DNA from: a virus
Virus record (IMG/VR): IMGVR_UViG_3300027997_000002
DNA: 64,000 nucleotides
Strand: one strand, 5' to 3'
In this document: positions 1 through 64,000 of the stretch, piece by piece
Layout of the letters: each line of letters begins with the position of its first letter
Position numbering within the stretch: position 1 is the first letter of the stretch
Notes under the pieces: generated by a model
Database searches by the model: none
Told to the model about the DNA's origin: nothing
The model's input: the letters and a program-made list of their open reading frames with translations, nothing else
Made by a program: the position numbers and the translations under genes

Positions 1-68
1 AGGAGCTGGAGTTCTTCATGTCGGTTCTCCCCGAGGCCGTTGAGGTAGCAAAGAAGGTGAAATCATGA
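1..68 (+). CDS. 3' end of an upstream gene (partial)
   Basis: Open frame ...ELEFFMSVLPEAVEVAKKVKS* ending in an ATGA overlap with the next gene. Confidence 0.4.
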   Translation, partial: ELEFFMSVLPEAVEVAKKVKS

Positions 69-367
69 ACGCACCTAGTTGGTGGAGCCCAGCTCGCGCC
101 GGCATTCTCGCTGGCATGGGCTTTCTCGCTTTCGCTACGGTGATCGTATTTCTCGTCCTTACCATCTCATTCGGCCTCGGGCGCGGAGCGGGTCTCAAAG
201 ACTGCCCCGAGCACCAAATAAAGGCGTGCAGTGACGACGCCTACAACGAGGAGCGGATCTGCATCCGCGATCACGGCGAGCACCTGGAGGCCTGCGCTGA
301 GCGATTGAAGCTACGCCTCGAACGCTGCGACCAGATCTTCGAAGGAGGAACAGATGAGTCCAAGTGA
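65..367 (+). CDS. Single-TM protein with Cys-containing ectodomain
   Basis: Hydrophobic segment aa 13-36; coupled to both neighbours. Confidence 0.6.
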   Translation: MNAPSWWSPARAGILAGMGFLAFATVIVFLVLTISFGLGRGAGLKDCPEHQIKACSDDAYNEERICIRDHGEHLEACAERLKLRLERCDQIFEGGTDESK

Positions 368-854
368 CATTCTAATCATCATCATCTCGGGAGCATCCAT
401 TGCGCCAGCTCTCGTTTTATCAATCATCGCGCTCGTCAAGACTGCTGATGAGGACACTCGTAACACTCGGAAGGAGAACGGGAATGCCACTCGCCTGCGG
501 CGCTACGTTTTCTGCTTGCTCTCTGCTGTGTCGGCTGGGGTCCTGGGGTTAATCCTAACGATTCTCGCAGTCCAGCCTGAGCTTGAGACGACATCCGGCT
601 GGCTCATCGTCGGGTTCTCCACGATGGTTTACGGCATCCTGGCCTACACGGCGCATCTACTAGTCGAGATTCCTCCACTCCGTGACCGCATCCGCGAGGC
701 CGTGCTCGCAGAGCGCGAAGCCTGTGCCAAGCTAGTTGACCGCTGCAAGCGAGAGGCGATCATTCCCGGACAACGCAACGACCAGGTCTACCGCGAGCAG
801 GCCTACCGCACGATCAGCGAAGAGCTCGCGGGCAAGATCCGAGCGAGGGAGTGA
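354..854 (+). CDS. Multi-pass membrane protein with C-terminal soluble segment
   Basis: Three hydrophobic helices; RBS GAAGGAGG. Confidence 0.65.
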   Translation: MSPSDILIIIISGASIAPALVLSIIALVKTADEDTRNTRKENGNATRLRRYVFCLLSAVSAGVLGLILTILAVQPELETTSGWLIVGFSTMVYGILAYTAHLLVEIPPLRDRIREAVLAEREACAKLVDRCKREAIIPGQRNDQVYREQAYRTISEELAGKIRARE

Positions 855-857
855 GCA

Positions 858-1262
858 ATGGACGACACCATCACAAAACTGCAGACATTCGCCAACAAGC
901 ACGGCGTCGTGCTCCAACTCGAAGGCGAGTGCGGCTTCGGCCGCCAGTGTGTCGGGTTCACGCACGGGAACAGCTACATCGACTACAACCCGATCAACCT
1001 CGACACCTACGACGTGATCGAAGGCTTCGAGGACGAGCGCATCGCCGAGGCCGCGCCTGAAGACGCCTACCACAAGCACATGTGCCTCGCCGTCCTCGTC
1101 GACACCGACCGCGACAAGGCGATCGCCCAGCTCGCGAAATGGGCTGATGCGATGGACGAGATCGGCATCGAGTTCGTGACCTACGAGACAGGCGCCAAGG
1201 GGATGCAGGCCTTGGTCTCCGGGCATCTCGGACGCGCGGTCCGACCGAAGGGTAGTGCGTAA
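858..1262 (+). CDS. Hypothetical phage protein
   Basis: 134 aa, strong GC3 codon bias, in operon. Confidence 0.65.
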   Translation: MDDTITKLQTFANKHGVVLQLEGECGFGRQCVGFTHGNSYIDYNPINLDTYDVIEGFEDERIAEAAPEDAYHKHMCLAVLVDTDRDKAIAQLAKWADAMDEIGIEFVTYETGAKGMQALVSGHLGRAVRPKGSA

Positions 1263-1456
1263 TGGGAACGAAGAAGCTCAAAAACGACTACCGCCACGCC
1301 CACACCCATATCAACGAGCACACCGTGGACTCCGGCAAGACCGAGCGCATGACCCGAAGCCGGGAGCGGCGCTCAGGCTCGCCGTCGCTCAAGCAGTACG
1401 CCACGACCCATCCTGACGGCCAGGCGTGGCGCGACCGAAAGCGAGGTGGGGGATGA
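1262..1456 (+). CDS. Small basic hypothetical protein
   Basis: TAATG and ATGA coupling. Confidence 0.5.
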   Translation: MGTKKLKNDYRHAHTHINEHTVDSGKTERMTRSRERRSGSPSLKQYATTHPDGQAWRDRKRGGG

Positions 1457-1692
1457 CCCACCCAGACGACGAAGTCCCTGACGACTTCCGTCCCACCAAC
1501 TTGGAGATGCTGGGCGAGACCTGCTGCCCGGGCTGCGAAGCCCTGACCGCCAAGTTCAAGGAGGTGCTCGAAAAGTTCGTGGAGGCCACCGACGCCGAGA
1601 GGCCGTTCGACAACCTCCAGGAGAAGGCCGACATCATCAAGGAGTTGGGCACGACGTCGCGCTGGCTCCTAGGGGAGGCCACAGATGGCTAG
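1453..1692 (+). CDS. Hypothetical protein with CCPGC motif
   Basis: ATGA overlap, RBS GAGG. Confidence 0.55.
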   Translation: MTHPDDEVPDDFRPTNLEMLGETCCPGCEALTAKFKEVLEKFVEATDAERPFDNLQEKADIIKELGTTSRWLLGEATDG

Positions 1693-3406
1693 CAAGACCT
1701 TCTCCATCCAGCTCGGCAAGGGCGTCCAGCTCGACGCCCGCAAGCTCGTCGACACGCGCATGCTGGTCGTCGGCAACTCGGGCTCCGGCAAGTCCTGGGC
1801 GGTCCGACTCATCGCCGAGCAGGCCGCGCCCAAGATCCAGACCATCATCCTCGACCCCGAGGGCGAGTTCGCCAGCCTGCGCGAGCTGGTCGACGTCCTC
1901 ATCGTGGGGGCCGATGGGGACCTGCAGCCGACCGTGCCGACGGCCGCGAAGCTTGCGCGCGAGTTGCTCAGGCTCGGCGTCTCGGCCGTCATCGATCTCT
2001 ACGAGCTGAAGCTGCAGGATCGCCGCGCGTTTGTCCGGTCGTTCCTCGACAGCCTCATGTCGGCACCCAAGAAGCTTTGGCGTCCCGCGCTCATCATCCT
2101 CGACGAGGCTCACAAGTATTGCCCCGAGCGCAGCAGCGGCCAGGCCGAGTCGACCGAGTCCGTCATCACGCTCCTGAGCCAGGGCCGCAAGCGAGGCTTT
2201 TGCGGCATCTTGGTGACCCAGCGGATCTCCAAGCTCCACAAGGACGCCGCGGCCGAGTGTGTCAACAACCTGATCGGACGGACCATGCTCGACGTCGACG
2301 TTCGCCGGGCCCGGGATGTCCTCGGCCTGGCCAAGAAGGACGAGGGCACCCTGCGCTCGCTCAAGGAGGGCCAGTTCTTCGGCTTCGGCCCCGCGTTCAA
2401 GGGAGCCGAAGGGGTCATCCGGTTCAAGACCGCCGCGGTCGAGACCACTCATCCCGAGGCCGGCGAGCGCCACAAGCTCACGCCGCCGCAGCCCTCGGCC
2501 AAGATCAAGAAGATCTTGCCCGAGCTCGCGGCGCTCCCCCAGGTGGTCGAGCAAGAAGCCAACGACCTGGCCTCGGCTCGCAAGCGCATCCGCGAGCTGG
2601 AGCGCGAGGCGCTTGCGGCCGCTCGCGAGAGTACGAAGGCTCGGAGAGACGGTGCCAACGGCGTCGACGTCCAAACCGCCATCACACGCGCGCTCAAGCT
2701 ACAGCGCAAGCAACTTCAGATGCGCCTCACCACATCGATCAAGCGGGTTACCGGTCTACGGCGAAGTGTCCAGTCACTCGACCGTGCCGCAGAGAACCTC
2801 GAGGATGGTATCCTTGGACTCGTCGATTCCGACACGCCCGAGGCTGCGCTCGGTGCTCCAGCGCCAAAGGCCGTGCGTCCACCTCCTCGTACACCGCGAC
2901 CTCAAGCCCCAGAACCGGACAAACCGCAGTCCGATGCCAGCGTCGGCCGTGGTGGTCTGAGTAGGATGCTCCGCGCACTCGCGCAGAACCCCGACGGCTG
3001 CGAAAGATCGCAGCTCGGGGTCCTGGCCGGCATGAGCTCACGTAGCGGCACGTTCGCTGGCTACCTCTCAACCATGCGCGGCAACGGATGGATGGTCGAC
3101 GAGGGTGGTCTCATGTTCGCGACCGAGGGAGGGGTAGAGGCACTCGGGGACTTCGACCCGTTGCCCACCGGCGACGCTCTCGTCGAGTACTGGCAGGGAC
3201 AGCTCGGGCAAGGAGGGGTTCGTCGGATCTTCGACGCGCTCATCGAGGCTGGTGCGGATGGTCTCAACCGTGACGAGCTCGCGGAGGCCGCCGAGCTCAG
3301 CGCACGGAGCGGCACGTATGCGGGCTATCTCTCCAAGCTGCGCACCTTGAAACTCGCCGCCGGCAGTGACCCGATCCGCCTGGCCAAGACTCTATTGGAG
3401 GCATAG
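1685..3406 (+). CDS. HerA/DUF87-like P-loop ATPase with coiled coil and tandem C-terminal winged helices
   Basis: Walker A GNSGSGKS, Walker B LIILDEAH, SQGRKRG and VTQR motifs of the FtsK-HerA superfamily. Confidence 0.85.
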   Translation: MASKTFSIQLGKGVQLDARKLVDTRMLVVGNSGSGKSWAVRLIAEQAAPKIQTIILDPEGEFASLRELVDVLIVGADGDLQPTVPTAAKLARELLRLGVSAVIDLYELKLQDRRAFVRSFLDSLMSAPKKLWRPALIILDEAHKYCPERSSGQAESTESVITLLSQGRKRGFCGILVTQRISKLHKDAAAECVNNLIGRTMLDVDVRRARDVLGLAKKDEGTLRSLKEGQFFGFGPAFKGAEGVIRFKTAAVETTHPEAGERHKLTPPQPSAKIKKILPELAALPQVVEQEANDLASARKRIRELEREALAAARESTKARRDGANGVDVQTAITRALKLQRKQLQMRLTTSIKRVTGLRRSVQSLDRAAENLEDGILGLVDSDTPEAALGAPAPKAVRPPPRTPRPQAPEPDKPQSDASVGRGGLSRMLRALAQNPDGCERSQLGVLAGMSSRSGTFAGYLSTMRGNGWMVDEGGLMFATEGGVEALGDFDPLPTGDALVEYWQGQLGQGGVRRIFDALIEAGADGLNRDELAEAAELSARSGTYAGYLSKLRTLKLAAGSDPIRLAKTLLEA

Positions 3407-3676
3407 ATGAGCTGGACCTGCTACGAGACAAACTGCCTAGCGAAGCTGATGCATCCCGACAAGTGGGATTTCTGCCCGTACACCGGAGAGCCCCGCAAGA
3501 GCGCGAGTGATCCAGGTCGCTACGACATCCCACGCTCGTGGCATGACAACCCGGCGGGGTGGCACAAGTTCAAGCGCCAGCTCGATAGACTCGACGCCGA
3601 CGAACTACGCCTCTCAGGCCTTCAACGCGTGAAGAAAGAGAAGAACGATGGGAACGCAGCAAAACATCACCCGTGA
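3407..3676 (+). CDS. Hypothetical protein (CxxxxC, CP motifs)
   Basis: Starts directly after the HerA TAG; SD GGAGG. Confidence 0.5.
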   Translation: MSWTCYETNCLAKLMHPDKWDFCPYTGEPRKSASDPGRYDIPRSWHDNPAGWHKFKRQLDRLDADELRLSGLQRVKKEKNDGNAAKHHP

Positions 3677-3911
3677 CCGCTTTCCAGCACAGGGCAAATG
3701 GGTTGGCAAGCGCGTCAGCGTGTGCTTCCACTACAACACCCACGACCAGGTCGAGGGCACGATCGTGCGCGACGACTCCGAGGACCCGCATTGCACGATC
3801 ATCCGCCTCGACGACGGGCGCCATGTCCTAGCGACCGAGTGCCAGTACGGGCTGAAGGAACAGCACGACCGCGCGGCCACCGTCCGCGAGGAAAAGGCCA
3901 ACTCGCTATGA
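3648..3911 (+). CDS. Small SH3-like phage protein
   Basis: Beta-rich VGKRVSVCFHY...GTIVRDD...IIRLDDGRHVLATECQY. Confidence 0.55.
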   Translation: MGTQQNITRDRFPAQGKWVGKRVSVCFHYNTHDQVEGTIVRDDSEDPHCTIIRLDDGRHVLATECQYGLKEQHDRAATVREEKANSL

Positions 3912-4243
3912 CCGTCACCGTATACGGCCCCAGATTCCACCGCCCCGAGAACTGGCCGACGCCGGCGTCGCCGCCCACGGGGCTCGAAGAGTTTGAGATG
4001 CTGAGGCGTTTCACGGCGCCGCAGCTCCGCAAGATGGGCCTCGCCTACTGGACCAAGGACGGCCCGCGGCCGCTCATGCTGTTCCCGGCGGAGTGGTACG
4101 AGTCCATTCCGGCCGGTTTCGAGTTCGAGGACATCAACGGACACGTCGAAAAGTTCGTGCCCGGCGAAACCGATGACGACCGGCGCATGGGCGCGCTACC
4201 CTACGGGATCCGGGCCAAGGCCGGCCCTAACGTGGAAGCATGA
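3908..4243 (+). CDS. Hypothetical phage protein
   Basis: ATGA overlap; ...DDDRRMGALPYGI. Confidence 0.55.
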   Translation: MTVTVYGPRFHRPENWPTPASPPTGLEEFEMLRRFTAPQLRKMGLAYWTKDGPRPLMLFPAEWYESIPAGFEFEDINGHVEKFVPGETDDDRRMGALPYGIRAKAGPNVEA

Positions 4244-4256
4244 AAGGTTTTCCGCT

Positions 4257-5081
4257 ATGAGATGCCCAGAATGCAACGGTGAAGGTTGGACCACGAGCCT
4301 CGGCAACTGCTGGCAGAAGTGCCGGACCTGCAAGGGCAAGAGGGAACTCGATGTCATCCTCGAGGAACCGAGCCAACTCCCGCCCAAGGACGAGATCGTC
4401 GAGGCGCGTCCGAAGCGTGAGACACCGTTGGTGGTGCGCGATGCATCCGACTACGACCGCGTGGTGTACGACTACGCGATCCGCCGGGTGAAGAAGCCTG
4501 AGCAGGAGAGGGAGGTCGGTACGCGCGAGCTGGTCACCGAGCTGCTCCAGCGCGTGGACCGGCTCGAGAACGAGATCATCGGCCTACGCGCCGGGGGAGG
4601 GGTCGCGCGCAGCGAGTTCGCCGGCAACATCCCCATCCCCGAGCAGAACCATCCCTACGTACTCTCCGAGTCGATTGTGGTGAAGCCGGGGGCGATGTCA
4701 TCGCTCCACCTCACCCCGAACATGTACTCGGAGGAGCACGAGTTGCTAAGCGTGATCGTCACCGCAACGAGCGACATGGACGGAAGGGACATGGCCACCC
4801 AGGGGTTCGTCGAGAAGATCGAAATCATGGGCTGGAGCATCATCTACCAGATGCCCTGCTCAGCGTTTCGGGGCGAGCCCATGCAACCTCAGATAGGGCC
4901 CGGACGCAGCTTGCCCAATGTGAACTACCAGACCGGAATCGGGGTCTGGCTCAAAAACCTCGACAAGCTCCACCCGATCCGATTCGACGCAACCGCGTGG
5001 CTGCGCCGGATCCACCGCATCGAACAACCAACCTCGGGTGACATCGCCCGGCTCAGAGGAGACTGCAACAATGGCCGCTAA
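4257..5081 (+). CDS. Zn-finger + coiled coil + beta-sandwich (jelly-roll-like) protein
   Basis: N-terminal CPECNGEG...CRTCKG; C-terminal ~125 aa of alternating beta strands resembling 40045-40770. Confidence 0.6.
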   Translation: MRCPECNGEGWTTSLGNCWQKCRTCKGKRELDVILEEPSQLPPKDEIVEARPKRETPLVVRDASDYDRVVYDYAIRRVKKPEQEREVGTRELVTELLQRVDRLENEIIGLRAGGGVARSEFAGNIPIPEQNHPYVLSESIVVKPGAMSSLHLTPNMYSEEHELLSVIVTATSDMDGRDMATQGFVEKIEIMGWSIIYQMPCSAFRGEPMQPQIGPGRSLPNVNYQTGIGVWLKNLDKLHPIRFDATAWLRRIHRIEQPTSGDIARLRGDCNNGR

Positions 5082-5340
5082 CGACAACCTCCTGCAAAAA
5101 GCACAGGACTTCATGCGTATCGTCGACTCGACGATCGACGTTCTCAAGGACCAGGGCGAGAAGAAGAAGGCAGGCGAAGAGGCGGAGATCGACGACCCGC
5201 GTAAGATCGCCGACCTGTTCGACCTGGTCGGCAAAAAGCTCGGCGAGAAGCACGGCCCCGACTACGTCGATGGCCTCGTCGGCCGCATCCAGGACCGCCG
5301 CGGCGGTCCGGAGGACGACGACGATGCCCCCGAAGGCTGA
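5071..5340 (+). CDS. Acidic helical hypothetical protein
   Basis: RBS GAGGAG, coupled. Confidence 0.55.
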   Translation: MAANDNLLQKAQDFMRIVDSTIDVLKDQGEKKKAGEEAEIDDPRKIADLFDLVGKKLGEKHGPDYVDGLVGRIQDRRGGPEDDDDAPEG

Positions 5341-5518
5341 CTGCTTCGAGATCTACGAGGACGACGCCGGCGAGTGGCGCTGGCGCGTCAAGGCCCATAA
5401 CGGCGAGATCGTCGCCGCGAGCTCGGAGGGCTACCACGACGAAGCCGAGGCGAAGTACAACGCCAAGCGCTCGCAGCAGTACCTCACCGCCGCGCTCAAC
5501 ATGGGCAAGCTCGAATGA
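5324..5518 (+). CDS. YegP/DUF1508-family small protein
   Basis: FEIYEDDAGEWRWRVKAHNGEIVAASSEGY matches the family signature. Confidence 0.8.
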   Translation: MPPKADCFEIYEDDAGEWRWRVKAHNGEIVAASSEGYHDEAEAKYNAKRSQQYLTAALNMGKLE

Positions 5519-5790
5519 AGACGCCACTCGACCACTACGCCCCGCACCTCGACGGCATCGAGAAGCCGTGCTCGTTTTGCGCGCACGAGACATCGTTCCT
5601 GGTCCCGGGCACGACCGTCCGCTGGTGCGGGCAGTGCGGTGCGATCCATTTAGATGGGCCGTTTCGTTGCCTACCGTCGGTTGCGGGACTCGATCGCGTC
5701 GCGCCTGGGGTTCCCGAGACGATCGAGAACCAGGGCCCCGACCCGGTCAAGGAGATCGGGCGTGTGCTCGACCGTCTCAAGAAGGACTAG
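5515..5790 (+). CDS. Zn-ribbon protein
   Basis: CSFC...CGQCG. Confidence 0.55.
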   Translation: MKTPLDHYAPHLDGIEKPCSFCAHETSFLVPGTTVRWCGQCGAIHLDGPFRCLPSVAGLDRVAPGVPETIENQGPDPVKEIGRVLDRLKKD

Positions 5791-6954
5791 ATGATGGTGG
5801 CCCTCATCCCACAGGCGCTCCTGACCGCGACCTTCGACGTCGAGGGCCACGACCGCAAGCAGGACTGGGGGACGCCCGACTGGTGTCTCAACGCCTGTCA
5901 CCGCGTGCTCGGCAAACCCTTCGGGATCGACCCGTTCGCCAGCCCCGAGCGCCTCATCAACGCGCGGGTCCACCTGTCACTTCCCACCGACTCCATCATC
6001 GTCCCGTGGAACGCTCCCTATCCAGACGTCGCGCCGCCGGAGACCTTCTTCGCCAACCCGAGCTTCGACATCCTCGACCGCGCGATCCCGAAGTGCTCCC
6101 AGGCCCACTACGAGGAGGGCCTCGACGGCATCGGTCTATGGCCCTGGCGCCATCACCGAAACTTCTGGGAGCCGGTGTGGTCCGCACACGCGCTCGCATT
6201 CTTGCCGGCCATCGAGTTCGTCGGGGCCGAGCACTCGGCACCGTTTGCCTGTGTCGCGGTCCTTTGGGGGCCCGAGCGAGTCCAGACCTTTATGGAGGTC
6301 TTCCGCAACTACTGTCACGTCGCGCGCATCTCGGACGGGCTCCTGGAGTTTTGGGAGCCCCACCGCCAGCTCGCGCTGCCGCTACCAAAGGAGAAACCCA
6401 TGGCCAAGAAAAAGAAGAACAACATCCAGCAGCGCCTGTTCGACGCGCAACGCGGCGTCCTCCTCGACATCTTCCGCGAGAACTCGTCGCTACCCTTCAA
6501 GGCGATCCTCGAAGAGATCGAGACGTGCTCGACGTCGGACCTGGGCGACGAGGTCGAGAAGATCCTGGCGACGATCCCGCTGCGCGAGCTGGTGATGCCG
6601 GAGGGGGCGATGGTCATCGCTGCCAGTCCCGTGGCCCAGGTCGTGGAGGGCGTCACGGCCGGTGTCCTTCAGGGGGCATACAATGCCGAGCCCAAGCCGC
6701 CGAAGAACGGCGCGCCCGCTCGCAAGAAGAAGCCGACAAACCGGGGCCGGCCGCCGGTGGGTGCGGTCGCGGAGTTCGACGACCTGGTCCTCAAAGTCGT
6801 CGGCCGTCACAAGAAAGGCCTCGGCCTCGACGAGCTCGTCGACAAGACCGAGGGGTCGGTCAAGCGAGTGCGTAGCTCGCTCGAGCGCCTGGTCAAGGGC
6901 GGCAAGGTCGAGAAGCAGGGTAAGACGAAGGGAGTCCGCTATGTCGTGGCTTAG
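5791..6954 (+). CDS. Phage Dam-like N6-adenine methyltransferase fused in frame to a basic winged-helix domain
   Basis: DWGTPDW, IDPFAS and FFANPSF (NPPF/Y variant) in aa 1-200; Lys-rich linker and wHTH C-terminus. Confidence 0.7.
   Translation: MMVALIPQALLTATFDVEGHDRKQDWGTPDWCLNACHRVLGKPFGIDPFASPERLINARVHLSLPTDSIIVPWNAPYPDVAPPETFFANPSFDILDRAIPKCSQAHYEEGLDGIGLWPWRHHRNFWEPVWSAHALAFLPAIEFVGAEHSAPFACVAVLWGPERVQTFMEVFRNYCHVARISDGLLEFWEPHRQLALPLPKEKPMAKKKKNNIQQRLFDAQRGVLLDIFRENSSLPFKAILEEIETCSTSDLGDEVEKILATIPLRELVMPEGAMVIAASPVAQVVEGVTAGVLQGAYNAEPKPPKNGAPARKKKPTNRGRPPVGAVAEFDDLVLKVVGRHKKGLGLDELVDKTEGSVKRVRSSLERLVKGGKVEKQGKTKGVRYVVA
6400..6954 (+). CDS. Possible nested in-frame product (MAKKKKNN..., nucleoid-like wHTH)
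   Basis: AAGGAG at 6388-6393 six nt before in-frame ATG 6400. Confidence 0.5.
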   Translation: MAKKKKNNIQQRLFDAQRGVLLDIFRENSSLPFKAILEEIETCSTSDLGDEVEKILATIPLRELVMPEGAMVIAASPVAQVVEGVTAGVLQGAYNAEPKPPKNGAPARKKKPTNRGRPPVGAVAEFDDLVLKVVGRHKKGLGLDELVDKTEGSVKRVRSSLERLVKGGKVEKQGKTKGVRYVVA

Positions 6955-7117
6955 AAGTCTGGTCAACGGGATCGGTAGACTTTGGTCAAGCATGGTCGAG
7001 TCCTTTGCTGGGCTCAGCGTTATCGCCATCATTGTGACCATCATCATGTTCGTCCCCGTCACGTGCCTGATGTTCGGGTCGGCCGCGGTCATCAGCGCGC
7101 TCAACTGTGGAGAGTGA
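6941..7117 (+). CDS. Small membrane protein
   Basis: One long hydrophobic helix. Confidence 0.5.
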   Translation: MSWLRSLVNGIGRLWSSMVESFAGLSVIAIIVTIIMFVPVTCLMFGSAAVISALNCGE

Positions 7118-7118
7118 G

Positions 7119-7412
7119 ATGTCCTATCGCACCGAACCACCCATTGGGCGCCAGGCGATGTTCGAGATCGACAACCTCGTCCGTGGGTACGACACGGCAC
7201 GGATGCGCCTGAGGGCCTTTTGCGAAGAGCCCGAGCTCGAGCTCATGGTCCAGGTCCGTCGAGAGAGTCGCAACCAACCCCGTGACGAGTGCTTTCCGTC
7301 TCCGGAGGTCTGCAGGACCATCACCGGTATCTGCAAGGAGTTCCTGCTCGGCGAGATGCAGGTTTACCGCACCAAGCTGGCCGAGTTCGGCGTCGACCCG
7401 GAGGCACCATGA
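7119..7412 (+). CDS. Hypothetical protein
   Basis: Coupled in operon. Confidence 0.55.
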   Translation: MSYRTEPPIGRQAMFEIDNLVRGYDTARMRLRAFCEEPELELMVQVRRESRNQPRDECFPSPEVCRTITGICKEFLLGEMQVYRTKLAEFGVDPEAP

Positions 7413-7849
7413 AGAACACCCAGCACGAGTTCATCCAGGGGTTCGCTATCACGATCCTGACGGTCGCGATGTCGGTGACCTTCCTGTTCTTCCTGTTCGG
7501 CTGTTTCGAGGACACCAGCGACCACGAGGTCAGCGGCACGACCAGCACGACATCGAGCAGCTCGTCGGGGTCCTCGGACGAGTCGACGTCGACCACCGGG
7601 ATCGACCCGTCAACATCCACTGGCTCCACGACCAGCTCGTCGACGAGCGAGACCGGCTCGGAGTCGACCGACGAGTCGTCGACCGGCGAGCCCGAGCACA
7701 CGTGCTGCGATATGACGATCTTCCCCGGCTGCGGTGACGCGATGATCGAGGCGTGCGTCTGCGCCGTCAGCGACTACTGCTGCGAGACCGCCTGGGACGG
7801 CGTCTGCGTTCAGACCGGCCAGGATCTCGGGTGCTTGATCTGCCCGTGA
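7409..7849 (+). CDS. Membrane/lipoprotein with Ser/Thr linker and Cys-rich myxobacterial-type repeat
   Basis: TM ending LFGC, S/T-rich linker, CCDMTIFPGCGDAMIEACVCAVSDYCCETAWDGVC. Confidence 0.7.
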   Translation: MKNTQHEFIQGFAITILTVAMSVTFLFFLFGCFEDTSDHEVSGTTSTTSSSSSGSSDESTSTTGIDPSTSTGSTTSSSTSETGSESTDESSTGEPEHTCCDMTIFPGCGDAMIEACVCAVSDYCCETAWDGVCVQTGQDLGCLICP

Positions 7850-7861
7850 TATGCTGGCCAC

Positions 7862-9388
7862 ATGCTCCTGGAGCCGAAGGACGTCAAGGGTATCAACGTA
7901 GGCATCAAGCCGAGCCCGCTCTTGTCCGAAGATCTGATGAAGGCTGCACAGGCTGGCAACCCATCGCTGTGGGCGAGCTCGCTTCAGGAGTCCGGAGGCA
8001 GCTGGAACGCCATCTCCCAAGGTCAGGCCGAGTACTGGGGGGAATCTCGAGCTGCACTTGCCGCGCGAGCCGCCGTCGCGTTCGGTGTCCCGAGTAACCT
8101 GCTCATTGAAGGTGCCCCGGTCAACTTTCTCGACGATGTAGTCGACTTCGCGATGACCACTCCTCTAGACGCGGCCCAGCTCGGCATCAAGTTCGCCCAG
8201 ATGGGCATCAGCATCGTCACGAAAGCGCTGTCACCGATACCCATCGTCGGATTGATCGCACAGGCCGTCGGCGGGATCGTCAACGTGATACTGGGGCTCA
8301 ACGAGAAGGATCCGATCGAACGCATGGAGGTGTTCCCCGAGCCGCAAGACTACGTGGACGCGATCGACGCGACCGTCGCCGAGACCGTGCGTATGCAAAT
8401 GAATGAGAGCGACTGGAATCGGCTGTTTGCTCCACGCTTCAAGTCGAGCTTCGAGAGCCAACGTCGCGGGGCAGAGGGCAAGCTCCTCATGTTCATTGGC
8501 ACCGAGTCATCCGACGGCATCGGTTACGTCCCCGGCACGCAGCGGATTATCGGCGGCGTCCAGGTCGGACCCATCGGCAACTCGGGCAGCGTTCAGACCA
8601 GGGCACAAAACCTCGGCGAGTGGTACCCGACCGCCGCGCAGCTCATGACAGCGATGTGGGGTCAGGTCAATGACCCTGGTCCCTATATGTACTTCGTGAA
8701 CGCGAACAAGGTGCGCGACACCTGGGACGACTACGTCTCGGCCGCGATCGAGTACGTCAACGATCATCTCACGCCGCGTGACGCCGGCGACGTCGCAGCG
8801 GGCGCCGCGTTCGCTGAAACCATCGAGGTCGCCGAGCTCAAGGCTGCGATACGACCGTTCTTCAAGGCCACGTTCGACTCGGGCTCCGGGTTCGCCCGGC
8901 AGGACCAGGACTACCGCGGTCTGCGACGCCAGACGATCTTTCAGGCCTACGTCAAACCGGCCATGAAGAAGTTGCGCCAGCGCCAGGAGCACTACCTCGG
9001 AAAGTTGACCTTGGCGTACATCGACCTCGAGGGCGCTGCGTTTCAGGACAAGGCGCTCAAAGCGAAGGCCATCGAGAATCGTAAGATCCTCCTCACGCAC
9101 CCGGCCCGCTTCGAGGTACGACTCTCGGACGTGATCGACTTGGAGTACCGGGCCGCGCTCGTGGACGCCGGCGTCAGAAAGATTCCTCAGATCCCAGGCG
9201 GATTCACAATCGCACCCAGGCCATTCGTCACGGGGGTCCCAGACGCCACACCTGGGCCGATCGAGGGCGGAGCTCCAGGCGCATTCCCCCCGGGGAAAAA
9301 GCGCAGGAACATCCTGCCGTACGTGGTCGTCGGCGCCGGACTCGGCTACCTGGGCTACAAGGCGCTCAAGCGCCGGCGTGTGCTGTAG
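7862..9388 (+). CDS. 508-aa putative virion/DNA-delivery protein with C-terminal TM anchor
   Basis: Internal amphipathic helix pair (aa ~105-145), Pro/Gly linker, C-terminal TM followed by KRRR. Confidence 0.6.
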   Translation: MLLEPKDVKGINVGIKPSPLLSEDLMKAAQAGNPSLWASSLQESGGSWNAISQGQAEYWGESRAALAARAAVAFGVPSNLLIEGAPVNFLDDVVDFAMTTPLDAAQLGIKFAQMGISIVTKALSPIPIVGLIAQAVGGIVNVILGLNEKDPIERMEVFPEPQDYVDAIDATVAETVRMQMNESDWNRLFAPRFKSSFESQRRGAEGKLLMFIGTESSDGIGYVPGTQRIIGGVQVGPIGNSGSVQTRAQNLGEWYPTAAQLMTAMWGQVNDPGPYMYFVNANKVRDTWDDYVSAAIEYVNDHLTPRDAGDVAAGAAFAETIEVAELKAAIRPFFKATFDSGSGFARQDQDYRGLRRQTIFQAYVKPAMKKLRQRQEHYLGKLTLAYIDLEGAAFQDKALKAKAIENRKILLTHPARFEVRLSDVIDLEYRAALVDAGVRKIPQIPGGFTIAPRPFVTGVPDATPGPIEGGAPGAFPPGKKRRNILPYVVVGAGLGYLGYKALKRRRVL

Positions 9389-9397
9389 ACTGGGGCC

Positions 9398-9826
9398 ATG
9401 GCGCGAAAACGGCGCAACGTCCTGCTCATCGGAGCCGGCCTCGGAATCCTCGCCGCTGCTTGGGCCATGCGTTCACGAAAGGCCGCGGCGGCAGGCAGGC
9501 CCGGCCTGATCCGTCCGACCAAGCCTGGACCGCCGAAGGGTGCCATCGACATCGACCCCAGCGCCCCGGAGGGACACCAGGAGGTCTTCGCCAACTACAA
9601 GCAGTTCGTCGATGGCTGCTTCGAACGTGGCGCGGGCCTCGACCAGGAAGACCTCGACCTCGCCGTGCGCACGCTCAAGCTGTGCGCCATGGACGAGATG
9701 TTCCCGAACCACGCGTGGCCACCGGACGCAACGGCCCACCAGTGGCAGCACAATGTGTGGAACGACCTGGACTTTTTGGCCTACGTGCAGGGCAAGTTTC
9801 AGACGCCGGACATCCCCGGACCGTGA
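9398..9826 (+). CDS. Single-pass putative virion membrane protein (WPP family)
   Basis: N-terminal TM flanked by K/R, Pro linker, FPNHAWPP. Confidence 0.65.
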   Translation: MARKRRNVLLIGAGLGILAAAWAMRSRKAAAAGRPGLIRPTKPGPPKGAIDIDPSAPEGHQEVFANYKQFVDGCFERGAGLDQEDLDLAVRTLKLCAMDEMFPNHAWPPDATAHQWQHNVWNDLDFLAYVQGKFQTPDIPGP

Positions 9827-10296
9827 GCTTTGCCGATCAGGTCGGCGAGGCGGCCCTGATCAAGGGCGTCGAGATGGCCACACGTACGTGCTGGCGCTGC
9901 GAGGGCAATAAGATCCTCGTGACCCATAGGGTTAGTAAGCACGGAAACCTCATCGAGGATCGGGTGGACTGTGACGAGTGCGGCGCTACTGGCAAGATTA
10001 TTCCCCACTGGGGGGACGTCCACGTCCAGTGCTTTGTCATGGGGGCGGCGATCGGCGCGATGGATCAGACTCGAAGTGATGAGGCGTACGACTTGGCATG
10101 GGAGATGCTCGACTGGATCCTTGCGTACTTGGCTCGTTGCGTCGATTCGGGGATGGCGGAGCTTCGCAAGGCCCACGGCGATGACGCGCCACAGGTATTG
10201 AGGCAGGCGCTCGGCGTCGAGCCTTGCGATCACGACGGTGCCCCACTGGCCGGCGCGCTCACGACCGACGAGATCGCGGAGCTGCTCAAGTCCTAG
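9823..10296 (+). CDS. Protein with DnaJ-like Zn finger
   Basis: CWRCEG...CDECGATG; GTGA overlap. Confidence 0.55.
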   Translation: MSFADQVGEAALIKGVEMATRTCWRCEGNKILVTHRVSKHGNLIEDRVDCDECGATGKIIPHWGDVHVQCFVMGAAIGAMDQTRSDEAYDLAWEMLDWILAYLARCVDSGMAELRKAHGDDAPQVLRQALGVEPCDHDGAPLAGALTTDEIAELLKS

Positions 10297-10777
10297 CGAG
10301 CCAGTCGCACAACTGGTCAAACGTCCGGCAGTCCGCGCTGCTGCAGTAGTAGCAGTTCTTCGGGCCATGAGGCGTTGGGAAGATATGCTTCTTCCAGCTT
10401 GGCCGCGTCGCCTCCGGGATGGCCAGGATCCCGCAGGTGTACTGGCTGATCACCACCGTGGCATGGGGTGTGGGCTTTTTGTCGCAGGACTTGACGTCGT
10501 CGACGATGATCTTGGGATGGGGATAATCCGACGGTCCAGTGAAGTAGGTGCGCCGCGCCTTGCAGGCGATCCTGCGGCACAAGCCACTTCGGCTGTAGAC
10601 GCGGATGTCGATCTTGTCGGTGTAGAGGTGGTTGAGCCTGGAGTCTGGCGAGATCCATAACTCGTCGACCTCTGCCTCCAGCTCGCGCACCCGAAACCGC
10701 GCGGCGAGCCAGCACTGCCACTCGTAGCCCTCCTTGAGGAGGTCGACCCATCCCTCGTGGCTAGTTACTGTCCTCAT
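10286..10777 (-). CDS. PD-(D/E)XK-fold nuclease-like protein
   Basis: D-x-x-DI-x-V...I-A-C-K pattern, helix-first topology. Confidence 0.45.
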   Translation of the reverse strand: MRTVTSHEGWVDLLKEGYEWQCWLAARFRVRELEAEVDELWISPDSRLNHLYTDKIDIRVYSRSGLCRRIACKARRTYFTGPSDYPHPKIIVDDVKSCDKKPTPHATVVISQYTCGILAIPEATRPSWKKHIFPTPHGPKNCYYCSSADCRTFDQLCDWLART

Positions 10778-11162
10778 CGTCGATCTCGAGTCCGATCATG
10801 GCCATGGTCACGTTGTACTCGACCTCCTCGATGCCGAGCCCGATCGCGGCGGCGATTGCCCTGGCGACGGCGTCATCCTCGAGGTTGACGTAGCAAGCCT
10901 GCAGACCCTCGCGCCTGCGCAGTCGAGCCTCGGGGAGTCGCTCCCTGGGAATGCAGCAGCCGTCGAACCAGATGAATCCAGGCGGGCACCGCGGCTGCGG
11001 CCGGAGCCCAACGCCGCCGCCTGGTGGAGCTGGCGGAGGCGGCGGCGGCGGCGGCGGGACGAAATCCTCGAAGATCGGTTGAGCGCGTGAATCAACCGTG
11101 TAGAGCACGTCGACGGTCGCGGAGATCGTCTGCGCCTTCGTATCGACGGTCAAAAACGGCAT
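10761..11162 (-). CDS. Poly-Pro protein with CPPG...CC motif
   Basis: P9 tract then CPPGFIWFDGCC; TGATG coupling. Confidence 0.55.
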   Translation of the reverse strand: MPFLTVDTKAQTISATVDVLYTVDSRAQPIFEDFVPPPPPPPPPAPPGGGVGLRPQPRCPPGFIWFDGCCIPRERLPEARLRRREGLQACYVNLEDDAVARAIAAAIGLGIEEVEYNVTMAMIGLEIDDEDSN

Positions 11163-11830
11163 CAGGTGAACGGTGTCGTGCGATGGGTGGCCACGGACCC
11201 TTCGGCGTCAACGATGGTCGTGATCAGGTAAAACGGGTTGCCAGCCGTGAGCAGGTCCCCGAGGTGGGTGACGTCAAAGTGGCCCTGGGCATCCGCGGCG
11301 AGCACGACCTCTGTGAATAGCAAAACGCCGCCGGTCGGGTCGAAGAAGTCGATCGTGCATGAGATGAGACCGGCGGTGATCGTTGTCCCTTTGCGGTTGA
11401 GCCACGCCGTGAACCTGGTCGTGCCACCGGCTGGGGGCTGGAAGGTCGCACCGATGTGGGTCTGGGTGTCCAGCTCGCGGAGATCGATGACGTCGTTGTC
11501 CGTGAGCACGCGAGCGCCGATGGTCGCCTCGTACTCGGCGACCAGCCACCTGGTGGTGGCCAGGAGGTTGGTGAAGGCTGCGACGTCGAGGCCGCCGTCG
11601 AAGGCGAAGAAGTTGCCACCGAGGGCGGTCAAGGTGGCTTGCCTTGTTACCCAGCCGACGGTCTTGAACGTGTTGTCGGAGAAATCGAGATACAAAGGCA
11701 GCGGAGCCTGTGGTGCGCTCGCGTCTCGGATCGCGAACACGGCCCCTGCAGCCGCTGGCAACTGCGGCGAGATGCTGAGCGAGATCTCGGCATTCGTGTC
11801 GTTTCGCTCAACTAGGATCGTCGTGCCCAC
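11162..11830 (-). CDS. Beta-rich putative structural protein (Ig-like pattern)
   Basis: 222 aa, alternating hydrophobic strands, downstream of spike gene. Confidence 0.6.
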   Translation of the reverse strand: MGTTILVERNDTNAEISLSISPQLPAAAGAVFAIRDASAPQAPLPLYLDFSDNTFKTVGWVTRQATLTALGGNFFAFDGGLDVAAFTNLLATTRWLVAEYEATIGARVLTDNDVIDLRELDTQTHIGATFQPPAGGTTRFTAWLNRKGTTITAGLISCTIDFFDPTGGVLLFTEVVLAADAQGHFDVTHLGDLLTAGNPFYLITTIVDAEGSVATHRTTPFT

Positions 11831-11833
11831 GTG

Positions 11834-12073
11834 CTACTCGGTTGCTCCCGGTGGCGGGTCGGTACCGTCGGGTGTCTCAACGATCTTGACACCGGTTGGC
11901 GCGGGCTCCTCCTCCTCCGCGATGGGCTGGAGACCACCGAGCGCATTGAGCATGTTCTGCTTGTGCTGAATCTTGGCCTTGAGGCGGGCGATCTCAGCCT
12001 GGAGATCGTCGGCGAGCTGCTGGCCGAGGCCTACGGGCATCTTCACGTTCGACGGTTGATTCGGTTGGTTCAT
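11834..12073 (-). CDS. Small coiled-coil protein
   Basis: Heptad LADDLQAEIARLKAKI. Confidence 0.55.
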   Translation of the reverse strand: MNQPNQPSNVKMPVGLGQQLADDLQAEIARLKAKIQHKQNMLNALGGLQPIAEEEEPAPTGVKIVETPDGTDPPPGATE

Positions 12074-12294
12074 CGTTTGAGCTCCGCAAGCCGCTTCTCG
12101 ATCTGGGCTATCTCGGCGTCCTTGGTAGCCCGGGCGTCGGCTGCGTTGTCGATGTCGAGCTGGGCCTCGTCAGCCGGCTCGGTGAGCTGCCGGATCGCGT
12201 CGAGGAGAAACCTCTGATCGCCCTGGCCGATGCCAGCGGCTGTCGCCATTGCGGCGGCACGTGTTGTCACTTTGTTCCATTGGTCCTGTGTCAT
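12070..12294 (-). CDS. Small coiled-coil protein
   Basis: MTQDQWNK...EIAQIEKRLAELKR; ATGA overlap. Confidence 0.55.
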   Translation of the reverse strand: MTQDQWNKVTTRAAAMATAAGIGQGDQRFLLDAIRQLTEPADEAQLDIDNAADARATKDAEIAQIEKRLAELKR

Positions 12295-12305
12295 GCGATC
12301 TGTCC

Positions 12306-13877
12306 TTAGACCCAGACTGCGATCCAGTGCGCTACGCCGGCGACGTCGATCTCGACCCACTGGGCCTGAGCTGCTGCGGTGGGTCCAGCGCCACCGATGG
12401 TACCAAGGGTCGCGGCTGCTCCGCCACCGAGCGCGATGCCGTTGTTGATGTCGACGCGGCCGTCGAATCGTGAGAGTCCGCTGGAAACCCAAAGTGCCGC
12501 GTTCAAAGCGGTACCTTCCGTAGGAGCGTTCGCCACGATGAGCGTCGCTGCGTTCGTCACCGTACCGCCGCTTAGGGTGATGCCCGGTTCCACGAGCTGC
12601 ATCGTTGCGACGCGGCCCATCGCGTTGCCGGCGAGATCGACGTTGGCGCCCGGTGAGAAGAGGACGTCGAACCAGTCACCAGCGAGGTTGACGGTCCGGG
12701 CTCCCGGAGACCATGCGAGCCACCAGTTGGCGGTCCCGTCCGGGTTGAGGGCATCGCCGAAGACGAGTGTGGCCGCGGCGTCAGCCGCTCCGCTCGGCGA
12801 CCACTTGAAGCCGGCGCCGGTACTCGAGCTGAACTCGACCACGTTGGCGGTGGCCTGGACGTCCATGTCGATGCCCTCGTTGTTGGCACCGCCGACTCCG
12901 ATGAATCGGGCGACCCCAGCTGAGGAGCGCAGGAGCTCGACCCGGTTGCCGGCGACGGTGCCCAGCACGAGGCTGACGCCGTCGTTCATGTGAATGTCGC
13001 CCGCGAAGGTCGAGATCGCCACGCCGGCCTGGCGGATGAACGTCCCCACCGCCATCGCCGAGTTGATGCCGCGCAGTGTTGTGATGCCAGCCGCAGGGAT
13101 GGCCGGGAAGTCGATGAGGTTGAGCGTGCCGATCGTGCCGCCGGCCGTGAACGACGGGGCCTTCGGCGCAAAGTAGTTGACCAGCAAAATCGTCGCGGCA
13201 CCTACCGACGCGTTGACGATCGCCGTGCAAAACAACGCCTCGTGCGACGTGACCGTGATGCTGCCCGCGATATTGGGCCCTACGCGAAGCTGCGAACGAA
13301 CGGCATTTTGCTGCGCGACAGTCCGAGCCCCGCCGGCCGGCCCTGTACGCAGGAGCGGCTGATTGATCAGCGTGTAGATCGGCCCGCTGTTGGCGCCCTC
13401 GCAGGTGATGATCGTGCCCTGCGTGAATAGGCTTTGCGTGTTGAACAGGTTGCCCTGATCGGTGACGATGCACTCGCCGGCCCACGCCACGAAGTTGGGC
13501 GCAGTGTCATTGCCGATCCCGCCGCCGCCAGGGATCGCGGTTGTTACGCTCGACGTCCACGAGAACGCAGCCCCGTCGGTCCCTATCGTTGTTTGCGTGC
13601 CGCCGTCCGGCATGTATACCGCGCTGCCGTAGCTCGTCGGATCGTCGATGAAACTCCACACGCGCCGCGCCGACGGGCCCCAGTCCATCACGGCCGGGGA
13701 GTCCGGATCGATCGCGAATACCGTGTCGGGGGTGTTGTCCCGAATGCGGAAGACGTTGCCGATCGGCGCGGCGTTGTCGACGACGGTCAGCGGGCCGATC
13801 GCGGGGTCGACCGTAATGGTGCCGTCGCCGCTGATGTCGTACGCGAGTTGCAGCGGCGTGATCTTGATGGCGCCCAT
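12306..13877 (-). CDS. Putative spike/receptor-binding protein (beta-helical, Gly/Ala/Thr-rich)
   Basis: 523 aa, low charge, beta repeats, C-terminus ...QWVEIDVAGVAHWIAVWV. Confidence 0.65.
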   Translation of the reverse strand: MGAIKITPLQLAYDISGDGTITVDPAIGPLTVVDNAAPIGNVFRIRDNTPDTVFAIDPDSPAVMDWGPSARRVWSFIDDPTSYGSAVYMPDGGTQTTIGTDGAAFSWTSSVTTAIPGGGGIGNDTAPNFVAWAGECIVTDQGNLFNTQSLFTQGTIITCEGANSGPIYTLINQPLLRTGPAGGARTVAQQNAVRSQLRVGPNIAGSITVTSHEALFCTAIVNASVGAATILLVNYFAPKAPSFTAGGTIGTLNLIDFPAIPAAGITTLRGINSAMAVGTFIRQAGVAISTFAGDIHMNDGVSLVLGTVAGNRVELLRSSAGVARFIGVGGANNEGIDMDVQATANVVEFSSSTGAGFKWSPSGAADAAATLVFGDALNPDGTANWWLAWSPGARTVNLAGDWFDVLFSPGANVDLAGNAMGRVATMQLVEPGITLSGGTVTNAATLIVANAPTEGTALNAALWVSSGLSRFDGRVDINNGIALGGGAAATLGTIGGAGPTAAAQAQWVEIDVAGVAHWIAVWV

Positions 13878-13889
13878 TGGCGACCTACC

Positions 13890-14288
13890 TTATCGCACGA
13901 CTCGGAAGCCCTGGCGGATGGTCTGCTCGTCGCGTCCTGGGCGAAGCTTCTCGTCGACCGTGGCGGCGACCAGGTTGACGATGGCGCCGTACTGCTCCGC
14001 GAGCTGGGTCCCGGGCTTGGGCGGCCAATCGTGCTGAGGCATCGCTCGATAGAACATCCGAGCCACGATCTCGTCGGGCGTGTTGGCCCCCTCGGCCACG
14101 GCCCGCTTGACCTGGCGCGAGCCCTCGCGCATCAGGTGGTTCCAGTCGGTTATCTGAAGCAGCGAGCCCTCGAGTACGATCCCGATGTTGGACGGAAGCG
14201 CCCGACGCCTTCGCTTGCGCTTGCTTCTTTGCGCGACAACGACGAGCAAAGCGCCCGCCAATAGCAGTGGAACCGCACGGTTCGCCAT
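13890..14288 (-). CDS. Single-pass putative virion membrane protein (WPP family)
   Basis: MANRAVPLLLAGALLVVV + RSKRKRRRR; MPQHDWPP. Confidence 0.65.
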   Translation of the reverse strand: MANRAVPLLLAGALLVVVAQRSKRKRRRRALPSNIGIVLEGSLLQITDWNHLMREGSRQVKRAVAEGANTPDEIVARMFYRAMPQHDWPPKPGTQLAEQYGAIVNLVAATVDEKLRPGRDEQTIRQGFRVVR

Positions 14289-14297
14289 GCGTGGCCA

Positions 14298-14321
14298 GTC
14301 TACCACCTGGTTGTGGTAGGC
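14298..14321. promoter_or_regulatory. Inverted repeat filling a very short divergent intergenic gap
   Basis: CTACCAC-ctggtt-GTGGTAG (14300-14319). Confidence 0.4.
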
Positions 14322-14325
14322 TCGA

Positions 14326-14670
14326 TTGATGCCCGTTCCGCTCGGCAGATGGCCCAGTATTCCGGCTGTTCGCGAGATCCCAAGCGGCGAGCTCGTCATC
14401 TCCCGCGCTCAAAAGCGCGTCCACATGACGACCGAGGCCTTTGCGGTCGCGATCATCGTGCCGTGGATGCTGAGCCTGGCCTTTCGCAAGAATCCGCGGA
14501 TCACGCGCCTGGACAAGTTCGCCGCGCTCTTCGTTGCGGCGGGGACCCTCGTGGTCGACGGTGGCCTCCTGCTCCAGTTCTCGAAGCGCAGGAAGACGAA
14601 GGACGGCGCTGTGGCTGGCCGACTTCGGGACCCAGACGTCATCGACACCACGGCTGTCGAGGTCGCGTGA
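14326..14670 (+). CDS. Two-TM membrane protein
   Basis: Two hydrophobic helices separated by RKNPR; start codon uncertain. Confidence 0.55.
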   Translation: MMPVPLGRWPSIPAVREIPSGELVISRAQKRVHMTTEAFAVAIIVPWMLSLAFRKNPRITRLDKFAALFVAAGTLVVDGGLLLQFSKRRKTKDGAVAGRLRDPDVIDTTAVEVA

Positions 14671-15083
14671 GCAGGAGTCAGCCGGTCCAGGCGTTGCGCT
14701 GTGTCCGCGAGGGCTGTCACGGCACCCGGCTTATCGGGAGGCTCCTTTGCAAGCTTTGCTGGTGGCGGACACCTCCAGAGCTACAGGAAGCCTGGAAGGA
14801 GGCCGGTGAGGCCAAGGACACAGCGAAGCAGGCCCACCTGGCCGTCCTGGCCGCCGAGGTACTCGTCGCTGCTGACGAGCTGGGGGCCTTCTGGGGACGC
14901 ATCTTGCTGCGGGGCTGGCGCGGATGGCCCCGGGTAGGCCCGGTGACCTGCATGGACTGTGGCCAAAGATGGGAGAGTCCGCACGGGCTCGACCTAGTCG
15001 GTGATCCGCGCTGCTGCGGGAAGCTACGCTGGCAGCGGCTCTATAAGCTGGTGGATGGTTGGCCCGGAGCTGCCAACGGGTAG
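14667..15083 (+). CDS. Cys-rich Zn-binding protein
   Basis: CxxxxC, CKLC, CMDC, CC; GTGA overlap. Confidence 0.55.
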   Translation: MSRSQPVQALRCVREGCHGTRLIGRLLCKLCWWRTPPELQEAWKEAGEAKDTAKQAHLAVLAAEVLVAADELGAFWGRILLRGWRGWPRVGPVTCMDCGQRWESPHGLDLVGDPRCCGKLRWQRLYKLVDGWPGAANG

Positions 15084-15728
15084 ATGGCGATCTCGAGCAC
15101 AGTTCGGCTGGCCATGATCGGCGCGGCATTCGGAGTCGGGGCCGCGCTGCTCAAGCGTGCGACCGGGCGAGCTCGGCCGACCTGCAGTTACCCGGGGCCG
15201 CGTCCGAGGAGTCGTGGTCCCGCGTTCTACCAGGGCGACCCGTGTCCGGTGTGGCCAGTGCGTACCGAGCATAGCCGCGGCGGAGAGGTCGCGTTCGAGG
15301 ACGGTGGCTTCCACGGCAACATGAGCCGTCGGTTCAGCGCGTGCCGGGATGGCTGCAGTCGTCATCACGCCGGCGTCGATCTCTACGCGCGAGCTGGCGA
15401 CGTCGTGCAAGCAGCGGAGGCCGGGATCGTCGTACGCAATCAATCCTTCGCCGGCGGCCTGCGTGCGGTGCTGATCGCGAGTCAATGGGGGACGCTGCTT
15501 TACGGCGAGGTCGACGATGTCATGGTCAAGGTCGGGGACCGTGTGGGTAAGGGCCAACCGATCGCACGTGTCGGACTTTGGCCAAGCGGGAGCCACATGC
15601 TCCATTTCGAAAGCTACTTTCTCGGCACGACACAAAACAGGCGATGGCATAAAAAAGCGCCGGCCGAGCTCCGAGACCCGACCGACTTCCTGCTCAGGGC
15701 GCAGGCGAGCCTGTCCAAGGTCGCGTGA
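15084..15728 (+). CDS. M23-family peptidoglycan endopeptidase with N-terminal anchor
   Basis: HHAGVDL (HxxxD) and HMLHFE (HxH) zinc motifs, VKVGDRVGKGQPIARVG. Confidence 0.85.
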   Translation: MAISSTVRLAMIGAAFGVGAALLKRATGRARPTCSYPGPRPRSRGPAFYQGDPCPVWPVRTEHSRGGEVAFEDGGFHGNMSRRFSACRDGCSRHHAGVDLYARAGDVVQAAEAGIVVRNQSFAGGLRAVLIASQWGTLLYGEVDDVMVKVGDRVGKGQPIARVGLWPSGSHMLHFESYFLGTTQNRRWHKKAPAELRDPTDFLLRAQASLSKVA

Positions 15729-16510
15729 CGCTGCCGCCAATGGGGTCGACCCCGCTCGAGACAGCTCGCTGGCTCGCCGAGGCCATTTCCTTTTGGAACG
15801 AGGAGAAGGCCAAGGGGAAGGTCGACGACGTCACGCAGGACTTCCTATTCGCCACCATCGACCTGCGTCACATCACCACTCGAGTCAAGCGCAAGTGGTA
15901 CCGAACGAGCCGCACCAAGAAGATCGGAATCTGCTTCCACCACAGCGCCGTGCTCGGCGGCTTCGGCGTCGACCGTCGCCTGATCGCCCAGTACAAGGGC
16001 GGCAAGAAGGCGAGCTTCGAGCTAGAGAACGTGCGTGGTCTCGAGCCTCGGCCCGACGAGCTTGCGCGCGCCATGGCCCTTGCGCATCGCTACTTCGGGG
16101 ACCCGCCGCGCAAGTTCAACGAGGGGGTCCCCTACCACGCCATCCACGGACCCAACTCCGTGCTCTACCTCAACCTGCCGTTCGACTGGGTGACCTGGCA
16201 CGGCAACGCCTCCAACCGCAACTTCCTCGGCGTGGCCTGGGACGCACTCTCCACCAGGGAGTCGCCGGCGGCCAAGGACATCCTCGAAGACGTCGGCCAC
16301 CTGGTCGAGCTCGGTCGTGGCGAAGGTCACCCTCTGACCGAGATCACCTGCCACTGCGCCTACACGCGCAAGCCCCAGGACCCGGGCGCTGAGTTCATCG
16401 AGACCGTCATCGTACCCGCAGCCAAGGAGCACGGCTGCGTCATCCGTTGGGACTTCAAGTCGAAGAAGACCGCGCGGTCGCTCCGCGAGGTCCTGGCCGC
16501 CGCAGCTTGA
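15725..16510 (+). CDS. N-acetylmuramoyl-L-alanine amidase (Amidase_2-like)
   Basis: ICFHHSA, PYHAI, WHGNASN, H...K.DPG. Confidence 0.75.
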   Translation: MTLPPMGSTPLETARWLAEAISFWNEEKAKGKVDDVTQDFLFATIDLRHITTRVKRKWYRTSRTKKIGICFHHSAVLGGFGVDRRLIAQYKGGKKASFELENVRGLEPRPDELARAMALAHRYFGDPPRKFNEGVPYHAIHGPNSVLYLNLPFDWVTWHGNASNRNFLGVAWDALSTRESPAAKDILEDVGHLVELGRGEGHPLTEITCHCAYTRKPQDPGAEFIETVIVPAAKEHGCVIRWDFKSKKTARSLREVLAAAA

Positions 16511-16796
16511 GCTTCAACTCGCACTCGCGCTCGGGATGCTTCTTGCGATAGTGGTGGACCATGTCCTTGTAGGTCAGCTTGCAGATCGGGCACACGGCAG
16601 TGCGCTCGTAGAACCAGTCGCCGTCACCTTGGTCCGAGTCGGAAATGTTGCCCATGCCACCCTCGTCGTGACTGGACCGGTCCCGGCCGAGGGACGCGCG
16701 GCTCACTGCCGTTCCAGTGTTACTCGAGACCCCAACCTCGCCAGGATCGAGCTGGCAAAGCATGCAGTTCGCAGGGTCCTTGCAGATGCAGCTCAC
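16455..16796 (-). CDS. Cys/His Zn-finger protein
   Basis: CIC...C..C and CPIC...HYRKKH; overlaps amidase 3' end convergently. Confidence 0.45.
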   Translation of the reverse strand: MSCICKDPANCMLCQLDPGEVGVSSNTGTAVSRASLGRDRSSHDEGGMGNISDSDQGDGDWFYERTAVCPICKLTYKDMVHHYRKKHPERECELKLKLRRPGPRGATARSSST

Positions 16797-17482
16797 ACCA
16801 TACCGAGCGCAGCTAGAGAAACGGTCCCACGGCGCGTGACGACGATGTGATCGAGCACGGGCACGCCCATGACTCGCCCTACCTCTACCAATCGACTCGT
16901 TAGCCCGATGTCCGCCTCACTCGGCTCCGGATCGCCAGAGGGGTGGTTGTGGGCAATGATGACCGAGTGTGCGCCGAGCTTGACGGCGTCGCGAAAGACC
17001 TCGCGCGGGTGTACGTCGACCTGGGCGAGCGACCCCATGCCAACCTGGAGCACGTCGATGACTTTCTGGCGTCCGCTCAGCAGGATAACCACGAAGCTCT
17101 CCTGCTCGTTGCGGCCGAGGATCCGACGCAAGAAGCGCGAGACATCCTGCGGCTCCCGCAGGTGCGTCCCGCGGGCGAGGACCTCGCAGTTGGCGTCGCA
17201 GATGTCGACCAGGGTGAACGCGGCCCTCAGGCGCCGGGCTTGGAGTGCGGTGGCTCCGAGCTCGCGGAAGCCGGCTTCTGTCGTTTGGGCGAGTCCGCGG
17301 CCGGAGGGGTGGGACTCGAGGAGACGCTTGGCGGTCTTCTCGCTGACGCCTGTCACGTCGCGAAGTGCTTGCATGGCCTCGTTCGCCGGTGGTAGCAGCG
17401 AGCGTTTGACGTTGCGCTTGAGCGCACGCTTGAGCCTACTGGCCCGGTTGATGCTGATGACGGCTTGCTTGCGCTTGGCCAT
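16793..17482 (-). CDS. radC: RadC-family JAB-domain protein with HhH N-terminus
   Basis: QESF, HPREVF, AHNHPSGDPEPSEAD, LDHIVV. Confidence 0.9.
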   Translation of the reverse strand: MAKRKQAVISINRASRLKRALKRNVKRSLLPPANEAMQALRDVTGVSEKTAKRLLESHPSGRGLAQTTEAGFRELGATALQARRLRAAFTLVDICDANCEVLARGTHLREPQDVSRFLRRILGRNEQESFVVILLSGRQKVIDVLQVGMGSLAQVDVHPREVFRDAVKLGAHSVIIAHNHPSGDPEPSEADIGLTSRLVEVGRVMGVPVLDHIVVTRRGTVSLAALGMV

Positions 17483-17502
17483 GGCGTCGATGGTACCAGG
17501 GG

Positions 17503-17760
17503 TCACCCGGCGTCGAACGAGCTGCAGACAACGCCGCGCTGGAGGCCAGACTTGGCCTCTCCGAGGTACTCGACCGCGACGTCCGTCGCGTCGGCCCACG
17601 TTGACGTGGCGTTGCCGTCCCAGGAGCGCGGTCCCATCGGACAGAAGCTGTTCGACGGGTGGATGATGCGAGCGTCGTCCTCGTCCTCCGCAGCGACGAT
17701 GGCCGAGTCGAACGTGTCGTAGCCTGTCACCGCCTTTTGCGAGATCTTGTAGAGCTTCAT
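17503..17760 (-). CDS. Conserved small phage protein
   Basis: MKLYKISQ...GYDTFDSAIVAAEDEDDARIIHP. Confidence 0.65.
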   Translation of the reverse strand: MKLYKISQKAVTGYDTFDSAIVAAEDEDDARIIHPSNSFCPMGPRSWDGNATSTWADATDVAVEYLGEAKSGLQRGVVCSSFDAG

Positions 17761-17878
17761 GGTCTTCTCCCGAAGAAAGTGGGACCCCTGTAAGGCCGGG
17801 CCCCCCTGCGCCTTCGACCTATTGGCATGCGGATTTCCCGGAATGGACGTACCAGCCACCGCACGCGCGGGTCGAACT

Positions 17879-18169
17879 CTAGCCCTTCTTCTTCTTGGTT
17901 ATCCGCTTCTCCAGCAGCGTGATGCGGTGTTGCAGCTTCTTGATCTTCTCCTGATCTTCCTCGCGCTGCGTCACCATCGCGGCCCAAAGCAGCATCCAGT
18001 CGGGGCCGACCTTGTTGCCGGAGCTGATCTGTTGCTCGAGCCAACGCGCGAGTTGGGGGTAGGTGTACGGGAACTGCATCACCAGGCCGGCGAACTCGAA
18101 CTTGTGCAGCTTCTCCCCGATGATGGGGATACCGGCCGGTTGAACGTCGTGGGTATGGTCGTGGGCCAT
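17879..18169 (-). CDS. Hypothetical protein with C-terminal coiled coil
   Basis: TGATG coupling to alkB. Confidence 0.55.
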   Translation of the reverse strand: MAHDHTHDVQPAGIPIIGEKLHKFEFAGLVMQFPYTYPQLARWLEQQISSGNKVGPDWMLLWAAMVTQREEDQEKIKKLQHRITLLEKRITKKKKG

Positions 18170-18981
18170 CAGGTGACCTTCCGGATCGTGAGGTTGAGCC
18201 GCCCAGGCTTCGGCAGCGGCGAGGTGATCGCAGGGAGGATGCGGTGGACAGCGTGGTACCAGTTGCGCGACGGCGGCGCCATGACGCAGACGTCCCCGGA
18301 TTGGAGGATCCACTTGTGCGCAGGGTCGTCCCGCTCAGGTCCCGCCATGTGGAACTCGGCGTCGTCACCGAGCGAGATCGAGACAATCGGTGCGCTCAGG
18401 TCCTGCTCGCTCTTGTCGACGTGACGGCCGAGCTTGGCGGTGGGTTCGTACCAGTTGATGGCGACGCAGTCGAAGCCGGGCGACGTGATGCCAGCTTGCC
18501 AGCATGCATGGCGACCGATCTCGAGCAGGTCCTTCGGTGCGTCTGGCCATGGACGCTTGGTCGTCGGGTGCTTCTCGGTGTAGCGGTAGCCGCCGTTTTC
18601 ATCGGACCACCAGCCAAGCGGGCCCGCGTTGGTGATCCGCACGGACATGGGCGTACCGTTTGGCATGCGTGGATACACGAGCGGAGCCTCCTTGCAGATG
18701 TCTCGGACGAGCTCGATTGCGCTTTGCTGCTGCTCTTGGTCCAGGAACATCGGCAGATGATGAAACCCCGCCTTGCGCCAGTGGTCGAGCTTGGCCCGGA
18801 CCTCCGGGTCCAAGACGGCCATGTCGAGCGTGGCGTTTCGCAGATCGATCATCATGGTCTCGAGCTTTTCCCTGGTGATCGGGCACACGCAGTCGACCAT
18901 GCCGAGGCCCGCGGCACCGAAGCCATGGGTGCCTTTGCGGTGCGGCTTGTTGCCCTGGTCGCACAGGTAACAGTCGGTCAT
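18169..18981 (-). CDS. alkB: AlkB-family 2OG-Fe(II) dioxygenase with Cys-containing N-terminal extension
   Basis: MSVRITNAGPLGWWSD, INWY...LGRHVD (HxD), SISLG, WYHAV, RLNLTIR. Confidence 0.9.
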   Translation of the reverse strand: MTDCYLCDQGNKPHRKGTHGFGAAGLGMVDCVCPITREKLETMMIDLRNATLDMAVLDPEVRAKLDHWRKAGFHHLPMFLDQEQQQSAIELVRDICKEAPLVYPRMPNGTPMSVRITNAGPLGWWSDENGGYRYTEKHPTTKRPWPDAPKDLLEIGRHACWQAGITSPGFDCVAINWYEPTAKLGRHVDKSEQDLSAPIVSISLGDDAEFHMAGPERDDPAHKWILQSGDVCVMAPPSRNWYHAVHRILPAITSPLPKPGRLNLTIRKVT

Positions 18982-19157
18982 AGCCCGTACTCCTTGAGCT
19001 TGGCGCGTAGCCGCTCGTTCTCCGCCTTCAGCTCCTTGCACTCGTGCTCAAGATCCTCGATCTCGCCCAGGAGACCCGGCCTCTCTGCGTGGGCTTTTTG
19101 AGCGGCACACTCTTCGCAGTACCGCTCGCGTCCGTGCTCGCACGGCGTCCAGCTCAC
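18978..19157 (-). CDS. Small Cys/coiled-coil protein (59 aa, not in ORF track)
   Basis: GTG start, MSWTPCEHGRERYCEEC...LKAENERLRAKL; coupled at both ends. Confidence 0.5.
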   Translation of the reverse strand: MSWTPCEHGRERYCEECAAQKAHAERPGLLGEIEDLEHECKELKAENERLRAKLKEYGL

Positions 19158-19315
19158 GATCGCGACCTCGGACGATTGAGCATCAGCTTCATCTCAAGTC
19201 GCTTGAGCACGACCTGCTCGCGTGAGATCGCGATCCTCTTGATGGTGAGACCTGTGTGGACGACGGCGTAGGCGACGAGCGCCCAGACGAACCACACTGG
19301 GATGACAATGGTCAT
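19154..19315 (-). CDS. Small single-TM protein (53 aa, not in ORF track)
   Basis: MTIVIPVWFVWALVAYAVVH; ATGA/GTGA overlaps. Confidence 0.5.
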   Translation of the reverse strand: MTIVIPVWFVWALVAYAVVHTGLTIKRIAISREQVVLKRLEMKLMLNRPRSRS

Positions 19316-19581
19316 GACGCCACGAGCGGCGCGTCTCCGCCACCCTTGAGGGCGGCCTGGGCTGTGACGTGCGCCTCGATGTCGACGACCACATCGCCGA
19401 GTAGGTCGGTGAGGTGATGCGAGGCCTCGTGGGCTTCCGTGATGCTCGCGTCAACCGTATCTTGCCACCCTTCGATACCACCGGGGGCATCGGGGGTGAG
19501 GGCCATATCGAGCTGCTTCTTGATTTTGTCGGCGTGGTCGCGCGCCTGGGAGAGCTTGACGAGGGCGAGTGCGTATCTCAT
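19312..19581 (-). CDS. Helical hypothetical protein
   Basis: Coupled in operon. Confidence 0.55.
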   Translation of the reverse strand: MRYALALVKLSQARDHADKIKKQLDMALTPDAPGGIEGWQDTVDASITEAHEASHHLTDLLGDVVVDIEAHVTAQAALKGGGDAPLVAS

Positions 19582-20450
19582 TCCGAACCCTCCGCCGCCG
19601 CTGCCGGCTCGGCCTCTGCCTTGGGCTGCCCCATCACGACGGCCAGGTCAGCCTCCAGTGCCTTGACCACCTTCTTCATCTGCTCGGCCGTGATGTCAGC
19701 CGGCCACTTCTCGAGTCCGAGTACCTGCTGCGTCAGCATCCCGCGCTTGGTCTTGAAGTGGGCCTCCTCCGACACGCTGGATACCTGGGCGTGCATGCGC
19801 TTGGCCCACTCGTGCAGCAGGCCACCGAAGACCTCCTTGGCCTTGGTCAGCTCCTTGTCCTCGGGCGCCGGCGCCGGCTCGGCGGTCGTCACGAACGTGT
19901 TCTCGTCCTGGCTGACCTCCTCGGCCGTGACCTCGCCGAAGCCGACCAGGTTGGAGATCGCGCGACCTCGAGCTCGCGTGTGCGCATGCGCTCGGACGTT
20001 GTGGACGGTGGCCTGCTTGGCGCTCTTGACCACGTCGATCATGGGCTGACCGTCCTTGTCGAGCGTGACGGTGGGTTTGCGGTTGTGCCAGGTCTTTTGG
20101 TAGACGAGCTTCTCGCTGCGGAAGCAGGCGCCATCACCGTACGCCTCGCGTCTGCCGCCGACGGCTTTGTAGACCACGCAGTAGCCCCAGTCCTCGCCGT
20201 GGTCCTCACGGCGCTCCTCGACGAGCACACACTCGACGCCCAGGGCGACGGCGACGGCGGCCCAGTACTGCTTTTTGCGAAACGGCTTGCCGTCGAGCGT
20301 GACGAGGCACTGCGGTAGCTCGGCGTCGAGGGCCTTTTGGAGCTTGGCGTACTCCCTGATCTGGGTGATGACGTGGTCGACGGCTCCGGCTTGGATCGTG
20401 GCGACGTTGTCGAGGGAGGTGTCTTCTTTCTTCGCGATTTCGGCGGTCAT
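19578..20450 (-). CDS. Putative ssDNA-annealing recombination protein (Rad52/Red-beta-like)
   Basis: AHTRARGRAISNLVGFGEVTAEE followed by low-complexity linker and helical C-domain; RBS GGAG. Confidence 0.55.
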   Translation of the reverse strand: MTAEIAKKEDTSLDNVATIQAGAVDHVITQIREYAKLQKALDAELPQCLVTLDGKPFRKKQYWAAVAVALGVECVLVEERREDHGEDWGYCVVYKAVGGRREAYGDGACFRSEKLVYQKTWHNRKPTVTLDKDGQPMIDVVKSAKQATVHNVRAHAHTRARGRAISNLVGFGEVTAEEVSQDENTFVTTAEPAPAPEDKELTKAKEVFGGLLHEWAKRMHAQVSSVSEEAHFKTKRGMLTQQVLGLEKWPADITAEQMKKVVKALEADLAVVMGQPKAEAEPAAAAEGSE

Positions 20451-20641
20451 CTTCTCTCCATTCCCTTGCAGTTGGGACATTGCACTCGGTGCAGGTGCGC
20501 AACCTCGAGGAGGGCCTTGTCGAGCACTCGGCACGTCCGAAACTTGTTCGACAGTTCCTTATGCTGGGCTCTGGCCCCGATGTAGAACGAAGCGATCGCG
20601 ATCACGACCGCAGCGACGTACGCTACGAGCACGTTGTCCAT
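20447..20641 (-). CDS. Small single-TM protein with CPNC
   Basis: N-terminal hydrophobic helix. Confidence 0.5.
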   Translation of the reverse strand: MDNVLVAYVAAVVIAIASFYIGARAQHKELSNKFRTCRVLDKALLEVAHLHRVQCPNCKGMERR

Positions 20642-20689
20642 TCCGTCTGAGCAGCGTCGCGCGAGCTGGGGGAGCTGTCAAGCGTGCGC

Positions 20690-21658
20690 CTAGGCGGCCA
20701 CTTTCGCCTTCCAAAACCGCACCTTGGTCTTGACCGATCCGCGACCCCGCGGGCCCGGGTGCGTGATGAAGCCGAGCTGGCCCTTGCGCGCGAGGCCCTT
20801 GCGCTCCAGAGCGCGCAGCGCGTTCGTGACCTGGGCTGAGCTGAGCCCCGACTCCTTGACGAGATCGCCCCCGGCGAGACCTGTGGCGATGCGTCCCTCG
20901 CGGAGCGTATGGTCGCGGTACCGCATGAGGAGACCGAGGACGAGCGCCTCGCGGTCCTCCTTGAGCATCGTCGACTCCCTGGCCTTGCGCTTGCTCTTCT
21001 TCTTGCGCTTCGGGTTTGCGAGTGTCCGGATCCGGCGTGCCTCGTCGCGGATGTCGTCGTCCGTCCATCCGGAGGCTACGGGATCGAGCCGCGCTTGTCC
21101 GAGCTCGCGACGATGACGATTGATAAGGTCGAGGTCGGGCCGCGCAGCAGGCGTCACCTTGCGAGCTGCACTCTTGGTCTTCATCGCATAAAACCATCCG
21201 TTCGGACTACCGTGCGGCTTCCAAGGATCGAGGACATAGAGGCGCCAGTACTTGGAGCCGACCGCATCGGGCACCTTGACGAGCGTGTAGCCGGCGTTGA
21301 GCGCATCCTTGGCCGCGTCAACGTCATCGTAGTCGTCGGGCGCTCCTTCGTCGTCCCGCTGCGGCGTGAAGTCGAGTTCGTCGAAGTTCCCGATGATGCC
21401 GCGTGCCTGAAGCTCCTCGTGGATTGCGTTGTCGTAGCCGGCCTCGACGTTGAAGACGTCCCAAACGCGAGGAACGGGTCTCTCGAGCAGACCACCATCG
21501 ATGACAGTCATGTACTTGGGGGTCGTGCGGTAAAGGTGCATGCGGATACAGTCGCGCCCACGACATCCGCGGAGGATCTCGAAGTCCTTCGCGGCCTCGA
21601 CCCCTCGGCGCGTCCACTTCGGATTCCGGCTCAATCGCGCTCTTCGACTTGTGCCCAT
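20690..21658 (-). CDS. Modular NP-motif protein with C-terminal winged helix
   Basis: MGTSRRARLSRNPKW start, internal LANPKRKKKSKRK linker, wHTH ending. Confidence 0.7.
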   Translation of the reverse strand: MGTSRRARLSRNPKWTRRGVEAAKDFEILRGCRGRDCIRMHLYRTTPKYMTVIDGGLLERPVPRVWDVFNVEAGYDNAIHEELQARGIIGNFDELDFTPQRDDEGAPDDYDDVDAAKDALNAGYTLVKVPDAVGSKYWRLYVLDPWKPHGSPNGWFYAMKTKSAARKVTPAARPDLDLINRHRRELGQARLDPVASGWTDDDIRDEARRIRTLANPKRKKKSKRKARESTMLKEDREALVLGLLMRYRDHTLREGRIATGLAGGDLVKESGLSSAQVTNALRALERKGLARKGQLGFITHPGPRGRGSVKTKVRFWKAKVAA

Positions 21659-22101
21659 AGCTTCCAGATCTTCTCCTCCAGCGTGCCGCCGGCGAGGGGT
21701 ACCGTGCCGAAGTCGCCGCCGTCACCCTCGGTTGCGAGTAAGGCATCGTGAGCGTCGTTGTAGGAGATGCCGTGCTCCTCGTCGTATCCGTCCAGGAGCA
21801 GCTCTCCGCTTTTGTATCGACCGGCGATGTAGCGCAGAGAGTCGAGCTCGGCCTCGGTGAGCGGGAACGAGATCCAACTCTTCTGCAGGTCGTTGACGTG
21901 CCACATCGCGACCTTGAGCGCTTGGTTCTCGGTGCGAAAGTCGTACTCGTCGGCCGGAGCTTCGCGCACGACCTCGTCGCCGTCGTCGAGGACCTTCCAC
22001 CCCCACTTGCCATGCTCGCGGTAGGTCTCGACCGTGTAGTCGGGAGCGTCGGTGGCCGGGAACGACCACTTCGGATTGCGTCTCGATCGAGCCCGAGCCA
22101 T
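21631..22101 (-). CDS. NP-motif protein with YegP-like beta3-alpha module
   Basis: MARARSRRNPKW; GKWGWKVLD...FRTENQALKVA. Confidence 0.7.
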   Translation of the reverse strand: MARARSRRNPKWSFPATDAPDYTVETYREHGKWGWKVLDDGDEVVREAPADEYDFRTENQALKVAMWHVNDLQKSWISFPLTEAELDSLRYIAGRYKSGELLLDGYDEEHGISYNDAHDALLATEGDGGDFGTVPLAGGTLEEKIWKLWAQVEERD

Positions 22102-22221
22102 GCGTCGAGTCTACCGGATCACCCCCGGTTTTGTAGTGGCGCATACAACGAGGTCTCGCCTAACTTCGAGTTTCGCTGGCCAACTACCCACCTCGGCAAA
22201 ATCTCGGCCCGACTCGAGCCC

Positions 22222-22257
22222 AAAAAAAAGCCCCCGGGGGCGAGACCTCCCGGGGGC
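22222..22257 (-). terminator. Intrinsic terminator
   Basis: 9-bp stem GCCCCCGGG/CCCGGGGGC (22230-38/22249-57), 10-nt loop, U8 tail on minus strand. Confidence 0.85.
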
Positions 22258-22311
22258 CGTTTCCTCTCGCTTCGATCAGGTCGGCAGTTTCCTAGTCCCG
22301 CCGACCCGCGC

Positions 22312-22518
22312 TCACCGTACCACGGCAGTGCGTCCGCGTGCGTTGATCTTGACGTCGACCGCGATCACCTTGCAGCCCTGGTCGTTGCAGTCGAATACGC
22401 GCTTGGCCTGGACATAGCCGAGGCGCACGAGTCCGTAGGCTGTGTTGGCCTTGTTGGTCCGGAACCAGCCGCGAGCTTGCGCGCAGTTGTTCAGGAGACG
22501 CTGCTGTGCTGGGCTCAT
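22312..22518 (-). CDS. Small winged-helix-like protein
   Basis: MSPAQQRLL...LVRLGYV...INARGR. Confidence 0.55.
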   Translation of the reverse strand: MSPAQQRLLNNCAQARGWFRTNKANTAYGLVRLGYVQAKRVFDCNDQGCKVIAVDVKINARGRTAVVR

Positions 22519-22922
22519 CGACGCACCCTCCGGAACCGGATCGGGGCGTGGAGCGTGTGCTCGATCTCTCCGCGCTCGACGAGATCCCACATGGCCTTGG
22601 TCATGTTTGGACCCGCGACGTCGGCCGTGTAGTCGTACAGCGTGACCGAGATATGGTTGAAGGTCTGGGCGCGGCCGTCGGCAAGGTACGCGAGGATCTC
22701 CACCTCAAAGCCGGCCGTCGGTCGTGCGTGCTGCTTCTTCCACTTGGCGATGACGTAGTCCCCTCGACCTGGGCGAGCCGAGCGCTCGGGGTCCCCCATC
22801 GAGCGGATCATGTGCGTGTAGCCCTCGCGTTGATCCCTCGGGACCGGGTAGCCACTAGCCCAGCCGTCGACGTGCTGGGAGTCGAGCGCTGCGATCTCCG
22901 AGCGTGTGTGGTCTGCTCTCAT
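22515..22922 (-). CDS. Hypothetical protein with C-terminal wHTH-like segment
   Basis: EILAYLADGRAQTF...KAMWDLVERGEIE. Confidence 0.55.
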   Translation of the reverse strand: MRADHTRSEIAALDSQHVDGWASGYPVPRDQREGYTHMIRSMGDPERSARPGRGDYVIAKWKKQHARPTAGFEVEILAYLADGRAQTFNHISVTLYDYTADVAGPNMTKAMWDLVERGEIEHTLHAPIRFRRVRR

Positions 22923-23848
22923 TGCTTGCCTTCCATGATGCTGTTGACGTGATCGCGATAGGTCTCGGCGACGCCCTGGTCGTTTTGAGCGTGGTTGCCC
23001 GCCCGGCCACCGGTGGCGCCCTTGGCCTCCTCAGGCGCCCGCCTGGCGGCGTAGCTCCACGCAAGCGAGTCGGAGCTTGCGATGTACGGAGCGGCGTAGC
23101 GCAGCGCCTGTGCGCCCAGGCCGAACGCGTGGAGCCCGAGCCCGCCCTGGACTCCCGCCAACTCGCGAAGGATCTCGACGGGCTCCCGGACGCTCTTGCG
23201 CCGGCAGATGGAGCCGACGCCCACGCGCTGCATGTCGCCAAGGATGACGCCGGCGTCGCGGTACATCTCGACGTGGTGCATGTAGTCGCCAAGCTCCCAG
23301 CCTTGCAGCACGGGCAACCAGTGGACCTCGGGCGCCATCGCGAAGAGCGTCCGGAAGTTGTCGACCGTGCGGCGCTGGTGCTCGGCGATGGTCAGGCCGG
23401 TAGCACGCAGCGCCGTCTCCTCGCACATCCAGTCCTGGATCGACACCCAGCCGATCGTCCCCAGCTCGCGCTGGTACCTCAGGACCTCGTCGACGAACGC
23501 CTCGGGGCTCACGGTCCAGCGTCCGTGCTGGTGCAGCTCGGTGAATCCTCCGCTGTCGACGTAGACGGGGACCGTGGCCTTGGGGTAGGCGGTGATCCGC
23601 CGGCGGATCTGGCGGATGCTCAAAAACAGGGGGCCCTGGGCGTCCCCGGCGAACGCCCAGTGCGGCCGATGGGTCCCGAGGATGAATCCCTCGTCGGACT
23701 CGTCGAGCCACGGGCACGGTCCCCCCTGGTGCTTGCCCCAGCGGTCGTACCAGAGATCGGGGACCTCGGCGCAGTCGGCCGGGTCGTGGACGAGCCCGTG
23801 CTCGTCCTCGAACGCCTCGATCGCTTCGCGTGTATCGTCGCTATGCAT
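22919..23848 (-). CDS. DpdA-like (TGT-fold) 7-deazaguanine DNA transglycosylase
   Basis: LGTHRPHW, DSGGF, QDWMCE, PVLQGW, VGVGSICRR, LHAFG, SSDSLAWS. Confidence 0.75.
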   Translation of the reverse strand: MHSDDTREAIEAFEDEHGLVHDPADCAEVPDLWYDRWGKHQGGPCPWLDESDEGFILGTHRPHWAFAGDAQGPLFLSIRQIRRRITAYPKATVPVYVDSGGFTELHQHGRWTVSPEAFVDEVLRYQRELGTIGWVSIQDWMCEETALRATGLTIAEHQRRTVDNFRTLFAMAPEVHWLPVLQGWELGDYMHHVEMYRDAGVILGDMQRVGVGSICRRKSVREPVEILRELAGVQGGLGLHAFGLGAQALRYAAPYIASSDSLAWSYAARRAPEEAKGATGGRAGNHAQNDQGVAETYRDHVNSIMEGKQ

Positions 23849-24146
23849 GCGTCTGCCTGCGCCGCAGCGTTCCGTGTTTGCGTGCGGCTTCCCACAGTGT
23901 ATGGCGCGAGACCCCGAGCGCGCGAGCTAGCTCCCCGATCGGCATGTCGGAGACACGGACCGCCTCGGCGAGTCGCTTCAGGTTGAACCCGCGGCCCGGT
24001 CGCGGGCCCTTGGGTCGCATCACGCCGGCGCGTGAGACCGCACGCCCCGCGATCGTGGCTGAGCGCCCGCATAGCTCGGCCGCTTGCTGGAGAGTCTTGC
24101 CGCCGGTGTAGAGCCGGACGATCTCCGCGTGGACTTCCGCGCTCAC
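23841..24146 (-). CDS. Tandem HTH DNA-binding protein
   Basis: LYTGGKTLQQAAELCGRS and IGELARALGVSRHTLW; GTGA overlap with sigma gene. Confidence 0.7.
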   Translation of the reverse strand: MSAEVHAEIVRLYTGGKTLQQAAELCGRSATIAGRAVSRAGVMRPKGPRPGRGFNLKRLAEAVRVSDMPIGELARALGVSRHTLWEAARKHGTLRRRQTHA

Positions 24147-24664
24147 GCGTCCGCTCCCACGGTCTCGCGCAGGCCGGCCACGACATCCGTGCGCCAGCGT
24201 GACGCCGTCGCGATGCTCACGCCCCGGCGCTCTGCCAGCTTGGAGATCCCCCCGTACTCGTACGACGTGACCAGGTCGCGCCAGGCCTTCCCGGTTGCCA
24301 AGCTGGCGACGCCGAGATCGTGCGCCAGCTCGAACACTTCGTCGGCGCGCCTGGGGTCGACGATCCGCTCGGTGTCGCGCTCGTCCTTGATCAACCGCTC
24401 GGAGTTGCGCCCGGCTCGCGTGCCCGTGATGCCGCGCCGGTGGTCTCGCATGGCGCCGTCGATCCGCCGGGCCGCGAATGCCCACAGCGTGACGCCCCGG
24501 TTCGGCTCGAACCGTGTGCGCGCCTCGGCGAGCGCGAGGAGCCCGACGGCTGCCAGCTCGCGGGAGTCGGCGCCGATGTCGGTCCAGCGCTGGGCATGGT
24601 GGTACGCGAGCCGCTCGACGCGGCGCACGTGCCATGGGTGAACAGTCCTGCTCATGGTCGTCAT
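24143..24664 (-). CDS. Minimal sigma-70-family (FliA-like) sigma factor
   Basis: Region 2 ELAAVGLLALAEARTRFEPNRGVTLWAFAARRIDGAMRDHRR; region 4 ISKLAERRGVSIATASRW. Confidence 0.8.
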   Translation of the reverse strand: MTTMSRTVHPWHVRRVERLAYHHAQRWTDIGADSRELAAVGLLALAEARTRFEPNRGVTLWAFAARRIDGAMRDHRRGITGTRAGRNSERLIKDERDTERIVDPRRADEVFELAHDLGVASLATGKAWRDLVTSYEYGGISKLAERRGVSIATASRWRTDVVAGLRETVGADA

Positions 24665-24667
24665 GGG

Positions 24668-24721
24668 TTCCATCCTTCTTGCAGCGTCATGCCGCACGCT
24701 GAGGGCTCGCACGGTGCGTCC
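24668..24721 (-). promoter_or_regulatory. Conserved leader module, copy 1 (sigma gene)
   Basis: GGACGCACCG...GGCATGACGCTGCAAGAAGGATGGAA before ATG. Confidence 0.75.
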
Positions 24722-24735
24722 CCCAGCGGGCGCCG

Positions 24736-25092
24736 TCACGCTCCCGCGTCCCCCTCCGCCATCGCCACGACGCCGCACGGGGCGTCGTCCCCCACGATCT
24801 CGAAGGGCTCGACTAGGTCGGCCATCATGGACAGCGCCAGCGCTACCTCGCGCATGTAGTCGTCGTCTGGCATGCGTGCGGCGCCCGTCAGCCAGACGCC
24901 CAGGTCGTACGACGCGAACCGGATCGCCTCGTCGTCGTCGACCAGCACGCCGCAGTTGTCGCAACGTTGGATCTCCAGGCCGCGCTCGCCGGAGTCGCAC
25001 GGCATGTAGCCCAGGCGGTGACACTCGTCGCACGCATCCTCGCGCCGTTGCATGGGGATGCCGACGGCGGTCGGTTGCTTCGCCTTGGCCAT
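24736..25092 (-). CDS. Zn-finger protein
   Basis: CDEC...CDNC. Confidence 0.55.
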   Translation of the reverse strand: MAKAKQPTAVGIPMQRREDACDECHRLGYMPCDSGERGLEIQRCDNCGVLVDDDEAIRFASYDLGVWLTGAARMPDDDYMREVALALSMMADLVEPFEIVGDDAPCGVVAMAEGDAGA

Positions 25093-26018
25093 CACATCGC
25101 CTCCCGTACCTGCGTGGCGATCCACTCGCCCACGGCCGGCGGCACCGCATTGCCGAGCCCGCACACGACGTCGCCCCGCGTGGCGTCGTCTGGCCAGCCG
25201 TAGCTATCCGGGAAGCCCATCGCCCTGGCGTTCTCGCGGAGCGTCAGGGGCCGGTACATGCGACCACGCACGACGGCCCATTGATCCTTGGTGGTGATGG
25301 TCCGGATCGGTTCGTCGAGCCCGACGCCTGGGTGGTTGCTGACGTGCTGCGTGATGAAGCGGTCGCCATGGCGCTTGCGTCCGTTGGCGATCCGTCGACG
25401 CACGGCAGCCGACGCTCCGGTGATGGGGCGCCAGTTGCCAGCGCGCCAATCGATGCACGGCCCGAAGGCGGGCTCACGGCCGCGTGGAGCCTCGACCCGC
25501 AAGGCGCCCCGGTCACGCAGCCCGACAATGAACAGCCGCCTGCGGCGCTGTGGCACGCCCAGGCGGGACGCTGTGACCACATGCTCGGAAAGCGAGTAGC
25601 CCAGATACTGCAGGCAATCGCGCCACTGTGGATAGAGACGCCAGCGTCGGAAGGCTGGCACGTTCTCCACGACGATCGCCCTGGGCTCGGTCACGTCCAC
25701 GCAGTCGACGATCGCCCAGGCGGTTGCACGCAGCGCGTCGTGCTTGCGTCGCGTCCGTCCGCTCGCGGCCCGGCTCGGCTGTGCCGCGCTGCTGTGGCCC
25801 TGGCACGCTGGCGCGGCCAGTAGCAGATCGTACTCGGGCAGCGTCGCCCAGTCGCACTGCCGCAGATCCTGGCACGCATGCGTGGTCCGGGGATGGTTCT
25901 GAGCGTGAGCCTCGACCGCGAACGGCCAGTGGTTGGCGGCCCACGCAACCCGGCAGCCCGCACGCTCGGCGCCGAGCGTGAAGCCACCGAGCCCCGCGAA
26001 CAAGTCGACGGCGATCAC
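25092..26018 (-). CDS. dcm: DNA (cytosine-5)-methyltransferase
   Basis: DLFAGLGG (I), APACQGHS (IV, PC variant), ENV (VI), QRRRRLF (VIII), LGNAVPP (X). Confidence 0.92.
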   Translation of the reverse strand: MIAVDLFAGLGGFTLGAERAGCRVAWAANHWPFAVEAHAQNHPRTTHACQDLRQCDWATLPEYDLLLAAPACQGHSSAAQPSRAASGRTRRKHDALRATAWAIVDCVDVTEPRAIVVENVPAFRRWRLYPQWRDCLQYLGYSLSEHVVTASRLGVPQRRRRLFIVGLRDRGALRVEAPRGREPAFGPCIDWRAGNWRPITGASAAVRRRIANGRKRHGDRFITQHVSNHPGVGLDEPIRTITTKDQWAVVRGRMYRPLTLRENARAMGFPDSYGWPDDATRGDVVCGLGNAVPPAVGEWIATQVREAM

Positions 26019-26446
26019 GACAGGGCCTCGGGATCGATCTCGGTGTGATGTTCGTCCGTGAGCGTCGAGCGTCCGTCTAGCTCGCATAGGGCGTCCGATA
26101 CCTCGTGAGCCCAGCACGTGATGCTGTGGATCTGGCGCTTGCGTGCTGTGCTGAACACAAGGCCCAGCGTGGTGGCAAGGTGGATCAGAGCGTCGCGGTC
26201 CGCTTGCTCCGACTGTGCGAGCCGGCCCAGCGGTACGGCGATTGTGTCGACGGGCTCGGCGGGACCGTGCAAGCCGTCAGGGTCGCACGCAAGGCAACGG
26301 CAAACGCCGCTGTACAGGCTGCGGCGTGCAGCGTTCAGCGTGCATTCACCACAGCGGCAGATGTGGCCGTACGTGTGCCAGCGTTCGGCGCTCCAATCCT
26401 TCGCGGCGATCGGCGGCGTTGTGTTGCCAAATGGGTCGTGTGCCAT
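26015..26446 (-). CDS. Cys-rich hypothetical protein
   Basis: CRCGEC...CRCLAC. Confidence 0.55.
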   Translation of the reverse strand: MAHDPFGNTTPPIAAKDWSAERWHTYGHICRCGECTLNAARRSLYSGVCRCLACDPDGLHGPAEPVDTIAVPLGRLAQSEQADRDALIHLATTLGLVFSTARKRQIHSITCWAHEVSDALCELDGRSTLTDEHHTEIDPEALS

Positions 26447-26455
26447 GCCTCCGTG

Positions 26456-26507
26456 TCCATCCTTCTGCAGCGTCATGCTGCCACCTGCCGGCTCGCGCGG
26501 TGCGTCC
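26456..26507 (-). promoter_or_regulatory. Conserved leader module, copy 2
   Basis: GGACGCACCG...GCAGCATGACGCTGCAGAAGGATGGA. Confidence 0.75.
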
Positions 26508-26527
26508 GGCAGGGGGCGGCGTGGCGC

Positions 26528-26770
26528 CTAGCTGGCCTTGCGTCGACGACGTTGCGGCGGGTCAGCGACGGCCACGGGGGCAGGAGGGTTCAGGCCTTCG
26601 GCGCGTGTGGCCAGCGTGAGCGTGAGCGTGGAGGGAGGCTCGGGGCTCTCGAACGCGGTCCGTTTCACGTACAGCGTCCCCACCAGCCAGTCGGCGCGAT
26701 CGCCTTGCTCCTTGTAGCGGTGCGTCCCCTTGGTGCTTTTCTCGTAGTCGAATGTGATCGTGGCGTTCAT
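26528..26770 (-). CDS. Small beta-hairpin (AbrB-like?) protein, first gene of leftward early operon
   Basis: ITFDYEKSTKGTHRYKE...VGTLYVKR; preceded by GAAGGATGGA at 26777-26786. Confidence 0.6.
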   Translation of the reverse strand: MNATITFDYEKSTKGTHRYKEQGDRADWLVGTLYVKRTAFESPEPPSTLTLTLATRAEGLNPPAPVAVADPPQRRRRKAS

Positions 26771-26822
26771 GGCCTGTCCATCCTTCGGGGCGGTTCTGCC
26801 GCCCGTCCAGACGCTACCACGA

Positions 26823-27103
26823 TCTCGCCCCCAGGGGGGCCCTTTCTCGCCCTGGCCAGCGTGGGGGCGAGAATCCTCACGCCAGGGCGAGAATCCCGCA
26901 GCGTGGCCTGAGAGCCAACACGCGCCCCGCTGAGCGGTTTTTCTCGCCCTGGTATAACGGTGCGTCCAGGGCGAGAAAACCCCACCTGAGGGATCCGGCC
27001 CCCCAGCGTGGGCTATCTCGCCCTGTACGGCCAGCGCGATCGCGTTCTCGCCCCGGGGGCCCCATAGCGTCCAGAATCTCGCCCTTTTGTTTTCTCGCCC
27101 TGG
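26823..27103. repeat. Array of 10 TCTCGCCC octamers in a divergent intergenic region, including a perfect 14-bp inverted repeat
   Basis: Forward at 26823, 26845, 26942, 27016, 27046, 27077, 27093; reverse at 26865, 26885, 26969; IR 26939-52/26966-79 around TATAAC. Confidence 0.9.
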
Positions 27104-27158
27104 GGCTGGTAGCTTGAGCGTGGGGCCGGTTTCGCCGGCTCCAGAAGGATGGACCCTC

Positions 27159-27884
27159 ATGCCAGGATACGTGCTCTACCGCGGACCGTCGTTGCTGGAC
27201 GGTTCGCCGATCGTGGCCATCGCCACGACGGACAGTCGCAACCGGAAGACCGGCGACATGATTCAAGTGTGGATCCTGCCGGCCGACATGTCCCCCGTCG
27301 AAGCCGTACACGCCGGGCTCGACGACAGCGTCTGCGGCGATTGCTCGCTTCGCGGCACCACGCAGGACGGCAGCAACGTCGGCCGCACCTGCTACGTGCG
27401 AGTCTTCCATGGACCGCTCAGCGTCTACAAGGCATGGCGGCGCGGCCGGTACCCCGAGCCCGCGCTGCACTGGCTGGCTGACCTTGCGTCCGGTCGACAC
27501 GTGAGGCTCGGCGCCTACGGCGATCCGGCCGCGGTACCCCGCGCCGTGTGGGAGCGTCTGCTCACCTACGCGGCGGGCTGGACCGGCTACACGCACCAAT
27601 GGCGGACCGGGCTCGCGATGGCCGATCTGTGCATGGCCAGCGTGGAGACGGACAGCGACGCCGCCGAGGCTCGCGCCCTGGGCTACCGGGTGTTTCACGT
27701 CACGCAAGGCGCCGAGCCTCGGCGCGAGGGGTACATGGTCTGCCCGGCCAGCGACGAGGCGGGCCACCGCCTGCAGTGCGACGAGTGTGGAGCGTGCGCC
27801 GGCACCAGCGCCGCCGCTCGGTCCAACGTCCAGATCGCGGCCCATGGCAGCGGCAGGGTCCACCTGCAGGTGGTGGCGGCGTGA
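27159..27884 (+). CDS. Conserved Cys-rich phage protein (GP88-like), first gene of rightward early operon
   Basis: NRKTGDMIQ, CGDCSLR...CY, RLGAYGDPAA, GYTHQW, CPAS...CDECGAC; preceded by GAAGGATGGA at 27144-27153. Confidence 0.7.
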   Translation: MPGYVLYRGPSLLDGSPIVAIATTDSRNRKTGDMIQVWILPADMSPVEAVHAGLDDSVCGDCSLRGTTQDGSNVGRTCYVRVFHGPLSVYKAWRRGRYPEPALHWLADLASGRHVRLGAYGDPAAVPRAVWERLLTYAAGWTGYTHQWRTGLAMADLCMASVETDSDAAEARALGYRVFHVTQGAEPRREGYMVCPASDEAGHRLQCDECGACAGTSAAARSNVQIAAHGSGRVHLQVVAA

Positions 27885-28111
27885 CCCGGGCACAGGTGGC
27901 AACGCTCGCCCAGACGCTGGGCGCCGCCGGCGTCGTGGTGACGTCGGCCGTGCTGTCGGAGCGTGGCGACGTGATCGAGGTAGTCCAGCCGGAGCGCTCG
28001 TCGCTGCGTTGGGACTTCACCGGAACCGGTGACCCGGTTCGCAAGCGAACGCCCAAGCGACTGGCCGCGCTCGTGCGGCAGGTGATGGACGCATCGGCGG
28101 TGGCAGCATGA
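27881..28111 (+). CDS. Hypothetical protein
   Basis: GTGA overlap. Confidence 0.5.
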   Translation: MTRAQVATLAQTLGAAGVVVTSAVLSERGDVIEVVQPERSSLRWDFTGTGDPVRKRTPKRLAALVRQVMDASAVAA

Positions 28112-28314
28112 ACGGCGCACGCTACCTCACCCCAGAAGAGCAGGCGTTCGCGGTCTGGTTGCTCGACCGCGCGCCGCTCGTGCTCCACGTGATGGCCAGG
28201 GCGCTCGCCCATTGGCCTGTACCCAATGACAAGGCAAAGCAGCAAGAACGCCGCGATCTCAACTATGCTCAAGCGTGGCTCCGTGACCACGCAGCGAAGG
28301 ATGACGAAGGATGA
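28108..28314 (+). CDS. Hypothetical protein
   Basis: ATGA overlaps. Confidence 0.55.
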   Translation: MNGARYLTPEEQAFAVWLLDRAPLVLHVMARALAHWPVPNDKAKQQERRDLNYAQAWLRDHAAKDDEG

Positions 28315-28943
28315 CGACAGCGACCCACCTATGCCGCGAGTGCGGCGTCATGCGTCCCCACCACCAATGCGAGACCGGCGAGGCCGGTTGCCTGCACTGC
28401 GACGAGTGCAGCAACATGCTCTACCCTGACGGCCCCCCGGCCGACGTGGGCTGCCCCAACTGCGGCGGTGACGTCGACGCTAACGGGCGCTGCCAACAGT
28501 CCTGCGAACCGTTCCGCGCCGAGGCTGACTTTTGGTGCCGCGGGTGCCAGGAGGTGACCGACCACACGCACGCCGACTACACCGGGACCGGCGAGCCCCG
28601 GTTCCAATGCGAGCAGTGCGGACGCTGGCTGGAACCCTGCGACGACTGCGGCAGCGAACCATGCCCGCGCCACGACGAGGCGCCGCGCATCCGGGCCGCG
28701 TTCGCGGCGGCCGGCTTCCACGTCGAGGACACCGGCGGCGGAGCGCAGGCGTTCGCTCGCACCGACGGCGACAAGCAGACGCTGGTCACGCTCCACGACG
28801 ACGCCCGGCTACCAACGCGGTTCGACGAAGCGGTGTTCGCTGGCATCTACGTCGCCGACCCGGAGGAGCCCTGGTGCTTCGACGAGCAGGTCGACTGCGA
28901 CGGCTACGAGAGCGTCACTAGCTACCTGGCGCGCTGGCTGTGA
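28311..28943 (+). CDS. Multi-Zn-ribbon protein
   Basis: Seven CxxC-type pairs in the N-terminal half. Confidence 0.6.
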   Translation: MTTATHLCRECGVMRPHHQCETGEAGCLHCDECSNMLYPDGPPADVGCPNCGGDVDANGRCQQSCEPFRAEADFWCRGCQEVTDHTHADYTGTGEPRFQCEQCGRWLEPCDDCGSEPCPRHDEAPRIRAAFAAAGFHVEDTGGGAQAFARTDGDKQTLVTLHDDARLPTRFDEAVFAGIYVADPEEPWCFDEQVDCDGYESVTSYLARWL

Positions 28944-28986
28944 CGTCGCGGTGCCTACGGCTCGGGAGCCCAGCTCGCGCGCCGTG

Positions 28987-29014
28987 GGCAGCATGACGCT
29001 GCAAGAAGGATGGA
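28987..29014 (+). promoter_or_regulatory. Conserved leader module, copy 3
   Basis: GGCAGCATGACGCTGCAAGAAGGATGGA six nt before ATG 29021. Confidence 0.75.
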
Positions 29015-29020
29015 CAGGCA

Positions 29021-29371
29021 ATGACCGGACACAGATGGCACCACGGGCCCGAGCTTCGCAGGACCCACCACTCCCTCGGCATGGACGACAAGAAGGGCCG
29101 CGCGATCGGTGCGATCGTCGTCGTGCGCATTGTAACGGTCGTCGAGAGCGGGGGCTACCGCAACCGCGAGGCGGACGCTCTGCCCATTGGCACGGAGTCG
29201 GTCAGCGTCTGCATCACGGCCGCGCGCCGCGGCCTGCCGTTCGGAGCCTCTCAGAACTCGAAGCGCATTGGCCCCCCGGGTGCCGCGACGGACGCCAAGG
29301 TCAAGGCGGAGATCGAGCGCCGCATCGCGTCCATGACCACGCGCTACCGCAAGCAGTTCGGAGGTGCGTGA
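29021..29371 (+). CDS. Hypothetical beta-sheet protein
   Basis: Follows leader module. Confidence 0.6.
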   Translation: MTGHRWHHGPELRRTHHSLGMDDKKGRAIGAIVVVRIVTVVESGGYRNREADALPIGTESVSVCITAARRGLPFGASQNSKRIGPPGAATDAKVKAEIERRIASMTTRYRKQFGGA

Positions 29372-29604
29372 TGGCGACCCCCGAACATCCCGAGTGGGTG
29401 CGCGAGCCCATCACGATAACCGACGCGGACTACCGAGCCGCCCGCAATGGCAACCTGGGCCTGTGCCTGGAGTGCGGCGCCGAGCGTGGCGGCTGCGAGC
29501 CAGACGCGCGACGCTACTACTGCGAAGCGTGTGAAGGCTCCGCGGTCTACGGCATCGAGGAGCTGCTCATGATGAACCTGCTCAACATCGTGGAGGAGGC
29601 CTGA
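29371..29604 (+). CDS. Small Zn-ribbon phage protein
   Basis: GLCLECG...EPDARRYYCEACE...VYGIEELL. Confidence 0.65.
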   Translation: MATPEHPEWVREPITITDADYRAARNGNLGLCLECGAERGGCEPDARRYYCEACEGSAVYGIEELLMMNLLNIVEEA

Positions 29605-29607
29605 GCC

Positions 29608-29967
29608 ATGAAAGCCAACCTCAACCGCATGATCTTCGAGTTGGAGGGCGCTCTCACACTGGCGCGCCAGCTCCCGACCGACCTCGACCACAAGGAGCTG
29701 ACCGACGCTCGCATGGCCGTGATCGGCCAGCGTCTCAACCGGGCCACCAAGGGCTACAACGCGCTCGGCGAGGAGCTGGACGACCGCGTCAATGCCCTCG
29801 ACCCACCAGTGGCACCGGTGGACGCGGACGCCTGGCGCGAGGGCGACGTCAACTGCCCGGGCTGCGATTCGAACGAACCGCTGGTGACCGAGACGCTCTA
29901 CGGTGGCCGCATGACGCAGCTGCGTTGCAGCAACTGCGGCCATGCGGGGGAAGAGGGCTCATGCTGA
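29608..29967 (+). CDS. Coiled coil + Zn ribbon protein
   Basis: CPGC...CSNC. Confidence 0.55.
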   Translation: MKANLNRMIFELEGALTLARQLPTDLDHKELTDARMAVIGQRLNRATKGYNALGEELDDRVNALDPPVAPVDADAWREGDVNCPGCDSNEPLVTETLYGGRMTQLRCSNCGHAGEEGSC

Positions 29968-30740
29968 CCCCAGTCTGCCAACGATGGCGCGCGGGCCGAG
30001 ACAGCTACCGGCCGGCGCGCGAGACCATCCGCACCGCGGACTACGAGGTCGCACGCATCGACACCGACCGCGTGGCCAAGTCGTTCGTGCTCGCGCATCA
30101 CTATAGTGGGACGTACCCGGCGTCGCGCTTCCGCTTCGGGCTCTACCAGCGCGAGCTGGTCGGCGTCGCCGTCTTCGCCGTGCCTGCGCAGCCCCGATGC
30201 CTCGACGTGCTCCCGGGCGACCGCATGACGGGCGTCGTGCTCGGGCGCTTCGTCCTCGTCGACCAGGTCCCCGCCAACGGCGAGTCCTGGTTCATCGCGC
30301 GCTGCTTCGAGCTGCTTCGCGACGCTGGCATCACCGGCGTTGTCTCGTTCTCCGATCCAGCCAGGCGCACGTCCGCATCGGGCGACGTCGTGTTCGGTGG
30401 TCACGTAGGGACCATCTACCAGGCCACCAACGCGCGGTACCTCGGGACCTCCAAGGCCGAGCGTCGCTGGCTGCTACCGGACGGACGCGTGCTCGACCCA
30501 CGTGCGCTGTCGAAGATCCGCCGGCGCGACCAGGGCTGGCGGTACGCTGCGGCCCAGCTCGAAGCGTTCGGCGCGAGGCCCTTACGCAAGCAGGAGCCGC
30601 GAGCGTGGCTCGACCGCTGGCTCGAGCGCTTGTGCCGACCGCTGCGTCACCCGGGCAATCACAAGTACGCGTGGGCCCTGCAGCGTCGCGACCGACGGCA
30701 TCTGCCGGCGAGCCTCCCGTACCCGAAGGTGGTGGGCTGA
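29961..30740 (+). CDS. mom: Mom-family adenine modification (GNAT-like) enzyme
   Basis: HHYSG, LGRFVLVDQVPANGESWF, VVSFSDP, GHVGTIYQATNARYLG. Confidence 0.85.
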   Translation: MLTPVCQRWRAGRDSYRPARETIRTADYEVARIDTDRVAKSFVLAHHYSGTYPASRFRFGLYQRELVGVAVFAVPAQPRCLDVLPGDRMTGVVLGRFVLVDQVPANGESWFIARCFELLRDAGITGVVSFSDPARRTSASGDVVFGGHVGTIYQATNARYLGTSKAERRWLLPDGRVLDPRALSKIRRRDQGWRYAAAQLEAFGARPLRKQEPRAWLDRWLERLCRPLRHPGNHKYAWALQRRDRRHLPASLPYPKVVG

Positions 30741-30970
30741 TGGCCGCGAGTAGACTCCCCGCACCCGGCACCGACCTGGGCCCATGCCTGCCGTCGTGCA
30801 AGCACACCGACTGCGCAGCGACCCGTATGATGGCCGCGGACCGCTGCACCTACTGCAAGCAGGAGATCGGTTACGATCGACGCTTCTACGAGATCCCACC
30901 GTCGGTGCTCGTCCACGCGAGCTGCCACGAGGCGGCCATCCTCGCGAAGCTTGAGGAGCTGATCGGCTGA
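30740..30970 (+). CDS. Small Zn-finger protein
   Basis: C...CKHTDC, CTYC, HASC. Confidence 0.55.
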   Translation: MAASRLPAPGTDLGPCLPSCKHTDCAATRMMAADRCTYCKQEIGYDRRFYEIPPSVLVHASCHEAAILAKLEELIG

Positions 30971-31311
30971 TGGGACAGCGCACCGAGACCGCGGCCGAGT
31001 TCGAAGGCATCGAGGCGAGCAACCGAGCCGAGTTCAACCGCTTCCGCAAGCGCAGGATCCTCATGCGCTCGTCGCTCCTGTGGAAAGGCCAGCGCCACTA
31101 CGTGGTCGAGCGTGCCGACGACGGGTGGTGGCGCGTGCGACGGATCCGGAGGCACAGGAGCGAGACCCGACGCTGGCTGTCTCGGTACATCTGCAACGCA
31201 ACCGAAGACCAGTTGGACGCGCGCCAGACTGGCGACAATCTGGGCTGGTACGAGCGTCGAGAGGATGCGCTCGCCCGGCTCGAACCCAAACCCAAAAGGA
31301 GAAAACGATGA
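30970..31311 (+). CDS. Basic hypothetical protein
   Basis: TGATG coupling. Confidence 0.55.
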   Translation: MGQRTETAAEFEGIEASNRAEFNRFRKRRILMRSSLLWKGQRHYVVERADDGWWRVRRIRRHRSETRRWLSRYICNATEDQLDARQTGDNLGWYERREDALARLEPKPKRRKR

Positions 31312-31622
31312 AGCTCAAAGACCTCAAGTCCATCACCGACCTCGAACGCGAGCGCACGATCATGAAGCAGTCGCTCGATGATCTCAAGCTGATGACCAAC
31401 GAGGCGACCACCCACAAGGTCATCGGGGTGCGCTGCGAGTTCATCCGCGCCAACCATGGCGAAACCGTCGTCAAGATCGTCAACTTTTGGCCCATCCGTG
31501 CGGTCGCGGTCGAGCTGATTCATGTCCAGCTTGGGCGCATCGAGGGCAAGCTGCGCGAGCTGGGCGTCGAGCTCGACGATGAGGACGAGGGCAGCCTCTA
31601 TGCGGTGGAGACCGAGCAATGA
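31308..31622 (+). CDS. Coiled-coil hypothetical protein
   Basis: RBS AGGAG; ATGA overlap. Confidence 0.55.
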   Translation: MKLKDLKSITDLERERTIMKQSLDDLKLMTNEATTHKVIGVRCEFIRANHGETVVKIVNFWPIRAVAVELIHVQLGRIEGKLRELGVELDDEDEGSLYAVETEQ

Positions 31623-31951
31623 GCTTCAAGCAACCCATGCTCCGCGACGAGACCCAACGCTACGTCGCCGCGACCATCGAGGCCCTCGGCGTCGACGAGC
31701 GCACGGTGCTCAAAGAGTGGCTCCGGGGTGAGAGCCTCGCGTCGTGCCCACGCTGGCTCGAGTCCTACCTGGGCGAGTTGGCGTGGGACAACCAGATGCT
31801 GCGCAACGGTCTGCGGGCCGGGATCATCGTCGTGCGTCAGATGTTGAATCAAATCCCGGCTGGGCCTCAACTGGGCGACGACCTCATCGGCCAGGCCAAG
31901 CTTTGGGTCAACTACGCAGCCGGCCTCGGCGAAAGGAAGCGACCGAAATGA
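31619..31951 (+). CDS. Hypothetical protein
   Basis: ATGA overlaps. Confidence 0.55.
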   Translation: MSFKQPMLRDETQRYVAATIEALGVDERTVLKEWLRGESLASCPRWLESYLGELAWDNQMLRNGLRAGIIVVRQMLNQIPAGPQLGDDLIGQAKLWVNYAAGLGERKRPK

Positions 31952-32160
31952 ACAAGATCATCAACACCACCAACTACCGTTCGCAGGAGCTTGCGATCGA
32001 ATGGCTGCGCAAGAACGGCGGCCGCGCCAAGATCTCTGGCGGCCAGGTCGCGCTCGCACGTGCGCTCGCTCGCAAGGGTCTCGCCCGGCTCGTGCGTGCG
32101 CGAGCGCCCGACAACGGCTATATCGTCGAGCTGACCGAGGAGGGGAGGCGCAGCGGCTAA
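31948..32160 (+). CDS. Small winged-helix-like protein
   Basis: ALARALARKGLARL...VELTEEGR. Confidence 0.6.
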   Translation: MNKIINTTNYRSQELAIEWLRKNGGRAKISGGQVALARALARKGLARLVRARAPDNGYIVELTEEGRRSG

Positions 32161-32168
32161 CTTCACAT

Positions 32169-32251
32169 GCCCACTTGGACTCTGCGATGCGGGCCCTTCC
32201 ATCCTTCGGGCCCGCGACAATGATGCGGCGGTTCGACTCCGTCGGTGGGCA
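32169..32251 (+). ncRNA. tRNA-like structured RNA lacking a D-stem, with an 11-nt antisense-type loop
   Basis: Acceptor GCCCACT/GGTGGGC+A, canonical T-arm GGCGG-TTCGACT-CCGTC, central 8-bp stem GCGGGCCC/GGGCCCGC with loop TTCCATCCTTC; intergenic. Confidence 0.8.
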
Positions 32252-32282
32252 CTGCCCGATGAGGGCTGAAGGAGAAACCGAA

Positions 32283-32708
32283 ATGACGAGCCCATTTGCA
32301 GTGTCCCGCGGGCTGACGCTTTGGCAGCCGATGGCGTGGGCGATCTCGGACCTCGACAAGCGCATCGAGAACCGGCCGTGGAAGCCGTGGTCCGTCGCCA
32401 AGCGGATCGCGATCCATGCCGGCAAGACGTACAACCAAGACCACGCGATACAGATCGCGCGCCACTTCAAGGTCGTGGTCCCATCGGTGAAGCGGATCCC
32501 GCTCGGTGCCATCGTGGCGGTCGCGGACATCGTCGGCTGCGTCACCGAAAGCGACGACCCGTGGTTCTCGGGCCCCTACGGCTGGCAGCTCGAAAACGTC
32601 GTCAAGCTGCCGGAGCCCATTGCGTGCGGCGGGGCGCAGGGCCTTTGGCGCCTTACGCCTGGCGTGCAACTTCAAGTCCAGGAACAGATGAGGCAGGCGC
32701 TGCTATGA
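32283..32708 (+). CDS. ASCH-domain (PUA-like) protein
   Basis: LTLWQPMAWAI...KRIENRPW...IAIHAG...GAIVAVAD...GAQGLW. Confidence 0.85.
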   Translation: MTSPFAVSRGLTLWQPMAWAISDLDKRIENRPWKPWSVAKRIAIHAGKTYNQDHAIQIARHFKVVVPSVKRIPLGAIVAVADIVGCVTESDDPWFSGPYGWQLENVVKLPEPIACGGAQGLWRLTPGVQLQVQEQMRQALL

Positions 32709-33046
32709 ACGAAGTACGCAAGCTCGCCATCGAGCGCGCGGAGTCGTTGCTCCGACGCGTGCGCACCGGGGAGATCACCGGCTTCGCCGTCTGTGCCATC
32801 CAGGCCGACGGCGGCTCGGCGTTGCTCCACGCTGGCCTCTTCGAGGTCCCGACAATGGTGGGCCTCCTCGAAGCCAAGAAGCTCCAGATCATGCAGGCAT
32901 TCATGCCGCACTTCGCAGACCACCACGCCGGCCACCAGATCCGTCCGGTGCCTGATTCCGAGACCGGGGGGTCTCCGTGGACCTGCAACATCTGCGGCGT
33001 CAAGTTCATCCGACCCGAAGACCTGGAAGGGCACACCTGCCAATGA
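32705..33046 (+). CDS. Hypothetical protein with C-terminal Zn finger
   Basis: CNICG...HTC. Confidence 0.55.
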   Translation: MNEVRKLAIERAESLLRRVRTGEITGFAVCAIQADGGSALLHAGLFEVPTMVGLLEAKKLQIMQAFMPHFADHHAGHQIRPVPDSETGGSPWTCNICGVKFIRPEDLEGHTCQ

Positions 33047-33372
33047 GCAACGAGCAAAAATACGGACCGCTGCCGCCGCCGCCGCGAGCTGCGAGCCAGG
33101 ACAAGTCGAGGGAGATCCTTCGGCTTTGGCGAAACGAAGAGGACGGACTCGAGGTCGTGATACGCGCCGCCATCTTCGAGGACCCGTTTTGCTGGGGCAT
33201 CGCACTCGTCGACATTGCGCATCACGTTGCCACGTTCGCGGTCAAGCACGGCCTGAGCGTGGACGGTGTCCTCATCACGAAGGATCAGGTGCTCGAACGA
33301 GTGCGCGAGGGCTTCGACGCGGAGTGGGACGACCCGACGGACGAGGCCAAGGAGTGGGAGCCGGACGCATGA
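33043..33372 (+). CDS. DUF5076-like protein
   Basis: EILRLW...WGIALVDIAHHVA...RVREGFDAEWDDPTD. Confidence 0.7.
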   Translation: MSNEQKYGPLPPPPRAASQDKSREILRLWRNEEDGLEVVIRAAIFEDPFCWGIALVDIAHHVATFAVKHGLSVDGVLITKDQVLERVREGFDAEWDDPTDEAKEWEPDA

Positions 33373-33692
33373 GCAACGAGACCACAGAACTCCTCGCCGG
33401 ATACCCCGGCGTCCCCGAGGTCGAGAACGCGGCGCCGGAGCCGACCAAGCCCGTCGAGATCATGCGCTGGCGGATGACCTCCCACAGGGCCGGCTGGGAC
33501 TCCGGTGCGGCCACCTTCGCCGGCGTCCTGCTGCAGCAGCTCGCGGACGACGCTGCCGCGCTCGAAACCGGCCCGGGTCGCGACGCATTGGTGGCAGCTG
33601 CGTGGGGCTTCTACGAGAAGTGCCTGCGCAGGCTCGGCGCCGACTTCGAGCTCGAGCTCGCGCACCGCGGCGTCGACCTCACCAAGCTGTGA
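33369..33692 (+). CDS. Hypothetical helical protein
   Basis: ATGA overlap. Confidence 0.55.
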   Translation: MSNETTELLAGYPGVPEVENAAPEPTKPVEIMRWRMTSHRAGWDSGAATFAGVLLQQLADDAAALETGPGRDALVAAAWGFYEKCLRRLGADFELELAHRGVDLTKL

Positions 33693-33728
33693 ACAACCTG
33701 GGGACAGCGTGGGGAAAAGTCGAAAAAC

Positions 33729-33897
33729 TTGACAGGGCCATGCGCACCGTGGTCTCTAGGTCGTCCGTGGATCACGACCGCATAGTTTCCTCGGTCTTTG
33801 TCGTGATCGGCTGAGGAGAGCCCCTGAACGGGCGGGCCCCGCCGTTCACATGACAGGGCATACGGTTTCCGGCACACACGGGTCGTCCGGAACCTAG
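33729..33897 (+). promoter_or_regulatory. Primase promoter/leader: TTGACA, hairpins and a 15-codon uORF
   Basis: TTGACA 33729-34; GGCT-GAGGAG-AGCC; hairpin 33825-33848; ATG 33850...TAG 33897. Confidence 0.4.
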
Positions 33898-33927
33898 GGG
33901 CCCGCTTTTCCCTCGCGCCTCCCGCTC

Positions 33928-35742
33928 GTGCATTCCGACGTCGCGACCCAGTTCCTATCCACGCTCGACTTCGAGGGTCGAGCGGATGCGCAGTGGACCT
34001 TCCAGACCTTCCCGGACAACAAGGAGGCCCAAAACGGCGGCCCATCGCTGACACGGATCTTCCACTCGCCGTTTCGACGGATCGCCAGCTTCCTCGACCA
34101 GCTCAACGGCCTGGGCGCCGGGATCTTCGCGTGCATGGCCGTCACCGACGGGCTCGGGCGCCGGACCGAAAACTGCATCGCGCCGCGAGCTGTGTTCCTG
34201 GACTTCGACGACGTCGAGCCGCCTTCGGGGATCGGCGCGCTACCACCGACGCTGGTGGTCCAGTCTGGCCGCGGCAAGCACGTCTACTGGGCGCTTGAGC
34301 CGGACCAGGACTTCCGCATCTGGCGCGTGGTCCAAGAGCGCCTGGCGCGGAAGTTCGGCGCCGACCCGGCCTGCCACGACCCGCCGAGGGTGATGCGCAT
34401 CCCCGGCTTCGACCATCGCAAGGCCGAGCCCAGGCTCGTCACCATCGAGCTCGCGCAGGCCGGCCCACGCTACACGCTCGACGCGATCGTCGCGGCGTAC
34501 GCGATCTCCTTCGAGCCACCCAGGCGGCCGGCGCCAGCCCCCACCGGTGACCACGAGCTGGACGAGCGCCAAAAGCGTTGCGAGGCCTACATGGAGCACG
34601 TCGAGCCCGCGATCGCGGGCGGCGGCGGATGGTTCCACACCTCCAACGCCTGCGGCATGGGCGGCGACTTCGGGCTCACCACGGACGAGTTTTGGCCGAT
34701 CCTGCTGCGCTGGAACGACCGCTGCCAGCCACCCTGGGAGGAGGAGGAGCTGCGCAAGAAGCTGGAGGCGATCCACGCCCGGCGCGACAAGGCCTTCGGC
34801 TACCGCCTGGAGGAGCCCGGACGAGAGGGGGGTTTCTCAGGGTCCCGGACGCATAGCGGCTACACCCGTGGCGACGAGCCTCCGCATCCAGCCGAGGGTG
34901 CGGTCGAGCCCTATGGGCTCAGCGAGGCTCCTACTGCGTCTGACGACGGGGTCGACCACGGCCCCACCTACGAGCCGCCTGAAGAGATCGCCCCACCTAT
35001 CGGGACACCCGAGCCCACCCAAGATGCGCAGCCGAGTGGGATCGTTGGGAAAAAGCGGGACAACTATCCGGCCAAGTCGGCCAAGCCGGACATGCCCGAC
35101 GACGTCCCCCCGCCAGCTCCTCCTGATGGCACTGGCGACATAGGCGACGTCGGCGATGGCATCGTGGCGTTTCGCGTCAGCCGCCTGCGCAAGCTCAACA
35201 CGGTGCCCCCGGTCTACTACTTCGAGATCGACGGTGCGGAGGAGCTCAAGCTCACCATCGACGAGCTGCTCAGCCCCAAGCTGTTCAAGAAGCGTTTTGT
35301 GGCCCGGTTGGACCGGCTCCCAGGGATCCCGCGAGGCAAGGGGGCCGAGGAGATCTGGGACGAGCTCGTGAGCGCATGGCTGAGCTTCGTCGTCGTGATG
35401 GACTGCCACCCAGACGACGGCTCCGACGAGGGCATGATCTTCCAGCTGCTCGACGAGATCCTGCAGACGATGGCGGTCGGCGAGCGCGTCGAGGACCTCA
35501 ACAGCGGTCGGGTCCTGCAGATCGACGCAACGACCTATGTCGCGAAGACGACCTTTCTGCGCAAGATGCTCAGCGACCGCTGGGGGGCCACGGTGGACGG
35601 GCCCCTCCTCCAGGCGCTGATCGCGAGAATGGACGGCGCGAGGTGCGGACAAAAGCGGTTCGGCAAGACCACGGTGCGCGTCACGTTCTTCAATCGCGCG
35701 GCCGACGCGCCCGACGAAGACCCCCAAAAAAAGTTGCTCTGA
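33928..35742 (+). CDS. RepB-type (AEP-like) DNA primase with PriCT-like domain
   Basis: WTFQTFPD, VFLDFDD, QSGRGKHVYW, DPACHDPPRVMRIPGFDH; WNDRCQPPWEEEEL; no P-loop in C-terminus. Confidence 0.85.
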   Translation: MHSDVATQFLSTLDFEGRADAQWTFQTFPDNKEAQNGGPSLTRIFHSPFRRIASFLDQLNGLGAGIFACMAVTDGLGRRTENCIAPRAVFLDFDDVEPPSGIGALPPTLVVQSGRGKHVYWALEPDQDFRIWRVVQERLARKFGADPACHDPPRVMRIPGFDHRKAEPRLVTIELAQAGPRYTLDAIVAAYAISFEPPRRPAPAPTGDHELDERQKRCEAYMEHVEPAIAGGGGWFHTSNACGMGGDFGLTTDEFWPILLRWNDRCQPPWEEEELRKKLEAIHARRDKAFGYRLEEPGREGGFSGSRTHSGYTRGDEPPHPAEGAVEPYGLSEAPTASDDGVDHGPTYEPPEEIAPPIGTPEPTQDAQPSGIVGKKRDNYPAKSAKPDMPDDVPPPAPPDGTGDIGDVGDGIVAFRVSRLRKLNTVPPVYYFEIDGAEELKLTIDELLSPKLFKKRFVARLDRLPGIPRGKGAEEIWDELVSAWLSFVVVMDCHPDDGSDEGMIFQLLDEILQTMAVGERVEDLNSGRVLQIDATTYVAKTTFLRKMLSDRWGATVDGPLLQALIARMDGARCGQKRFGKTTVRVTFFNRAADAPDEDPQKKLL

Positions 35743-35753
35743 CGGTGCTCCCC

Positions 35754-35875
35754 TATACGCGCGTAGAGAAGTGAGCACAGATGTAAATCCCTTACACTTC
35801 TGTTCAATATGTCGCTTCACTTGATATTTGCTTCAACATCACAGTTCAACTCCTAGTCCTACGCGCGCCTATAAT
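35754..35875. other. Candidate replication origin / helicase promoter
   Basis: ~90-bp AT-rich core with TTCA repeats bracketed by inverted CGCGCGTAG/CTACGCGCG; TATAAT at 35870-75. Confidence 0.5.
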
Positions 35876-35926
35876 ACCGAAGCAAACGCGTGACACGCGC
35901 TGCTTCAAAATGGCCCGGCAAGTACC

Positions 35927-37720
35927 ATGCCGAAGCAGCGTACCAACTGGCACCTCATCCTCGGTCCGCCCGGTACCGGGAAGACATTCACGCTCCTCGC
36001 GCACATCGAGGGCGCCCTCGGCGACGGGTGCGCACCCGACGCGATCGCCTTTATGAGCTTCACGAAAGCAGCTTGTCGTGAGGCAAAGGAGCGTGCAATG
36101 CGCAAGTTCAAGCTCGACCGTGAGGCGCTGATCTGGTTTCGAACGATCCACTCGGCAGCCTTCAAGCTCATCGGCGCCTCAATGGACGACATGATGCGCA
36201 AGGACGACTGGGCCCAGTTCTGCGAGCGCTACGGGTACGACCTGTCGGACAACCGGGGATCTCTCGAGGACGACATGGAGACCGTGCTGCGCACCGATGA
36301 TGACGAGCTCATGGCCGCCATGAACTGGGGACGCAGCCGGATGCTCGACCTCGACCGCACCGCCGCCCAGGCTCCCTTCGACATACCGGTGCCGCGCTTC
36401 ATGCTGTTCGCCGAGCGCTACAACGGATTTCGGGAGGAGACCCACAAGCTCGACTTCTACGACCAGCTCGAAGGGGCACTGCGCATGGACGCCAGACCCC
36501 ACGTCGAGATCGCCTACGTCGATGAATCTCAGGACTTGAGCCCTCTTCAGGTGGCGCTCGTCGAGAAGTGGTTTGGGCCTTGTCGCCGGGTCGTCGTGGC
36601 CGGCGATGACGACCAGGCGATCTACGGCTTCCAGGGGGGCACGCCCGATTGGCTACTGCTACTCGAACGCGAGTGCGAACGCGTCCAGGTGTTGGAGCAG
36701 TCGTACCGCATCCCAGCTCGCGTGCATCGGCTAGCGGAGGGCATCATCGGTCAGAACCGAAAGCGTGTGACCAAGAGCTACCGGCCACGGGCCGACGCCG
36801 GCGACCTGGAGGTCATGGAGCTCGACGGCGCCTTGCGTGACATCGACACCCGCAAGAAGACGCTCGTGCTCGCGCGCAACTGGGCATTCCTCAAGGAGGC
36901 CGCGAACGCACTCGCCGACCTGGGCATCGCGTTCGACGGTGGCGCACGCAAGGGATGGAGCCCGCTTGGTCACCCGACCGTGGTAGATGCGTACAGGGCC
37001 GCTCGCAAGATCCAGCAGCGCAAACCGGTGGATGCGGTCGAGTTGCGGGCGCTGTTCAAGCAGATCCCGTCGAAGACCAAGGACACCCCGGGTCTCGCTC
37101 GCGGGCTCAAGAAGCGCGCGAGGGAGAACAAGGGCCCGGTGACAGTCGATGGCCTCATCAAGGACTGGGGGCTCCGCGACCTCGTCGAGGTCATCGACAG
37201 GGACGGTGCCGGAGCACCACTCGTCAAAGCAAAGCCGGAGATCTGCAAGCGCATCGAGCGGATCATCGATCGCTACGGATTCATCCCGGACCGGCCGCTC
37301 ATTCGCATCTCGTCGATCCACGGGGCAAAGGGACGAGAGGCCGACGTCGTCATCCTCCTCTCCGATATGTCGCGCGCCACGTACGACGCGTTCGTGTTCG
37401 GGGAGACCGAGGCCGAGCGTCGCGTCGCCTACGTCGGTGTCACACGAGCCCGCGAACGGCTAATCGTCGTGCGTCCCTGGACCGAGCGCTTCTTCCCATA
37501 TGCCGAGATGGTTCGTGAGACCTTGGCGATCGAAAACATCCTGGCCGGTGCCGAGCGTTACGAGCCCGAGGTCGAGGGGCACGTCGTCGACCTCTGGCTC
37601 TCGTGCGCATCCGAGGACGCCATCTTCGGCTACCGCAAGGTTGTGGGAAAGCTGAGATCGAAGGGGCTCCAGCCAGTCGACGCGCGCTGGGCGTCGTACA
37701 TGCAACACAAGGGACTCTAG
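35927..37720 (+). CDS. UvrD/Rep-like superfamily 1 helicase
   Basis: GPPGTGKT, DESQD, GDDDQAIY, LEQSYR, SIHGAKGRE, YVGVTRAR. Confidence 0.92.
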   Translation: MPKQRTNWHLILGPPGTGKTFTLLAHIEGALGDGCAPDAIAFMSFTKAACREAKERAMRKFKLDREALIWFRTIHSAAFKLIGASMDDMMRKDDWAQFCERYGYDLSDNRGSLEDDMETVLRTDDDELMAAMNWGRSRMLDLDRTAAQAPFDIPVPRFMLFAERYNGFREETHKLDFYDQLEGALRMDARPHVEIAYVDESQDLSPLQVALVEKWFGPCRRVVVAGDDDQAIYGFQGGTPDWLLLLERECERVQVLEQSYRIPARVHRLAEGIIGQNRKRVTKSYRPRADAGDLEVMELDGALRDIDTRKKTLVLARNWAFLKEAANALADLGIAFDGGARKGWSPLGHPTVVDAYRAARKIQQRKPVDAVELRALFKQIPSKTKDTPGLARGLKKRARENKGPVTVDGLIKDWGLRDLVEVIDRDGAGAPLVKAKPEICKRIERIIDRYGFIPDRPLIRISSIHGAKGREADVVILLSDMSRATYDAFVFGETEAERRVAYVGVTRARERLIVVRPWTERFFPYAEMVRETLAIENILAGAERYEPEVEGHVVDLWLSCASEDAIFGYRKVVGKLRSKGLQPVDARWASYMQHKGL

Positions 37721-37935
37721 CCGCCGGCGTCCCCGAGCGCAGTGTCGAACTCCTCGAAGTCCATCGAGACCATCCGCGCCCTGGGTACCATGTCGTCGTT
37801 CGCCGGGTCGCCCAGCTCGCTGAGCTCCAACTTGTCCGCCACGCGATCCATCAGCCGGGCGGCCTTGCGCATGAGCGCCTTCTCCTCGCGAGTGAAGACT
37901 GGGATGGTTCCGTCCGGGGTCCGTTTGATTCGCAT
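37717..37935 (-). CDS. Small hypothetical protein
   Basis: 72 aa, convergent with helicase. Confidence 0.45.
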   Translation of the reverse strand: MRIKRTPDGTIPVFTREEKALMRKAARLMDRVADKLELSELGDPANDDMVPRARMVSMDFEEFDTALGDAGG

Positions 37936-37977
37936 GCGCAGGAGTGTCTCGAGTCAGCGCGAGCTCGAGAACCCCCT

Positions 37978-39177
37978 TTATGCGTCAGCACCCTCGCGCA
38001 CAGCGTCGACCGCCTCGCGGAGCTGTTCGAGCGTCTCCTGCTGCTCGTCGTCGAGGATCGTCCAAAGCGGCGCGATCTTCTCGATGCGCTTGTTGAGCGC
38101 GTCCCAGGCCGCGAAGAAGTCCTCGTCGGTCTGCGAGCTGAAGACGGCCTTGAGCAAGCGCAGCTCGGGCTTGCGGAGGGCGTCCATGATCTCAAACCAC
38201 TGCTCCGGCAGGATGAGCGTCCCAATGTAGCGAGCTGCCTTTGCCAGCGGCTCGTTATCGTCCTCAGCGTCGGCCGAGCCCTGCTCCTCCTCGGCCACGC
38301 CACCGGCTTGCACAGTGACGCCGCTTTTAGGCTGGACCTCGACCACCTCATCATCGTCGTCGCCGAAGAGGCCGTCGAGTATGGATGATGCGCTCCCGTT
38401 GGCACCTTGCTTGGCAATGTGCGCTTCGAACTGGGCCTTCCCCTTTGTGAGCACCTTCCCGAACATCGCGAGCATCTTGTCGCTGCGTCGCGTCTTGAAC
38501 TTCATCTCGGCGTCGATCTGCTTGGCGTCGAACATGGCCTGCATGTTGGCGTAGGAGGTCTGCCAGCCCGAAAGCGCAACAGAGCCCATGTACGCCATCA
38601 GGTTCTGCAACGGCTCGATCGCCTGATTGTTGAGCTGCGACATTTCGAGTACGCGTGCGAGTAGCCTGTCCTGCCACTCGCGGTCGTTGGTGATGACGCT
38701 CAGCATCGCATTATTACGCTCGCGCTCGGTCTCGAGCTGCATCTGCATGCGCATGTGCTCCATCTCGGCCGGGCTCATGTACGGCGCGGAGTCCTCGAAG
38801 CCTCCCTCCTGGTCGAGCTGGATGACGTAGCTGAACCGCGACTTCTTACGAGTCGCCTTCGTGTCGGTGCGCTTGTAGCAGTAGACGCGAAACAGCAGGC
38901 GCGCGCCGGGGGTCTCGGCCTGCTGCTCGGCCGCGTGCTGCATCATGATGCGGAAGACCGCGACCGCTACGTCGTCGAAGTCCTCGCTCGGGTCGTCGTT
39001 TTCTTTTGCGCACTTGAGCGAGATCGCGTTGAGCGCCGGCTCGTTGTCCTCGGCGGTGACCCGGCAGACCGAAATGCTGTAGCAGCCGGTCCACCGTCGT
39101 TCCAGCTCGCGGCGCAAGTCGTCGGGAACAATGGGTTCTTCGTCGATTTCTTCGCTGATCTGGTACTTGATGCGCAT
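37978..39177 (-). CDS. 399-aa acidic coiled-coil protein, divergent from the structural operon
   Basis: Met/Gln-rich heptads, acidic linker, helical C-domain. Confidence 0.7.
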   Translation of the reverse strand: MRIKYQISEEIDEEPIVPDDLRRELERRWTGCYSISVCRVTAEDNEPALNAISLKCAKENDDPSEDFDDVAVAVFRIMMQHAAEQQAETPGARLLFRVYCYKRTDTKATRKKSRFSYVIQLDQEGGFEDSAPYMSPAEMEHMRMQMQLETERERNNAMLSVITNDREWQDRLLARVLEMSQLNNQAIEPLQNLMAYMGSVALSGWQTSYANMQAMFDAKQIDAEMKFKTRRSDKMLAMFGKVLTKGKAQFEAHIAKQGANGSASSILDGLFGDDDDEVVEVQPKSGVTVQAGGVAEEEQGSADAEDDNEPLAKAARYIGTLILPEQWFEIMDALRKPELRLLKAVFSSQTDEDFFAAWDALNKRIEKIAPLWTILDDEQQETLEQLREAVDAVREGADA

Positions 39178-39180
39178 TTT

Positions 39181-39315
39181 GGTTCCTGGAAGTCGTTCCC
39201 GAAATCGTTCCAATATTCCAGGTCATCCCGGAACGCTACAATACGTAGCATAGAAAGACACCATTTAGAGCATAGAAAAACGCTCCAAATACGGTGTTTG
39301 CAATGGGGCTAAACC
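39181..39315. promoter_or_regulatory. AT-rich divergent control region of the main structural operon
   Basis: AGCATAGAAA at 39247 and 39269 (22-bp spacing); TCGTTCC twice at 12-bp spacing. Confidence 0.55.
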
Positions 39316-39885
39316 ATGTTCCAGACTACTGCGCAGGTCGCCGGTGCTCGGTGGCCGCAACAAAAGCAATCTTTGACCGCGATGCGGGAGTCGAAAAGCG
39401 GCATGAAAAAGTCAAGCACTCTCAACGAGCTCAGCAAACCCCAGGTCATCGACCTCCTGCACCGGGTGCGCAGCAAGTCCAAGAACCTCAAGCAGAACGC
39501 ACAGAGGCTCACGAACCGGGTTCTAGGGGCGGCCATCGCGGCGGGCACCGGATACGGCCTCGGGTATTGGATGGGCGGCATGCGTCACGAGAAGGAAACC
39601 ATTCTCAAGACTGCAGGACTCGATCCAAACACGACGACCCCCGAGCAGGCTGACGCTGCTCTCGAGGCGGCCGGCGGAGATCCCACCCAGTGGTTCGGCG
39701 TTAACAAGGACATCGTGGTCGCGGTCGGTCTCACCGGCGTTGCGCTCACGGGCCTTGCGGGCGATGCCGACCGCTCGACGGTGGGCATGGTCGTCGAGCA
39801 CGCTGCGGCGGGCTCGCTGGGCGCGGCGTTCTACGGCGCCGGGCTCGACAAGGGCTACGACAGCTCGATTAGCGAAGCTGCCTAG
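39316..39885 (+). CDS. Major membrane/core protein candidate with three Gly/Ala hydrophobic helices
   Basis: Basic N-terminus then GAAIAAGTGYGLGY, VAVGLTGVALTG, AAGSLGAAFYGAG; first gene of operon. Confidence 0.65.
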   Translation: MFQTTAQVAGARWPQQKQSLTAMRESKSGMKKSSTLNELSKPQVIDLLHRVRSKSKNLKQNAQRLTNRVLGAAIAAGTGYGLGYWMGGMRHEKETILKTAGLDPNTTTPEQADAALEAAGGDPTQWFGVNKDIVVAVGLTGVALTGLAGDADRSTVGMVVEHAAAGSLGAAFYGAGLDKGYDSSISEAA

Positions 39886-40044
39886 CTGCGCGCACCAGGT
39901 CTTTGCTCAAGCGTCCGAGGAGTGCCCAACGGGTTCGCCCGTGTCCTTAGAGGATGAGAGGCCGAGGTGGTGACGCTGGTGAGCCGAGTTGGGGGCTCAG
40001 GATCCCGACGCTTCCGTCAAACGTCGAAACAAAAGGCAACGGCA

Positions 40045-40770
40045 ATGCAGAATCTGCAGAGCTACCAGAAGATCCACGCACGCATGAGCGAGCGTGTTTC
40101 AATCCACCGCGAGCTCGGCCAAGGGAACATCATTGGTGTTCACGGCGGTCGACACCTGTACCACGGGCGTACGTTCAACTCCCCCAAGGAGAAGGCAGCG
40201 TACCTCCAGTCGGCCACGCACGCGCGCATGGCCAAAAGTGGTGCCGGCCAGCGCAAGACCGGGCCGGTCGGCGCGGTCGCTCCGGGAAGCGGAAGTCCCG
40301 GTGAGGGTCCCCGTGCGCTCACGGGTCGGTACGATCTACCGCCCCAGGACTGCACGATCCACGGGATCGTGACGATCGGCGACTCGTCGATCGCAATCGG
40401 TGCGGACGGTCAGGTGACCGTTGGCTCCGGCAGCTGTCGCTGCATGACCACGAAGTTCATGCAGGCCGCTGCGTACCGTGCGTCGGACTCGGATGCAACC
40501 AACCTCATCGAGGACTGCTCTCCGTGCCCGGTGCTGCTGGTCAACTCGCGTAGCGGGGTGTTTCCGAACAAGCTCGATATCCTGATTGGTGCTGCGTTCA
40601 CCTTCACGGACATCGATCAGGCGCCGCTCAACTGCGCAAACTGGCACAGCTTCTCGTCGATCACGGGATGCCAGCTCACTTTGGACTGGCGAAACATCAT
40701 CGACGACGGTGCGATCCATGTCCTCATGAAGATGTACGTCATCTGTGAGGGCGGCTGCTGCGACTTCTAG
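40045..40770 (+). CDS. Capsid protein candidate: basic arm + single jelly-roll-like domain
   Basis: ~95-aa basic/Gly arm then ~145 aa of alternating beta strands ending LTLDWRN...IHVLMKMYV; upstream GTG 39967 possible. Confidence 0.5.
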   Translation: MQNLQSYQKIHARMSERVSIHRELGQGNIIGVHGGRHLYHGRTFNSPKEKAAYLQSATHARMAKSGAGQRKTGPVGAVAPGSGSPGEGPRALTGRYDLPPQDCTIHGIVTIGDSSIAIGADGQVTVGSGSCRCMTTKFMQAAAYRASDSDATNLIEDCSPCPVLLVNSRSGVFPNKLDILIGAAFTFTDIDQAPLNCANWHSFSSITGCQLTLDWRNIIDDGAIHVLMKMYVICEGGCCDF

Positions 40771-40822
40771 TCGCATTCTTGCGCACGGGCTCGACGTGGG
40801 TCCGTGCGCATACGGAGTCTCC

Positions 40823-41701
40823 ATGAAGCCAGTCCCCGAAATCTTCCCAGGCGGCGCCAAGCACATGCCGGGCGACCCGCACAGCAAGCTCGGGGTCTCC
40901 AGGCAGTGCGCAAACGGGCAGGCGCGTCTCGTTTTCGCGCAGTACAACGCCGATCCGCTCTCGACTGGCACGTCGTCACCGGTGCCGCCGTTCAAGGTCG
41001 ATCAGATGATCAAGGCGGAGTACGTCGGCGAGGGCGAAAACATCCTGCCGTGGATCGTCAACCTGTGGGCATTCGAGGTCGAGCGCGTCGCCGGACTCGG
41101 CGCGCCGGTGAACCCCCTCGGGCTTTCGGAGATTCGGCGCGGCAGCATCTTCTCGCGCTACAAGGCGCGCGTCGAATGGGGCGGCGGAAACATTCGCGAC
41201 GTAGACTTCGGCCAATCGTTCCGCATTTCGACGCCGTCGCGGTTCATCACGGTGTCGACGTTGCTGCCGCCAAACAATGCGTCGTTCGTCAACCCGGAAC
41301 CCGGGAATCCGAATCAGCCGTCGCTCGCCGGCGTCGTCACCGACACGCTGTTTGGCGTCGAAGTCCAGCCAACGACGTCGCTCGTGGGGCGACCGGGCGC
41401 AACCCATACGCAGACGATCACGATCCCGCAGACCGTTGTCGACCAGTTCATCGCATTGCCGCCCGGCACCCGGAGCGTGTCGATCTATCAGACCGGGGTC
41501 GGTGATCCGATCACCGGTTTTTGGTCGCTCACGAGCACCCCGGCCGCGGTCGCGTTCAATCTCGGCTCCGTTGTCGTCAGCGGAGCCGACCTGCGTGCGC
41601 TCGATCTCATTCGCCCTGGCAATGCGGAGGGCATTGCAACCGGTCCGGCCGACATCGACGACGATCGCGTCATCACCGTTGTCTCTCACCTGGAGATCTG
41701 A
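40823..41701 (+). CDS. Capsid/vertex protein candidate with two beta-sandwich halves
   Basis: 292 aa, nearly all-beta pattern, RBS GGAG. Confidence 0.5.
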   Translation: MKPVPEIFPGGAKHMPGDPHSKLGVSRQCANGQARLVFAQYNADPLSTGTSSPVPPFKVDQMIKAEYVGEGENILPWIVNLWAFEVERVAGLGAPVNPLGLSEIRRGSIFSRYKARVEWGGGNIRDVDFGQSFRISTPSRFITVSTLLPPNNASFVNPEPGNPNQPSLAGVVTDTLFGVEVQPTTSLVGRPGATHTQTITIPQTVVDQFIALPPGTRSVSIYQTGVGDPITGFWSLTSTPAAVAFNLGSVVVSGADLRALDLIRPGNAEGIATGPADIDDDRVITVVSHLEI

Positions 41702-41704
41702 CGC

Positions 41705-42214
41705 ATGCTGTTCGAGTTTCGCTTCCGACTAGAGGGTCACGAACAGTGGAACAAGCAATACATCGTCAATCTGTGCGATGGCCTGGTCCAGATGAACGTG
41801 GCCATGATGAACGCGGAGCCCGACCTCTATCCGCACTGCCTCGGCTGCGGCGGTATTCGTTACGTCGATGCGCCCACGTGCTTCATCAAAACGGGCGGAC
41901 GCTACAAACCGCTTCCGCAGTGTCAGCCGGTCAACGCCGCCAACATCTTGGTGAAGCTCAAAAAGGGGACCTGCCTCGATCTGTCCTGTTTTTTGTGCGC
42001 TCTCAAGCGTCACCGAGGCGATCCCGGTGCGCACATCCTCATCGACGACCAGTACGACTCGTACGAGCGCCCGGTCGACGGCAAGTTTCACATGACGGTG
42101 ATGGACAGCCTCGGTCTCCATCACGATGCGCAACAGCTCGCGCTCGCCGGAGGATGCGACCAGCAAGCGCACTACAACGTTCCGGATCAGCACGCCCCCA
42201 TCGGGGGCTCGTGA
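41705..42214 (+). CDS. Transglutaminase-like cysteine protease candidate
   Basis: KGTCLDLSCFLCAL (GDCDD-like Cys helix) ... FHMTV (His) ... HDA (Asp). Confidence 0.55.
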   Translation: MLFEFRFRLEGHEQWNKQYIVNLCDGLVQMNVAMMNAEPDLYPHCLGCGGIRYVDAPTCFIKTGGRYKPLPQCQPVNAANILVKLKKGTCLDLSCFLCALKRHRGDPGAHILIDDQYDSYERPVDGKFHMTVMDSLGLHHDAQQLALAGGCDQQAHYNVPDQHAPIGGS

Positions 42215-42263
42215 GGCAGTAGGTAACCCGGGGCCGGTCGGCCTCACCGAAAGGAACAGGAGA

Positions 42264-42560
42264 ATGCTCCCAGCCATCATCAAAGTCGCCGCCGTCATCG
42301 GTGGAACCGTCTTCCTCATGAAGAAGAAGCGCAAAAAGGGCGCCGTCGGCAACTGCAGCAAGTGCGGTAAGCGAAGCCGTAGTCTCCAGCGCAAGCAGGG
42401 AATGGTCGGCGCGTGCTGCTCGAGCTGTGCGCACGGCCATAGCTGCGAGTCCGAGGAGGAGGAGGGGCCCGTCGCTGGCGCCAAGCAGGGCGATTCGTAC
42501 TGGGACAAGTTCTACGGCATGGCGCGGATCGGGAGCTCGTTCCGCCGGCGGAGGTCCTAG
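42264..42560 (+). CDS. Single-pass protein with CSKC and CCSSCAHGHSC motifs
   Basis: TM + KKKRKK; RBS AGGAG. Confidence 0.65.
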   Translation: MLPAIIKVAAVIGGTVFLMKKKRKKGAVGNCSKCGKRSRSLQRKQGMVGACCSSCAHGHSCESEEEEGPVAGAKQGDSYWDKFYGMARIGSSFRRRRS

Positions 42561-43007
42561 ATGAGCGCGCCTGTTGGTAGACGCTTCCGCACTCGCGGGA
42601 GCGTGGGGGCATTGCGCTCGGTCGTCTCCTTCTACAACACGTCGCCGGGGCTGCCGGGGAAGTACCCTTCGCACTACTTCACGGAGATGACGCCGCCGCC
42701 TCAGCAGCAGGCGATCCAGTTCCTGACCAAGGAGCCGATCATGAAGATACCGGTGGAGCCGACTGTGCCGGCGACGCCGCCACACGGATGGATGCTCCAA
42801 CGTGAGCAAACGGCGACGCCCGCTAACAGGGTGCCAATCGTCTTCGAAATCGACGAGGGCCCGCGCAGCTCGCAGCACCCCAGCTCGTCGAGGACGGGGA
42901 CCGGCGGCTTCGACGTAGGCCCCACCCCATCCATGAGCCAATCCGCGACCAGACATCGTCGCAACCTGCGTCGGCTTGCCGGCGAGCCGGGCCTGGGAGG
43001 CCCTTAG
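42561..43007 (+). CDS. Pro-rich hypothetical protein
   Basis: TAG-ATG junction. Confidence 0.5.
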   Translation: MSAPVGRRFRTRGSVGALRSVVSFYNTSPGLPGKYPSHYFTEMTPPPQQQAIQFLTKEPIMKIPVEPTVPATPPHGWMLQREQTATPANRVPIVFEIDEGPRSSQHPSSSRTGTGGFDVGPTPSMSQSATRHRRNLRRLAGEPGLGGP

Positions 43008-43011
43008 ACCA

Positions 43012-43152
43012 ATGAAAGCCATCAAGATCCTCAACCGCGGCCAGCTCCGCCAAAACCAAGAGGCCGTCGGCATGTGGATTCAGCGCAATCCCTTCGCCTC
43101 CGTCGGCATCGGCATACTTGCGACGCTGTTCATCTGCAAGCTGCTCAAGTAG
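43012..43152 (+). CDS. 46-aa single-TM NP-motif protein (not in ORF track)
   Basis: MKAIKILNRGQLRQNQEAVGMWIQRNPFASVGIGILATLFICKLLK. Confidence 0.55.
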   Translation: MKAIKILNRGQLRQNQEAVGMWIQRNPFASVGIGILATLFICKLLK

Positions 43153-43160
43153 GAGTCCAG

Positions 43161-43625
43161 GTGGCCCGCATCTCCAAGACGACCTACGTGGTCGGGGCAG
43201 TCGTCCTCTATGGAGGACTCTACCTCCTGTTCCGCAAGCCCTACAAGAAGCCCGGCTTCATCGTTCAGGGCAACTGCGATCACTTCAGCATCGCGCCGAG
43301 TGCGATCGGCCTGTACTTCCAGCGTGCCCAAGCGGCATTGAAAGCAGCGTTTCCCGACCTCCAGACGACCGACCAGATCGACGATCACACAGCCGAAGAG
43401 TACGGCTCCGTAATCATGAAGGCGGTCTTTCCGATGTGTCCGTGGCCGCCGCAAAAGGCCATCACGGTCGGCGGTCTGACCTGGGAGGACTACACCTCGA
43501 CCTTGCAGGAGTGGATTGACAAGGTCGGTGGACTCGAGGCCGTGGGCCCCGAGGCCCCGAGCGTCACAGAGCTGATCGCCCAGTTCTCGGGCGAGGTCAT
43601 GGGCCAGGCTGGAGGAGGCGAGTAG
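43161..43625 (+). CDS. Single-pass virion membrane protein (WPP family)
   Basis: GTG start after GGAG; TM; QGNCDHF; FPMCPWPP. Confidence 0.65.
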   Translation: MARISKTTYVVGAVVLYGGLYLLFRKPYKKPGFIVQGNCDHFSIAPSAIGLYFQRAQAALKAAFPDLQTTDQIDDHTAEEYGSVIMKAVFPMCPWPPQKAITVGGLTWEDYTSTLQEWIDKVGGLEAVGPEAPSVTELIAQFSGEVMGQAGGGE

Positions 43626-43626
43626 C

Positions 43627-43809
43627 GTGTCGAGTCGCGCGGAGAAGAGCCTCGTGGCCCTGGTCGTCGGGATCCCGATTGCGCTCATCGTCGTAGGTGC
43701 CATCGGCGCCGCGAGCTCGAAGCGCAAGCTCAGGGTCTCCACCCTCCAAAAGGGTGAGCCGGAGCCCGATCCAGGGAAGCCTAAGATCCCGTTTCAGAGG
43801 GGGAGGTAG
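43627..43809 (+). CDS. Small single-TM protein
   Basis: LVALVVGIPIALIVVGAIGAA + KRK. Confidence 0.55.
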   Translation: MSSRAEKSLVALVVGIPIALIVVGAIGAASSKRKLRVSTLQKGEPEPDPGKPKIPFQRGR

Positions 43810-44877
43810 ATGGACCCCTTTGGCCTCGTACCGATCGGTGGATTTCTGCTCGCCGCGTGGCTCGGCCGCAAGCGTCGCAAGCGTCCGCGGGTCGTCTCCG
43901 ATCTGCCCGACGTCATCGAGGACTGTCCGCCGTTTCCGTGGCGCAGCGAGCTGGTCAACGAGGCCATCGAGGCCGCCCTCGCGGCCGAGGTTTGCGATCC
44001 CGAGGAGATGAGCGCACACGTGGCCGACTTCGTCTACCCGGTGTGGCCTGCGGGCGACGCGATCTCGTGGCCCAAGGCTGAGCCCTGGATCCTCGACGAG
44101 GGGATGCCCGACTCGGTGCTGTGCCTGTGGGAGCGTATTCGCCTGCGCGTACGGGCCAAGATCGCAACTCTCGAGGATGCGCTTTGCCCGAATCCAGGTC
44201 CGCGCGAAGGGATCGACTACGCCGAGCTCGCGGACGCGTGGGACTCCGGCGACGTCCCCCGCACAGCACGCTGGTACCAAGCGCATGCGCCCGGCGAGTC
44301 GTCGTGGACCGAGGTCGAGAGCATGGCCAATGTGGCCCGGGAGGCGCTCGCCGCCGCCCTCATCGAGGCCGGCCACGAAGCCGAGCTCGTCGACCAGGTC
44401 GACAAGAACGGGAGCCCATTTAGGGTGATCGCCATGATGAACGTCATCGAGTGCGCACCGATCAACGACGCACTCCTGGCGAGCCCCAAGTCCGAGCTCG
44501 GGACCAATCAAAACCCCGGCCTCGGCCACTGGGCGCCCCACAACCGAGGCATCTCGTTCAACCGCGTCCACGCCGACAACCGCGACCGCATGCGCAACGG
44601 GAACACGCCGCAGCGCGCGGTCACGAACGGCGGACGCGACAACGGACGCTACGCCGAGCACAACGGCCAAGGCGGCTTCCTGCCCACGATGTGGATCCCG
44701 CTGCTCGATCTCGAGCGCCTGGCAGCGTCGCCCAACGACATCGTTCCCCAGCGAAACGCATGGCCCAACGGTCTGAGCGGGAGCTGGCCACCGACCGAGT
44801 TCATCGAGCTCGGTACCCAAAATGTACCCGTCGGGTCCTGGGGCTGCGAGCCCGAGCGATCCGCACTGCCCGCGTAG
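43810..44877 (+). CDS. Single-pass virion membrane protein (extended WPP family)
   Basis: TM + RKRRKR; EDCPPFPW; YPVWP...SWP. Confidence 0.65.
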   Translation: MDPFGLVPIGGFLLAAWLGRKRRKRPRVVSDLPDVIEDCPPFPWRSELVNEAIEAALAAEVCDPEEMSAHVADFVYPVWPAGDAISWPKAEPWILDEGMPDSVLCLWERIRLRVRAKIATLEDALCPNPGPREGIDYAELADAWDSGDVPRTARWYQAHAPGESSWTEVESMANVAREALAAALIEAGHEAELVDQVDKNGSPFRVIAMMNVIECAPINDALLASPKSELGTNQNPGLGHWAPHNRGISFNRVHADNRDRMRNGNTPQRAVTNGGRDNGRYAEHNGQGGFLPTMWIPLLDLERLAASPNDIVPQRNAWPNGLSGSWPPTEFIELGTQNVPVGSWGCEPERSALPA

Positions 44878-44887
44878 GAGGAGACCA

Positions 44888-45139
44888 ATGAAACTAGGAG
44901 GAGCAACAGGCGGCTTTATGCCGCGCAGAAAGACGAAGCCCCAGCCCGGCGACGTCCCGATGACGCTCAAGCAGCTGAGCCAACTCGGCCATGTCCACGA
45001 GGGGGACTGGACTCTCAAGATGTTCCAGGGTCAATGGGTCGCGATCGGTCTCGATGGCCGAGTCGGTCTCGGAGCGACCAAAGAAGAGGCGATCGTCAAC
45101 GCAGGAGGAAAGGCAAATGGCACCGATCGGAAGACGTAA
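44888..45139 (+). CDS. Small protein with beta3-alpha module
   Basis: WTLKMFQGQWVAIG...GATKEEAI. Confidence 0.5.
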   Translation: MKLGGATGGFMPRRKTKPQPGDVPMTLKQLSQLGHVHEGDWTLKMFQGQWVAIGLDGRVGLGATKEEAIVNAGGKANGTDRKT

Positions 45140-45370
45140 CACCGCGCCTGCATCCAGGCAGAAGCCCAAGCCCAAGCCTGGACTGGTGCCGAAACCGGTA
45201 CCGTGTCCCCCCGGGTACACCAGGAAATGTACCTGTGAACGCCTCCCGAGGCTTCCCGGACCACCGGCTGGGCTCAAAACGATTCGTCAACCCAGCTAGA
45301 TGAAACCGTCAAACCAACAAAGGAGCAGGAGGAAAAGCAAATGGCACCGATCGGAAGACAACGTAACACC
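45101..45370 (+). repeat. Direct repeat of RBS + first codons (~43 bp)
   Basis: GCAGGAGGAAA(G/A)GCAAATGGCACCGATCGGAAGAC at 45101-35 and 45325-59, continuing GTAACACC. Confidence 0.85.
45117..45299 (+). CDS. Small basic Cys peptide (MAPIGR paralog 1)
   Basis: CPPGYTRKCTC. Confidence 0.55.
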   Translation: MAPIGRRNTAPASRQKPKPKPGLVPKPVPCPPGYTRKCTCERLPRLPGPPAGLKTIRQPS

Positions 45371-45544
45371 ACCACCAATCGCACTGCACCCAAGGGCCGA
45401 GTCGGCTACTACGGGCTTCGTCGGTCGCGCTTCAAGATGAAGACGAAGCGACAGACCGTCCGCAGTCCAGGGAGACTCTCTCTCGGGCAGTGCGCAGCCG
45501 GATGGTACTGGAACAAGAGTTCCGGCCGGTGCGAGAAGGCCTAG
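45341..45544 (+). CDS. Small basic Cys peptide (MAPIGR paralog 2)
   Basis: CAAGWYWNKSSGRC. Confidence 0.6.
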   Translation: MAPIGRQRNTTTNRTAPKGRVGYYGLRRSRFKMKTKRQTVRSPGRLSLGQCAAGWYWNKSSGRCEKA

Positions 45545-45750
45545 TGGTACCGCTAGGAAGAGGGCGACCAAACGGCCGCGTGGGCCAGGTGGTCCCGCGG
45601 TCGCCACCCATACTCGGTCGGCGGCGCCATGGCAGGCTCAAGTGCCCGAAGGGGTCCGTTTGGAGCCACAGGTTGAAGCAATGCGTCTACAAGTTGCGGT
45701 TGCCGCTAGGGCTGCAGGCCCAACCGAAACCGGAGCCGGGCGGTCCATAG
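45544..45750 (+). CDS. Small basic Cys peptide (MVPLGR paralog 3)
   Basis: GTG overlapping TAG; CPKGSVWSHRLKQC. Confidence 0.5.
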   Translation: MVPLGRGRPNGRVGQVVPRSPPILGRRRHGRLKCPKGSVWSHRLKQCVYKLRLPLGLQAQPKPEPGGP

Positions 45751-45759
45751 GAAACAGCC

Positions 45760-46167
45760 ATGATCACCGTCGTTCAAACAGTCGCCGGCGCCTCCCAGTT
45801 CACTGGGCTGGCAGGTGCCGGTCTCATCGACTTCGCCGAGCTCGCGCTGGCCGGGGAGGGCGAGAGCGGCATCGTCTATAACCTTGCGCTCAAGTGGACC
45901 GACGGAGGCGCGGTCGCGGGGACGACGATCAACTGCTTCTTCCAGCGTCCTGGCGGCGGCCCGACCGAGCGGCTGCAGGTGACCACGAGAGGTCCTCTCG
46001 TCGACACGGCCGGCTTCGAGCTGGCGGGCTGTCGGATCATCGTGCCAAGGGAGTTTCCTGGGCTCGGGACGATCTGGCCCCTGCAGCTCATCACGACCGG
46101 CAAGACCGTCGACGCCAGCCTCATCATTAGCTTCGGGAAGGGACGAGTCGAGACAGGACCAGGCTGA
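45760..46167 (+). CDS. Small beta-sandwich (penton/jelly-roll-like) structural protein
   Basis: 135 aa, all-beta pattern. Confidence 0.5.
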   Translation: MITVVQTVAGASQFTGLAGAGLIDFAELALAGEGESGIVYNLALKWTDGGAVAGTTINCFFQRPGGGPTERLQVTTRGPLVDTAGFELAGCRIIVPREFPGLGTIWPLQLITTGKTVDASLIISFGKGRVETGPG

Positions 46168-46922
46168 TGCTTCGATTGACCAAACGACAGGAGGCCAGAC
46201 GGCGCCGCGACGAGCGCAAGCGTCGTGTGGCCCGTGGTGTTCCTGACGGCGAGCTTCGTCCGCATGCGGTGGAGTTTCGCTACCAGGGCCAAATGGTGGC
46301 GATGCTGACTGCCGGCATCAACGACCACATCACCGGTCAGATCATCGGCAAGAAGCGCTTCTACGAACTGGACCTGCTCGAGAGAATCCGTGCGCTCGGC
46401 ATCAAGGGGCTCTACGTCGACGTCGGCGCACACATCGGAAACCACTCGGTCTACTTCGCCAGGTACTGCCCCGCTACCCATGTCATCGCCGTCGAGGCCG
46501 ATCCGGAACTAGCAAAAATCTGCCAAGACAACCTGCAGGGATGCAGAGCGCATTGCGACACGACCTTTGAGACAGTTCCGTACGCCTGCTACGACGGGCT
46601 ACCGGTCAAGATCGTGCGTCACAAGATCAGGAACACTGGCATGCAGTCCGTGCAGACCGATTGGGACGGCCGTCCATCCAAAACACTAGCCGACATCCTT
46701 GGTGGCCGCGTACCCGCGGTCGTCAAGATCGACATCGAAGGCGGCGAGCCCGTCGTGCTCTGGGATGCGCTGCCGCTTCTGCGTGAGCACACGCCGCTCC
46801 TGGTCATCGAGTCGCGCACCGGTGCGGAATACAGTGACACCGAAGACAAGCTCCGCGAGCTGGGCTACCGGTCCGAGGGCCCCTACGCCTTGACCCCAAC
46901 CTACATCTGGAGGGCCGCATGA
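46167..46922 (+). CDS. FkbM-family O-methyltransferase
   Basis: YVDVGAHIGNHS, VEAD, VVKIDIEGGE. Confidence 0.85.
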   Translation: MLRLTKRQEARRRRDERKRRVARGVPDGELRPHAVEFRYQGQMVAMLTAGINDHITGQIIGKKRFYELDLLERIRALGIKGLYVDVGAHIGNHSVYFARYCPATHVIAVEADPELAKICQDNLQGCRAHCDTTFETVPYACYDGLPVKIVRHKIRNTGMQSVQTDWDGRPSKTLADILGGRVPAVVKIDIEGGEPVVLWDALPLLREHTPLLVIESRTGAEYSDTEDKLRELGYRSEGPYALTPTYIWRAA

Positions 46923-47656
46923 GCCTGCAGTTCTATCAAGACTACCGAGGCGACCTCGGCGACCTGCTCGAAGCCTGGAAGGCCAAGGAGCCGTTCGCAT
47001 TCACCCGCTTCGGCGACGGCGAGGCCGCGGTGCTCATCCGTCGCGAGCAGGCGGGCTATCCGCCGTTCATCGTCGAGCGCGCGAGCGAGCGCTGGCGCAG
47101 CGACCAGGTGCCCGAGAGCTTCCGCGAGCTGCTCGACCAGGCGCTGCGCTGCGATGCCGAGGGGTACTACCTCGGACTCCTGGGGCGCCGTGGACCAGAG
47201 GACCCGCACGCGATCTACTTGCACGAGAGCGCTGGCGTTCCCATGGAGCGGCGGACCTTCGCGGAGATCTTCTCCTACAACAACTACCACCGCATGCCTG
47301 TGCCGAAGCGGATGGCCAAGGACACGTGCATCGTCACGTCGAGCCCGATCCCCGACAACGAGGGGTACACGAGCTTGCTCATCCCAACCGAGGATGCGTA
47401 TGAGCTCGACCCCAAGGACACCGTCGAGGCACTGCTCGAAGTTGATCGGCCCATCTTGGTGGCGGCAGGACCACTCGCCAACGTGATCGTCCACCAGTAC
47501 TGGCTCGCCCAGACGCCGTCTCGCCGCCAGCCGATTATCGACATCGGCTCGGCGCTCGACCCGTGGATTCACGGCAGCATCACGCGCGGCTACCAGCACC
47601 CGAAAAACGCCCACCGCAAGCGCGAGTACGTCTGGCACTGGAAGGAGACCGCATGA
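46919..47656 (+). CDS. GT-D-fold (DUF1792-like) glycosyltransferase-related protein
   Basis: FAFTRFGDGE, LVAAGPLA, IIDIGSALD. Confidence 0.65.
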   Translation: MSLQFYQDYRGDLGDLLEAWKAKEPFAFTRFGDGEAAVLIRREQAGYPPFIVERASERWRSDQVPESFRELLDQALRCDAEGYYLGLLGRRGPEDPHAIYLHESAGVPMERRTFAEIFSYNNYHRMPVPKRMAKDTCIVTSSPIPDNEGYTSLLIPTEDAYELDPKDTVEALLEVDRPILVAAGPLANVIVHQYWLAQTPSRRQPIIDIGSALDPWIHGSITRGYQHPKNAHRKREYVWHWKETA

Positions 47657-49539
47657 GCTTTTGCTGCGGGATCAACAGTCTTGCCGGCGGCGGCGGCGGC
47701 GTAGCTGCGGCGTGGGATGCCGTCTTGGCCGTGGGCAACACGTCAGGCGGCACCGATGCGGTCATGACCTCCGGCGACGACCTCGCCGGTGAGGACACGG
47801 CAGCCGCTGGGCCGGCTGGCCCGATCGTGGTGCGTGGCGGCGACCACTCGGGCGTCGCGGCCGGGGACGACGGTGGCTCCGGGCTGTTCCGAGCTGGCGA
47901 TGCAGGTCTCGGCGGAGCAAGCTTCTCGACAGGCGGCGATCTGACGGTCCGAGCCGGTGACCTGTTCAGCACCGGCAACAACCGCGGCGGCAACGCTGTC
48001 TTCCGCTCCGGCGAGGGCAACTTGGCGAGCACGGCCGAGTTTGCGGCGGGGACCGTCCATTCCGGCAATGTAGGCGGCCTGGCCACGTTCCACGGCGGAG
48101 ACAACGACAGCACGGGAGGCGCGGGCGATACCTTTGTGCGAGGCGGCGACGCCGTCCTCGGCAGCAGCAACGACATCGGCAGCGATACGGCGGTCGCAGG
48201 TGGGCGAGGGCGCCTCATCGCGGACGGCGGCGACCTGTTCCTGCGCAGCGGCCTCCCGGTAACGTCGAGTTCGTCGGGCGACGTTCGCCTCACGACCAAC
48301 GTCACCACCGCACTTGGTCCGAGCCCCAGTGGGGGCAACACCGGCAGTTCAAGCGGCGACATCGACATCGACACGGTCGGCACGGGCAGCATCGCGCCGA
48401 ACACCGGCACCATCAACATCCAGACGGGCGACGTGCCCGTGGGCGCGACCGGAGGGACAGGCCCCGGCCAGATCACGCTGGCCTGCGGAAGCCTCGCCAA
48501 CACGGGGCAGTCCTTCGTCGACGCTGGCGGCATGACGTTCACCGGCGGCGACAATGCAGGGGCGACCTCGGCCCCGGCTGGCGGCTTTCTCTTCACAGGA
48601 GGCGCCCAGACCGGAACAGGAACGGGCACGAACAGCCCCTCGGGCAGCTTCACTGTCACCCTACAAAACAGTGCGCACAACGCCGCGACGTCAGGCGGCG
48701 GCTCGATCGCGCTGTCGGCAGCCCCCTCGAGTTCGGTGAACGGACCCGGCGGTAACGTCACTGCCACTGCCGGCGACATCACGAATGCCGCGGCGGTCGG
48801 GCCAGCCGGCAGTGTCACAGTGACGGCCGGTTCTGTGACGAACGCCGGCAGCGGCGCCGACGGTGGCAGCATCAACCTCGATGCGGGCACCGCCGCTGGT
48901 GCTGGCATCACAGGAGACGTCTTCTGCAATACCCGAATGGGTGTTACTGGAGCCGATCCAGCAAATGCTGACGCCGCCGCCGACGATTTTGTTATCGGAA
49001 CGACGGCGCTGGCGAATGCGGGCCTGACGATCCAGGGAGCCGTCGGCACAGTCGCGTTTGCCGATGCGGCGCTCGCCGATCCGGGCCGCTGGACCTACAC
49101 ACACACGTCCAACCGGATGACGTGGGTCGTCAACAACAACGCGCGCATGCGGTTGTCCGGTACTGTGCTCACCCCGAACGCTGCCGGAGGGACCTCCCTC
49201 GGTGACTCCACGATCCCGTGGGGCAACGTCTTTCACCAGTCCCAAAACGTCGCCACCCAGACGACAGCCGGCGTTGGCGTCATCCTGGACGCGACCGACT
49301 ACCTGCTCACCGTAACCGGCGCGGCTGCCGTCACACTCCCGGCCAGCGCGGCTGCGACCGAAGGTCGCGTCTACGCAGTCGACAACCAGCAACTCGCGGC
49401 CAGCACGACCGTCTCGCCTGTCGGCGCGGATACCATCAATGGGGCCGGTGCCGGGGTGACGATCGGCTCGGCCGCGGTCGCGATGTTCATCCTGCTCGGT
49501 ACCAACTGGAGCTCATGGGAGGCTCCGCACACAACATGA
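47653..49539 (+). CDS. Glycine-rich fibre/spike protein
   Basis: 628 aa; ~15 GG-hydrophobic-x-hydrophobic-x-x-G repeats; C-terminal AVTLPASAAATEGRVYAV...GADTING head. Confidence 0.75.
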   Translation: MSFCCGINSLAGGGGGVAAAWDAVLAVGNTSGGTDAVMTSGDDLAGEDTAAAGPAGPIVVRGGDHSGVAAGDDGGSGLFRAGDAGLGGASFSTGGDLTVRAGDLFSTGNNRGGNAVFRSGEGNLASTAEFAAGTVHSGNVGGLATFHGGDNDSTGGAGDTFVRGGDAVLGSSNDIGSDTAVAGGRGRLIADGGDLFLRSGLPVTSSSSGDVRLTTNVTTALGPSPSGGNTGSSSGDIDIDTVGTGSIAPNTGTINIQTGDVPVGATGGTGPGQITLACGSLANTGQSFVDAGGMTFTGGDNAGATSAPAGGFLFTGGAQTGTGTGTNSPSGSFTVTLQNSAHNAATSGGGSIALSAAPSSSVNGPGGNVTATAGDITNAAAVGPAGSVTVTAGSVTNAGSGADGGSINLDAGTAAGAGITGDVFCNTRMGVTGADPANADAAADDFVIGTTALANAGLTIQGAVGTVAFADAALADPGRWTYTHTSNRMTWVVNNNARMRLSGTVLTPNAAGGTSLGDSTIPWGNVFHQSQNVATQTTAGVGVILDATDYLLTVTGAAAVTLPASAAATEGRVYAVDNQQLAASTTVSPVGADTINGAGAGVTIGSAAVAMFILLGTNWSSWEAPHTT

Positions 49540-50042
49540 TCTCGCCCTACTATAAGGAGTCCGATGCCACCCTCGAGGTCGATCTCGCCGACGTGGATCT
49601 TGGGGACGTGGAGATGGTCGATGCAATCCGGCAGCTTAGACACATTGCTAGGCTTCACCGGAACAAGCGCAACTGTCTACGCGAGCTCGCCACATGGCTA
49701 AAGGCGAGAAATAAGGTGGTCGACCCTGAGCCTGAGGCCGTCGACACTAGCGAGATGGATAAGGAGGGAGCCAAGGCAGCCGAGCGCGCTGCGATTGCAA
49801 GGCAGGCCGAGCGAGAGGCGGCCAGGGCTCTCCGAAAGGTTGCCCTTGAGGCAGCGGATGCGGACCGGATCAAGTCGGAGGGGGCCGAGCGCGTTGCGAT
49901 TGCGACCCAGGCCGAGCGAGAGGCGGCTGAGGCGGCGGCGAAAGCAGCGAACGACAAGGCCAGAGCTGCTGCCGCTGCGCTCGAAGAGAAGAAGGCCGAA
50001 GAGCGGCTCCGAGCTCGCGTCGGGAGGCCACGCGAGGAATGA
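49536..50042 (+). CDS. Ala/Glu/Arg coiled-coil protein
   Basis: AAERAAIA/AEREAA repeats. Confidence 0.6.
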   Translation: MISPYYKESDATLEVDLADVDLGDVEMVDAIRQLRHIARLHRNKRNCLRELATWLKARNKVVDPEPEAVDTSEMDKEGAKAAERAAIARQAEREAARALRKVALEAADADRIKSEGAERVAIATQAEREAAEAAAKAANDKARAAAAALEEKKAEERLRARVGRPREE

Positions 50043-50467
50043 GCTGGAAGAGGCGAGAGCCCAAGGTTCTGAAACGAAAGCGAAAGTCCATGAAGATCCA
50101 TCTCAATCGAGTTGCTGTACGCAGAAACGGCGAGCCCATTCTCAAGAAGAAGCTCGACGACCAGGGCGACGAAGACACGCCCAAGGGAGATCCGATGACG
50201 GTCGGCGAGCTGATCTTCAGGGCCATCGAGGAGGCACCCACGCCGCCCAACAACACCGCGGTCAAGGTCTACCGCGAGCGCAACAAGTTCCTCGACCGTC
50301 TCGATGGGTGCGAGGACGACGGTCAGATCGACGTCGACGTCACCGAGGTCGACATGATCGAGGAGTGCGTGGCCAAGTACTTCCAGGCCCGCATCGCGGT
50401 GCCTCTCCTCAAGCAGATCCACTGGGAGTCTCCCAAGCTGGAGAAAGTCGAAGGAGGCGGCGACTAG
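50039..50467 (+). CDS. Hypothetical protein (possible fibre chaperone)
   Basis: Coupled; EVDMIEECVAKYF. Confidence 0.55.
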   Translation: MSWKRREPKVLKRKRKSMKIHLNRVAVRRNGEPILKKKLDDQGDEDTPKGDPMTVGELIFRAIEEAPTPPNNTAVKVYRERNKFLDRLDGCEDDGQIDVDVTEVDMIEECVAKYFQARIAVPLLKQIHWESPKLEKVEGGGD

Positions 50468-51979
50468 GTGGCGAATGTGCCCATCGTGCGTCGGGCGACG
50501 CGGATCCACGTCGTCGTCATGACCTACAACCGGACGGACACGGTTCGCCGGCTGTTGTCGGACGTGCTCGCGTGGGCCGACGACTACGAGGTCTCGGTCG
50601 CGGTCTACGACGATGCCTCGGACGAGGACTATTCCGAGATCGTGGCCATGTGCGAGCGCCAGGGCTTCGACTACGTGCGAGCTGGGCACAACCACGGCAA
50701 GCGCGGCTTCTGGCGGTGGGTCGGACGGATGTACAACGACCAGCGCAGCGTCGAATCCGACTTCTGGTACGTGGTCGCAGATGACTACCGGCTCTGCGAG
50801 GGCTTCTTCAAGCGCGCGATCAGCCTCTGGTCCAGAATCGCGTCGCGCCGCAAGGTGTGTTTGACGACAGTGCGCTGTCACCGGGCCCTCAAGGCCTCGT
50901 TCAACGAGGGCCATCAGGTCGAGCTCGGCGACGGCTGGATCAACTCGGGCTGGAACGACTGCTCCCAGTTCTCCGAAGAGTTCTTCTTCAAGGCCCTGGG
51001 CTATCGGGTGGCCGAGGTCAGCGACCGGCAGTGGCGCAAAAACTCCAAGCGCGGCTCGGGGGTAGGCGGCGCCGTGACGCGGCACCTGGCCGAGCGCAAC
51101 CTGGAGATGTACTGCGTCGAGGACTCGCTGGCTGTCCACGTCAACACGATCTCGGTGATGAATGACCCGAAGCTGCGCCGTGCCAATCCGCTGGGGGCCG
51201 AGCGATTCGTCGAGGGCGAGCGCATGCATGCGATCCTGGCCGAGCATGAGCCCGTTACGGCCCATATGGCGACGGTCCCCTGGCGTATTAGGCTTCTCGA
51301 ACAGACCGTCGACTCGCTCTACGATCACGTCGACAAGCTCTGCATCTACCTCAATGGCTACAAGCCCGGTGACAAGCTCCCCGTATGCGTGGGGCGTGAG
51401 CGCATCGAGACCAAGATCGATCCATCCAACGAGCTTGGCGACGCCGGCAAGTTCCACTGGGCCGGCCAGCACGGAGGCTACAACCTCCATTGCGATGACG
51501 ACATCGTCTACCCGCCCGACTACGTCCATCGGATGGTCCGGGCGATCGAACGGTACAAGCGTGAGGCCGTAGTCGGCATCCATGGGATTCTGCTCCCGGA
51601 AGAACCGACGGGATCGTACTACCGCAATCGCGCCGTCTTGCCCTGTCGCCACGAGCTCAAGGAGGACGCGCGCGTCAACATGCTGGGCACCGGAGTAATC
51701 GCCTACCACTCCAGCACGATCGATCTCTCGACCGAGGACTTTGCGTCCGCCAACATGGCGGACATCTGGATGGGGATCGCCGCGAAGCGCCAGAGCGTCC
51801 CCATGATGTGCCTGGCGCACGACGGCGGATGGATCGAGACCCTCAAGGACCCCAAGGGAGGGGACATCTACACCCGGTACAGCCAAAAGGACCAGGAACA
51901 GAGTCAACTCGTTCGCCAACATGGACCCTGGGAGCAGTTCGATGATCGTTTCAGAGAAGCTTCAGCTCCTGTTCATTGA
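50468..51979 (+). CDS. Two-domain GT-A glycosyltransferase
   Basis: VVVMTYNR...VYDDAS...VADDY, then second domain LGDAGKFHW...CDDDIVYPPDY...NMADIW. Confidence 0.85.
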   Translation: MANVPIVRRATRIHVVVMTYNRTDTVRRLLSDVLAWADDYEVSVAVYDDASDEDYSEIVAMCERQGFDYVRAGHNHGKRGFWRWVGRMYNDQRSVESDFWYVVADDYRLCEGFFKRAISLWSRIASRRKVCLTTVRCHRALKASFNEGHQVELGDGWINSGWNDCSQFSEEFFFKALGYRVAEVSDRQWRKNSKRGSGVGGAVTRHLAERNLEMYCVEDSLAVHVNTISVMNDPKLRRANPLGAERFVEGERMHAILAEHEPVTAHMATVPWRIRLLEQTVDSLYDHVDKLCIYLNGYKPGDKLPVCVGRERIETKIDPSNELGDAGKFHWAGQHGGYNLHCDDDIVYPPDYVHRMVRAIERYKREAVVGIHGILLPEEPTGSYYRNRAVLPCRHELKEDARVNMLGTGVIAYHSSTIDLSTEDFASANMADIWMGIAAKRQSVPMMCLAHDGGWIETLKDPKGGDIYTRYSQKDQEQSQLVRQHGPWEQFDDRFREASAPVH

Positions 51980-52526
51980 GGTCCCACGCACGGCCACGAC
52001 GTCGATGGCGGAGGTGCTGCTGACGTTGCCAGGCGCGATCCGCCTGTCCAGGGGCAAGACCTCCCACCACACCGAGATTCCGGTCAAGGAGTGGCGCGAG
52101 TTTTTCACGTTCGCGACCGTGCGCAATCCCTACGCGCGCGAGTACTCGGTCTACAGGCTGCGCCGGGACCACAAGATCGCGCGCAAGTGGAACCATGGGA
52201 CCGTCATCGCCGCCCAGACGATGGACTTCGAGGGTTACGTCAAGTGGCTGGGCCTTCGCAAGGGTCTCGAGTTCGACACGCCCATGGCCGAGTACCTGCG
52301 CCCGGTGCGAATCGACAAGCTCCTGCGATTCGAAGATCTCCCCGGTTGCTTCGAGGACCTCGACTTCGCCCGCGAGTTCAACCTGGAGCTTCCCAAGCTC
52401 AACACGATCATCGACGACCAGTGGCGCGAGGACTACACCGAGGCCATGGCCGATGCGGTGTGGGAGTATGCCCACGAGGACTTCGAGACCTTCGGCTACG
52501 AGCGCGACTCGTGGAGGGGAGCATGA
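51942..52526 (+). CDS. Sulfotransferase (Sulfotransfer_2 type)
   Basis: 5'-PSB FIEVPRTATTS, 3'-PB FATVRNPYAREYSVY, YAHEDFETFGY. Confidence 0.85.
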   Translation: MIVSEKLQLLFIEVPRTATTSMAEVLLTLPGAIRLSRGKTSHHTEIPVKEWREFFTFATVRNPYAREYSVYRLRRDHKIARKWNHGTVIAAQTMDFEGYVKWLGLRKGLEFDTPMAEYLRPVRIDKLLRFEDLPGCFEDLDFAREFNLELPKLNTIIDDQWREDYTEAMADAVWEYAHEDFETFGYERDSWRGA

Positions 52527-52733
52527 ATGGAAGACCTCCAGCTCGCGCGCGTCTACCTCGGCATCGCCAAGGGCACCCCGAAGGGCCACTGCCCGGCCAG
52601 ACGAGCCACCCAGGCCGCGGCGCATGGGTTCCACAGCCGCTCGATTCGGCTCGTCGACGAGGCTGTCGAGAAGTCCAAGGTGTGGGAACCTCTGCGCAAG
52701 GCCATCCACCAGTTCATCGAGGAACGAACCTGA
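52527..52733 (+). CDS. Small hypothetical protein
   Basis: TGA-ATG junction. Confidence 0.5.
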   Translation: MEDLQLARVYLGIAKGTPKGHCPARRATQAAAHGFHSRSIRLVDEAVEKSKVWEPLRKAIHQFIEERT

Positions 52734-52742
52734 GAGGCTGAC

Positions 52743-53471
52743 ATGCCAAACGGTCTACACGGATTCGAAGACAAACGCATCAACGTCGCCGCATTCACCA
52801 ACTCGATGCGGAGTCTCTACGATCTCGCGCCGAGCATGACCGCGCTGCTGGCGATCCTGGGGGTCCTTGTCGAGCTGACCGGCCGAATCACCGAGCTCCG
52901 GGGACAGATTATGATCCCGGCGCTCAACGAGATGCTCAAGCGCCAATGGGACCCCAGGATGACCGCGCTGCGGGCCGATCTGAACAGCATCATGGAGGAC
53001 GTCGGGACGCATCCCGACGAGTCGGACATTCCGATCTCCGAGCTCCGCGACAACATCGCGGGTGCGCTCCTGTACGGCAAGCACAAGGCCTACTGGGAGC
53101 CGGACCCCTGGATGCGTCAGATGGCGGTCGTGACCTGGGCAGCGAGCATGTGGAACCAACTACTCGAGGTCGCGCGCTTGAACGCGCAGACCATGCGCGA
53201 GTACCCGCCGGGATATATTGTCATTGCGGAGTCCATCATCATGGCCGAAAAGCAGCTCAGCGAGTCGGCGCCTGGGGAAGACCCCACGATACGGGACAAG
53301 ATCAGCGACGGTCTCGATGACATCGCCGACGGGGCCGAGGACCTGTTCAAGGCCATCGCCGCCGCCGCCAAGAAAGTCCTCCCGTACGTCGCACTCGGGA
53401 TAGGTGTCCTGGCGGGCCTCATCATCCTGACGCGAACCAAGCGTGTCAGCATTACCACGAGGGCCAAATGA
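52743..53471 (+). CDS. Helical protein with C-terminal TM anchor
   Basis: VLPYVALGIGVLAGLIIL + RTKR. Confidence 0.65.
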   Translation: MPNGLHGFEDKRINVAAFTNSMRSLYDLAPSMTALLAILGVLVELTGRITELRGQIMIPALNEMLKRQWDPRMTALRADLNSIMEDVGTHPDESDIPISELRDNIAGALLYGKHKAYWEPDPWMRQMAVVTWAASMWNQLLEVARLNAQTMREYPPGYIVIAESIIMAEKQLSESAPGEDPTIRDKISDGLDDIADGAEDLFKAIAAAAKKVLPYVALGIGVLAGLIILTRTKRVSITTRAK

Positions 53472-54022
53472 GACGACTCCGCATCCGCAATCCCCTCAAG
53501 GCGCTTCGGCGAAATCCGGACGGTCAACTCGGCCTCCTGCTCGGCCTCGTGGCCATAGGCGCGGGCGCATACTTCGTCACGCGCAAAAAGCCCAAGAAGG
53601 CCGCGGAGGACATTCCGACGCTGACGCCGTCGCCAGGGCCGTTGCCGGAGCCCCCGGAGCCGGAGCCAGACCCGAGCGAGTTGCCAAGTCTCGAGGGTTT
53701 CGGGAAGATTCAGGTCTTCCCGGCAGGCGCGACCGACTACCCGATCCCGACGGATCCCACCGACGTCGCGGTCACCGAGGACTGCACGGTCTTGACGGTC
53801 CCGGTCGCCTGGTGGGACACGACCGCGATCGCCATCTTCAACAGCCAATGGAACGAAGGTCGTCGCGACGCGGTCGAGATCGTCGACATGATTGCCAATA
53901 CCGAGATCGGCATGTGCGTCGGGTATGACACACCCGGCGTCAATGGATTCCTCGCTGCTTTGGCCGCATGGGTCGTGCAGCGCATCGATGAGCGGGTTGT
54001 ACCCACCACGCTACAGCAGTAA
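53468..54022 (+). CDS. NP-motif single-pass virion membrane protein
   Basis: RIRNPLKALRRNPDG + TM + Pro linker + TEDCTVL. Confidence 0.7.
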   Translation: MRRLRIRNPLKALRRNPDGQLGLLLGLVAIGAGAYFVTRKKPKKAAEDIPTLTPSPGPLPEPPEPEPDPSELPSLEGFGKIQVFPAGATDYPIPTDPTDVAVTEDCTVLTVPVAWWDTTAIAIFNSQWNEGRRDAVEIVDMIANTEIGMCVGYDTPGVNGFLAALAAWVVQRIDERVVPTTLQQ

Positions 54023-54031
54023 GGAGCAGAC

Positions 54032-54820
54032 ATGAGCACCATCTCCACCATGATCCAGGGTTTGGCCCCGAAAGGACGGCGCCGTATGAACCCCACCAAG
54101 CAGCAGGCCGCGCTTCTGATCGCAGGAGGGGCCGCCATCGCGGCGTTCTTCCTGTTTGGTCGCAAGGCCAAGGCTGCAGGCGCTGCACCTCCGCTCATCG
54201 ACGACGATGAGACCGTCGACCCCGGTGAGCCCGACCCAGTCCCCAAGCCCGGGCCCAAGCCGCCGTCGATCAAGATCGACGTCGTGTGGGGGGACATCCA
54301 AGAGTCCATGAAGGGCAGCGAGGCGTCCAACGCCAGGCTGGTCTTCGCGACCCGCCCGGCGTCCCATAAGGGCCACAAGCGCAAGGATGGTCAGAACCTC
54401 AGCTCGTGGCTGACCAATGTGGCGTTTTGGATCACCTACCCGAACACGTTGGAGTGGCCGGGCGGCGGGATCCCCAACAAGCAAAACGTCCGGAACGACC
54501 AGCACGCGGACCGACAGCAGTACGCCGACGCCTGGGTCCGGGTCAACCAGGTCATCATGGGCCGGTTCGCGAAGTACCGCGACAAGATCTTCTTCAGCGT
54601 CAACCCGAACGCCCGCGTGGTCTCGATCGGGAAGAACGCCTGGACATGGATCGATACCATCCTGGTAGGGCCCAACGGCGCGACCGCCAATGCTGGCAGC
54701 GTCCTTATCGGGGCCTGGGAGAGCGAGTACCCGAACAAGGCGACTCCTGCGACCACCGCATGGTTCAAGGCCAAGAAGAAGATGATCGACCGGGCCATCG
54801 AGAAGGGATGGCCGCTCTAG
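54032..54820 (+). CDS. NP-motif single-pass virion membrane protein
   Basis: RRRMNPT + TM + Pro linker; YPNTLEWP. Confidence 0.7.
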   Translation: MSTISTMIQGLAPKGRRRMNPTKQQAALLIAGGAAIAAFFLFGRKAKAAGAAPPLIDDDETVDPGEPDPVPKPGPKPPSIKIDVVWGDIQESMKGSEASNARLVFATRPASHKGHKRKDGQNLSSWLTNVAFWITYPNTLEWPGGGIPNKQNVRNDQHADRQQYADAWVRVNQVIMGRFAKYRDKIFFSVNPNARVVSIGKNAWTWIDTILVGPNGATANAGSVLIGAWESEYPNKATPATTAWFKAKKKMIDRAIEKGWPL

Positions 54821-55147
54821 GTGGCCAAGCGCAGCGCCATCGTCTGCTTCAAGGAGCTCGAGGACGGGTCGTTTCAGGTCGTCGATGCGACGGGTACGAC
54901 CAGGCGATGCGGGAAGGACCCGTTCTCGGTGTGGCGCTGCGTACAGGAGATCCTCGACGACGCGACGTTGCCGAGGGTCGTCGAGCAGAAGGGACGCGAC
55001 CCCAGGAACAAGACGCCGCGGCAGGACGAGGATGCGATCAGGAAGATCGCCGACGCTGCGCTGGGAGAGATGGGGCCCGTCGGCAAGGCCGCGGCCCCGT
55101 TCATCATTGGGAAGATCCACGGACTGCTCCGCAAGGTCTCGCACTAG
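54821..55147 (+). CDS. Hypothetical protein
   Basis: TAG-GTG junction. Confidence 0.55.
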   Translation: MAKRSAIVCFKELEDGSFQVVDATGTTRRCGKDPFSVWRCVQEILDDATLPRVVEQKGRDPRNKTPRQDEDAIRKIADAALGEMGPVGKAAAPFIIGKIHGLLRKVSH

Positions 55148-55876
55148 ATGGCCAAGATGTCGCCACCCACCACGCTCATGCTGATGACCCTCGGGGCCAT
55201 CGGGGTGGGGGCGATCTATCAGCTGACGTCCACCAAGGCTCCTCCTGGTCGAATAGTCGCGCCGCCGCGAGGCAAGCTGACCCAGCTTGAAGGCAAGAAG
55301 CTGCTGATGGACATCGTGTCGAAGACGCCGGCCGACGCGGCGTGGTTCGAGTTCCTGGTCGCGCGGGCCTATCGGGAGTCCCGATGGTTCCCGACCGCAC
55401 ACAACGACGATCCCAGGGAGGTCGCCGCGAGCTCGCGAGCCTACGAGCGCAACCTGGAGCGCTACGTGGGCTGCCCGTGGGCCCCGTCGCGCTACAAGCT
55501 CGGCAGCGGCGGTTACCTTGGGATCATCCCGCCGAACGGTCTTGCTGCGTTTTGGGGCACGAAGTACGAGTGCATGGACCCGCGCATGGTCTTCGACCCC
55601 ATTGCCAACGTCGTCATGGGCCTGTTCTACGGCAAGCGCCTGATGGGGTGGTCCAACTTCAAGAAGAAGCCCACGTTCTTGAACCTGTGGTCGGGCTGGG
55701 GCAACCCATCGCGGATGGGCGAGGCCGAGCGCCTGGCCAACGTGCGGCCCTTCTTCGCAGACGCGCTCCAAAAGTCCGCGGAAGATCCCTCGCTCATCGA
55801 CGAGATCGTTCCATCCATCCCACTCCCGTCAAACGGAGCTGTTCTCTACGACCAGTTGCAGCAGTTGGTGGCGTGA
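55148..55876 (+). CDS. Membrane-anchored lysozyme-like (SLT-type) transglycosylase
   Basis: TM; AYRESRW (catalytic Glu), GGYLGII, FDPIANVVMG. Confidence 0.65.
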   Translation: MAKMSPPTTLMLMTLGAIGVGAIYQLTSTKAPPGRIVAPPRGKLTQLEGKKLLMDIVSKTPADAAWFEFLVARAYRESRWFPTAHNDDPREVAASSRAYERNLERYVGCPWAPSRYKLGSGGYLGIIPPNGLAAFWGTKYECMDPRMVFDPIANVVMGLFYGKRLMGWSNFKKKPTFLNLWSGWGNPSRMGEAERLANVRPFFADALQKSAEDPSLIDEIVPSIPLPSNGAVLYDQLQQLVA

Positions 55877-56784
55877 AGAAGATGCTCGCAGCAGCCCTCA
55901 CCCTTTGCTCTGCCGGATGCCCCGAGGCGCCGCAGAGCCAGGAGGGAAGTGTGCCCGTCTATCAGCTCGCGCTCCAGGTCGAAAAAAGGCGCGAGCCGAA
56001 GCCCGCGCCGATCGCTACTGGTATCACCGCGGACCCAGTTGCCAGTACTGTGACCCCTGACCCTACCACGGACTGGTCGACGGCGTGCATGGACCACACG
56101 AAGTCCCGGCCACGATTCCGCCGCAAGGAGCAGCGGCGCACCAAGCAGCTCCTACGCCACTTCCAACGCACGGTCGGCGCGAGCTCGGACATGTTCAAGC
56201 TCACGGCCTTGGCGGCCATGCGTGAGACGAGCATGCAGGGCTCGCAGTCGCGCTTCGACGGCCAGGGCGTCATCCATCGGCTCAACCCGGACGTCGAAGG
56301 TGCGTATCGGGCCTGGCGACGACTGGCCAAGCGCTACGCCGACAACCCGCACTATGACGACGTCGAGCTTTGGTACGGAGGCGCTGGCGTGTTCGGCATG
56401 AACCGCGCGCTTTGGCTCTCGGTGTTCGACAAGACTGCGAATCCCGCCGTCCTTTGCGACACGGTCGTCGACCTGGTCGTGCTCTACCGCGCGGCCTACT
56501 ACAAGCTCCGCAAGCTTCGCGGTCCGATCCGATGCAAGGGCGAGATGGTACGCGTGCGACCGACTTGGCGAAACCTGCACCGGGCGCTGTTCGCCGGGAA
56601 GCTTTGCCCGGCCAACGGTCCCAACGCCGAGTACTACCAGCGGGCCTTCGGTCGACGGGCAGCCCGCGTGGGGCTCGACCCCGACGCCGAGGTCGGTTTC
56701 AAGGACATCGGAAAGTCGCCGGGGGGCATGACTCGCTACGAGTTGGTCGACCATGTCTGGGAGACCTTTGAGGAGGCCGCATGA
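55873..56784 (+). CDS. Lipoprotein with lysozyme-like domain
   Basis: Lipobox-like LCSAGC; AMRETS (Glu), GAGVFGMN. Confidence 0.55.
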   Translation: MKKMLAAALTLCSAGCPEAPQSQEGSVPVYQLALQVEKRREPKPAPIATGITADPVASTVTPDPTTDWSTACMDHTKSRPRFRRKEQRRTKQLLRHFQRTVGASSDMFKLTALAAMRETSMQGSQSRFDGQGVIHRLNPDVEGAYRAWRRLAKRYADNPHYDDVELWYGGAGVFGMNRALWLSVFDKTANPAVLCDTVVDLVVLYRAAYYKLRKLRGPIRCKGEMVRVRPTWRNLHRALFAGKLCPANGPNAEYYQRAFGRRAARVGLDPDAEVGFKDIGKSPGGMTRYELVDHVWETFEEAA

Positions 56785-57170
56785 AACGCGAGACGCGAAT
56801 CCTGGGATACCTGGCCGCCGCAGCTGCGGGTGCCTTCTTTCTCCTTCGCAAGAAGAAGCCCGCGCCGGCGGTAACCGAGGATCTGGAGGAGGAGGTTCCG
56901 GATCCAGAAAAGGAACCAGGTGTCCACGGCAGCTATCGCAAATGGTTCTTCTCACTCCGTGAGCATCAGGTGGGCGAGTTCGCCGCCTGGGGCGTCTGGG
57001 TCGCCGACGTCCGGGCCCCTGCTCCCAACCCGTTCCTCTACCTGGCGACCGAGTCGATCCCCGAGGCGTGGTTTGTCGACAACGCCGGTACGGAGGGGGA
57101 GGCTAAGGACATCATGAAGGCGCACGTCGAAGCCCTACCTGTCGGGCTCAAGGAGGACATCCAGCCGTGA
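56781..57170 (+). CDS. Single-pass protein with beta3-alpha module
   Basis: TM + RKKK; ...AGTEGEAKDIMKAHVE. Confidence 0.65.
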   Translation: MKRETRILGYLAAAAAGAFFLLRKKKPAPAVTEDLEEEVPDPEKEPGVHGSYRKWFFSLREHQVGEFAAWGVWVADVRAPAPNPFLYLATESIPEAWFVDNAGTEGEAKDIMKAHVEALPVGLKEDIQP

Positions 57171-57370
57171 AGAAGCCCCCCATCGACCCCACGATCGCGA
57201 CCCTAGTCGGCGCGCTCTTCGGCGGCCTGGGAGTGTTCGGCGTGTTCACCCAGCTTGAGCTCGACGCGGACCAGGTCGCCATGCTGACCGGCTTCGCCGG
57301 CGCTGCGCTCACGGCAATCCGGACCCTTTGGCTGCGGCGAGCCTACAAGGCGGAGGGAGATGGTGGCTGA
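57167..57370 (+). CDS. Holin candidate (two TM, 67 aa)
   Basis: Two TMs, basic C-terminus, next to hydrolases. Confidence 0.5.
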   Translation: MKKPPIDPTIATLVGALFGGLGVFGVFTQLELDADQVAMLTGFAGAALTAIRTLWLRRAYKAEGDGG

Positions 57371-57872
57371 GAATGGCGATGCAGCAGTCACCCAGGAAGT
57401 TGGGATTGACGAGTTTCGCACTGCCACCCGCGAGCTTGGCAAGGCCGGCACCGCCATGCAGACGATCGCTGATGTCATGGCGAAGGAGGCCGAGGCCAAC
57501 GGAGACCGATCGTGGCTCGCCAAGAACCCAGGGGTCTTCATCACCGTCGTCGTCACCGTTTGCAGCGTGCTCATCGTGGGGTTCCAGTACTACTTCCAAA
57601 ACGAGCTCGAGCGCGGCCAGCGGGACTTCTACGAGACCAAGACCGCCCCCAAGGTCGAGGACATCGAGACCACCATCGAGATCCGTGGCCGCGAGGCCGC
57701 CCAAGAGCACGTCGACATCAACAAGCGAATCGACGCCGTCGGCGACCTCCAGATCGAACAGGGCAAAGACCACCGCAAGATCCTCAAGGACCTCGCGGAG
57801 AAGCAACGCATCCCAGTGGCAGGTAAGACCGAGGACCTCAAGGCCGCTGAGAGCAAGGTGATGGAAAAATGA
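57360..57872 (+). CDS. Single-pass coiled-coil protein
   Basis: WLAKNPG + TM + heptads. Confidence 0.6.
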   Translation: MVAENGDAAVTQEVGIDEFRTATRELGKAGTAMQTIADVMAKEAEANGDRSWLAKNPGVFITVVVTVCSVLIVGFQYYFQNELERGQRDFYETKTAPKVEDIETTIEIRGREAAQEHVDINKRIDAVGDLQIEQGKDHRKILKDLAEKQRIPVAGKTEDLKAAESKVMEK

Positions 57873-58762
57873 CCCCGATCGGAACCCACCTACGCAAACT
57901 TCGACGAAACCCCGTCGACCCAGCCTCGCTGCTGTTCATCGGGGGCGCTGCTTTCGTCCTATGGCTCATCGGTGGCAAGAAGAAGAAGCGGCGTCCGCCT
58001 GGCGTCATCACCGGCCCATGCGTACCGCCGAACTGCAAGATCCCACCGCCCAGCACGGGGCCGAGCGATCCGTTACCGCCGGGCTCAGGCGGCGGACACC
58101 TCCCCAAGGGCGGCGGCTATCGACCCCCGCCCGGCATGAAGACCAACGAGGTCTGGGTCTCGGATGACTGCCAGGCGTTCATCTACGGCAGCGAGTGGTT
58201 CCCGGTCGCAGGTGACAAGGACGCCTACCAGTGGTTCGTGGACTTCGTCCAGCGCGGTGATCCGGACTGGGGAGACTGGTGGAGCGAGTACTTCCAAAAG
58301 CGTGCGCTGGAGGAGGGTCTCGAGGGCACCGAGTTCGTCAAGGGTCTCAAGCTGTGGACCTGGCACGTCGAACCGGGCGACGCGATCTCGGGCTTCTTCC
58401 CCGGTCGCTTCGCGAGTTGGCCATCGGAGCCCGCTCCCAATATCCCACAGACGATACCGGAGCCCACCTTCGCGTTCGCCGAGGAGGTCCTCGCCGAGCT
58501 CGCGCCGCAGTGCGCCCCGCCGAGATGGCAGGACTACGAGGACTCGGACGAGTGGATTGCGGACTACACGGCCTGGCGACGCCAGTTCCCGCGCATGGCC
58601 CTGCTCTTCGACCAGGCGATGGCCCTCGGCGCCGAGGGTCCGCTACCGGTCGGTCAAAACCTCAGCCTTGCAACCAACGAGACGTACGAAGGCGTACGCA
58701 ACATGTGGAATGCCCACATCGATCAGGTGGGCGCTACCAAGGGTCACATCGAGATCGTGTAG
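57869..58762 (+). CDS. NP-motif single-pass virion membrane protein
   Basis: RKLRRNPVD + TM + KKKKRR + Pro linker + VSDDCQAF; LAPQCAPP. Confidence 0.7.
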   Translation: MTPIGTHLRKLRRNPVDPASLLFIGGAAFVLWLIGGKKKKRRPPGVITGPCVPPNCKIPPPSTGPSDPLPPGSGGGHLPKGGGYRPPPGMKTNEVWVSDDCQAFIYGSEWFPVAGDKDAYQWFVDFVQRGDPDWGDWWSEYFQKRALEEGLEGTEFVKGLKLWTWHVEPGDAISGFFPGRFASWPSEPAPNIPQTIPEPTFAFAEEVLAELAPQCAPPRWQDYEDSDEWIADYTAWRRQFPRMALLFDQAMALGAEGPLPVGQNLSLATNETYEGVRNMWNAHIDQVGATKGHIEIV

Positions 58763-58774
58763 GAGACCAACGAC

Positions 58775-59158
58775 ATGAAAGCCATCAATCTTCGTCGCCT
58801 CAACAAGAACCCCGACGGTCGCCTCTACGCGCTCGCGCTCCTGGCCGCTGCCGGTGCCGGGGTCTACTACTTCACCCGCAAGAAGAAGGTGACACCACCA
58901 GGGGTCCCGGCCGACGAAAAGCTCCCAGACAAGGGGCCCCAAACGGGCGAAAGGGTCACGGTCGACAGCGCCGGAGTGGGCGAGTTCTGCAACTGGGTCC
59001 TCTACCAGCAGGGCAACATGTTCGGCTTCGATGCCATCACCACCGCCGGCGAGGTCCCCGAGCCCTTCAACTCGGGGCCGATCTATCCGTCCGAGCAGGT
59101 GGCACGCGAGGCCGTCGCCAAGCACGTCGCCGACTGGACGGCGGATGGGAAGTGCTGA
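58775..59158 (+). CDS. NP-motif single-pass protein with beta3-alpha module
   Basis: RRLNKNPDG + TM + RKKK; YPSEQVAREAVAKHV. Confidence 0.7.
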   Translation: MKAINLRRLNKNPDGRLYALALLAAAGAGVYYFTRKKKVTPPGVPADEKLPDKGPQTGERVTVDSAGVGEFCNWVLYQQGNMFGFDAITTAGEVPEPFNSGPIYPSEQVAREAVAKHVADWTADGKC

Positions 59159-59162
59159 TCGA

Positions 59163-59549
59163 GTGAACCGACTGCGCCAGCTCGTCTCTGCCGCGTTCCT
59201 GACGTTCACCGTCGGTTTCTTCATCTGTGGTTGCAAGCCCACGGTCCCAGGTGCGCTCGACGGCGCCAACAAGGCCCTCGTCGGGGTCGACATCGCGCTC
59301 GAAGAGGCAGCGAAGGCGTGGGCCGCTGCCGTCGACGCGAAGATCGCCCTGTGTCGGGCCAAGAACCTGCCGACACCGAAGGCTCGGGAGGACTGCCTGG
59401 GCATCTTCGCCCGCGGCAAGGAGGTCGAGCCCCAACTCGAGCTCGCGTCCAAGTCGTACGACCAGATCGTCGAGGGCCTGCGCCAGCTCGCGGAGGCCTA
59501 CGGTGCGCTGCGGCCTTACATCGAGGCTGCGAAGGAGGCCAAGCAGTGA
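59163..59549 (+). CDS. Helical lipoprotein (spanin-like?)
   Basis: Signal ending FICGC; amphipathic helices. Confidence 0.55.
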   Translation: MNRLRQLVSAAFLTFTVGFFICGCKPTVPGALDGANKALVGVDIALEEAAKAWAAAVDAKIALCRAKNLPTPKAREDCLGIFARGKEVEPQLELASKSYDQIVEGLRQLAEAYGALRPYIEAAKEAKQ

Positions 59550-59752
59550 GCACATTCATGCAGGTGTGGAAGAACCGGGGCGTGCTGCTTGAGCTGCTCG
59601 ACATCCTCAAGAAGCTCGCCGCGGGCGCGAAGACCATCGCCGAGATGCGTAATCGCATCGCCCAGGGCGCCCACCGAGGGGACCTCGACGACGTGCTAAA
59701 ACGGTTTGCCAGCGCCAACGAAAGGGCGCGAGACTTCGTCAACAACGGCTGA
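59546..59752 (+). CDS. Small helical protein
   Basis: GTGA overlap, RBS AAGGAGG. Confidence 0.55.
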   Translation: MSTFMQVWKNRGVLLELLDILKKLAAGAKTIAEMRNRIAQGAHRGDLDDVLKRFASANERARDFVNNG

Positions 59753-59764
59753 AAGGAAAAAGCA

Positions 59765-59983
59765 ATGAACCTCCCTTGCGCCTGTAAACAAGGACACCCC
59801 GGTCACAACCCGCAGCACCAGCAGCCCCAGGGCCGCGTCGGGCGCCACAGGGCCGGCCCGAAGAACGCGGGTCCCCCCGGCGTTGTGCCCAGGTGCCCGG
59901 TCGGCCAGACCCGCGGCGCCGACGGTCGGTGCCGTCCAGCGCCATCAATGGCGAACCCTGGCACCCCCCGTTCGAGGTACTAG
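59765..59983 (+). CDS. Small basic Cys peptide
   Basis: CAC; CPVGQTRGADGRC; MANPG. Confidence 0.5.
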   Translation: MNLPCACKQGHPGHNPQHQQPQGRVGRHRAGPKNAGPPGVVPRCPVGQTRGADGRCRPAPSMANPGTPRSRY

Positions 59984-59986
59984 ACC

Positions 59987-60394
59987 ATGGCCAAAGAAAG
60001 CCGCCTCAGGTGGATCGCTGAGATCGCAGCCGCCAGCGTGATCGGTGCGCTGGCGGTCCGGGCCATGGACAAGTACTTCTCCAAGAAGACCGAGCAACAG
60101 GCGCTGCCCGCCGAGCCTCAGCAAAACCCAGCGATGGTCGCCGGTCAGCAGCCAACGCAGCAGTTCCTGGTCGCGCCGCCGGTTCCACCGCCGGTGCCCA
60201 TGCCGGTACCGTTCCCGGTCTACACCCAGGCTCCGCAAATGATGCAACCTCAGCAACCAAACTTCCCGCAAGTTCCCCAGTTCCCGCGGCTCAACCCGGA
60301 GGAGGAGGAGCCCGAGCTCGAAGAGGTCGTCGAGGAGATCGACCCCGTCGACGAGATCGAGCGGGAGTGGGAGGAGAATGGCTGGGACGCATAA
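59987..60394 (+). CDS. TM + Pro/Gln-rich + acidic tail protein
   Basis: Low-complexity PQ tract, EEEE tail. Confidence 0.6.
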   Translation: MAKESRLRWIAEIAAASVIGALAVRAMDKYFSKKTEQQALPAEPQQNPAMVAGQQPTQQFLVAPPVPPPVPMPVPFPVYTQAPQMMQPQQPNFPQVPQFPRLNPEEEEPELEEVVEEIDPVDEIEREWEENGWDA

Positions 60395-61091
60395 CCCCAC
60401 CGGCTACGTCGCCTCCACGCGCGAGATGGACCTCGACGACGCGCCGCGCTACCTGAACGACGCGGGCAAGCTCGTATGGCTCAACGCCTACGAGTCCGCC
60501 GAGCGGGCCTACGGCGATCTGCGGTGGGCGAAGCCGCACGACGTGGCCGACTACGTGGCCTCGGGGTGGCGCAACATGCCCGCGGCTGGGAAGGGCAAGG
60601 TCGAGCTCCCGTGGCAAGGGGCGACCACCTACCTCGGGACCATGCTCGAGGTCCACTATGCGCTCACCGAGGGCCAGGTGTTCGTGCAGAGCTTCGGCCG
60701 TAGCCCGCCGGCGCTTTTGTGGAGCGCATCGCAAAAGGAGGACCGCGCGGGCGGCTCGGTCTACGCCTACCCGGGCCTCAAGATCCCGACGCCGAGCCTC
60801 AACGCCTACGAGGCCCCAAAGGCGGCGCGGGTCTACACCCAGTGGCGCGACGGCAACGAGCGACCCCGAGGAGCGAGTGAGGTCGACTTCCCGGTGCCGA
60901 ACGTGAGCGCGGCCAAGCCCGCCATTGCGGTCGTGTACCGATCCGACAAGTTCTCGCCCGGCAAGAAGATCGACTACATCCACCACTTCGACAAGGGCGT
61001 GCGCGTACGACTGGGTCCGGGCAAGATTCCGAACGCTGTGTACATCACGGGCGGTCGGCTGCGGCTGACCGAGAGGGGACTCGAGCGCTGA
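60378..61091 (+). CDS. Putative virion core protein
   Basis: THNP start; C-terminal VVYRSDKF...YIHHF...ITGGRLRLTERG. Confidence 0.65.
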   Translation: MAGTHNPTGYVASTREMDLDDAPRYLNDAGKLVWLNAYESAERAYGDLRWAKPHDVADYVASGWRNMPAAGKGKVELPWQGATTYLGTMLEVHYALTEGQVFVQSFGRSPPALLWSASQKEDRAGGSVYAYPGLKIPTPSLNAYEAPKAARVYTQWRDGNERPRGASEVDFPVPNVSAAKPAIAVVYRSDKFSPGKKIDYIHHFDKGVRVRLGPGKIPNAVYITGGRLRLTERGLER

Positions 61092-61783
61092 TGGCCAAGA
61101 AAACAACACTCTCAGCTGCCCAGCGAGCCGCCCTGGCGAAGGGCCGTGCCAAGCTGGCCAAGAGAGGCAAGAAGAAAGCGTCCAAGGAAGGGCCACGGAC
61201 GGCCCTGAAGGACGTCCGATACCGCGGCTACACCATTTTCCCTATCGTCGGCACGACCAGCCCGGGACGTCGCTTCTACGAGGCTGACATTACCAAAGGC
61301 AACACGAGCGTGGACTTCGTGACCGGCTCAACTCGGGCGATCGTGCTTCGCCGAGCTCGTCGCACGATCGACAAATACTTCATCAAAGGCGTTCCTCATC
61401 GGAAGGTCAAGCGAGGGAAGAAAAAGGTCGTCAAAGTCTCCTACGCAACGCGAGCTCGGCTTCTCAAGGCGCGCGGGGGCAAGAAGAACCGCCGTGCCAG
61501 GACGGCCCACCTGGGTGCGGCGGTCGCAACGGCAGTGGCGAACCCGAGCACTCCACGGCGCGCCAAGAAGAAGGGCAAGAAGAACCGATCGGCTCGTCTG
61601 GGCGCAGCAGCCAAGCCGTCGCGCGCGAGACGGCAGCGACCCGGGGAAGGGTTCGCTTACCTGGTCCAGGTCCAGGACTCCAACTCGAAGAAGAGGACCC
61701 GTAAAAATCCCGAGGTCGATACCGGCACCGCAAGCCCAGCTCGCGCGAAGCAGATCGCGGCGGCGTTCCTCAGGAGCGTATGA
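61091..61783 (+). CDS. Highly basic DNA-condensing/core protein with NP motifs
   Basis: LSAAQRAALAKGRAK, K/R-rich, VANP and RKNP, ends IAAAFLRSV. Confidence 0.7.
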   Translation: MAKKTTLSAAQRAALAKGRAKLAKRGKKKASKEGPRTALKDVRYRGYTIFPIVGTTSPGRRFYEADITKGNTSVDFVTGSTRAIVLRRARRTIDKYFIKGVPHRKVKRGKKKVVKVSYATRARLLKARGGKKNRRARTAHLGAAVATAVANPSTPRRAKKKGKKNRSARLGAAAKPSRARRQRPGEGFAYLVQVQDSNSKKRTRKNPEVDTGTASPARAKQIAAAFLRSV

Positions 61784-62485
61784 ATGCCCCAGAAGAAGAA
61801 GAAGCGCCATAGCTATTCGGCCGAGATCTTCTACAGGCGAAAGCGCAGCAAGCCGGGAAAGTTCATCGCGAAGATGTCCCGCGACGCACGCGAGGCCGGG
61901 AAACCGTTCCGAGCGCCGCATCAAACGGTTTCGCGCAGGGGGATGTACGGTCCGCCATTCCACGGTGAGGTTGGGAAGGCGGACGGTGGCATCTTACTCC
62001 TCGACGACCTTCAGGACTGGTCACCCGTAGTCCTCAGGGGCATCCGCGAGTTCATCGAGGACAACGGCCTGACTGTGCGGATTGTTGCGATCGTCGACCT
62101 GGATGCCACCGATGAGATGACCGGCAAGACTAGGACGAACACCCAAGAGAGGCTCAAGAAGATCGAGAAGATCTTCTGGCCCTCATTGGGGCCACCGGAG
62201 GAGGAGAAGACCGCCGCCCCCAAGAAGAAGAAGGTCCCGGTGCTCCCCTGGCCCCGCCGCAGCACGGTCGACATCGAGCGACTCCCGGGCCGCAAGTTCG
62301 GCTCCTGCCTGCGATGTGCAATCTGCATCGCCTACGATGTCAATCGAGGCTGCTGCACCGTATGCGGTCGACCGCTCTCGGCCAACGCCAAGAAGAAGTC
62401 CAAGAACCCGGCCAAGCATAACCCCAAGCACAAGCTCGCGCGCCAGCGCCGTATTGCAAGCTCGTTCCTGCGCAGCATTCGATGA
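61784..62485 (+). CDS. Basic protein containing a ComM/YifB-like AAA+ fragment, Cys cluster and NP motifs
   Basis: PFRAPHQTVS...GEVGKADGGILLLDDL...LRGIREFIEDNG; no Walker A; ends IASSFLRSIR. Confidence 0.7.
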   Translation: MPQKKKKRHSYSAEIFYRRKRSKPGKFIAKMSRDAREAGKPFRAPHQTVSRRGMYGPPFHGEVGKADGGILLLDDLQDWSPVVLRGIREFIEDNGLTVRIVAIVDLDATDEMTGKTRTNTQERLKKIEKIFWPSLGPPEEEKTAAPKKKKVPVLPWPRRSTVDIERLPGRKFGSCLRCAICIAYDVNRGCCTVCGRPLSANAKKKSKNPAKHNPKHKLARQRRIASSFLRSIR

Positions 62486-64000
62486 AGTACCGGTACAAGG
62501 GCTACGAGATCGAGATCCTGCGTCGTGAGACCGGGAGCCACGAGTACGTCCTGAGCAAGAAGGGGCGTCGACTCGAGCGCGCGCACGCGTCAGCCTTCCC
62601 GGGCTACACGGCCGAGCAGGCCCTGGCCGCGGCGAAGCGGCGCGTCGACAAGAAGACGGCCAAGAAGAAGAAGCCCGCGACCCAAAGGCGGCTGCCGAAG
62701 ATGGAGGTCTTCGACGTCGAGGCGGTCGAGCTCGCCATCAAGAAGCTCCCGCTTCGAATGCGGGTGAAGATCTTCCCGGCCGCGCGCAAGCTCGCGGACC
62801 GGCTCGAGCAGCCGCCAGTCATCGTGCGCCGCGAGATGGAGAAGCTCGACCTGGTCGAGCCCATGGGCCAGGGCTTTTGGGGCCTGAGCAAGCTCGGGAC
62901 CCGCTACTACGTCATACACCGCCAAAGGCTGGAGGAGGCCCTGGCCAAGGACCTCGGCTTCGAGCTGGAGAAGAAGCAGAGGCCCAACAAGAAGAAGAAC
63001 CCGATCCGCAAGAAGGGCGTGTTCCCGAAGTACCTCCTTCAGGCCGGCTACGACACGGTGTGGAACTACCGCGGGTGGACCATCGGGATCACCCAGCGCA
63101 GCAACACCGAGTGGGCGTGGAAGGGCAGACACCCAACCCTCAAGGTTGGGCCTATCATGGCCCGTGGGCAGCGCATCATCATGGACAAGCACGCCTACCT
63201 GGGCGAGCTCACGGGTCCGACGGGTGAGACCGAGCAAGACGCGCTTTGGATCGCCAAGTACTGGGTCGACAAGTACGAGTTGTTCTGGGCCATGTGGCAC
63301 AAAAACCGCGACGACGCCGAGAAGCTCATGACGGCGATCGGTATGCTTGAAAACACCGCCGATAAGCTAGTCCTCCGGAAAAAGCTATCGCGAGCCAATC
63401 TTGCGCGAGAGTGGCAGAGGCTCAACCCCAAACAGTCTGGCCTGTCTTCAAAGGGGGCGATCGCTTGGCAGTACTTCGAGACGCTGCCGAGCAAGGAGCG
63501 TCTGGGGATCATGGATGAGGTCAACGAATACACGAAGCGCGCGAGCTGGTGGGAGATCCTGCCCACCGCGGAGCAACGACGTCGTGGGGGCGGGCAGGCC
63601 AACCCCAAGGGCAAGAGACGCCCAAACACGATGCTCACCAAGGAGAAGGCGAAGTATCTGATGCGGTCAGGTGGCCGGCGCGTGTGGCAGTACGGCAAAG
63701 ACTGGGAGTTTCACACGTTCAAGGATTCACCCGTCGAATGGGAGGCGGAGGTCGTCGGTAGCGATCCCCGCAAACCGGGACTCGGACACACGGCCGGCAA
63801 GACCGAGCAGGATGCGCTAGCGACGGCCAAGTACCGAGTCGATCAGGAAGCCTTCCTCCACAAGATCAAGCCTGCGACGAGACGGATGCGGTTACGCGAG
63901 ATCATCATCATCCTCGAGCAGCTGGCCAATGATCGCGCCAGCGCGGACGAGACGCCTCGACGTTCCGATGTAGCACGCGAGCTCCAGACCAGAATGACAG
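62482..64000 (+). CDS. Modular basic protein >506 aa with three beta3-alpha repeats and NP linkers (runs off the window, not in ORF track)
   Basis: Hand translation from ATG 62482 is open to the end; TAEQALAAAKRRVD, TEQDALWIAKYWVD, TEQDALATAKYRVD; KKNP, RLNP, QANP. Confidence 0.8.
   Translation, partial: MKYRYKGYEIEILRRETGSHEYVLSKKGRRLERAHASAFPGYTAEQALAAAKRRVDKKTAKKKKPATQRRLPKMEVFDVEAVELAIKKLPLRMRVKIFPAARKLADRLEQPPVIVRREMEKLDLVEPMGQGFWGLSKLGTRYYVIHRQRLEEALAKDLGFELEKKQRPNKKKNPIRKKGVFPKYLLQAGYDTVWNYRGWTIGITQRSNTEWAWKGRHPTLKVGPIMARGQRIIMDKHAYLGELTGPTGETEQDALWIAKYWVDKYELFWAMWHKNRDDAEKLMTAIGMLENTADKLVLRKKLSRANLAREWQRLNPKQSGLSSKGAIAWQYFETLPSKERLGIMDEVNEYTKRASWWEILPTAEQRRRGGGQANPKGKRRPNTMLTKEKAKYLMRSGGRRVWQYGKDWEFHTFKDSPVEWEAEVVGSDPRKPGLGHTAGKTEQDALATAKYRVDQEAFLHKIKPATRRMRLREIIIILEQLANDRASADETPRRSDVARELQTRMT

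What the first reader, a model, noticed from the sequence alone, without database searches (positions are those of the whole stretch)
41705..64000. Recurrent basic-x-Asn-Pro (NP) motif across at least 14 proteins, with a Cys-protease candidate beside the capsid genes
Seen: about 20 NP motifs, mostly after K/R runs. They occur just before the TM helix (53468 IRNP and RRNP, 54032 RRRMNP, 57360 AKNP, 57869 RRNP, 58775 NKNP, 43012 QRNP), at N-termini (60378, 21631, 20690), between TMs (14326) and in linkers or tails of soluble basic proteins (59765, 61091 x2, 61784 x2, 62482 x3, 20690). The recognisable enzymes of the early region do not show this pattern. 41705-42214 has a transglutaminase/papain-like C...H...D arrangement. 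Established: adenovirus and ASFV mature core proteins with Cys proteases; Asn-Pro bonds self-cleave in FlhB/YscU (NPTH). Inference: NP is a virion sorting or maturation-cleavage signal that defines a packaged-cargo proteome. Caveat: NP before a TM also occurs as a plain helix cap (ElaB/YqjD-like).
Basis: partly seen in the sequence, partly recalled or inferred. Interest (0 to 1): 0.85.

Follow-up and report, generated by a model that had tools for sequence, protein, structure and literature searches.

The report
Asn-Pro punctuation in viral late proteins
The Asn-Pro motif is real and conserved in an undescribed group of large virus-like elements from marine sediments, where it marks the edges of membrane anchors, basic linkers and a shared C-terminal tail, but whether it is ever cut, by the neighbouring transglutaminase-like enzyme or at all, is untested.

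Summary
Observation confirmed and strengthened; interpretation only partly supported.

- **Enrichment.** NP is about 2-fold enriched in late ORFs (33 seen, 17 expected). The early half shows none (14 seen, 18 expected).
- **Where it sits.** The excess lies in two cassettes: an N-terminal membrane anchor (basic leader, NP, Gly-rich TM helix, KKK) and [KR]NP linkers in very basic proteins.
- **New feature.** Those basic proteins all end in a shared tail, I-x-x-x-[FW]-[LM]-R. Six consecutive genes in this genome carry it, and at least 10 in a relative.
- **Strength in tail proteins.** NP is about 8-fold enriched in each of three clades, 38-51% of all Asn precede Pro, and K/R sits at -1 in 63% of sites. 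The bias is frame-specific.
- **Against cleavage at anchors.** Distant relatives start directly with M-N-P-TM, and orthologous positions swap N for D, T or E.
- **For cleavage.** Relatives encode a small protein built as (NP, 20 basic residues, NP, 8 acidic residues) three times.
- **41705-42214.** It is a transglutaminase-like fold with near-invariant Cys90, His129 and Asp141, syntenic with weak jelly-roll capsid candidates. Its substrate is unknown.

Best reading: NP is a structural boundary (0.45), and the tail is the likelier sorting signal. Maturation cleavage is the main rival (0.3).

The parts
41705..42214 (+). Transglutaminase-like Cys-His-Asp enzyme (169 aa). C90 at 41972-41974, H129 at 42089-42091, D141 at 42125-42127.
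   Evidence: 41 homologues found. C90, H129 and D141 are near-invariant. AF2 model has pLDDT 90, with Cys at the start of helix 90-103 and His in strand 123-133. AFDB cluster hits are almost all transglutaminase-like, best E 6e-8 and TM 0.64/0.73. PDB VIA Z is 7.7-5.1 to a putative protease (3kd4), PeiW/PeiP, PNGase, TgpA and LapG. 10 of 39 homologues hit Pfam Transglut_core weakly.
40045..40770 (+). Cys-rich beta protein of the capsid-candidate block (ends CEGGCCDF).
   Evidence: Homologues lie in the same position in L003, L006 (two copies) and L008 (two copies). No Pfam or PHROG hit. Not folded.
40796..41701 (+). All-beta capsid candidate, immediately upstream of the enzyme.
   Evidence: Conserved synteny in L003, L006 and L008. 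AF2 model is weak, pLDDT 53. Its C-terminal half resembles viral jelly rolls, Z 6.7-7.7, which is within the noise range. Best BFVD hit is the STIV coat protein, E 3e-4. Suggestive only.
42976..43152 (+). Small membrane protein with QRNP directly before the TM helix (NP at 43087-43092).
43810..44877 (+). Anchor protein starting M-D-P-TM-RKRRKR. Orthologues start MNP (L006), VNP (L003) and MTP (L004, L008).
   Evidence: It shows N/D/T exchange at one orthologous position.
53468..54022 (+). Anchor cassette: basic leader with two NP (53489-53494, 53513-53518), Gly-rich TM helix, RKKPKK, Pro-rich linker, globular domain.
   Evidence: Orthologue is L001 1912-2505.
54032..54820 (+). Anchor cassette, RRRMNP (54089-54094), TM helix, RKAK.
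57360..57872 (+). Membrane protein with AKNP (57525-57530) directly before an internal TM helix.
   Evidence: Conserved in L001 and L002.
57869..58762 (+). Anchor cassette, RRNPVDP (57908-57913), TM helix, KKKKRR, Pro-rich linker, globular domain.
   Evidence: The distant orthologue in L004 starts MPEP-TM-KKKK, with no Asn.
58775..59158 (+). Anchor cassette, NKNP (58808-58813), TM helix, RKKK.
59765..60394 (+). Two small proteins (59765-59983 and 59987-60394), each with two NP in Pro/Gln-rich stretches.
   Evidence: Orthologues in L001, L002 and L010 keep NP at similar places.
60378..61091 (+). Conserved 237-aa protein (motif VVYRSDKF...YIHHF) that always precedes the basic block. N-terminus MAGTHNP.
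   Evidence: 10 homologues, alignment A4. A related domain lies in the same open frame as a true Pfam Transglut_core domain in L040.
61091..61783 (+). Tail-bearing basic protein 1. NP at 61541-61546 and 61706-61711; C-terminal tail at 61742-61780 (ends IAAAFLRSV).
61784..62485 (+). Tail-bearing basic protein 2, with a Mg-chelatase-like fragment. NP at 62405-62410 and 62420-62425; tail at 62444-62482 (ends IASSFLRSIR).
62482..64000 (+). Tail-bearing basic multi-domain protein 3, cut by the window end. NP at 62998, 63424 and 63601. The full ORF runs to 64197 in window coordinates, has two more NP and ends IAAGFLMGVGR. Three more tail-bearing genes follow, up to 67190.
   Evidence: L013 is a contig of the same genome, with 2 mismatches in 13.6 kb.
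20690..22101 (-). Two genes (20690-21634 and 21631-22101) with a short basic N-terminal leader ending in NP (MSRNPKW, RSRRNPKW).
   Evidence: Their homologues in L010 (7839-8582, 11744-12385, 13086-13799) are tail-bearing members of the basic block.
14425..14670 (+). Two-TM protein with RKNP between the helices.

Best explanation
NP is most likely an uncleaved structural boundary element: an Asx-Pro turn, or helix start/stop. It delimits short sequence cassettes that this virus lineage reuses in many late proteins.

Three cassettes carry it:
1. An N-terminal signal-anchor: optional basic leader, N/D/T-Pro, Gly-rich TM helix, a cluster of 3-6 Lys/Arg, a Pro-rich linker, then a variable domain.
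2. [KR]n-NP linkers that end basic, presumably DNA-binding, arms. They sit just before folded modules or at the N-terminus.
3. A C-terminal module: [KR]NP, a flexible spacer of 3-20 residues, then an amphipathic helix I-x-x-x-[FW]-[LM]-R.

The tail is present exactly once per polypeptide, whatever domains the polypeptide carries. The tail, not NP, is therefore the likelier address label that brings these basic proteins to a common partner (capsid interior, membrane or packaging vertex).

Shown: the enrichment, its positions, its conservation and the substitution pattern.
Inferred: absence of cleavage, DNA binding, and the targeting role of the tail.
For: 1. In relatives at about 33% identity, 10 of 14 anchors start directly M/V-N-P-hydrophobic helix-KKK, with 4-nt start/stop overlaps fixing the starts. 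A cut there would remove one or two residues.
2. Orthologous positions exchange Asn for the other helix N-cap residues:
- 43810 family: MDP / MNP / VNP / MTP / MTP.
- 57869 family: RRNP in the window against MPEP in L004.
- Intradomain site WQRL-NP (window, L002) against WQRL-DP (L001, L010).
- A more distant Desulfobacterales-MAG relative keeps xP-TM-KKKK without Asn.

3. Tandem sites lie 4-6 residues apart (NPIRKKNPIRKK, NPKKNPRR, NPESNPK). That resembles repeated turn motifs more than protease sites.
4. The module that follows KKKNP in 62482 is a separate gene in L010 and L019. That gene starts at that very linker and reads KNQ or RNQ, so NP is dispensable when nothing precedes the module.
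5. Known Asn-Pro autocleavage (RsgI, reovirus mu1, aquareovirus VP5) needs a folded context (PMC10328401). These sites lie in low-complexity basic stretches.
6. The tail occurs once per polypeptide in 21 aligned proteins from three clades, on unrelated domains.
Against: 1. In the tail module, NP is tied to the preceding basic cluster and separated from the tail helix by a variable spacer. It is therefore not simply that helix's cap.
2. K/R at -1 (63% against 25% background, and 36-44% at neighbouring positions) resembles a non-prime-side protease determinant.
3. L011 5746-6126 and L012 2692-3042 are built as (NP, 20 basic residues, NP, 6-8 acidic/Ala residues) three times plus a tail. This looks like a multi-peptide precursor.
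4. A conserved Cys-His-Asp enzyme sits in the structural gene block.
5. An 8-fold enrichment, with 38-51% of all Asn followed by Pro, is stronger than usual for a mere cap.
6. No structure of any NP-bearing segment was predicted here.
Confidence: 0.45

Rival explanations
1. Maturation cleavage. [KR]NP sites in the basic proteins are cut, either N|P or [KR]|N, by a virus-encoded protease. The best candidate is the transglutaminase-like Cys-His-Asp enzyme 41705-42214. Cutting would trim N-terminal leaders, separate modules, release about 20-residue protamine-like peptides and remove the C-terminal tail after packaging. The analogues are adenovirus core maturation and removal of the T4 capsid-targeting sequence. 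The NP of leaderless anchors would then be a separate, structural use of the same dipeptide.
For: - The (NP, basic 20, NP, acidic 8) x3 architecture in L011 and L012.
- The K/R peak at -1.
- NP lies 12-36 residues before the C-terminus in most tail proteins.
- Gene fission and chimeras occur exactly at [KR]NP linkers: L010 12382, L019 5644 and L019 9903.
- A conserved papain-like-clan enzyme sits in the morphogenetic block.
- A true Transglut_core domain is adjacent to, or fused with, a 60378-like domain in L040, and that family always precedes the basic block.
Against: - Leaderless MNP anchors and N/D/T/E exchange.
- Tandem sites 4-6 residues apart.
- Pro at P1' is a poor substrate for most endopeptidases (general knowledge).
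- No protease of this fold is known to use such a site.
- The enzyme is also conserved next to capsid candidates on contigs whose visible genes show no NP excess (L008 ratio 0.87, L006 1.27, L003 1.31). Those contigs are incomplete, so this is weak.
- The complex prediction gave no answer, which is not evidence either way.
Confidence: 0.3
2. Recognition motif. [KR]NP itself is bound by a viral or host factor (packaging vertex, chaperone, insertase) or by DNA, as an Asx-Pro-turn analogue of the SPKK minor-groove motif of histones. It would then serve as a sorting or DNA-condensing unit without cleavage.
For: - Strong, clade-wide conservation of [KR]NP inside basic arms.
- Basic residues are also enriched at +1 to +5 (36-39% against 25%).
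- Tandem NPxKK-like repeats occur.
- The same motif occurs in anchor leaders and in soluble proteins.
Against: - About a fifth of sites are followed by Glu (NPE...), which marks the end of the basic run rather than a continuation.
- The motif is absent from leaderless anchors except for NP itself.
- No partner has been identified, and nothing was tested directly.
Confidence: 0.15
3. No function of its own. The recurrence would reflect only common descent and recombinational spread of a few paralogous cassettes plus the K/R/P-rich composition.
For: - Anchors within one genome are near-identical paralogues (MNPL[IV][LF]LALGG...).
- Tails are clearly homologous.
- A chimera is joined at a linker.
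Against: - Within-protein shuffles control for composition: 18 against 2.3, 28 against 3.6 and 32 against 3.9.
- NP persists in three clades that share only about 43-48% identity in the adjacent conserved gene, while the flanking spacers vary in length and sequence.
- Codons vary.
Confidence: 0.05

Closest known systems
Transglutaminase-like / papain-like cysteine peptidase superfamily (Pfam Transglut_core; e.g. PeiW/PeiP pseudomurein endoisopeptidases, LapG, TgpA, PNGase)
   Same: 41705-42214 has the fold and a Cys at a helix N-terminus, with His and Asp on following strands. All three are near-invariant in its family.
   Different: It is a small stand-alone 150-200 aa family with extra conserved Cys pairs. 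The window protein has no Pfam hit, and no sequence relative has a solved structure. Substrate and reaction type (protease, isopeptidase, cross-linker, amidase) are unknown.
Helix N-cap Asn-Pro before a membrane helix, as in ElaB/YqjD (DUF883) tail anchors (recalled from memory, not tested)
   Same: Local pattern of NP, 0-6 residues, a Gly-rich TM helix, then a basic cluster. Asn is exchangeable with Asp, Thr or Glu.
   Different: Here the cassette is N-terminal and the passenger domain follows the basic cluster. It is multiplied to 6-10 paralogues per genome. No Pfam match.
Asparagine peptide lyase-type Asn-Pro autocleavage (reovirus mu1 / aquareovirus VP5 Asn42-Pro43; RsgI; FlhB/YscU NPTH)
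   Same: The same dipeptide. A virion or membrane context is possible.
   Different: Known cases have one site inside a folded turn (PMC10328401). Here there are 3-11 sites per protein in basic low-complexity stretches, no NPTH, and Asn is replaceable at several positions.
Adenovirus core maturation (adenain acting on pVII, pX/mu, pVI; C-terminal pVIc peptide) and T4 capsid-targeting sequence removal (own knowledge)
   Same: Very basic DNA-associated proteins, a small protamine-like precursor, a short terminal peptide shared by cargo, and a cysteine enzyme encoded among the structural genes.
   Different: The protease clan and site consensus differ. Nothing here is shown to be packaged or cut.
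Short amphipathic targeting helices of protein shells (encapsulin cargo-loading peptides, microcompartment encapsulation peptides; own knowledge)
   Same: One C-terminal helix of about 10 residues, joined by a flexible linker and shared by otherwise unrelated cargo proteins.
   Different: The sequence is different (I-x-x-x-[FW]-[LM]-R). The shell and partner are unidentified, and the cargo is highly basic.
SPKK-type beta-turn DNA-binding repeats of histones H1/H2B (own knowledge)
   Same: A polar residue followed by Pro, embedded in Lys/Arg runs and sometimes tandem.
   Different: The basic preference is strongest before the motif, not after it. Many sites are followed by acidic residues.

Membership tests
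Transglutaminase-like superfamily (41705-42214) | Papain-like/transglutaminase core fold | tested here: met
   AF2 pLDDT 90. AFDB cluster hits are almost all transglutaminase-like, best E 6e-8 and TM 0.64/0.73. VIA Z is 7.7-5.1 to 3kd4, PeiW, PeiP, PNGase, TgpA and LapG.
Transglutaminase-like superfamily (41705-42214) | Conserved Cys (helix N-terminus), His and Asp | tested here: met
   C90, H129 and D141 are conserved in at least 90% of 39 sequences. Cys90 starts helix 90-103 and His129 lies in strand 123-133.
Transglutaminase-like superfamily (41705-42214) | Match to the Pfam Transglut_core model | tested here: inconclusive
   The window protein has no hit. 10 of 39 homologues hit weakly, best E 1.5e-4. 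hhalign against a true Transglut_core protein (L040) aligns only the Cys helix, probability 16%.
Transglutaminase-like superfamily (41705-42214) | Triad geometry and catalytic activity | not testable with these tools
No assay is possible.
FlhB/YscU-type or RsgI-type Asn-Pro autocleavage | A single NP (NPTH in FlhB) in a structured turn of a folded domain | tested here: not met
   No NPTH is present. There are 87 sites in 22 proteins, mostly inside K/R-rich linkers. The requirement is taken from PMC10328401.
FlhB/YscU-type or RsgI-type Asn-Pro autocleavage | Asn strictly required at the site | tested here: not met
   N/D/T/E exchange at orthologous anchor sites and at the WQRL-N/D-P site. It is not contradicted at the [KR]NP linker sites, which stay NP.
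Sortase B-type sorting signal (NPQTN, TM helix, basic tail) | Tripartite signal at the C-terminus with the passenger domain upstream | tested here: not met
   The cassette is N-terminal and the passenger domain lies downstream. The residues after NP are variable.
Twin-arginine or prepilin (class III) signal peptides | RRxFLK consensus, or [KR]-G/A just before the hydrophobic helix | tested here: not met
   Leaders read RRNPDGQ, RRNPVDP, NKNPDGR and RRRMNPTKQQ. Relatives have no leader at all.
Shared C-terminal targeting peptide (as a functional class) | The same short terminal peptide on several otherwise unrelated proteins, once per polypeptide | tested here: met
   21 tails aligned from three clades. 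Six consecutive genes carry it in this genome, and at least 10 in L010.
Shared C-terminal targeting peptide (as a functional class) | Binding to a shell or partner, and dependence of packaging on the peptide | not testable with these tools
   Only one complex job was allowed. It paired the enzyme with a tail segment and gave no answer.
Jelly-roll capsid protein (40796-41701) | Jelly-roll fold | tested here: inconclusive
   pLDDT 53. The C-terminal half resembles viral jelly rolls at Z 6.7-7.7. STIV coat E 3e-4 with low TM.

The most novel reading that the evidence does not exclude
A bacterial, probably membrane-containing tailless virus of 75-80 kb runs an adenovirus-like core maturation system. 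Six to eleven DNA-condensing proteins would be addressed to the particle by a shared C-terminal helix. A virion transglutaminase-like cysteine protease would then cut them at [KR]NP sites, releasing protamine-like peptides and removing leaders and tails.
Probability: 0.25. Interest if true: 0.85.

Novelty: new variant of a known kind. Interest (0 to 1): 0.6.

Why it matters
If the tail and the [KR]NP linkers are functional signals, they give a sequence-only way to list the cargo or core proteins of an uncultured virus group. They also pose a compact, testable question: are there prokaryotic viruses with histone- or protamine-like cores matured as in adenovirus?

Even on the conservative reading, the data define three reusable cassettes: the anchor, the linker and the tail. 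They also define a new small transglutaminase-like family fixed in the morphogenetic module of viruses that have almost no matches in Pfam or PHROGs.

The anchor cassette may also be useful as a minimal N-out membrane anchor.

Tried and rejected
**Searches that found nothing**
- IMG/VR scans with 40796, with 57869 and with a back-translated tail pattern.
- The enzyme-family alignments were too variable for the search for related loci.
- Pfam and PHROGs gave nothing for the capsid candidates, anchors, basic proteins or the 60378 family.
- ESM Atlas look-ups of 40796, 40045 and 60378 were uninformative; the Atlas models have pLDDT 0.26-0.46.
- A profile search of the enzyme family against PDB sequences found nothing significant.

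**Access limits**
- No whole genome is held for the window.
- The relatives' records could not be searched by handle.

**Complex prediction**
- The enzyme paired with residues 190-233 of the 61784 protein gave no answer, score 0.03. This is not evidence either way.

**Readings rejected**
- DNA-level motif: AAYCC is enriched in the coding frame only.
- 2A-like NPGP skipping: only one NPGP exists, in 43810, and this is a prokaryotic context.
- N-glycosylation sequon: Pro at +1 excludes it.
- Sortase, Tat or prepilin signals: wrong position or wrong consensus.
- ORF 41729-42508(-) chosen by my first gene caller: it is a shadow of 41705-42214 and 42126-42560.

Full report
**What the window is.**
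The window has 64% G+C, and no whole genome is held for it. Its own contig is 75.6 kb. A second assembly of the same genome, L013, differs by 2 nt over 13.6 kb. It ends about 3.2 kb beyond the window.

Recognisable genes are few:
- an FtsK/HerA-type ATPase at 1685-3406, whose best PHROG is annotated terminase large subunit (E 3e-17);
- a RepB-like primase, a UvrD helicase and a methyltransferase;
- a GT2 glycosyltransferase and an FkbM methyltransferase.

No tailed-phage hallmark was found among the 20 proteins scanned against PHROGs.

Relatives occur only in metagenomes. Several are Loki's Castle deep-sea sediment assemblies, with accession prefixes SDBS to SDBV. One related contig is 80.3 kb. 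Relatives carry a tyrosine integrase beside the basic-protein block.

A virus-like, possibly temperate element is the best description. The capsid assignment is only suggestive. The model of 40796-41701 has pLDDT 53, jelly-roll-like matches at Z 6.7-7.7, and the STIV coat protein as best viral hit at E 3e-4.

**The observation.**
I built a GC3-based gene set of 111 ORFs and tested it with within-protein shuffles:

| Set | NP seen | NP expected | [KR]x0-2NP seen | expected |
|---|---|---|---|---|
| Late ORFs (39.3-64 kb) | 33 | 16.9 | 17 | 5.2 |
| Early ORFs | 14 | 17.8 | 3 | 5.6 |

The word AAYCC is enriched only in the coding frame and uses mixed codons. The excess within the window splits as follows:
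- three tail-bearing basic proteins: 7 against 1.3;
- the anchor proteins: 8 against 3.6 over their whole length, and only 1 against 2.8 once the N-terminal anchor region is trimmed;
- the remaining 30 late proteins: 18 against 12.2 (p=0.056).

**Cassette 1: the anchor.**
Five proteins start with a basic leader, NP, a Gly-rich TM helix, 3-6 Lys/Arg and a Pro-rich linker. They are 53468, 54032, 57869, 58775 and the small 42976 protein. 57360 has NP before an internal helix.

Relatives at about 33% identity (L003, L004) have no leader. Ten of their 14 anchors begin M/V-N-P-helix-KKK, and overlapping start/stop codons fix the starts.

Across all loci, 21-24 of 64 anchors have NP. Others have DP, TP, EP, HP or AP. 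Orthologues of 43810 read MDP, MNP, VNP, MTP and MTP. A Desulfobacterales-MAG relative keeps xP-TM-KKKK without Asn.

This is the behaviour of a helix N-cap plus Pro. Cleavage there would be pointless.

**Cassettes 2 and 3: basic linkers and a shared tail.**
Following 60378-61091 into relatives revealed a block of very basic proteins. All end in a homologous tail:
- in this genome: IAA[AGS]FLRS;
- in the L010 clade: IMR[SR]FMRL;
- in L011 and L012: [IL][SA]AW[LM]R.

The tails are aligned as A5. This genome has six consecutive carriers: 61091, 61784, 62482-64197 and three more up to 67190 in window coordinates. L010 has at least ten. The tail occurs once per polypeptide, whatever domains that polypeptide carries.

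Per-clade counts in these proteins:

| Clade | NP seen | expected | [KR]NP seen | expected |
|---|---|---|---|---|
| This genome | 18 | 2.3 | 9 | 0.6 |
| L010 clade | 28 | 3.6 | 19 | 0.8 |
| L011 + L012 | 32 | 3.9 | 20 | 1.2 |

Further features of these sites:
- 38-51% of all Asn are followed by Pro.
- K/R occupies -1 in 63% of 87 sites, against a 25% background.
- NP sits at the end of basic runs, at a fixed offset before the repeated beta-alpha module.
- NP sits after short N-terminal leaders, as in 20690(-) and 21631(-). Their L010 homologues belong to the tail block.
- NP sits 12-36 residues before the C-terminus in most tail proteins.
- L011 5746-6126 and L012 2692-3042 are (NP, 20 basic residues, NP, 6-8 acidic/Ala residues) three times plus a tail.
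- Gene fission and a chimera occur exactly at these linkers. When the module following KKKNP in 62482 is encoded as its own gene, the NP is lost and reads KNQ or RNQ.

**The enzyme.**
41705-42214 belongs to a family of 41 representatives. C90, H129 and D141 are near-invariant, and there are extra conserved Cys pairs.

- The AF2 model is confident, at pLDDT 90.
- It matches transglutaminase-like proteins in AFDB clusters, best E 6e-8.
- It matches transglutaminase-like peptidases and amidases in the PDB at Z 7.7-5.1. That Z range alone would be unremarkable, but the hits are consistent in kind.
- Ten homologues hit Pfam Transglut_core weakly.

The gene keeps its place after the capsid-candidate genes in L003, L006 and L008.

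In a Luteitalea-MAG contig (L040), a true Transglut_core domain (E 1e-11) lies in the same stop-free frame as a 60378-like domain. The middle of that ORF looks out of frame, so this is adjacency for certain and fusion only possibly.

No result connects the enzyme to NP sites. The complex prediction gave no answer.

**Weighing the readings.**
For the anchors, the structural reading is well supported. For the basic proteins, the evidence is mixed.

For cleavage:
- the K/R peak at -1;
- the protamine-like repeat protein;
- the position of NP before the tail;
- the presence of a Cys-His-Asp enzyme.

Against cleavage:
- tandem sites 4-6 residues apart;
- Pro at P1';
- the need for a folded context in all known Asn-Pro autocleavages (PMC10328401);
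- parsimony with the anchors.

I put the uncleaved boundary or turn element at 0.45, maturation cleavage at 0.30, a recognition or DNA-binding motif at 0.15 and no function at 0.05.

**Novelty and score.**
Neither the tail, nor the [KR]NP punctuation, nor this small transglutaminase-like family matched Pfam, PHROGs or PDB sequences. Four literature searches found no description of this group.

The kinds of thing involved are known: helix caps, turn motifs, targeting peptides and maturation sites. I therefore rate it a new variant of a known kind, with interest 0.6. It would rise to about 0.85 if processing were shown.

Noticed in passing
window 61742-61780 and 62444-62482; L013 12105-16813; L010 4797-13799; L011 4397-6126; L012 689-3042: A conserved C-terminal tail (I-x-x-x-[FW]-[LM]-R plus 0-4 residues) ends 6 consecutive basic proteins in this genome and at least 10 in a relative, once per polypeptide. 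It is a candidate address peptide (alignment A5).
   Followed up: partly
L011 5746-6126; L012 2692-3042: Small protamine-like protein built as (NP, 20 Lys/Arg-rich residues, NP, 6-8 acidic/Ala residues) three times plus the tail. It looks like a multi-peptide precursor.
   Followed up: partly
L040 2363-3631 (Luteitalea MAG contig): A true Pfam Transglut_core domain (E 1e-11) and a 60378-like C-terminal domain lie in one stop-free frame. The middle part looks out of frame, and an overlapping ORF (2907-3416) reads better. So this may be a fusion, a frameshift or adjacent genes.
   Followed up: partly
L019 1-1155 and L022 36-1124, next to the tail block: A tyrosine recombinase (Pfam Phage_integrase) and an AAA ATPase are transcribed divergently from the basic-protein block. 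The L010-type relatives may therefore be temperate or integrative.
   Followed up: partly
window 62482-64000, continuing to 64197; contig end at about 67237 in window coordinates: The 62482 ORF is 571 aa in full. The L013 contig ends 47 nt after the last basic gene, in a GC-rich hairpin-like sequence. This may be a genome end or a terminator.
   Followed up: no
window 40045-40770; L006 3041-4404; L008 7151-8705: The Cys-rich beta protein (GSGSCRCMT..., ending CEGGCC[DS]F) is single here but duplicated in tandem in two relatives. Neighbouring proteins (42126-42560, and the enzyme itself) are also rich in conserved Cys. This hints at disulfide or metal chemistry in the particle.
   Followed up: no
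window 42126-42560: This ORF overlaps the 3' end of 41705-42214 by 89 nt. It has a TM helix followed by KKKRKK and a CxxC-rich segment that is conserved as a 79-aa gene in L006 (5328-5567). The true start is probably internal.
   Followed up: no
L019 9903-10712 compared with L010 5645-6739 and 6736-7842: One gene in L019 is a chimera: the N-terminal part of one L010 gene and the C-terminal part of the next, joined at a [KR]NP linker. The linkers may act as recombination or deletion points.
   Followed up: no
L039 (Desulfobacterales MAG contig, 54.8 kb, 54% G+C): A more distant relative has the 60378-like domain and five xP-TM-KKKK anchors, but no NP excess and no tail block in the 15 kb seen. 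It gives a possible host lead, although viral contigs are often mis-binned.
   Followed up: partly
window 55148-55876 and 55873-56784: Two conserved late proteins have motifs reminiscent of lytic transglycosylases (..YRESRW.., ..MRETSMQG..) but no Pfam or PHROG hit.
   Followed up: no

Follow-up and report, generated by a model that had tools for sequence, protein, structure and literature searches.

ComM/YifB proteins, Mg-chelatase-like AAA+ helicases that serve in natural transformation, are present in many bacteria, and it is unclear what they do besides. The comM gene is a common target of disruption by mobile elements. Among AAA+ proteins more widely, degenerate domains serve as partners of active subunits, as in the N-domain of Mg-chelatase subunit D, the clamp-loader delta prime subunit and some ORC subunits. 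The degenerate AAA+ domain of Mg-chelatase subunit D pairs with the active subunit I and belongs to the same broad Mg-chelatase group as ComM/YifB.

ComM/YifB proteins (PF01078, TIGR00368; structures 8rxd and 8rxt) are about 500 residues long and carry a Lon-like N-domain, a Walker A motif, a hairpin, an NPCPCG..C.C cluster, an arginine finger and an Mg_chelatase_C lid. Monomers of ComM come together on and around DNA, ATP forming the bridge from one subunit to the next; its pre-sensor-1 hairpin comprises residues 324-336, its arginine finger is R463 and its residue R316 acts in trans (PMC11612176). Oligomerisation of ComM is reported to require the Lon-like domain, and a Walker A mutant is reported to lose DNA binding (PMC11612176). 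A second point of reference is the polyvalent proteins that phages and conjugative elements encode (Iyer et al. 2017, PMC5512222), modular proteins in which effector-like heads are attached to common parts for delivery or anchoring; the main text of that paper contains no mention of ComM, YifB, chelatase or AAA+.

Here we describe a gene of an uncultured seawater virus whose product carries a head of about 120 residues, fused to a zinc ribbon and a viral tail, for which ComM/YifB is the nearest family by both sequence and predicted structure. The head has in common with ComM/YifB the motifs PFRAPH and GE..A..G and, in form, hhhhD(D/E), whereas it has none of the domains and catalytic elements listed above. 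Like the degenerate AAA+ subunits, which act as binding or assembly modules, it should not turn over ATP and is still selected. Unlike them, it is smaller and virus-encoded, while they keep a lid, a ring-forming context and a partner in the same genome. As in polyvalent proteins, a constant zinc ribbon and tail carry variable heads, but here there is one head instead of many and delivery with the DNA is putative. The literature that we searched describes no virus-encoded ComM-like pseudo-ATPase and draws no link between ComM/YifB and a phage-encoded inhibitor or polyvalent proteins. The dead mini-ComM modules of viruses apparently constitute an undescribed family.

The gene and its genomic setting

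The window, which is the whole stretch of 64,000 nucleotides that was analysed, contains the gene complete at positions 61784-62485 of the plus strand, encoding 233 amino acids and a stop codon. Its ATG abuts the stop codon of the upstream gene, with AGGAG 7 nt ahead, and its own stop codon overlaps the next start (ATGA). Two metagenome contigs (L001 and L002) carry an identical gene, homologs with 77-83% identity lie on short contigs (P0002-P0004), and the reading frame is unbroken in five genes from four metagenomic samples; the gene's DNA is also found in seawater metagenome runs. From the reading frame, the homologs and a dN/dS below 1, it is well supported that 61784-62485 is a real, expressed-looking viral gene.

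The neighbourhood looks viral. The window encodes a HerA/FtsK-type ATPase (DUF87, Zot) at 1685-3406 that matches a PHROG 'terminase large subunit' family, a DpdA at 22919-23848 on the minus strand, a C5 DNA methylase, a RepB-type primase, a UvrD helicase and many ORFs without a family. The window ORFs scanned gave no match to a classical terminase, portal or capsid, and roughly 25 of them, scanned against Pfam, included no integrase. No deposited phage matched positions 60000-64000 by blastn, PHROGs has no family for the protein of 61784-62485, and no relative was found in the viral contigs scanned with this protein (P0001). An ESM Atlas search gave a sub-threshold PRD1 spike lead for the ORF at 40745-41698.

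The protein is modular and basic (pI 10.4; 53 of its 233 residues are Lys or Arg), with its parts in the order head, linker, zinc ribbon and tail, all encoded on the plus strand. A basic N-terminal leader (residues 1-10; 61784-61813), recognised by its composition and low pLDDT, precedes the mini-ComM pseudo-ATPase head (residues 11-131; 61814-62176), whose limits come from AlphaFold2, VIA-align and the ESM Atlas model. The head is followed by a Pro/Lys/Glu-rich linker that is predicted to be disordered (residues 132-170; 62177-62293; pLDDT 43-61), by a four-Cys zinc ribbon that is common to other proteins (residues 171-200; 62294-62383), and by a basic NP linker (residues 201-213) with a C-terminal tail that is predicted to be helical (residues 214-233; together 62384-62482). 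A first-pass annotation had remarked on K/R-rich flanks with NP motifs and a Cys cluster, and these are all present: NP occurs at residues 208 and 213, and the zinc-ribbon region has six Cys, at 175, 178, 181, 190, 191 and 194. The ribbon's match to DUF6011 (PF19474) is below the gathering cutoff (15.2 bits versus 26.6, E 0.016).

The ribbon is a mobile module, FGxCxRCxVC(L/I)xYDxxxGCCTVCGxPL, that is found on many unrelated N-terminal parts. It is present in P0006-P0011, P0015, P0016, P0020, P0022, P0025, P0027, P0041, P0050 and P0068, and in most cases NP, a basic stretch and a tail come after it.

The tail is common to six consecutive, translationally coupled, K/R-rich genes, whose products share a single motif at the C-terminus, consisting of a basic run, usually KNP, and then (A)RQ(K/R)x(I/V)AxxFL(R/M/A)(S/G)x. 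The set (L001:9308-15407) comprises the genes at 61091, 61784 and 62482 and three more past the window, to about 67190. Its first member is the upstream basic gene of 230 aa (61091-61783, plus strand); the downstream basic gene of 571 aa (plus strand) runs from 62482 to the window's edge at 64000 and, according to L001, to 64197. In the protein of 61784-62485 the tail occupies the final ~20 residues, which are predicted to be helical and end ARQRRIASSFLRSIR. The motif is absent from all other ORFs of the window. The shared tail looks like a sorting or docking peptide. A membrane-targeting role for the tail was considered and rejected, as its hydrophobic moment is not clearly above shuffled sequences, a fraction of 0.04-0.44 of which reach the observed value. 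Elsewhere in the window, the small proteins encoded at 53468, 54032, 57869 and 58775 have N-termini with a basic run and (R/K)NP before a predicted membrane helix, and these NP motifs echo the NP in the linkers of the tail-bearing proteins.

Homology of the head to ComM/YifB

The central part of the head (residues 35-99; 61886-62080, plus strand) matches the Mg_chelatase/ComM profiles, and the roles of its motifs can be read from work on ComM (PMC11612176). Pfam PF01078 (Mg_chelatase) aligns to residues 35-99 with E 2.8e-9 and 37.1 bits, above the cutoff of 20.3, over profile positions 71-138 of 207 only. With the equivalog models the scores are far below the cutoffs: TIGR00368 (YifB) gives E 5.6e-8 and 31.8 bits, below its cutoff of 362.4, and NF007365 gives 21.2 bits, its cutoff being 530. 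Against the Legionella ComM structure 8rxd (E 1.5e-5), residues 40-99 align to ComM residues 265-327. A phmmer search of 1.84 billion representatives returned 137 matches at E <= 1e-3, many of them ComM/YifB-type proteins of ~500 aa aligned at about residues 260-330, and a profile built from the mini-modules reaches PF01078 proteins among 5.8 billion sequences with E down to 1e-18. By these sequence comparisons, the homology of the head to ComM/YifB is far beyond chance. The first-pass annotation had likened a peptide within 61901-62100 (residues 40-106) to the ComM/YifB signature and had proposed a profile search as its check; the peptide, residues 40-95, does follow that signature, and the PF01078 match bears the assignment out.

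A minimal AAA+ core

AlphaFold2, run on an alignment of 48 sequences, predicts the head with pLDDT of about 89-97 over residues 11-130. The predicted elements are, in order, a strand (12-18), a helix (24-38), two strands (42-43 and 70-73), a helix (81-94), a strand (99-105) and a final helix (115-131). By prediction, the model has an ASCE alpha/beta core in which the strands follow the AAA+ order, and only four strands are predicted. Foldseek returned AAA+ domains for this model, and the best VIA-align row is ComM 8rxt_A, with Z 10.5 and an rmsd of 2.9 A over 116 residues at 24% identity; MCM subunits tie with ComM on Z (about 10), but at only 10-17% identity. Model residues 11-136 superpose on ComM starting from residue 211, the strand before the ComM Walker A motif (218-225). 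The ESM Atlas holds a model of its own, in which residues 11-135 align to YifB/ComM clusters with TM 0.67-0.68. A fold search of BFVD found generic AAA ATPases only and no close structural match.

Two independent models therefore agree on residues 11-135 as a predicted AAA+ alpha/beta core that is complete but minimal. Because both fold the whole of 11-135, the sequence match of ~65 residues is the recognisable centre of an entire core, and descent of the head from the ComM/YifB branch is well supported. The first-pass annotation had read the match as a captured fragment embedded in another protein; in both structure models it is instead part of a whole, reduced AAA+ core.

Motifs kept and lost

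Several ComM-specific elements are retained in the head. PFRAPHQ occupies residues 41-47, with PFRAPH at 41-46 corresponding to the RPFRxPHH signature. R43, P45 and H46 are invariant across the 48 sequences, and together with G69 they are invariant in both active ComM and the dead modules; E62 shows no variation in the 48-row set and hardly any when the dead modules are taken by themselves. The ComM-specific signature GE..A..G.L.LD(D/E) is kept, with GE..A..G at residues 61-69, and the Walker B remnant ILLLDD (residues 70-75) keeps its form. Across the mini-modules the Walker B pair is DD, DN, NE, LD, TE, GE or DE. The equivalent of the helix-2 insert is shortened (residues 55-61). R88 aligns with the sensor-3 residue R316 of ComM; its retention is limited to the closest relatives and a few others and does not extend through the family.

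Other elements of ComM have been lost. A pattern search for Walker A (GxxxxGK[ST]) found none in the protein or its close homologs. The position of the lost P-loop, at the junction of strand 1 and helix 1 (residues 19-27; 61838-61864, plus strand), reads RKRSKPGKF and varies among homologs, its Lys being Glu in P0004. Helix 3 runs directly into strand 4 (RIVAIVD), leaving no pre-sensor-1 hairpin, and the NPCPCG..C.C zinc cluster (sensor-1/CPC) is absent from the head. Nothing resembling the arginine finger or lid of ComM follows residue ~135, no PF13335 match was obtained, and the helix at 115-131 leads into the disordered linker, not a helical lid. Only 10 residues precede strand 1, leaving no N-terminal Lon-like domain, and Pfam gives no match there. 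The absence of a P-loop upstream and of an arginine-finger region downstream, both noted at first pass, thus holds in full.

With its P-loop, hairpin, CPC cluster, arginine finger, lid and Lon-like domain lost, the head is therefore a pseudo-ATPase. It is homologous to ComM/YifB at the domain level and fails most features of a working member; from its sequence and models, it should neither bind nor hydrolyse ATP.

Relatives of the mini-module

About a dozen relatives of the head lie on other uncultured virus-like contigs, with or without a zinc ribbon. The sequence searches revealed three kinds of ComM derivative in addition to normal ComM. The P-loop-less mini-modules, which we call type (a) and which include the window's own (P0001-P0006, P0012, P0013, P0015, P0018, P0053 and P0094), are grouped by a strand 1 without P-loop, P(F/L)RxPH, GE..A..G.L.L, a strand 4 directly after helix 3 and a length of ~120 aa, and the window's module has all of these features. 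P0005, P0006, P0012, P0013, P0015, P0018, P0053 and P0094 are only 22-32% identical to it, with R43, P45, H46, G69 and L71 kept. A six-frame HMM search of the window, L001 and L002 found no other copy of the module. The proteins of type (b) combine a Lon-like domain with a dead, shortened AAA+ core (P0021, P0046 and P0108), and those of type (c) keep Walker A and are without Lon-like domain, hairpin or lid (P0143, P0145 and P0183).

In a tree of 76 columns, in which many forks are unresolved, the 13 type (a) modules fall on one side of one branch (89/82; 88% of bootstrap trees). P0021 and P0046 pair elsewhere in the tree, and P0108 stands apart on a long branch. Walker A seems to have been lost more than once, separately in the ComM derivatives that bear a Lon-like domain. 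The depth and diversity of the P-loop-less group on its side of the branch argue against a recent capture from a host comM; the window's head belongs to an old viral lineage and is not a fresh capture.

Two of the other relatives have distinctive surroundings. P0021 (L004:811-1989), which has no Walker A, adjoins RadC, a tyrosine integrase and a helicase, and in principle it would be better suited than the window's protein to act as a dominant-negative ComM; P0046 and P0108 resemble it. P0143 (L011:10001-10675, 224 aa) is encoded on a phage-like contig, with a Mom homolog two genes downstream.

Selection and divergence at the locus

Purifying selection acts unevenly along the protein. The pooled dN/dS is 0.06 in the zinc ribbon, the most constrained part, 0.34 in the ComM-like centre and 0.88 at residues 11-39, so that selection on the head is moderate (about 0.3-0.9 by segment). 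In the linker at 132-170 the value differs from pair to pair, ranging from 0.1 to 1.0. Conservation is highest in the zinc ribbon and the tail, and variability is greatest in the loop that corresponds to the helix-2 insert. We conclude firmly that the head cannot work as an ATPase yet is maintained.

A syntenic contig of a related virus (L003) allows the locus to be compared gene by gene. Identity is 47-85% for the 15 genes that precede the tail set. In the set itself it is 37% for the gene at 61091, 33% for the target gene and 46-58% for the downstream orthologs. The target gene is the most diverged at the syntenic locus, and its L003 counterpart (P0005) has another module subtype and an extra domain in the same slot. 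The pattern is that of a fast-evolving, swappable head. In P0002 (L009:57-1160), two mini-ComM modules of different subtypes stand in tandem before a single ribbon and tail.

A candidate mimic of a ComM subunit

We tentatively favour a reading in which the head is a non-catalytic mimic of a ComM subunit that interferes with a putative host ring of the ComM/YifB type, and we regard it as possible while well short of probable. The head, having no nucleotide site, would present the face that carries the trans-acting sensor-3 arginine (R88), dock on an ATP-bound ComM protomer and thereby stop ring growth; it may just as well occupy the surface, whichever it is, that the ComM signature serves. DNA affinity and placement would come from the zinc ribbon, the basic linkers and the tail, and host recombination or transformation-type DNA processing would be blunted during infection. 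What suggests delivery with the DNA, a further element of the first-pass annotation, is only the gene's position and a C-terminal tail common to its neighbours, and such delivery stays putative.

The mimic is favoured because ComM-specific residues persist after catalysis is gone, because ComM assembles from monomers on DNA and the closest relatives keep trans-acting residues, because the locus evolves like a conflict gene (33% versus 47-85%, with two subtypes in one slot), and because mobile elements are known to knock out comM. The separate loss of Walker A in Lon-bearing derivatives, one of them in an integrase/RadC element, is consistent with a conflict role. On the other side, the Lon-like domain that ComM is reported to require for oligomerisation is absent, as is the lid; R88 is not family-wide; the pore-loop equivalent varies, and no part is more variable than the loop corresponding to the DNA-contacting helix-2 insert; the head is under no more than moderate selection; the invariant residues could be plain fold determinants; and relatives in three other lineages lie beside or near genes of base-modification type. 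A complex prediction for the ComM AAA+ domain (residues 190-505) with the mini-module gave 0.27 versus a mark of 0.32, in a run without controls, a score that speaks neither for nor against binding. Reuse of the head as a DNA-binding module, working in the manner of ComM, is weakened by the reported loss of DNA binding in the Walker A mutant of ComM.

A more general form of this proposal is that ATP-blind ComM mimics of uncultured marine viruses, mounted on a carrier of ribbon plus tail, poison the host ComM/YifB ring as it assembles on DNA; we consider it unlikely. If true, it would be the protein-level counterpart of the insertional comM knock-out by mobile elements, and ComM/YifB would matter during viral infection. 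The outcome, loss of ComM, would be the same under the favoured mimicry as when integrating elements disrupt comM; there, however, DNA is inserted into a host gene, and here a protein would act in trans. The existence of a dead, selected, fast-evolving copy suggests either that rings of the ComM type are worth interfering with in infection or that the ComM core can bind independently of ATP, and either idea lends itself directly to the ComM assays already available. The family would also be a clear addition to the few viral pseudo-enzymes that stem from host DNA motors.

Alternative roles

Two alternatives are serious rivals. One, rather doubtful, is that the protein is a structural, DNA-associated ('core-like') component, one of six basic proteins that share a C-terminal sorting or docking tail and would be incorporated alongside the viral DNA or organise it, in which the head is a folded spacer or oligomerisation block without a target of its own. 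Its composition (pI 10.4, 53 Lys or Arg in 233), its place among six consecutive coupled basic genes with a common tail, the target gene's place at the end of a run of same-strand genes, many of them for single-pass membrane proteins, and the conservation of zinc ribbon and tail above the rest of the protein would all suit such a component. However, virion incorporation is putative only, and L005 and L007 carry a comparable tail on enzymes (Prim-Pol, DNA ligase), so that a protein with the tail is not necessarily structural. Shuffled controls are not clearly exceeded by the tails in amphipathic character. An inert spacer, moreover, would not be expected to keep ComM-specific residues when the modules are only 22-32% identical to that of the window.

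The gene content near several relatives points in another direction, namely to an accessory of viral DNA modification or replication: a non-catalytic adaptor that, for example, holds viral enzymes on DNA and inhibits nothing in the host. P0012 is followed after a 3-nt gap by a protein with a PAPS-reductase domain (L014), P0006 comes three genes after a Prim-Pol and overlaps a DUF5591/tRNA-guanine-transglycosylase-like gene (L005), the short P-loop-bearing ComM-like ATPase P0143 is two genes from Mom (L011), and the virus of the window has genes of its own for DpdA and a C5 methylase. These are three informative contexts only, however, and the target gene is about 36-38 kb from DpdA and the methylase, inside the basic tail-bearing block. 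Adjacency does not show partnership because early counter-defence genes cluster anyway, and the fast divergence at the locus would be unusual for the accessory of a core enzyme. We hold this adaptor role, the other serious rival, to be improbable.

That the head is a functionless relic, a decaying piece of comM left for instance as the scar of an integration, is very improbable: the relaxed selection at residues 11-39 (dN/dS 0.88) and the frequent insertion of mobile elements into comM would fit it, but the frame is intact in five genes from four samples, the core has a dN/dS of 0.34, about a dozen deep relatives share the same reduced architecture, the fold is predicted with confidence by AlphaFold2, the similarity exists at the protein level only and inside a longer selected ORF, and the roughly 25 ORFs scanned include no integrase. 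An att-site or comM-insertion scar as such is rejected in view of the intact selected ORF, the deep relatives and the lack of an integrase among the scanned ORFs. Mimicry of a defence AAA+ protein such as BrxL was also considered and is unsupported: PADLOC, which holds defence and not anti-defence models, gave no match at E <= 0.1 for P0001 and chance-level matches for its relatives, nothing that was meaningful.

C-terminal tags on related contigs

On two mini-ComM-bearing, uncultured virus-like contigs (L005:1765-13121 and L007), most proteins end in ...(NP)xxLKRRLLR. Ends of this type are found on a Prim-Pol, an HTH protein, a TGT-like protein and a DNA ligase; in L007 the genes that carry them end at 2151, 3602 and 10199, with a further one on the minus strand at 3839-4831. 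The Arg codons of LKRRLLR often double as the GGAGG for the next, ATGA-coupled gene. The peptide is also kept with other codons and where no gene follows, and it is therefore selected at the protein level. The LKRRLLR ending is a near proteome-wide C-terminal tag in L005 and L007.
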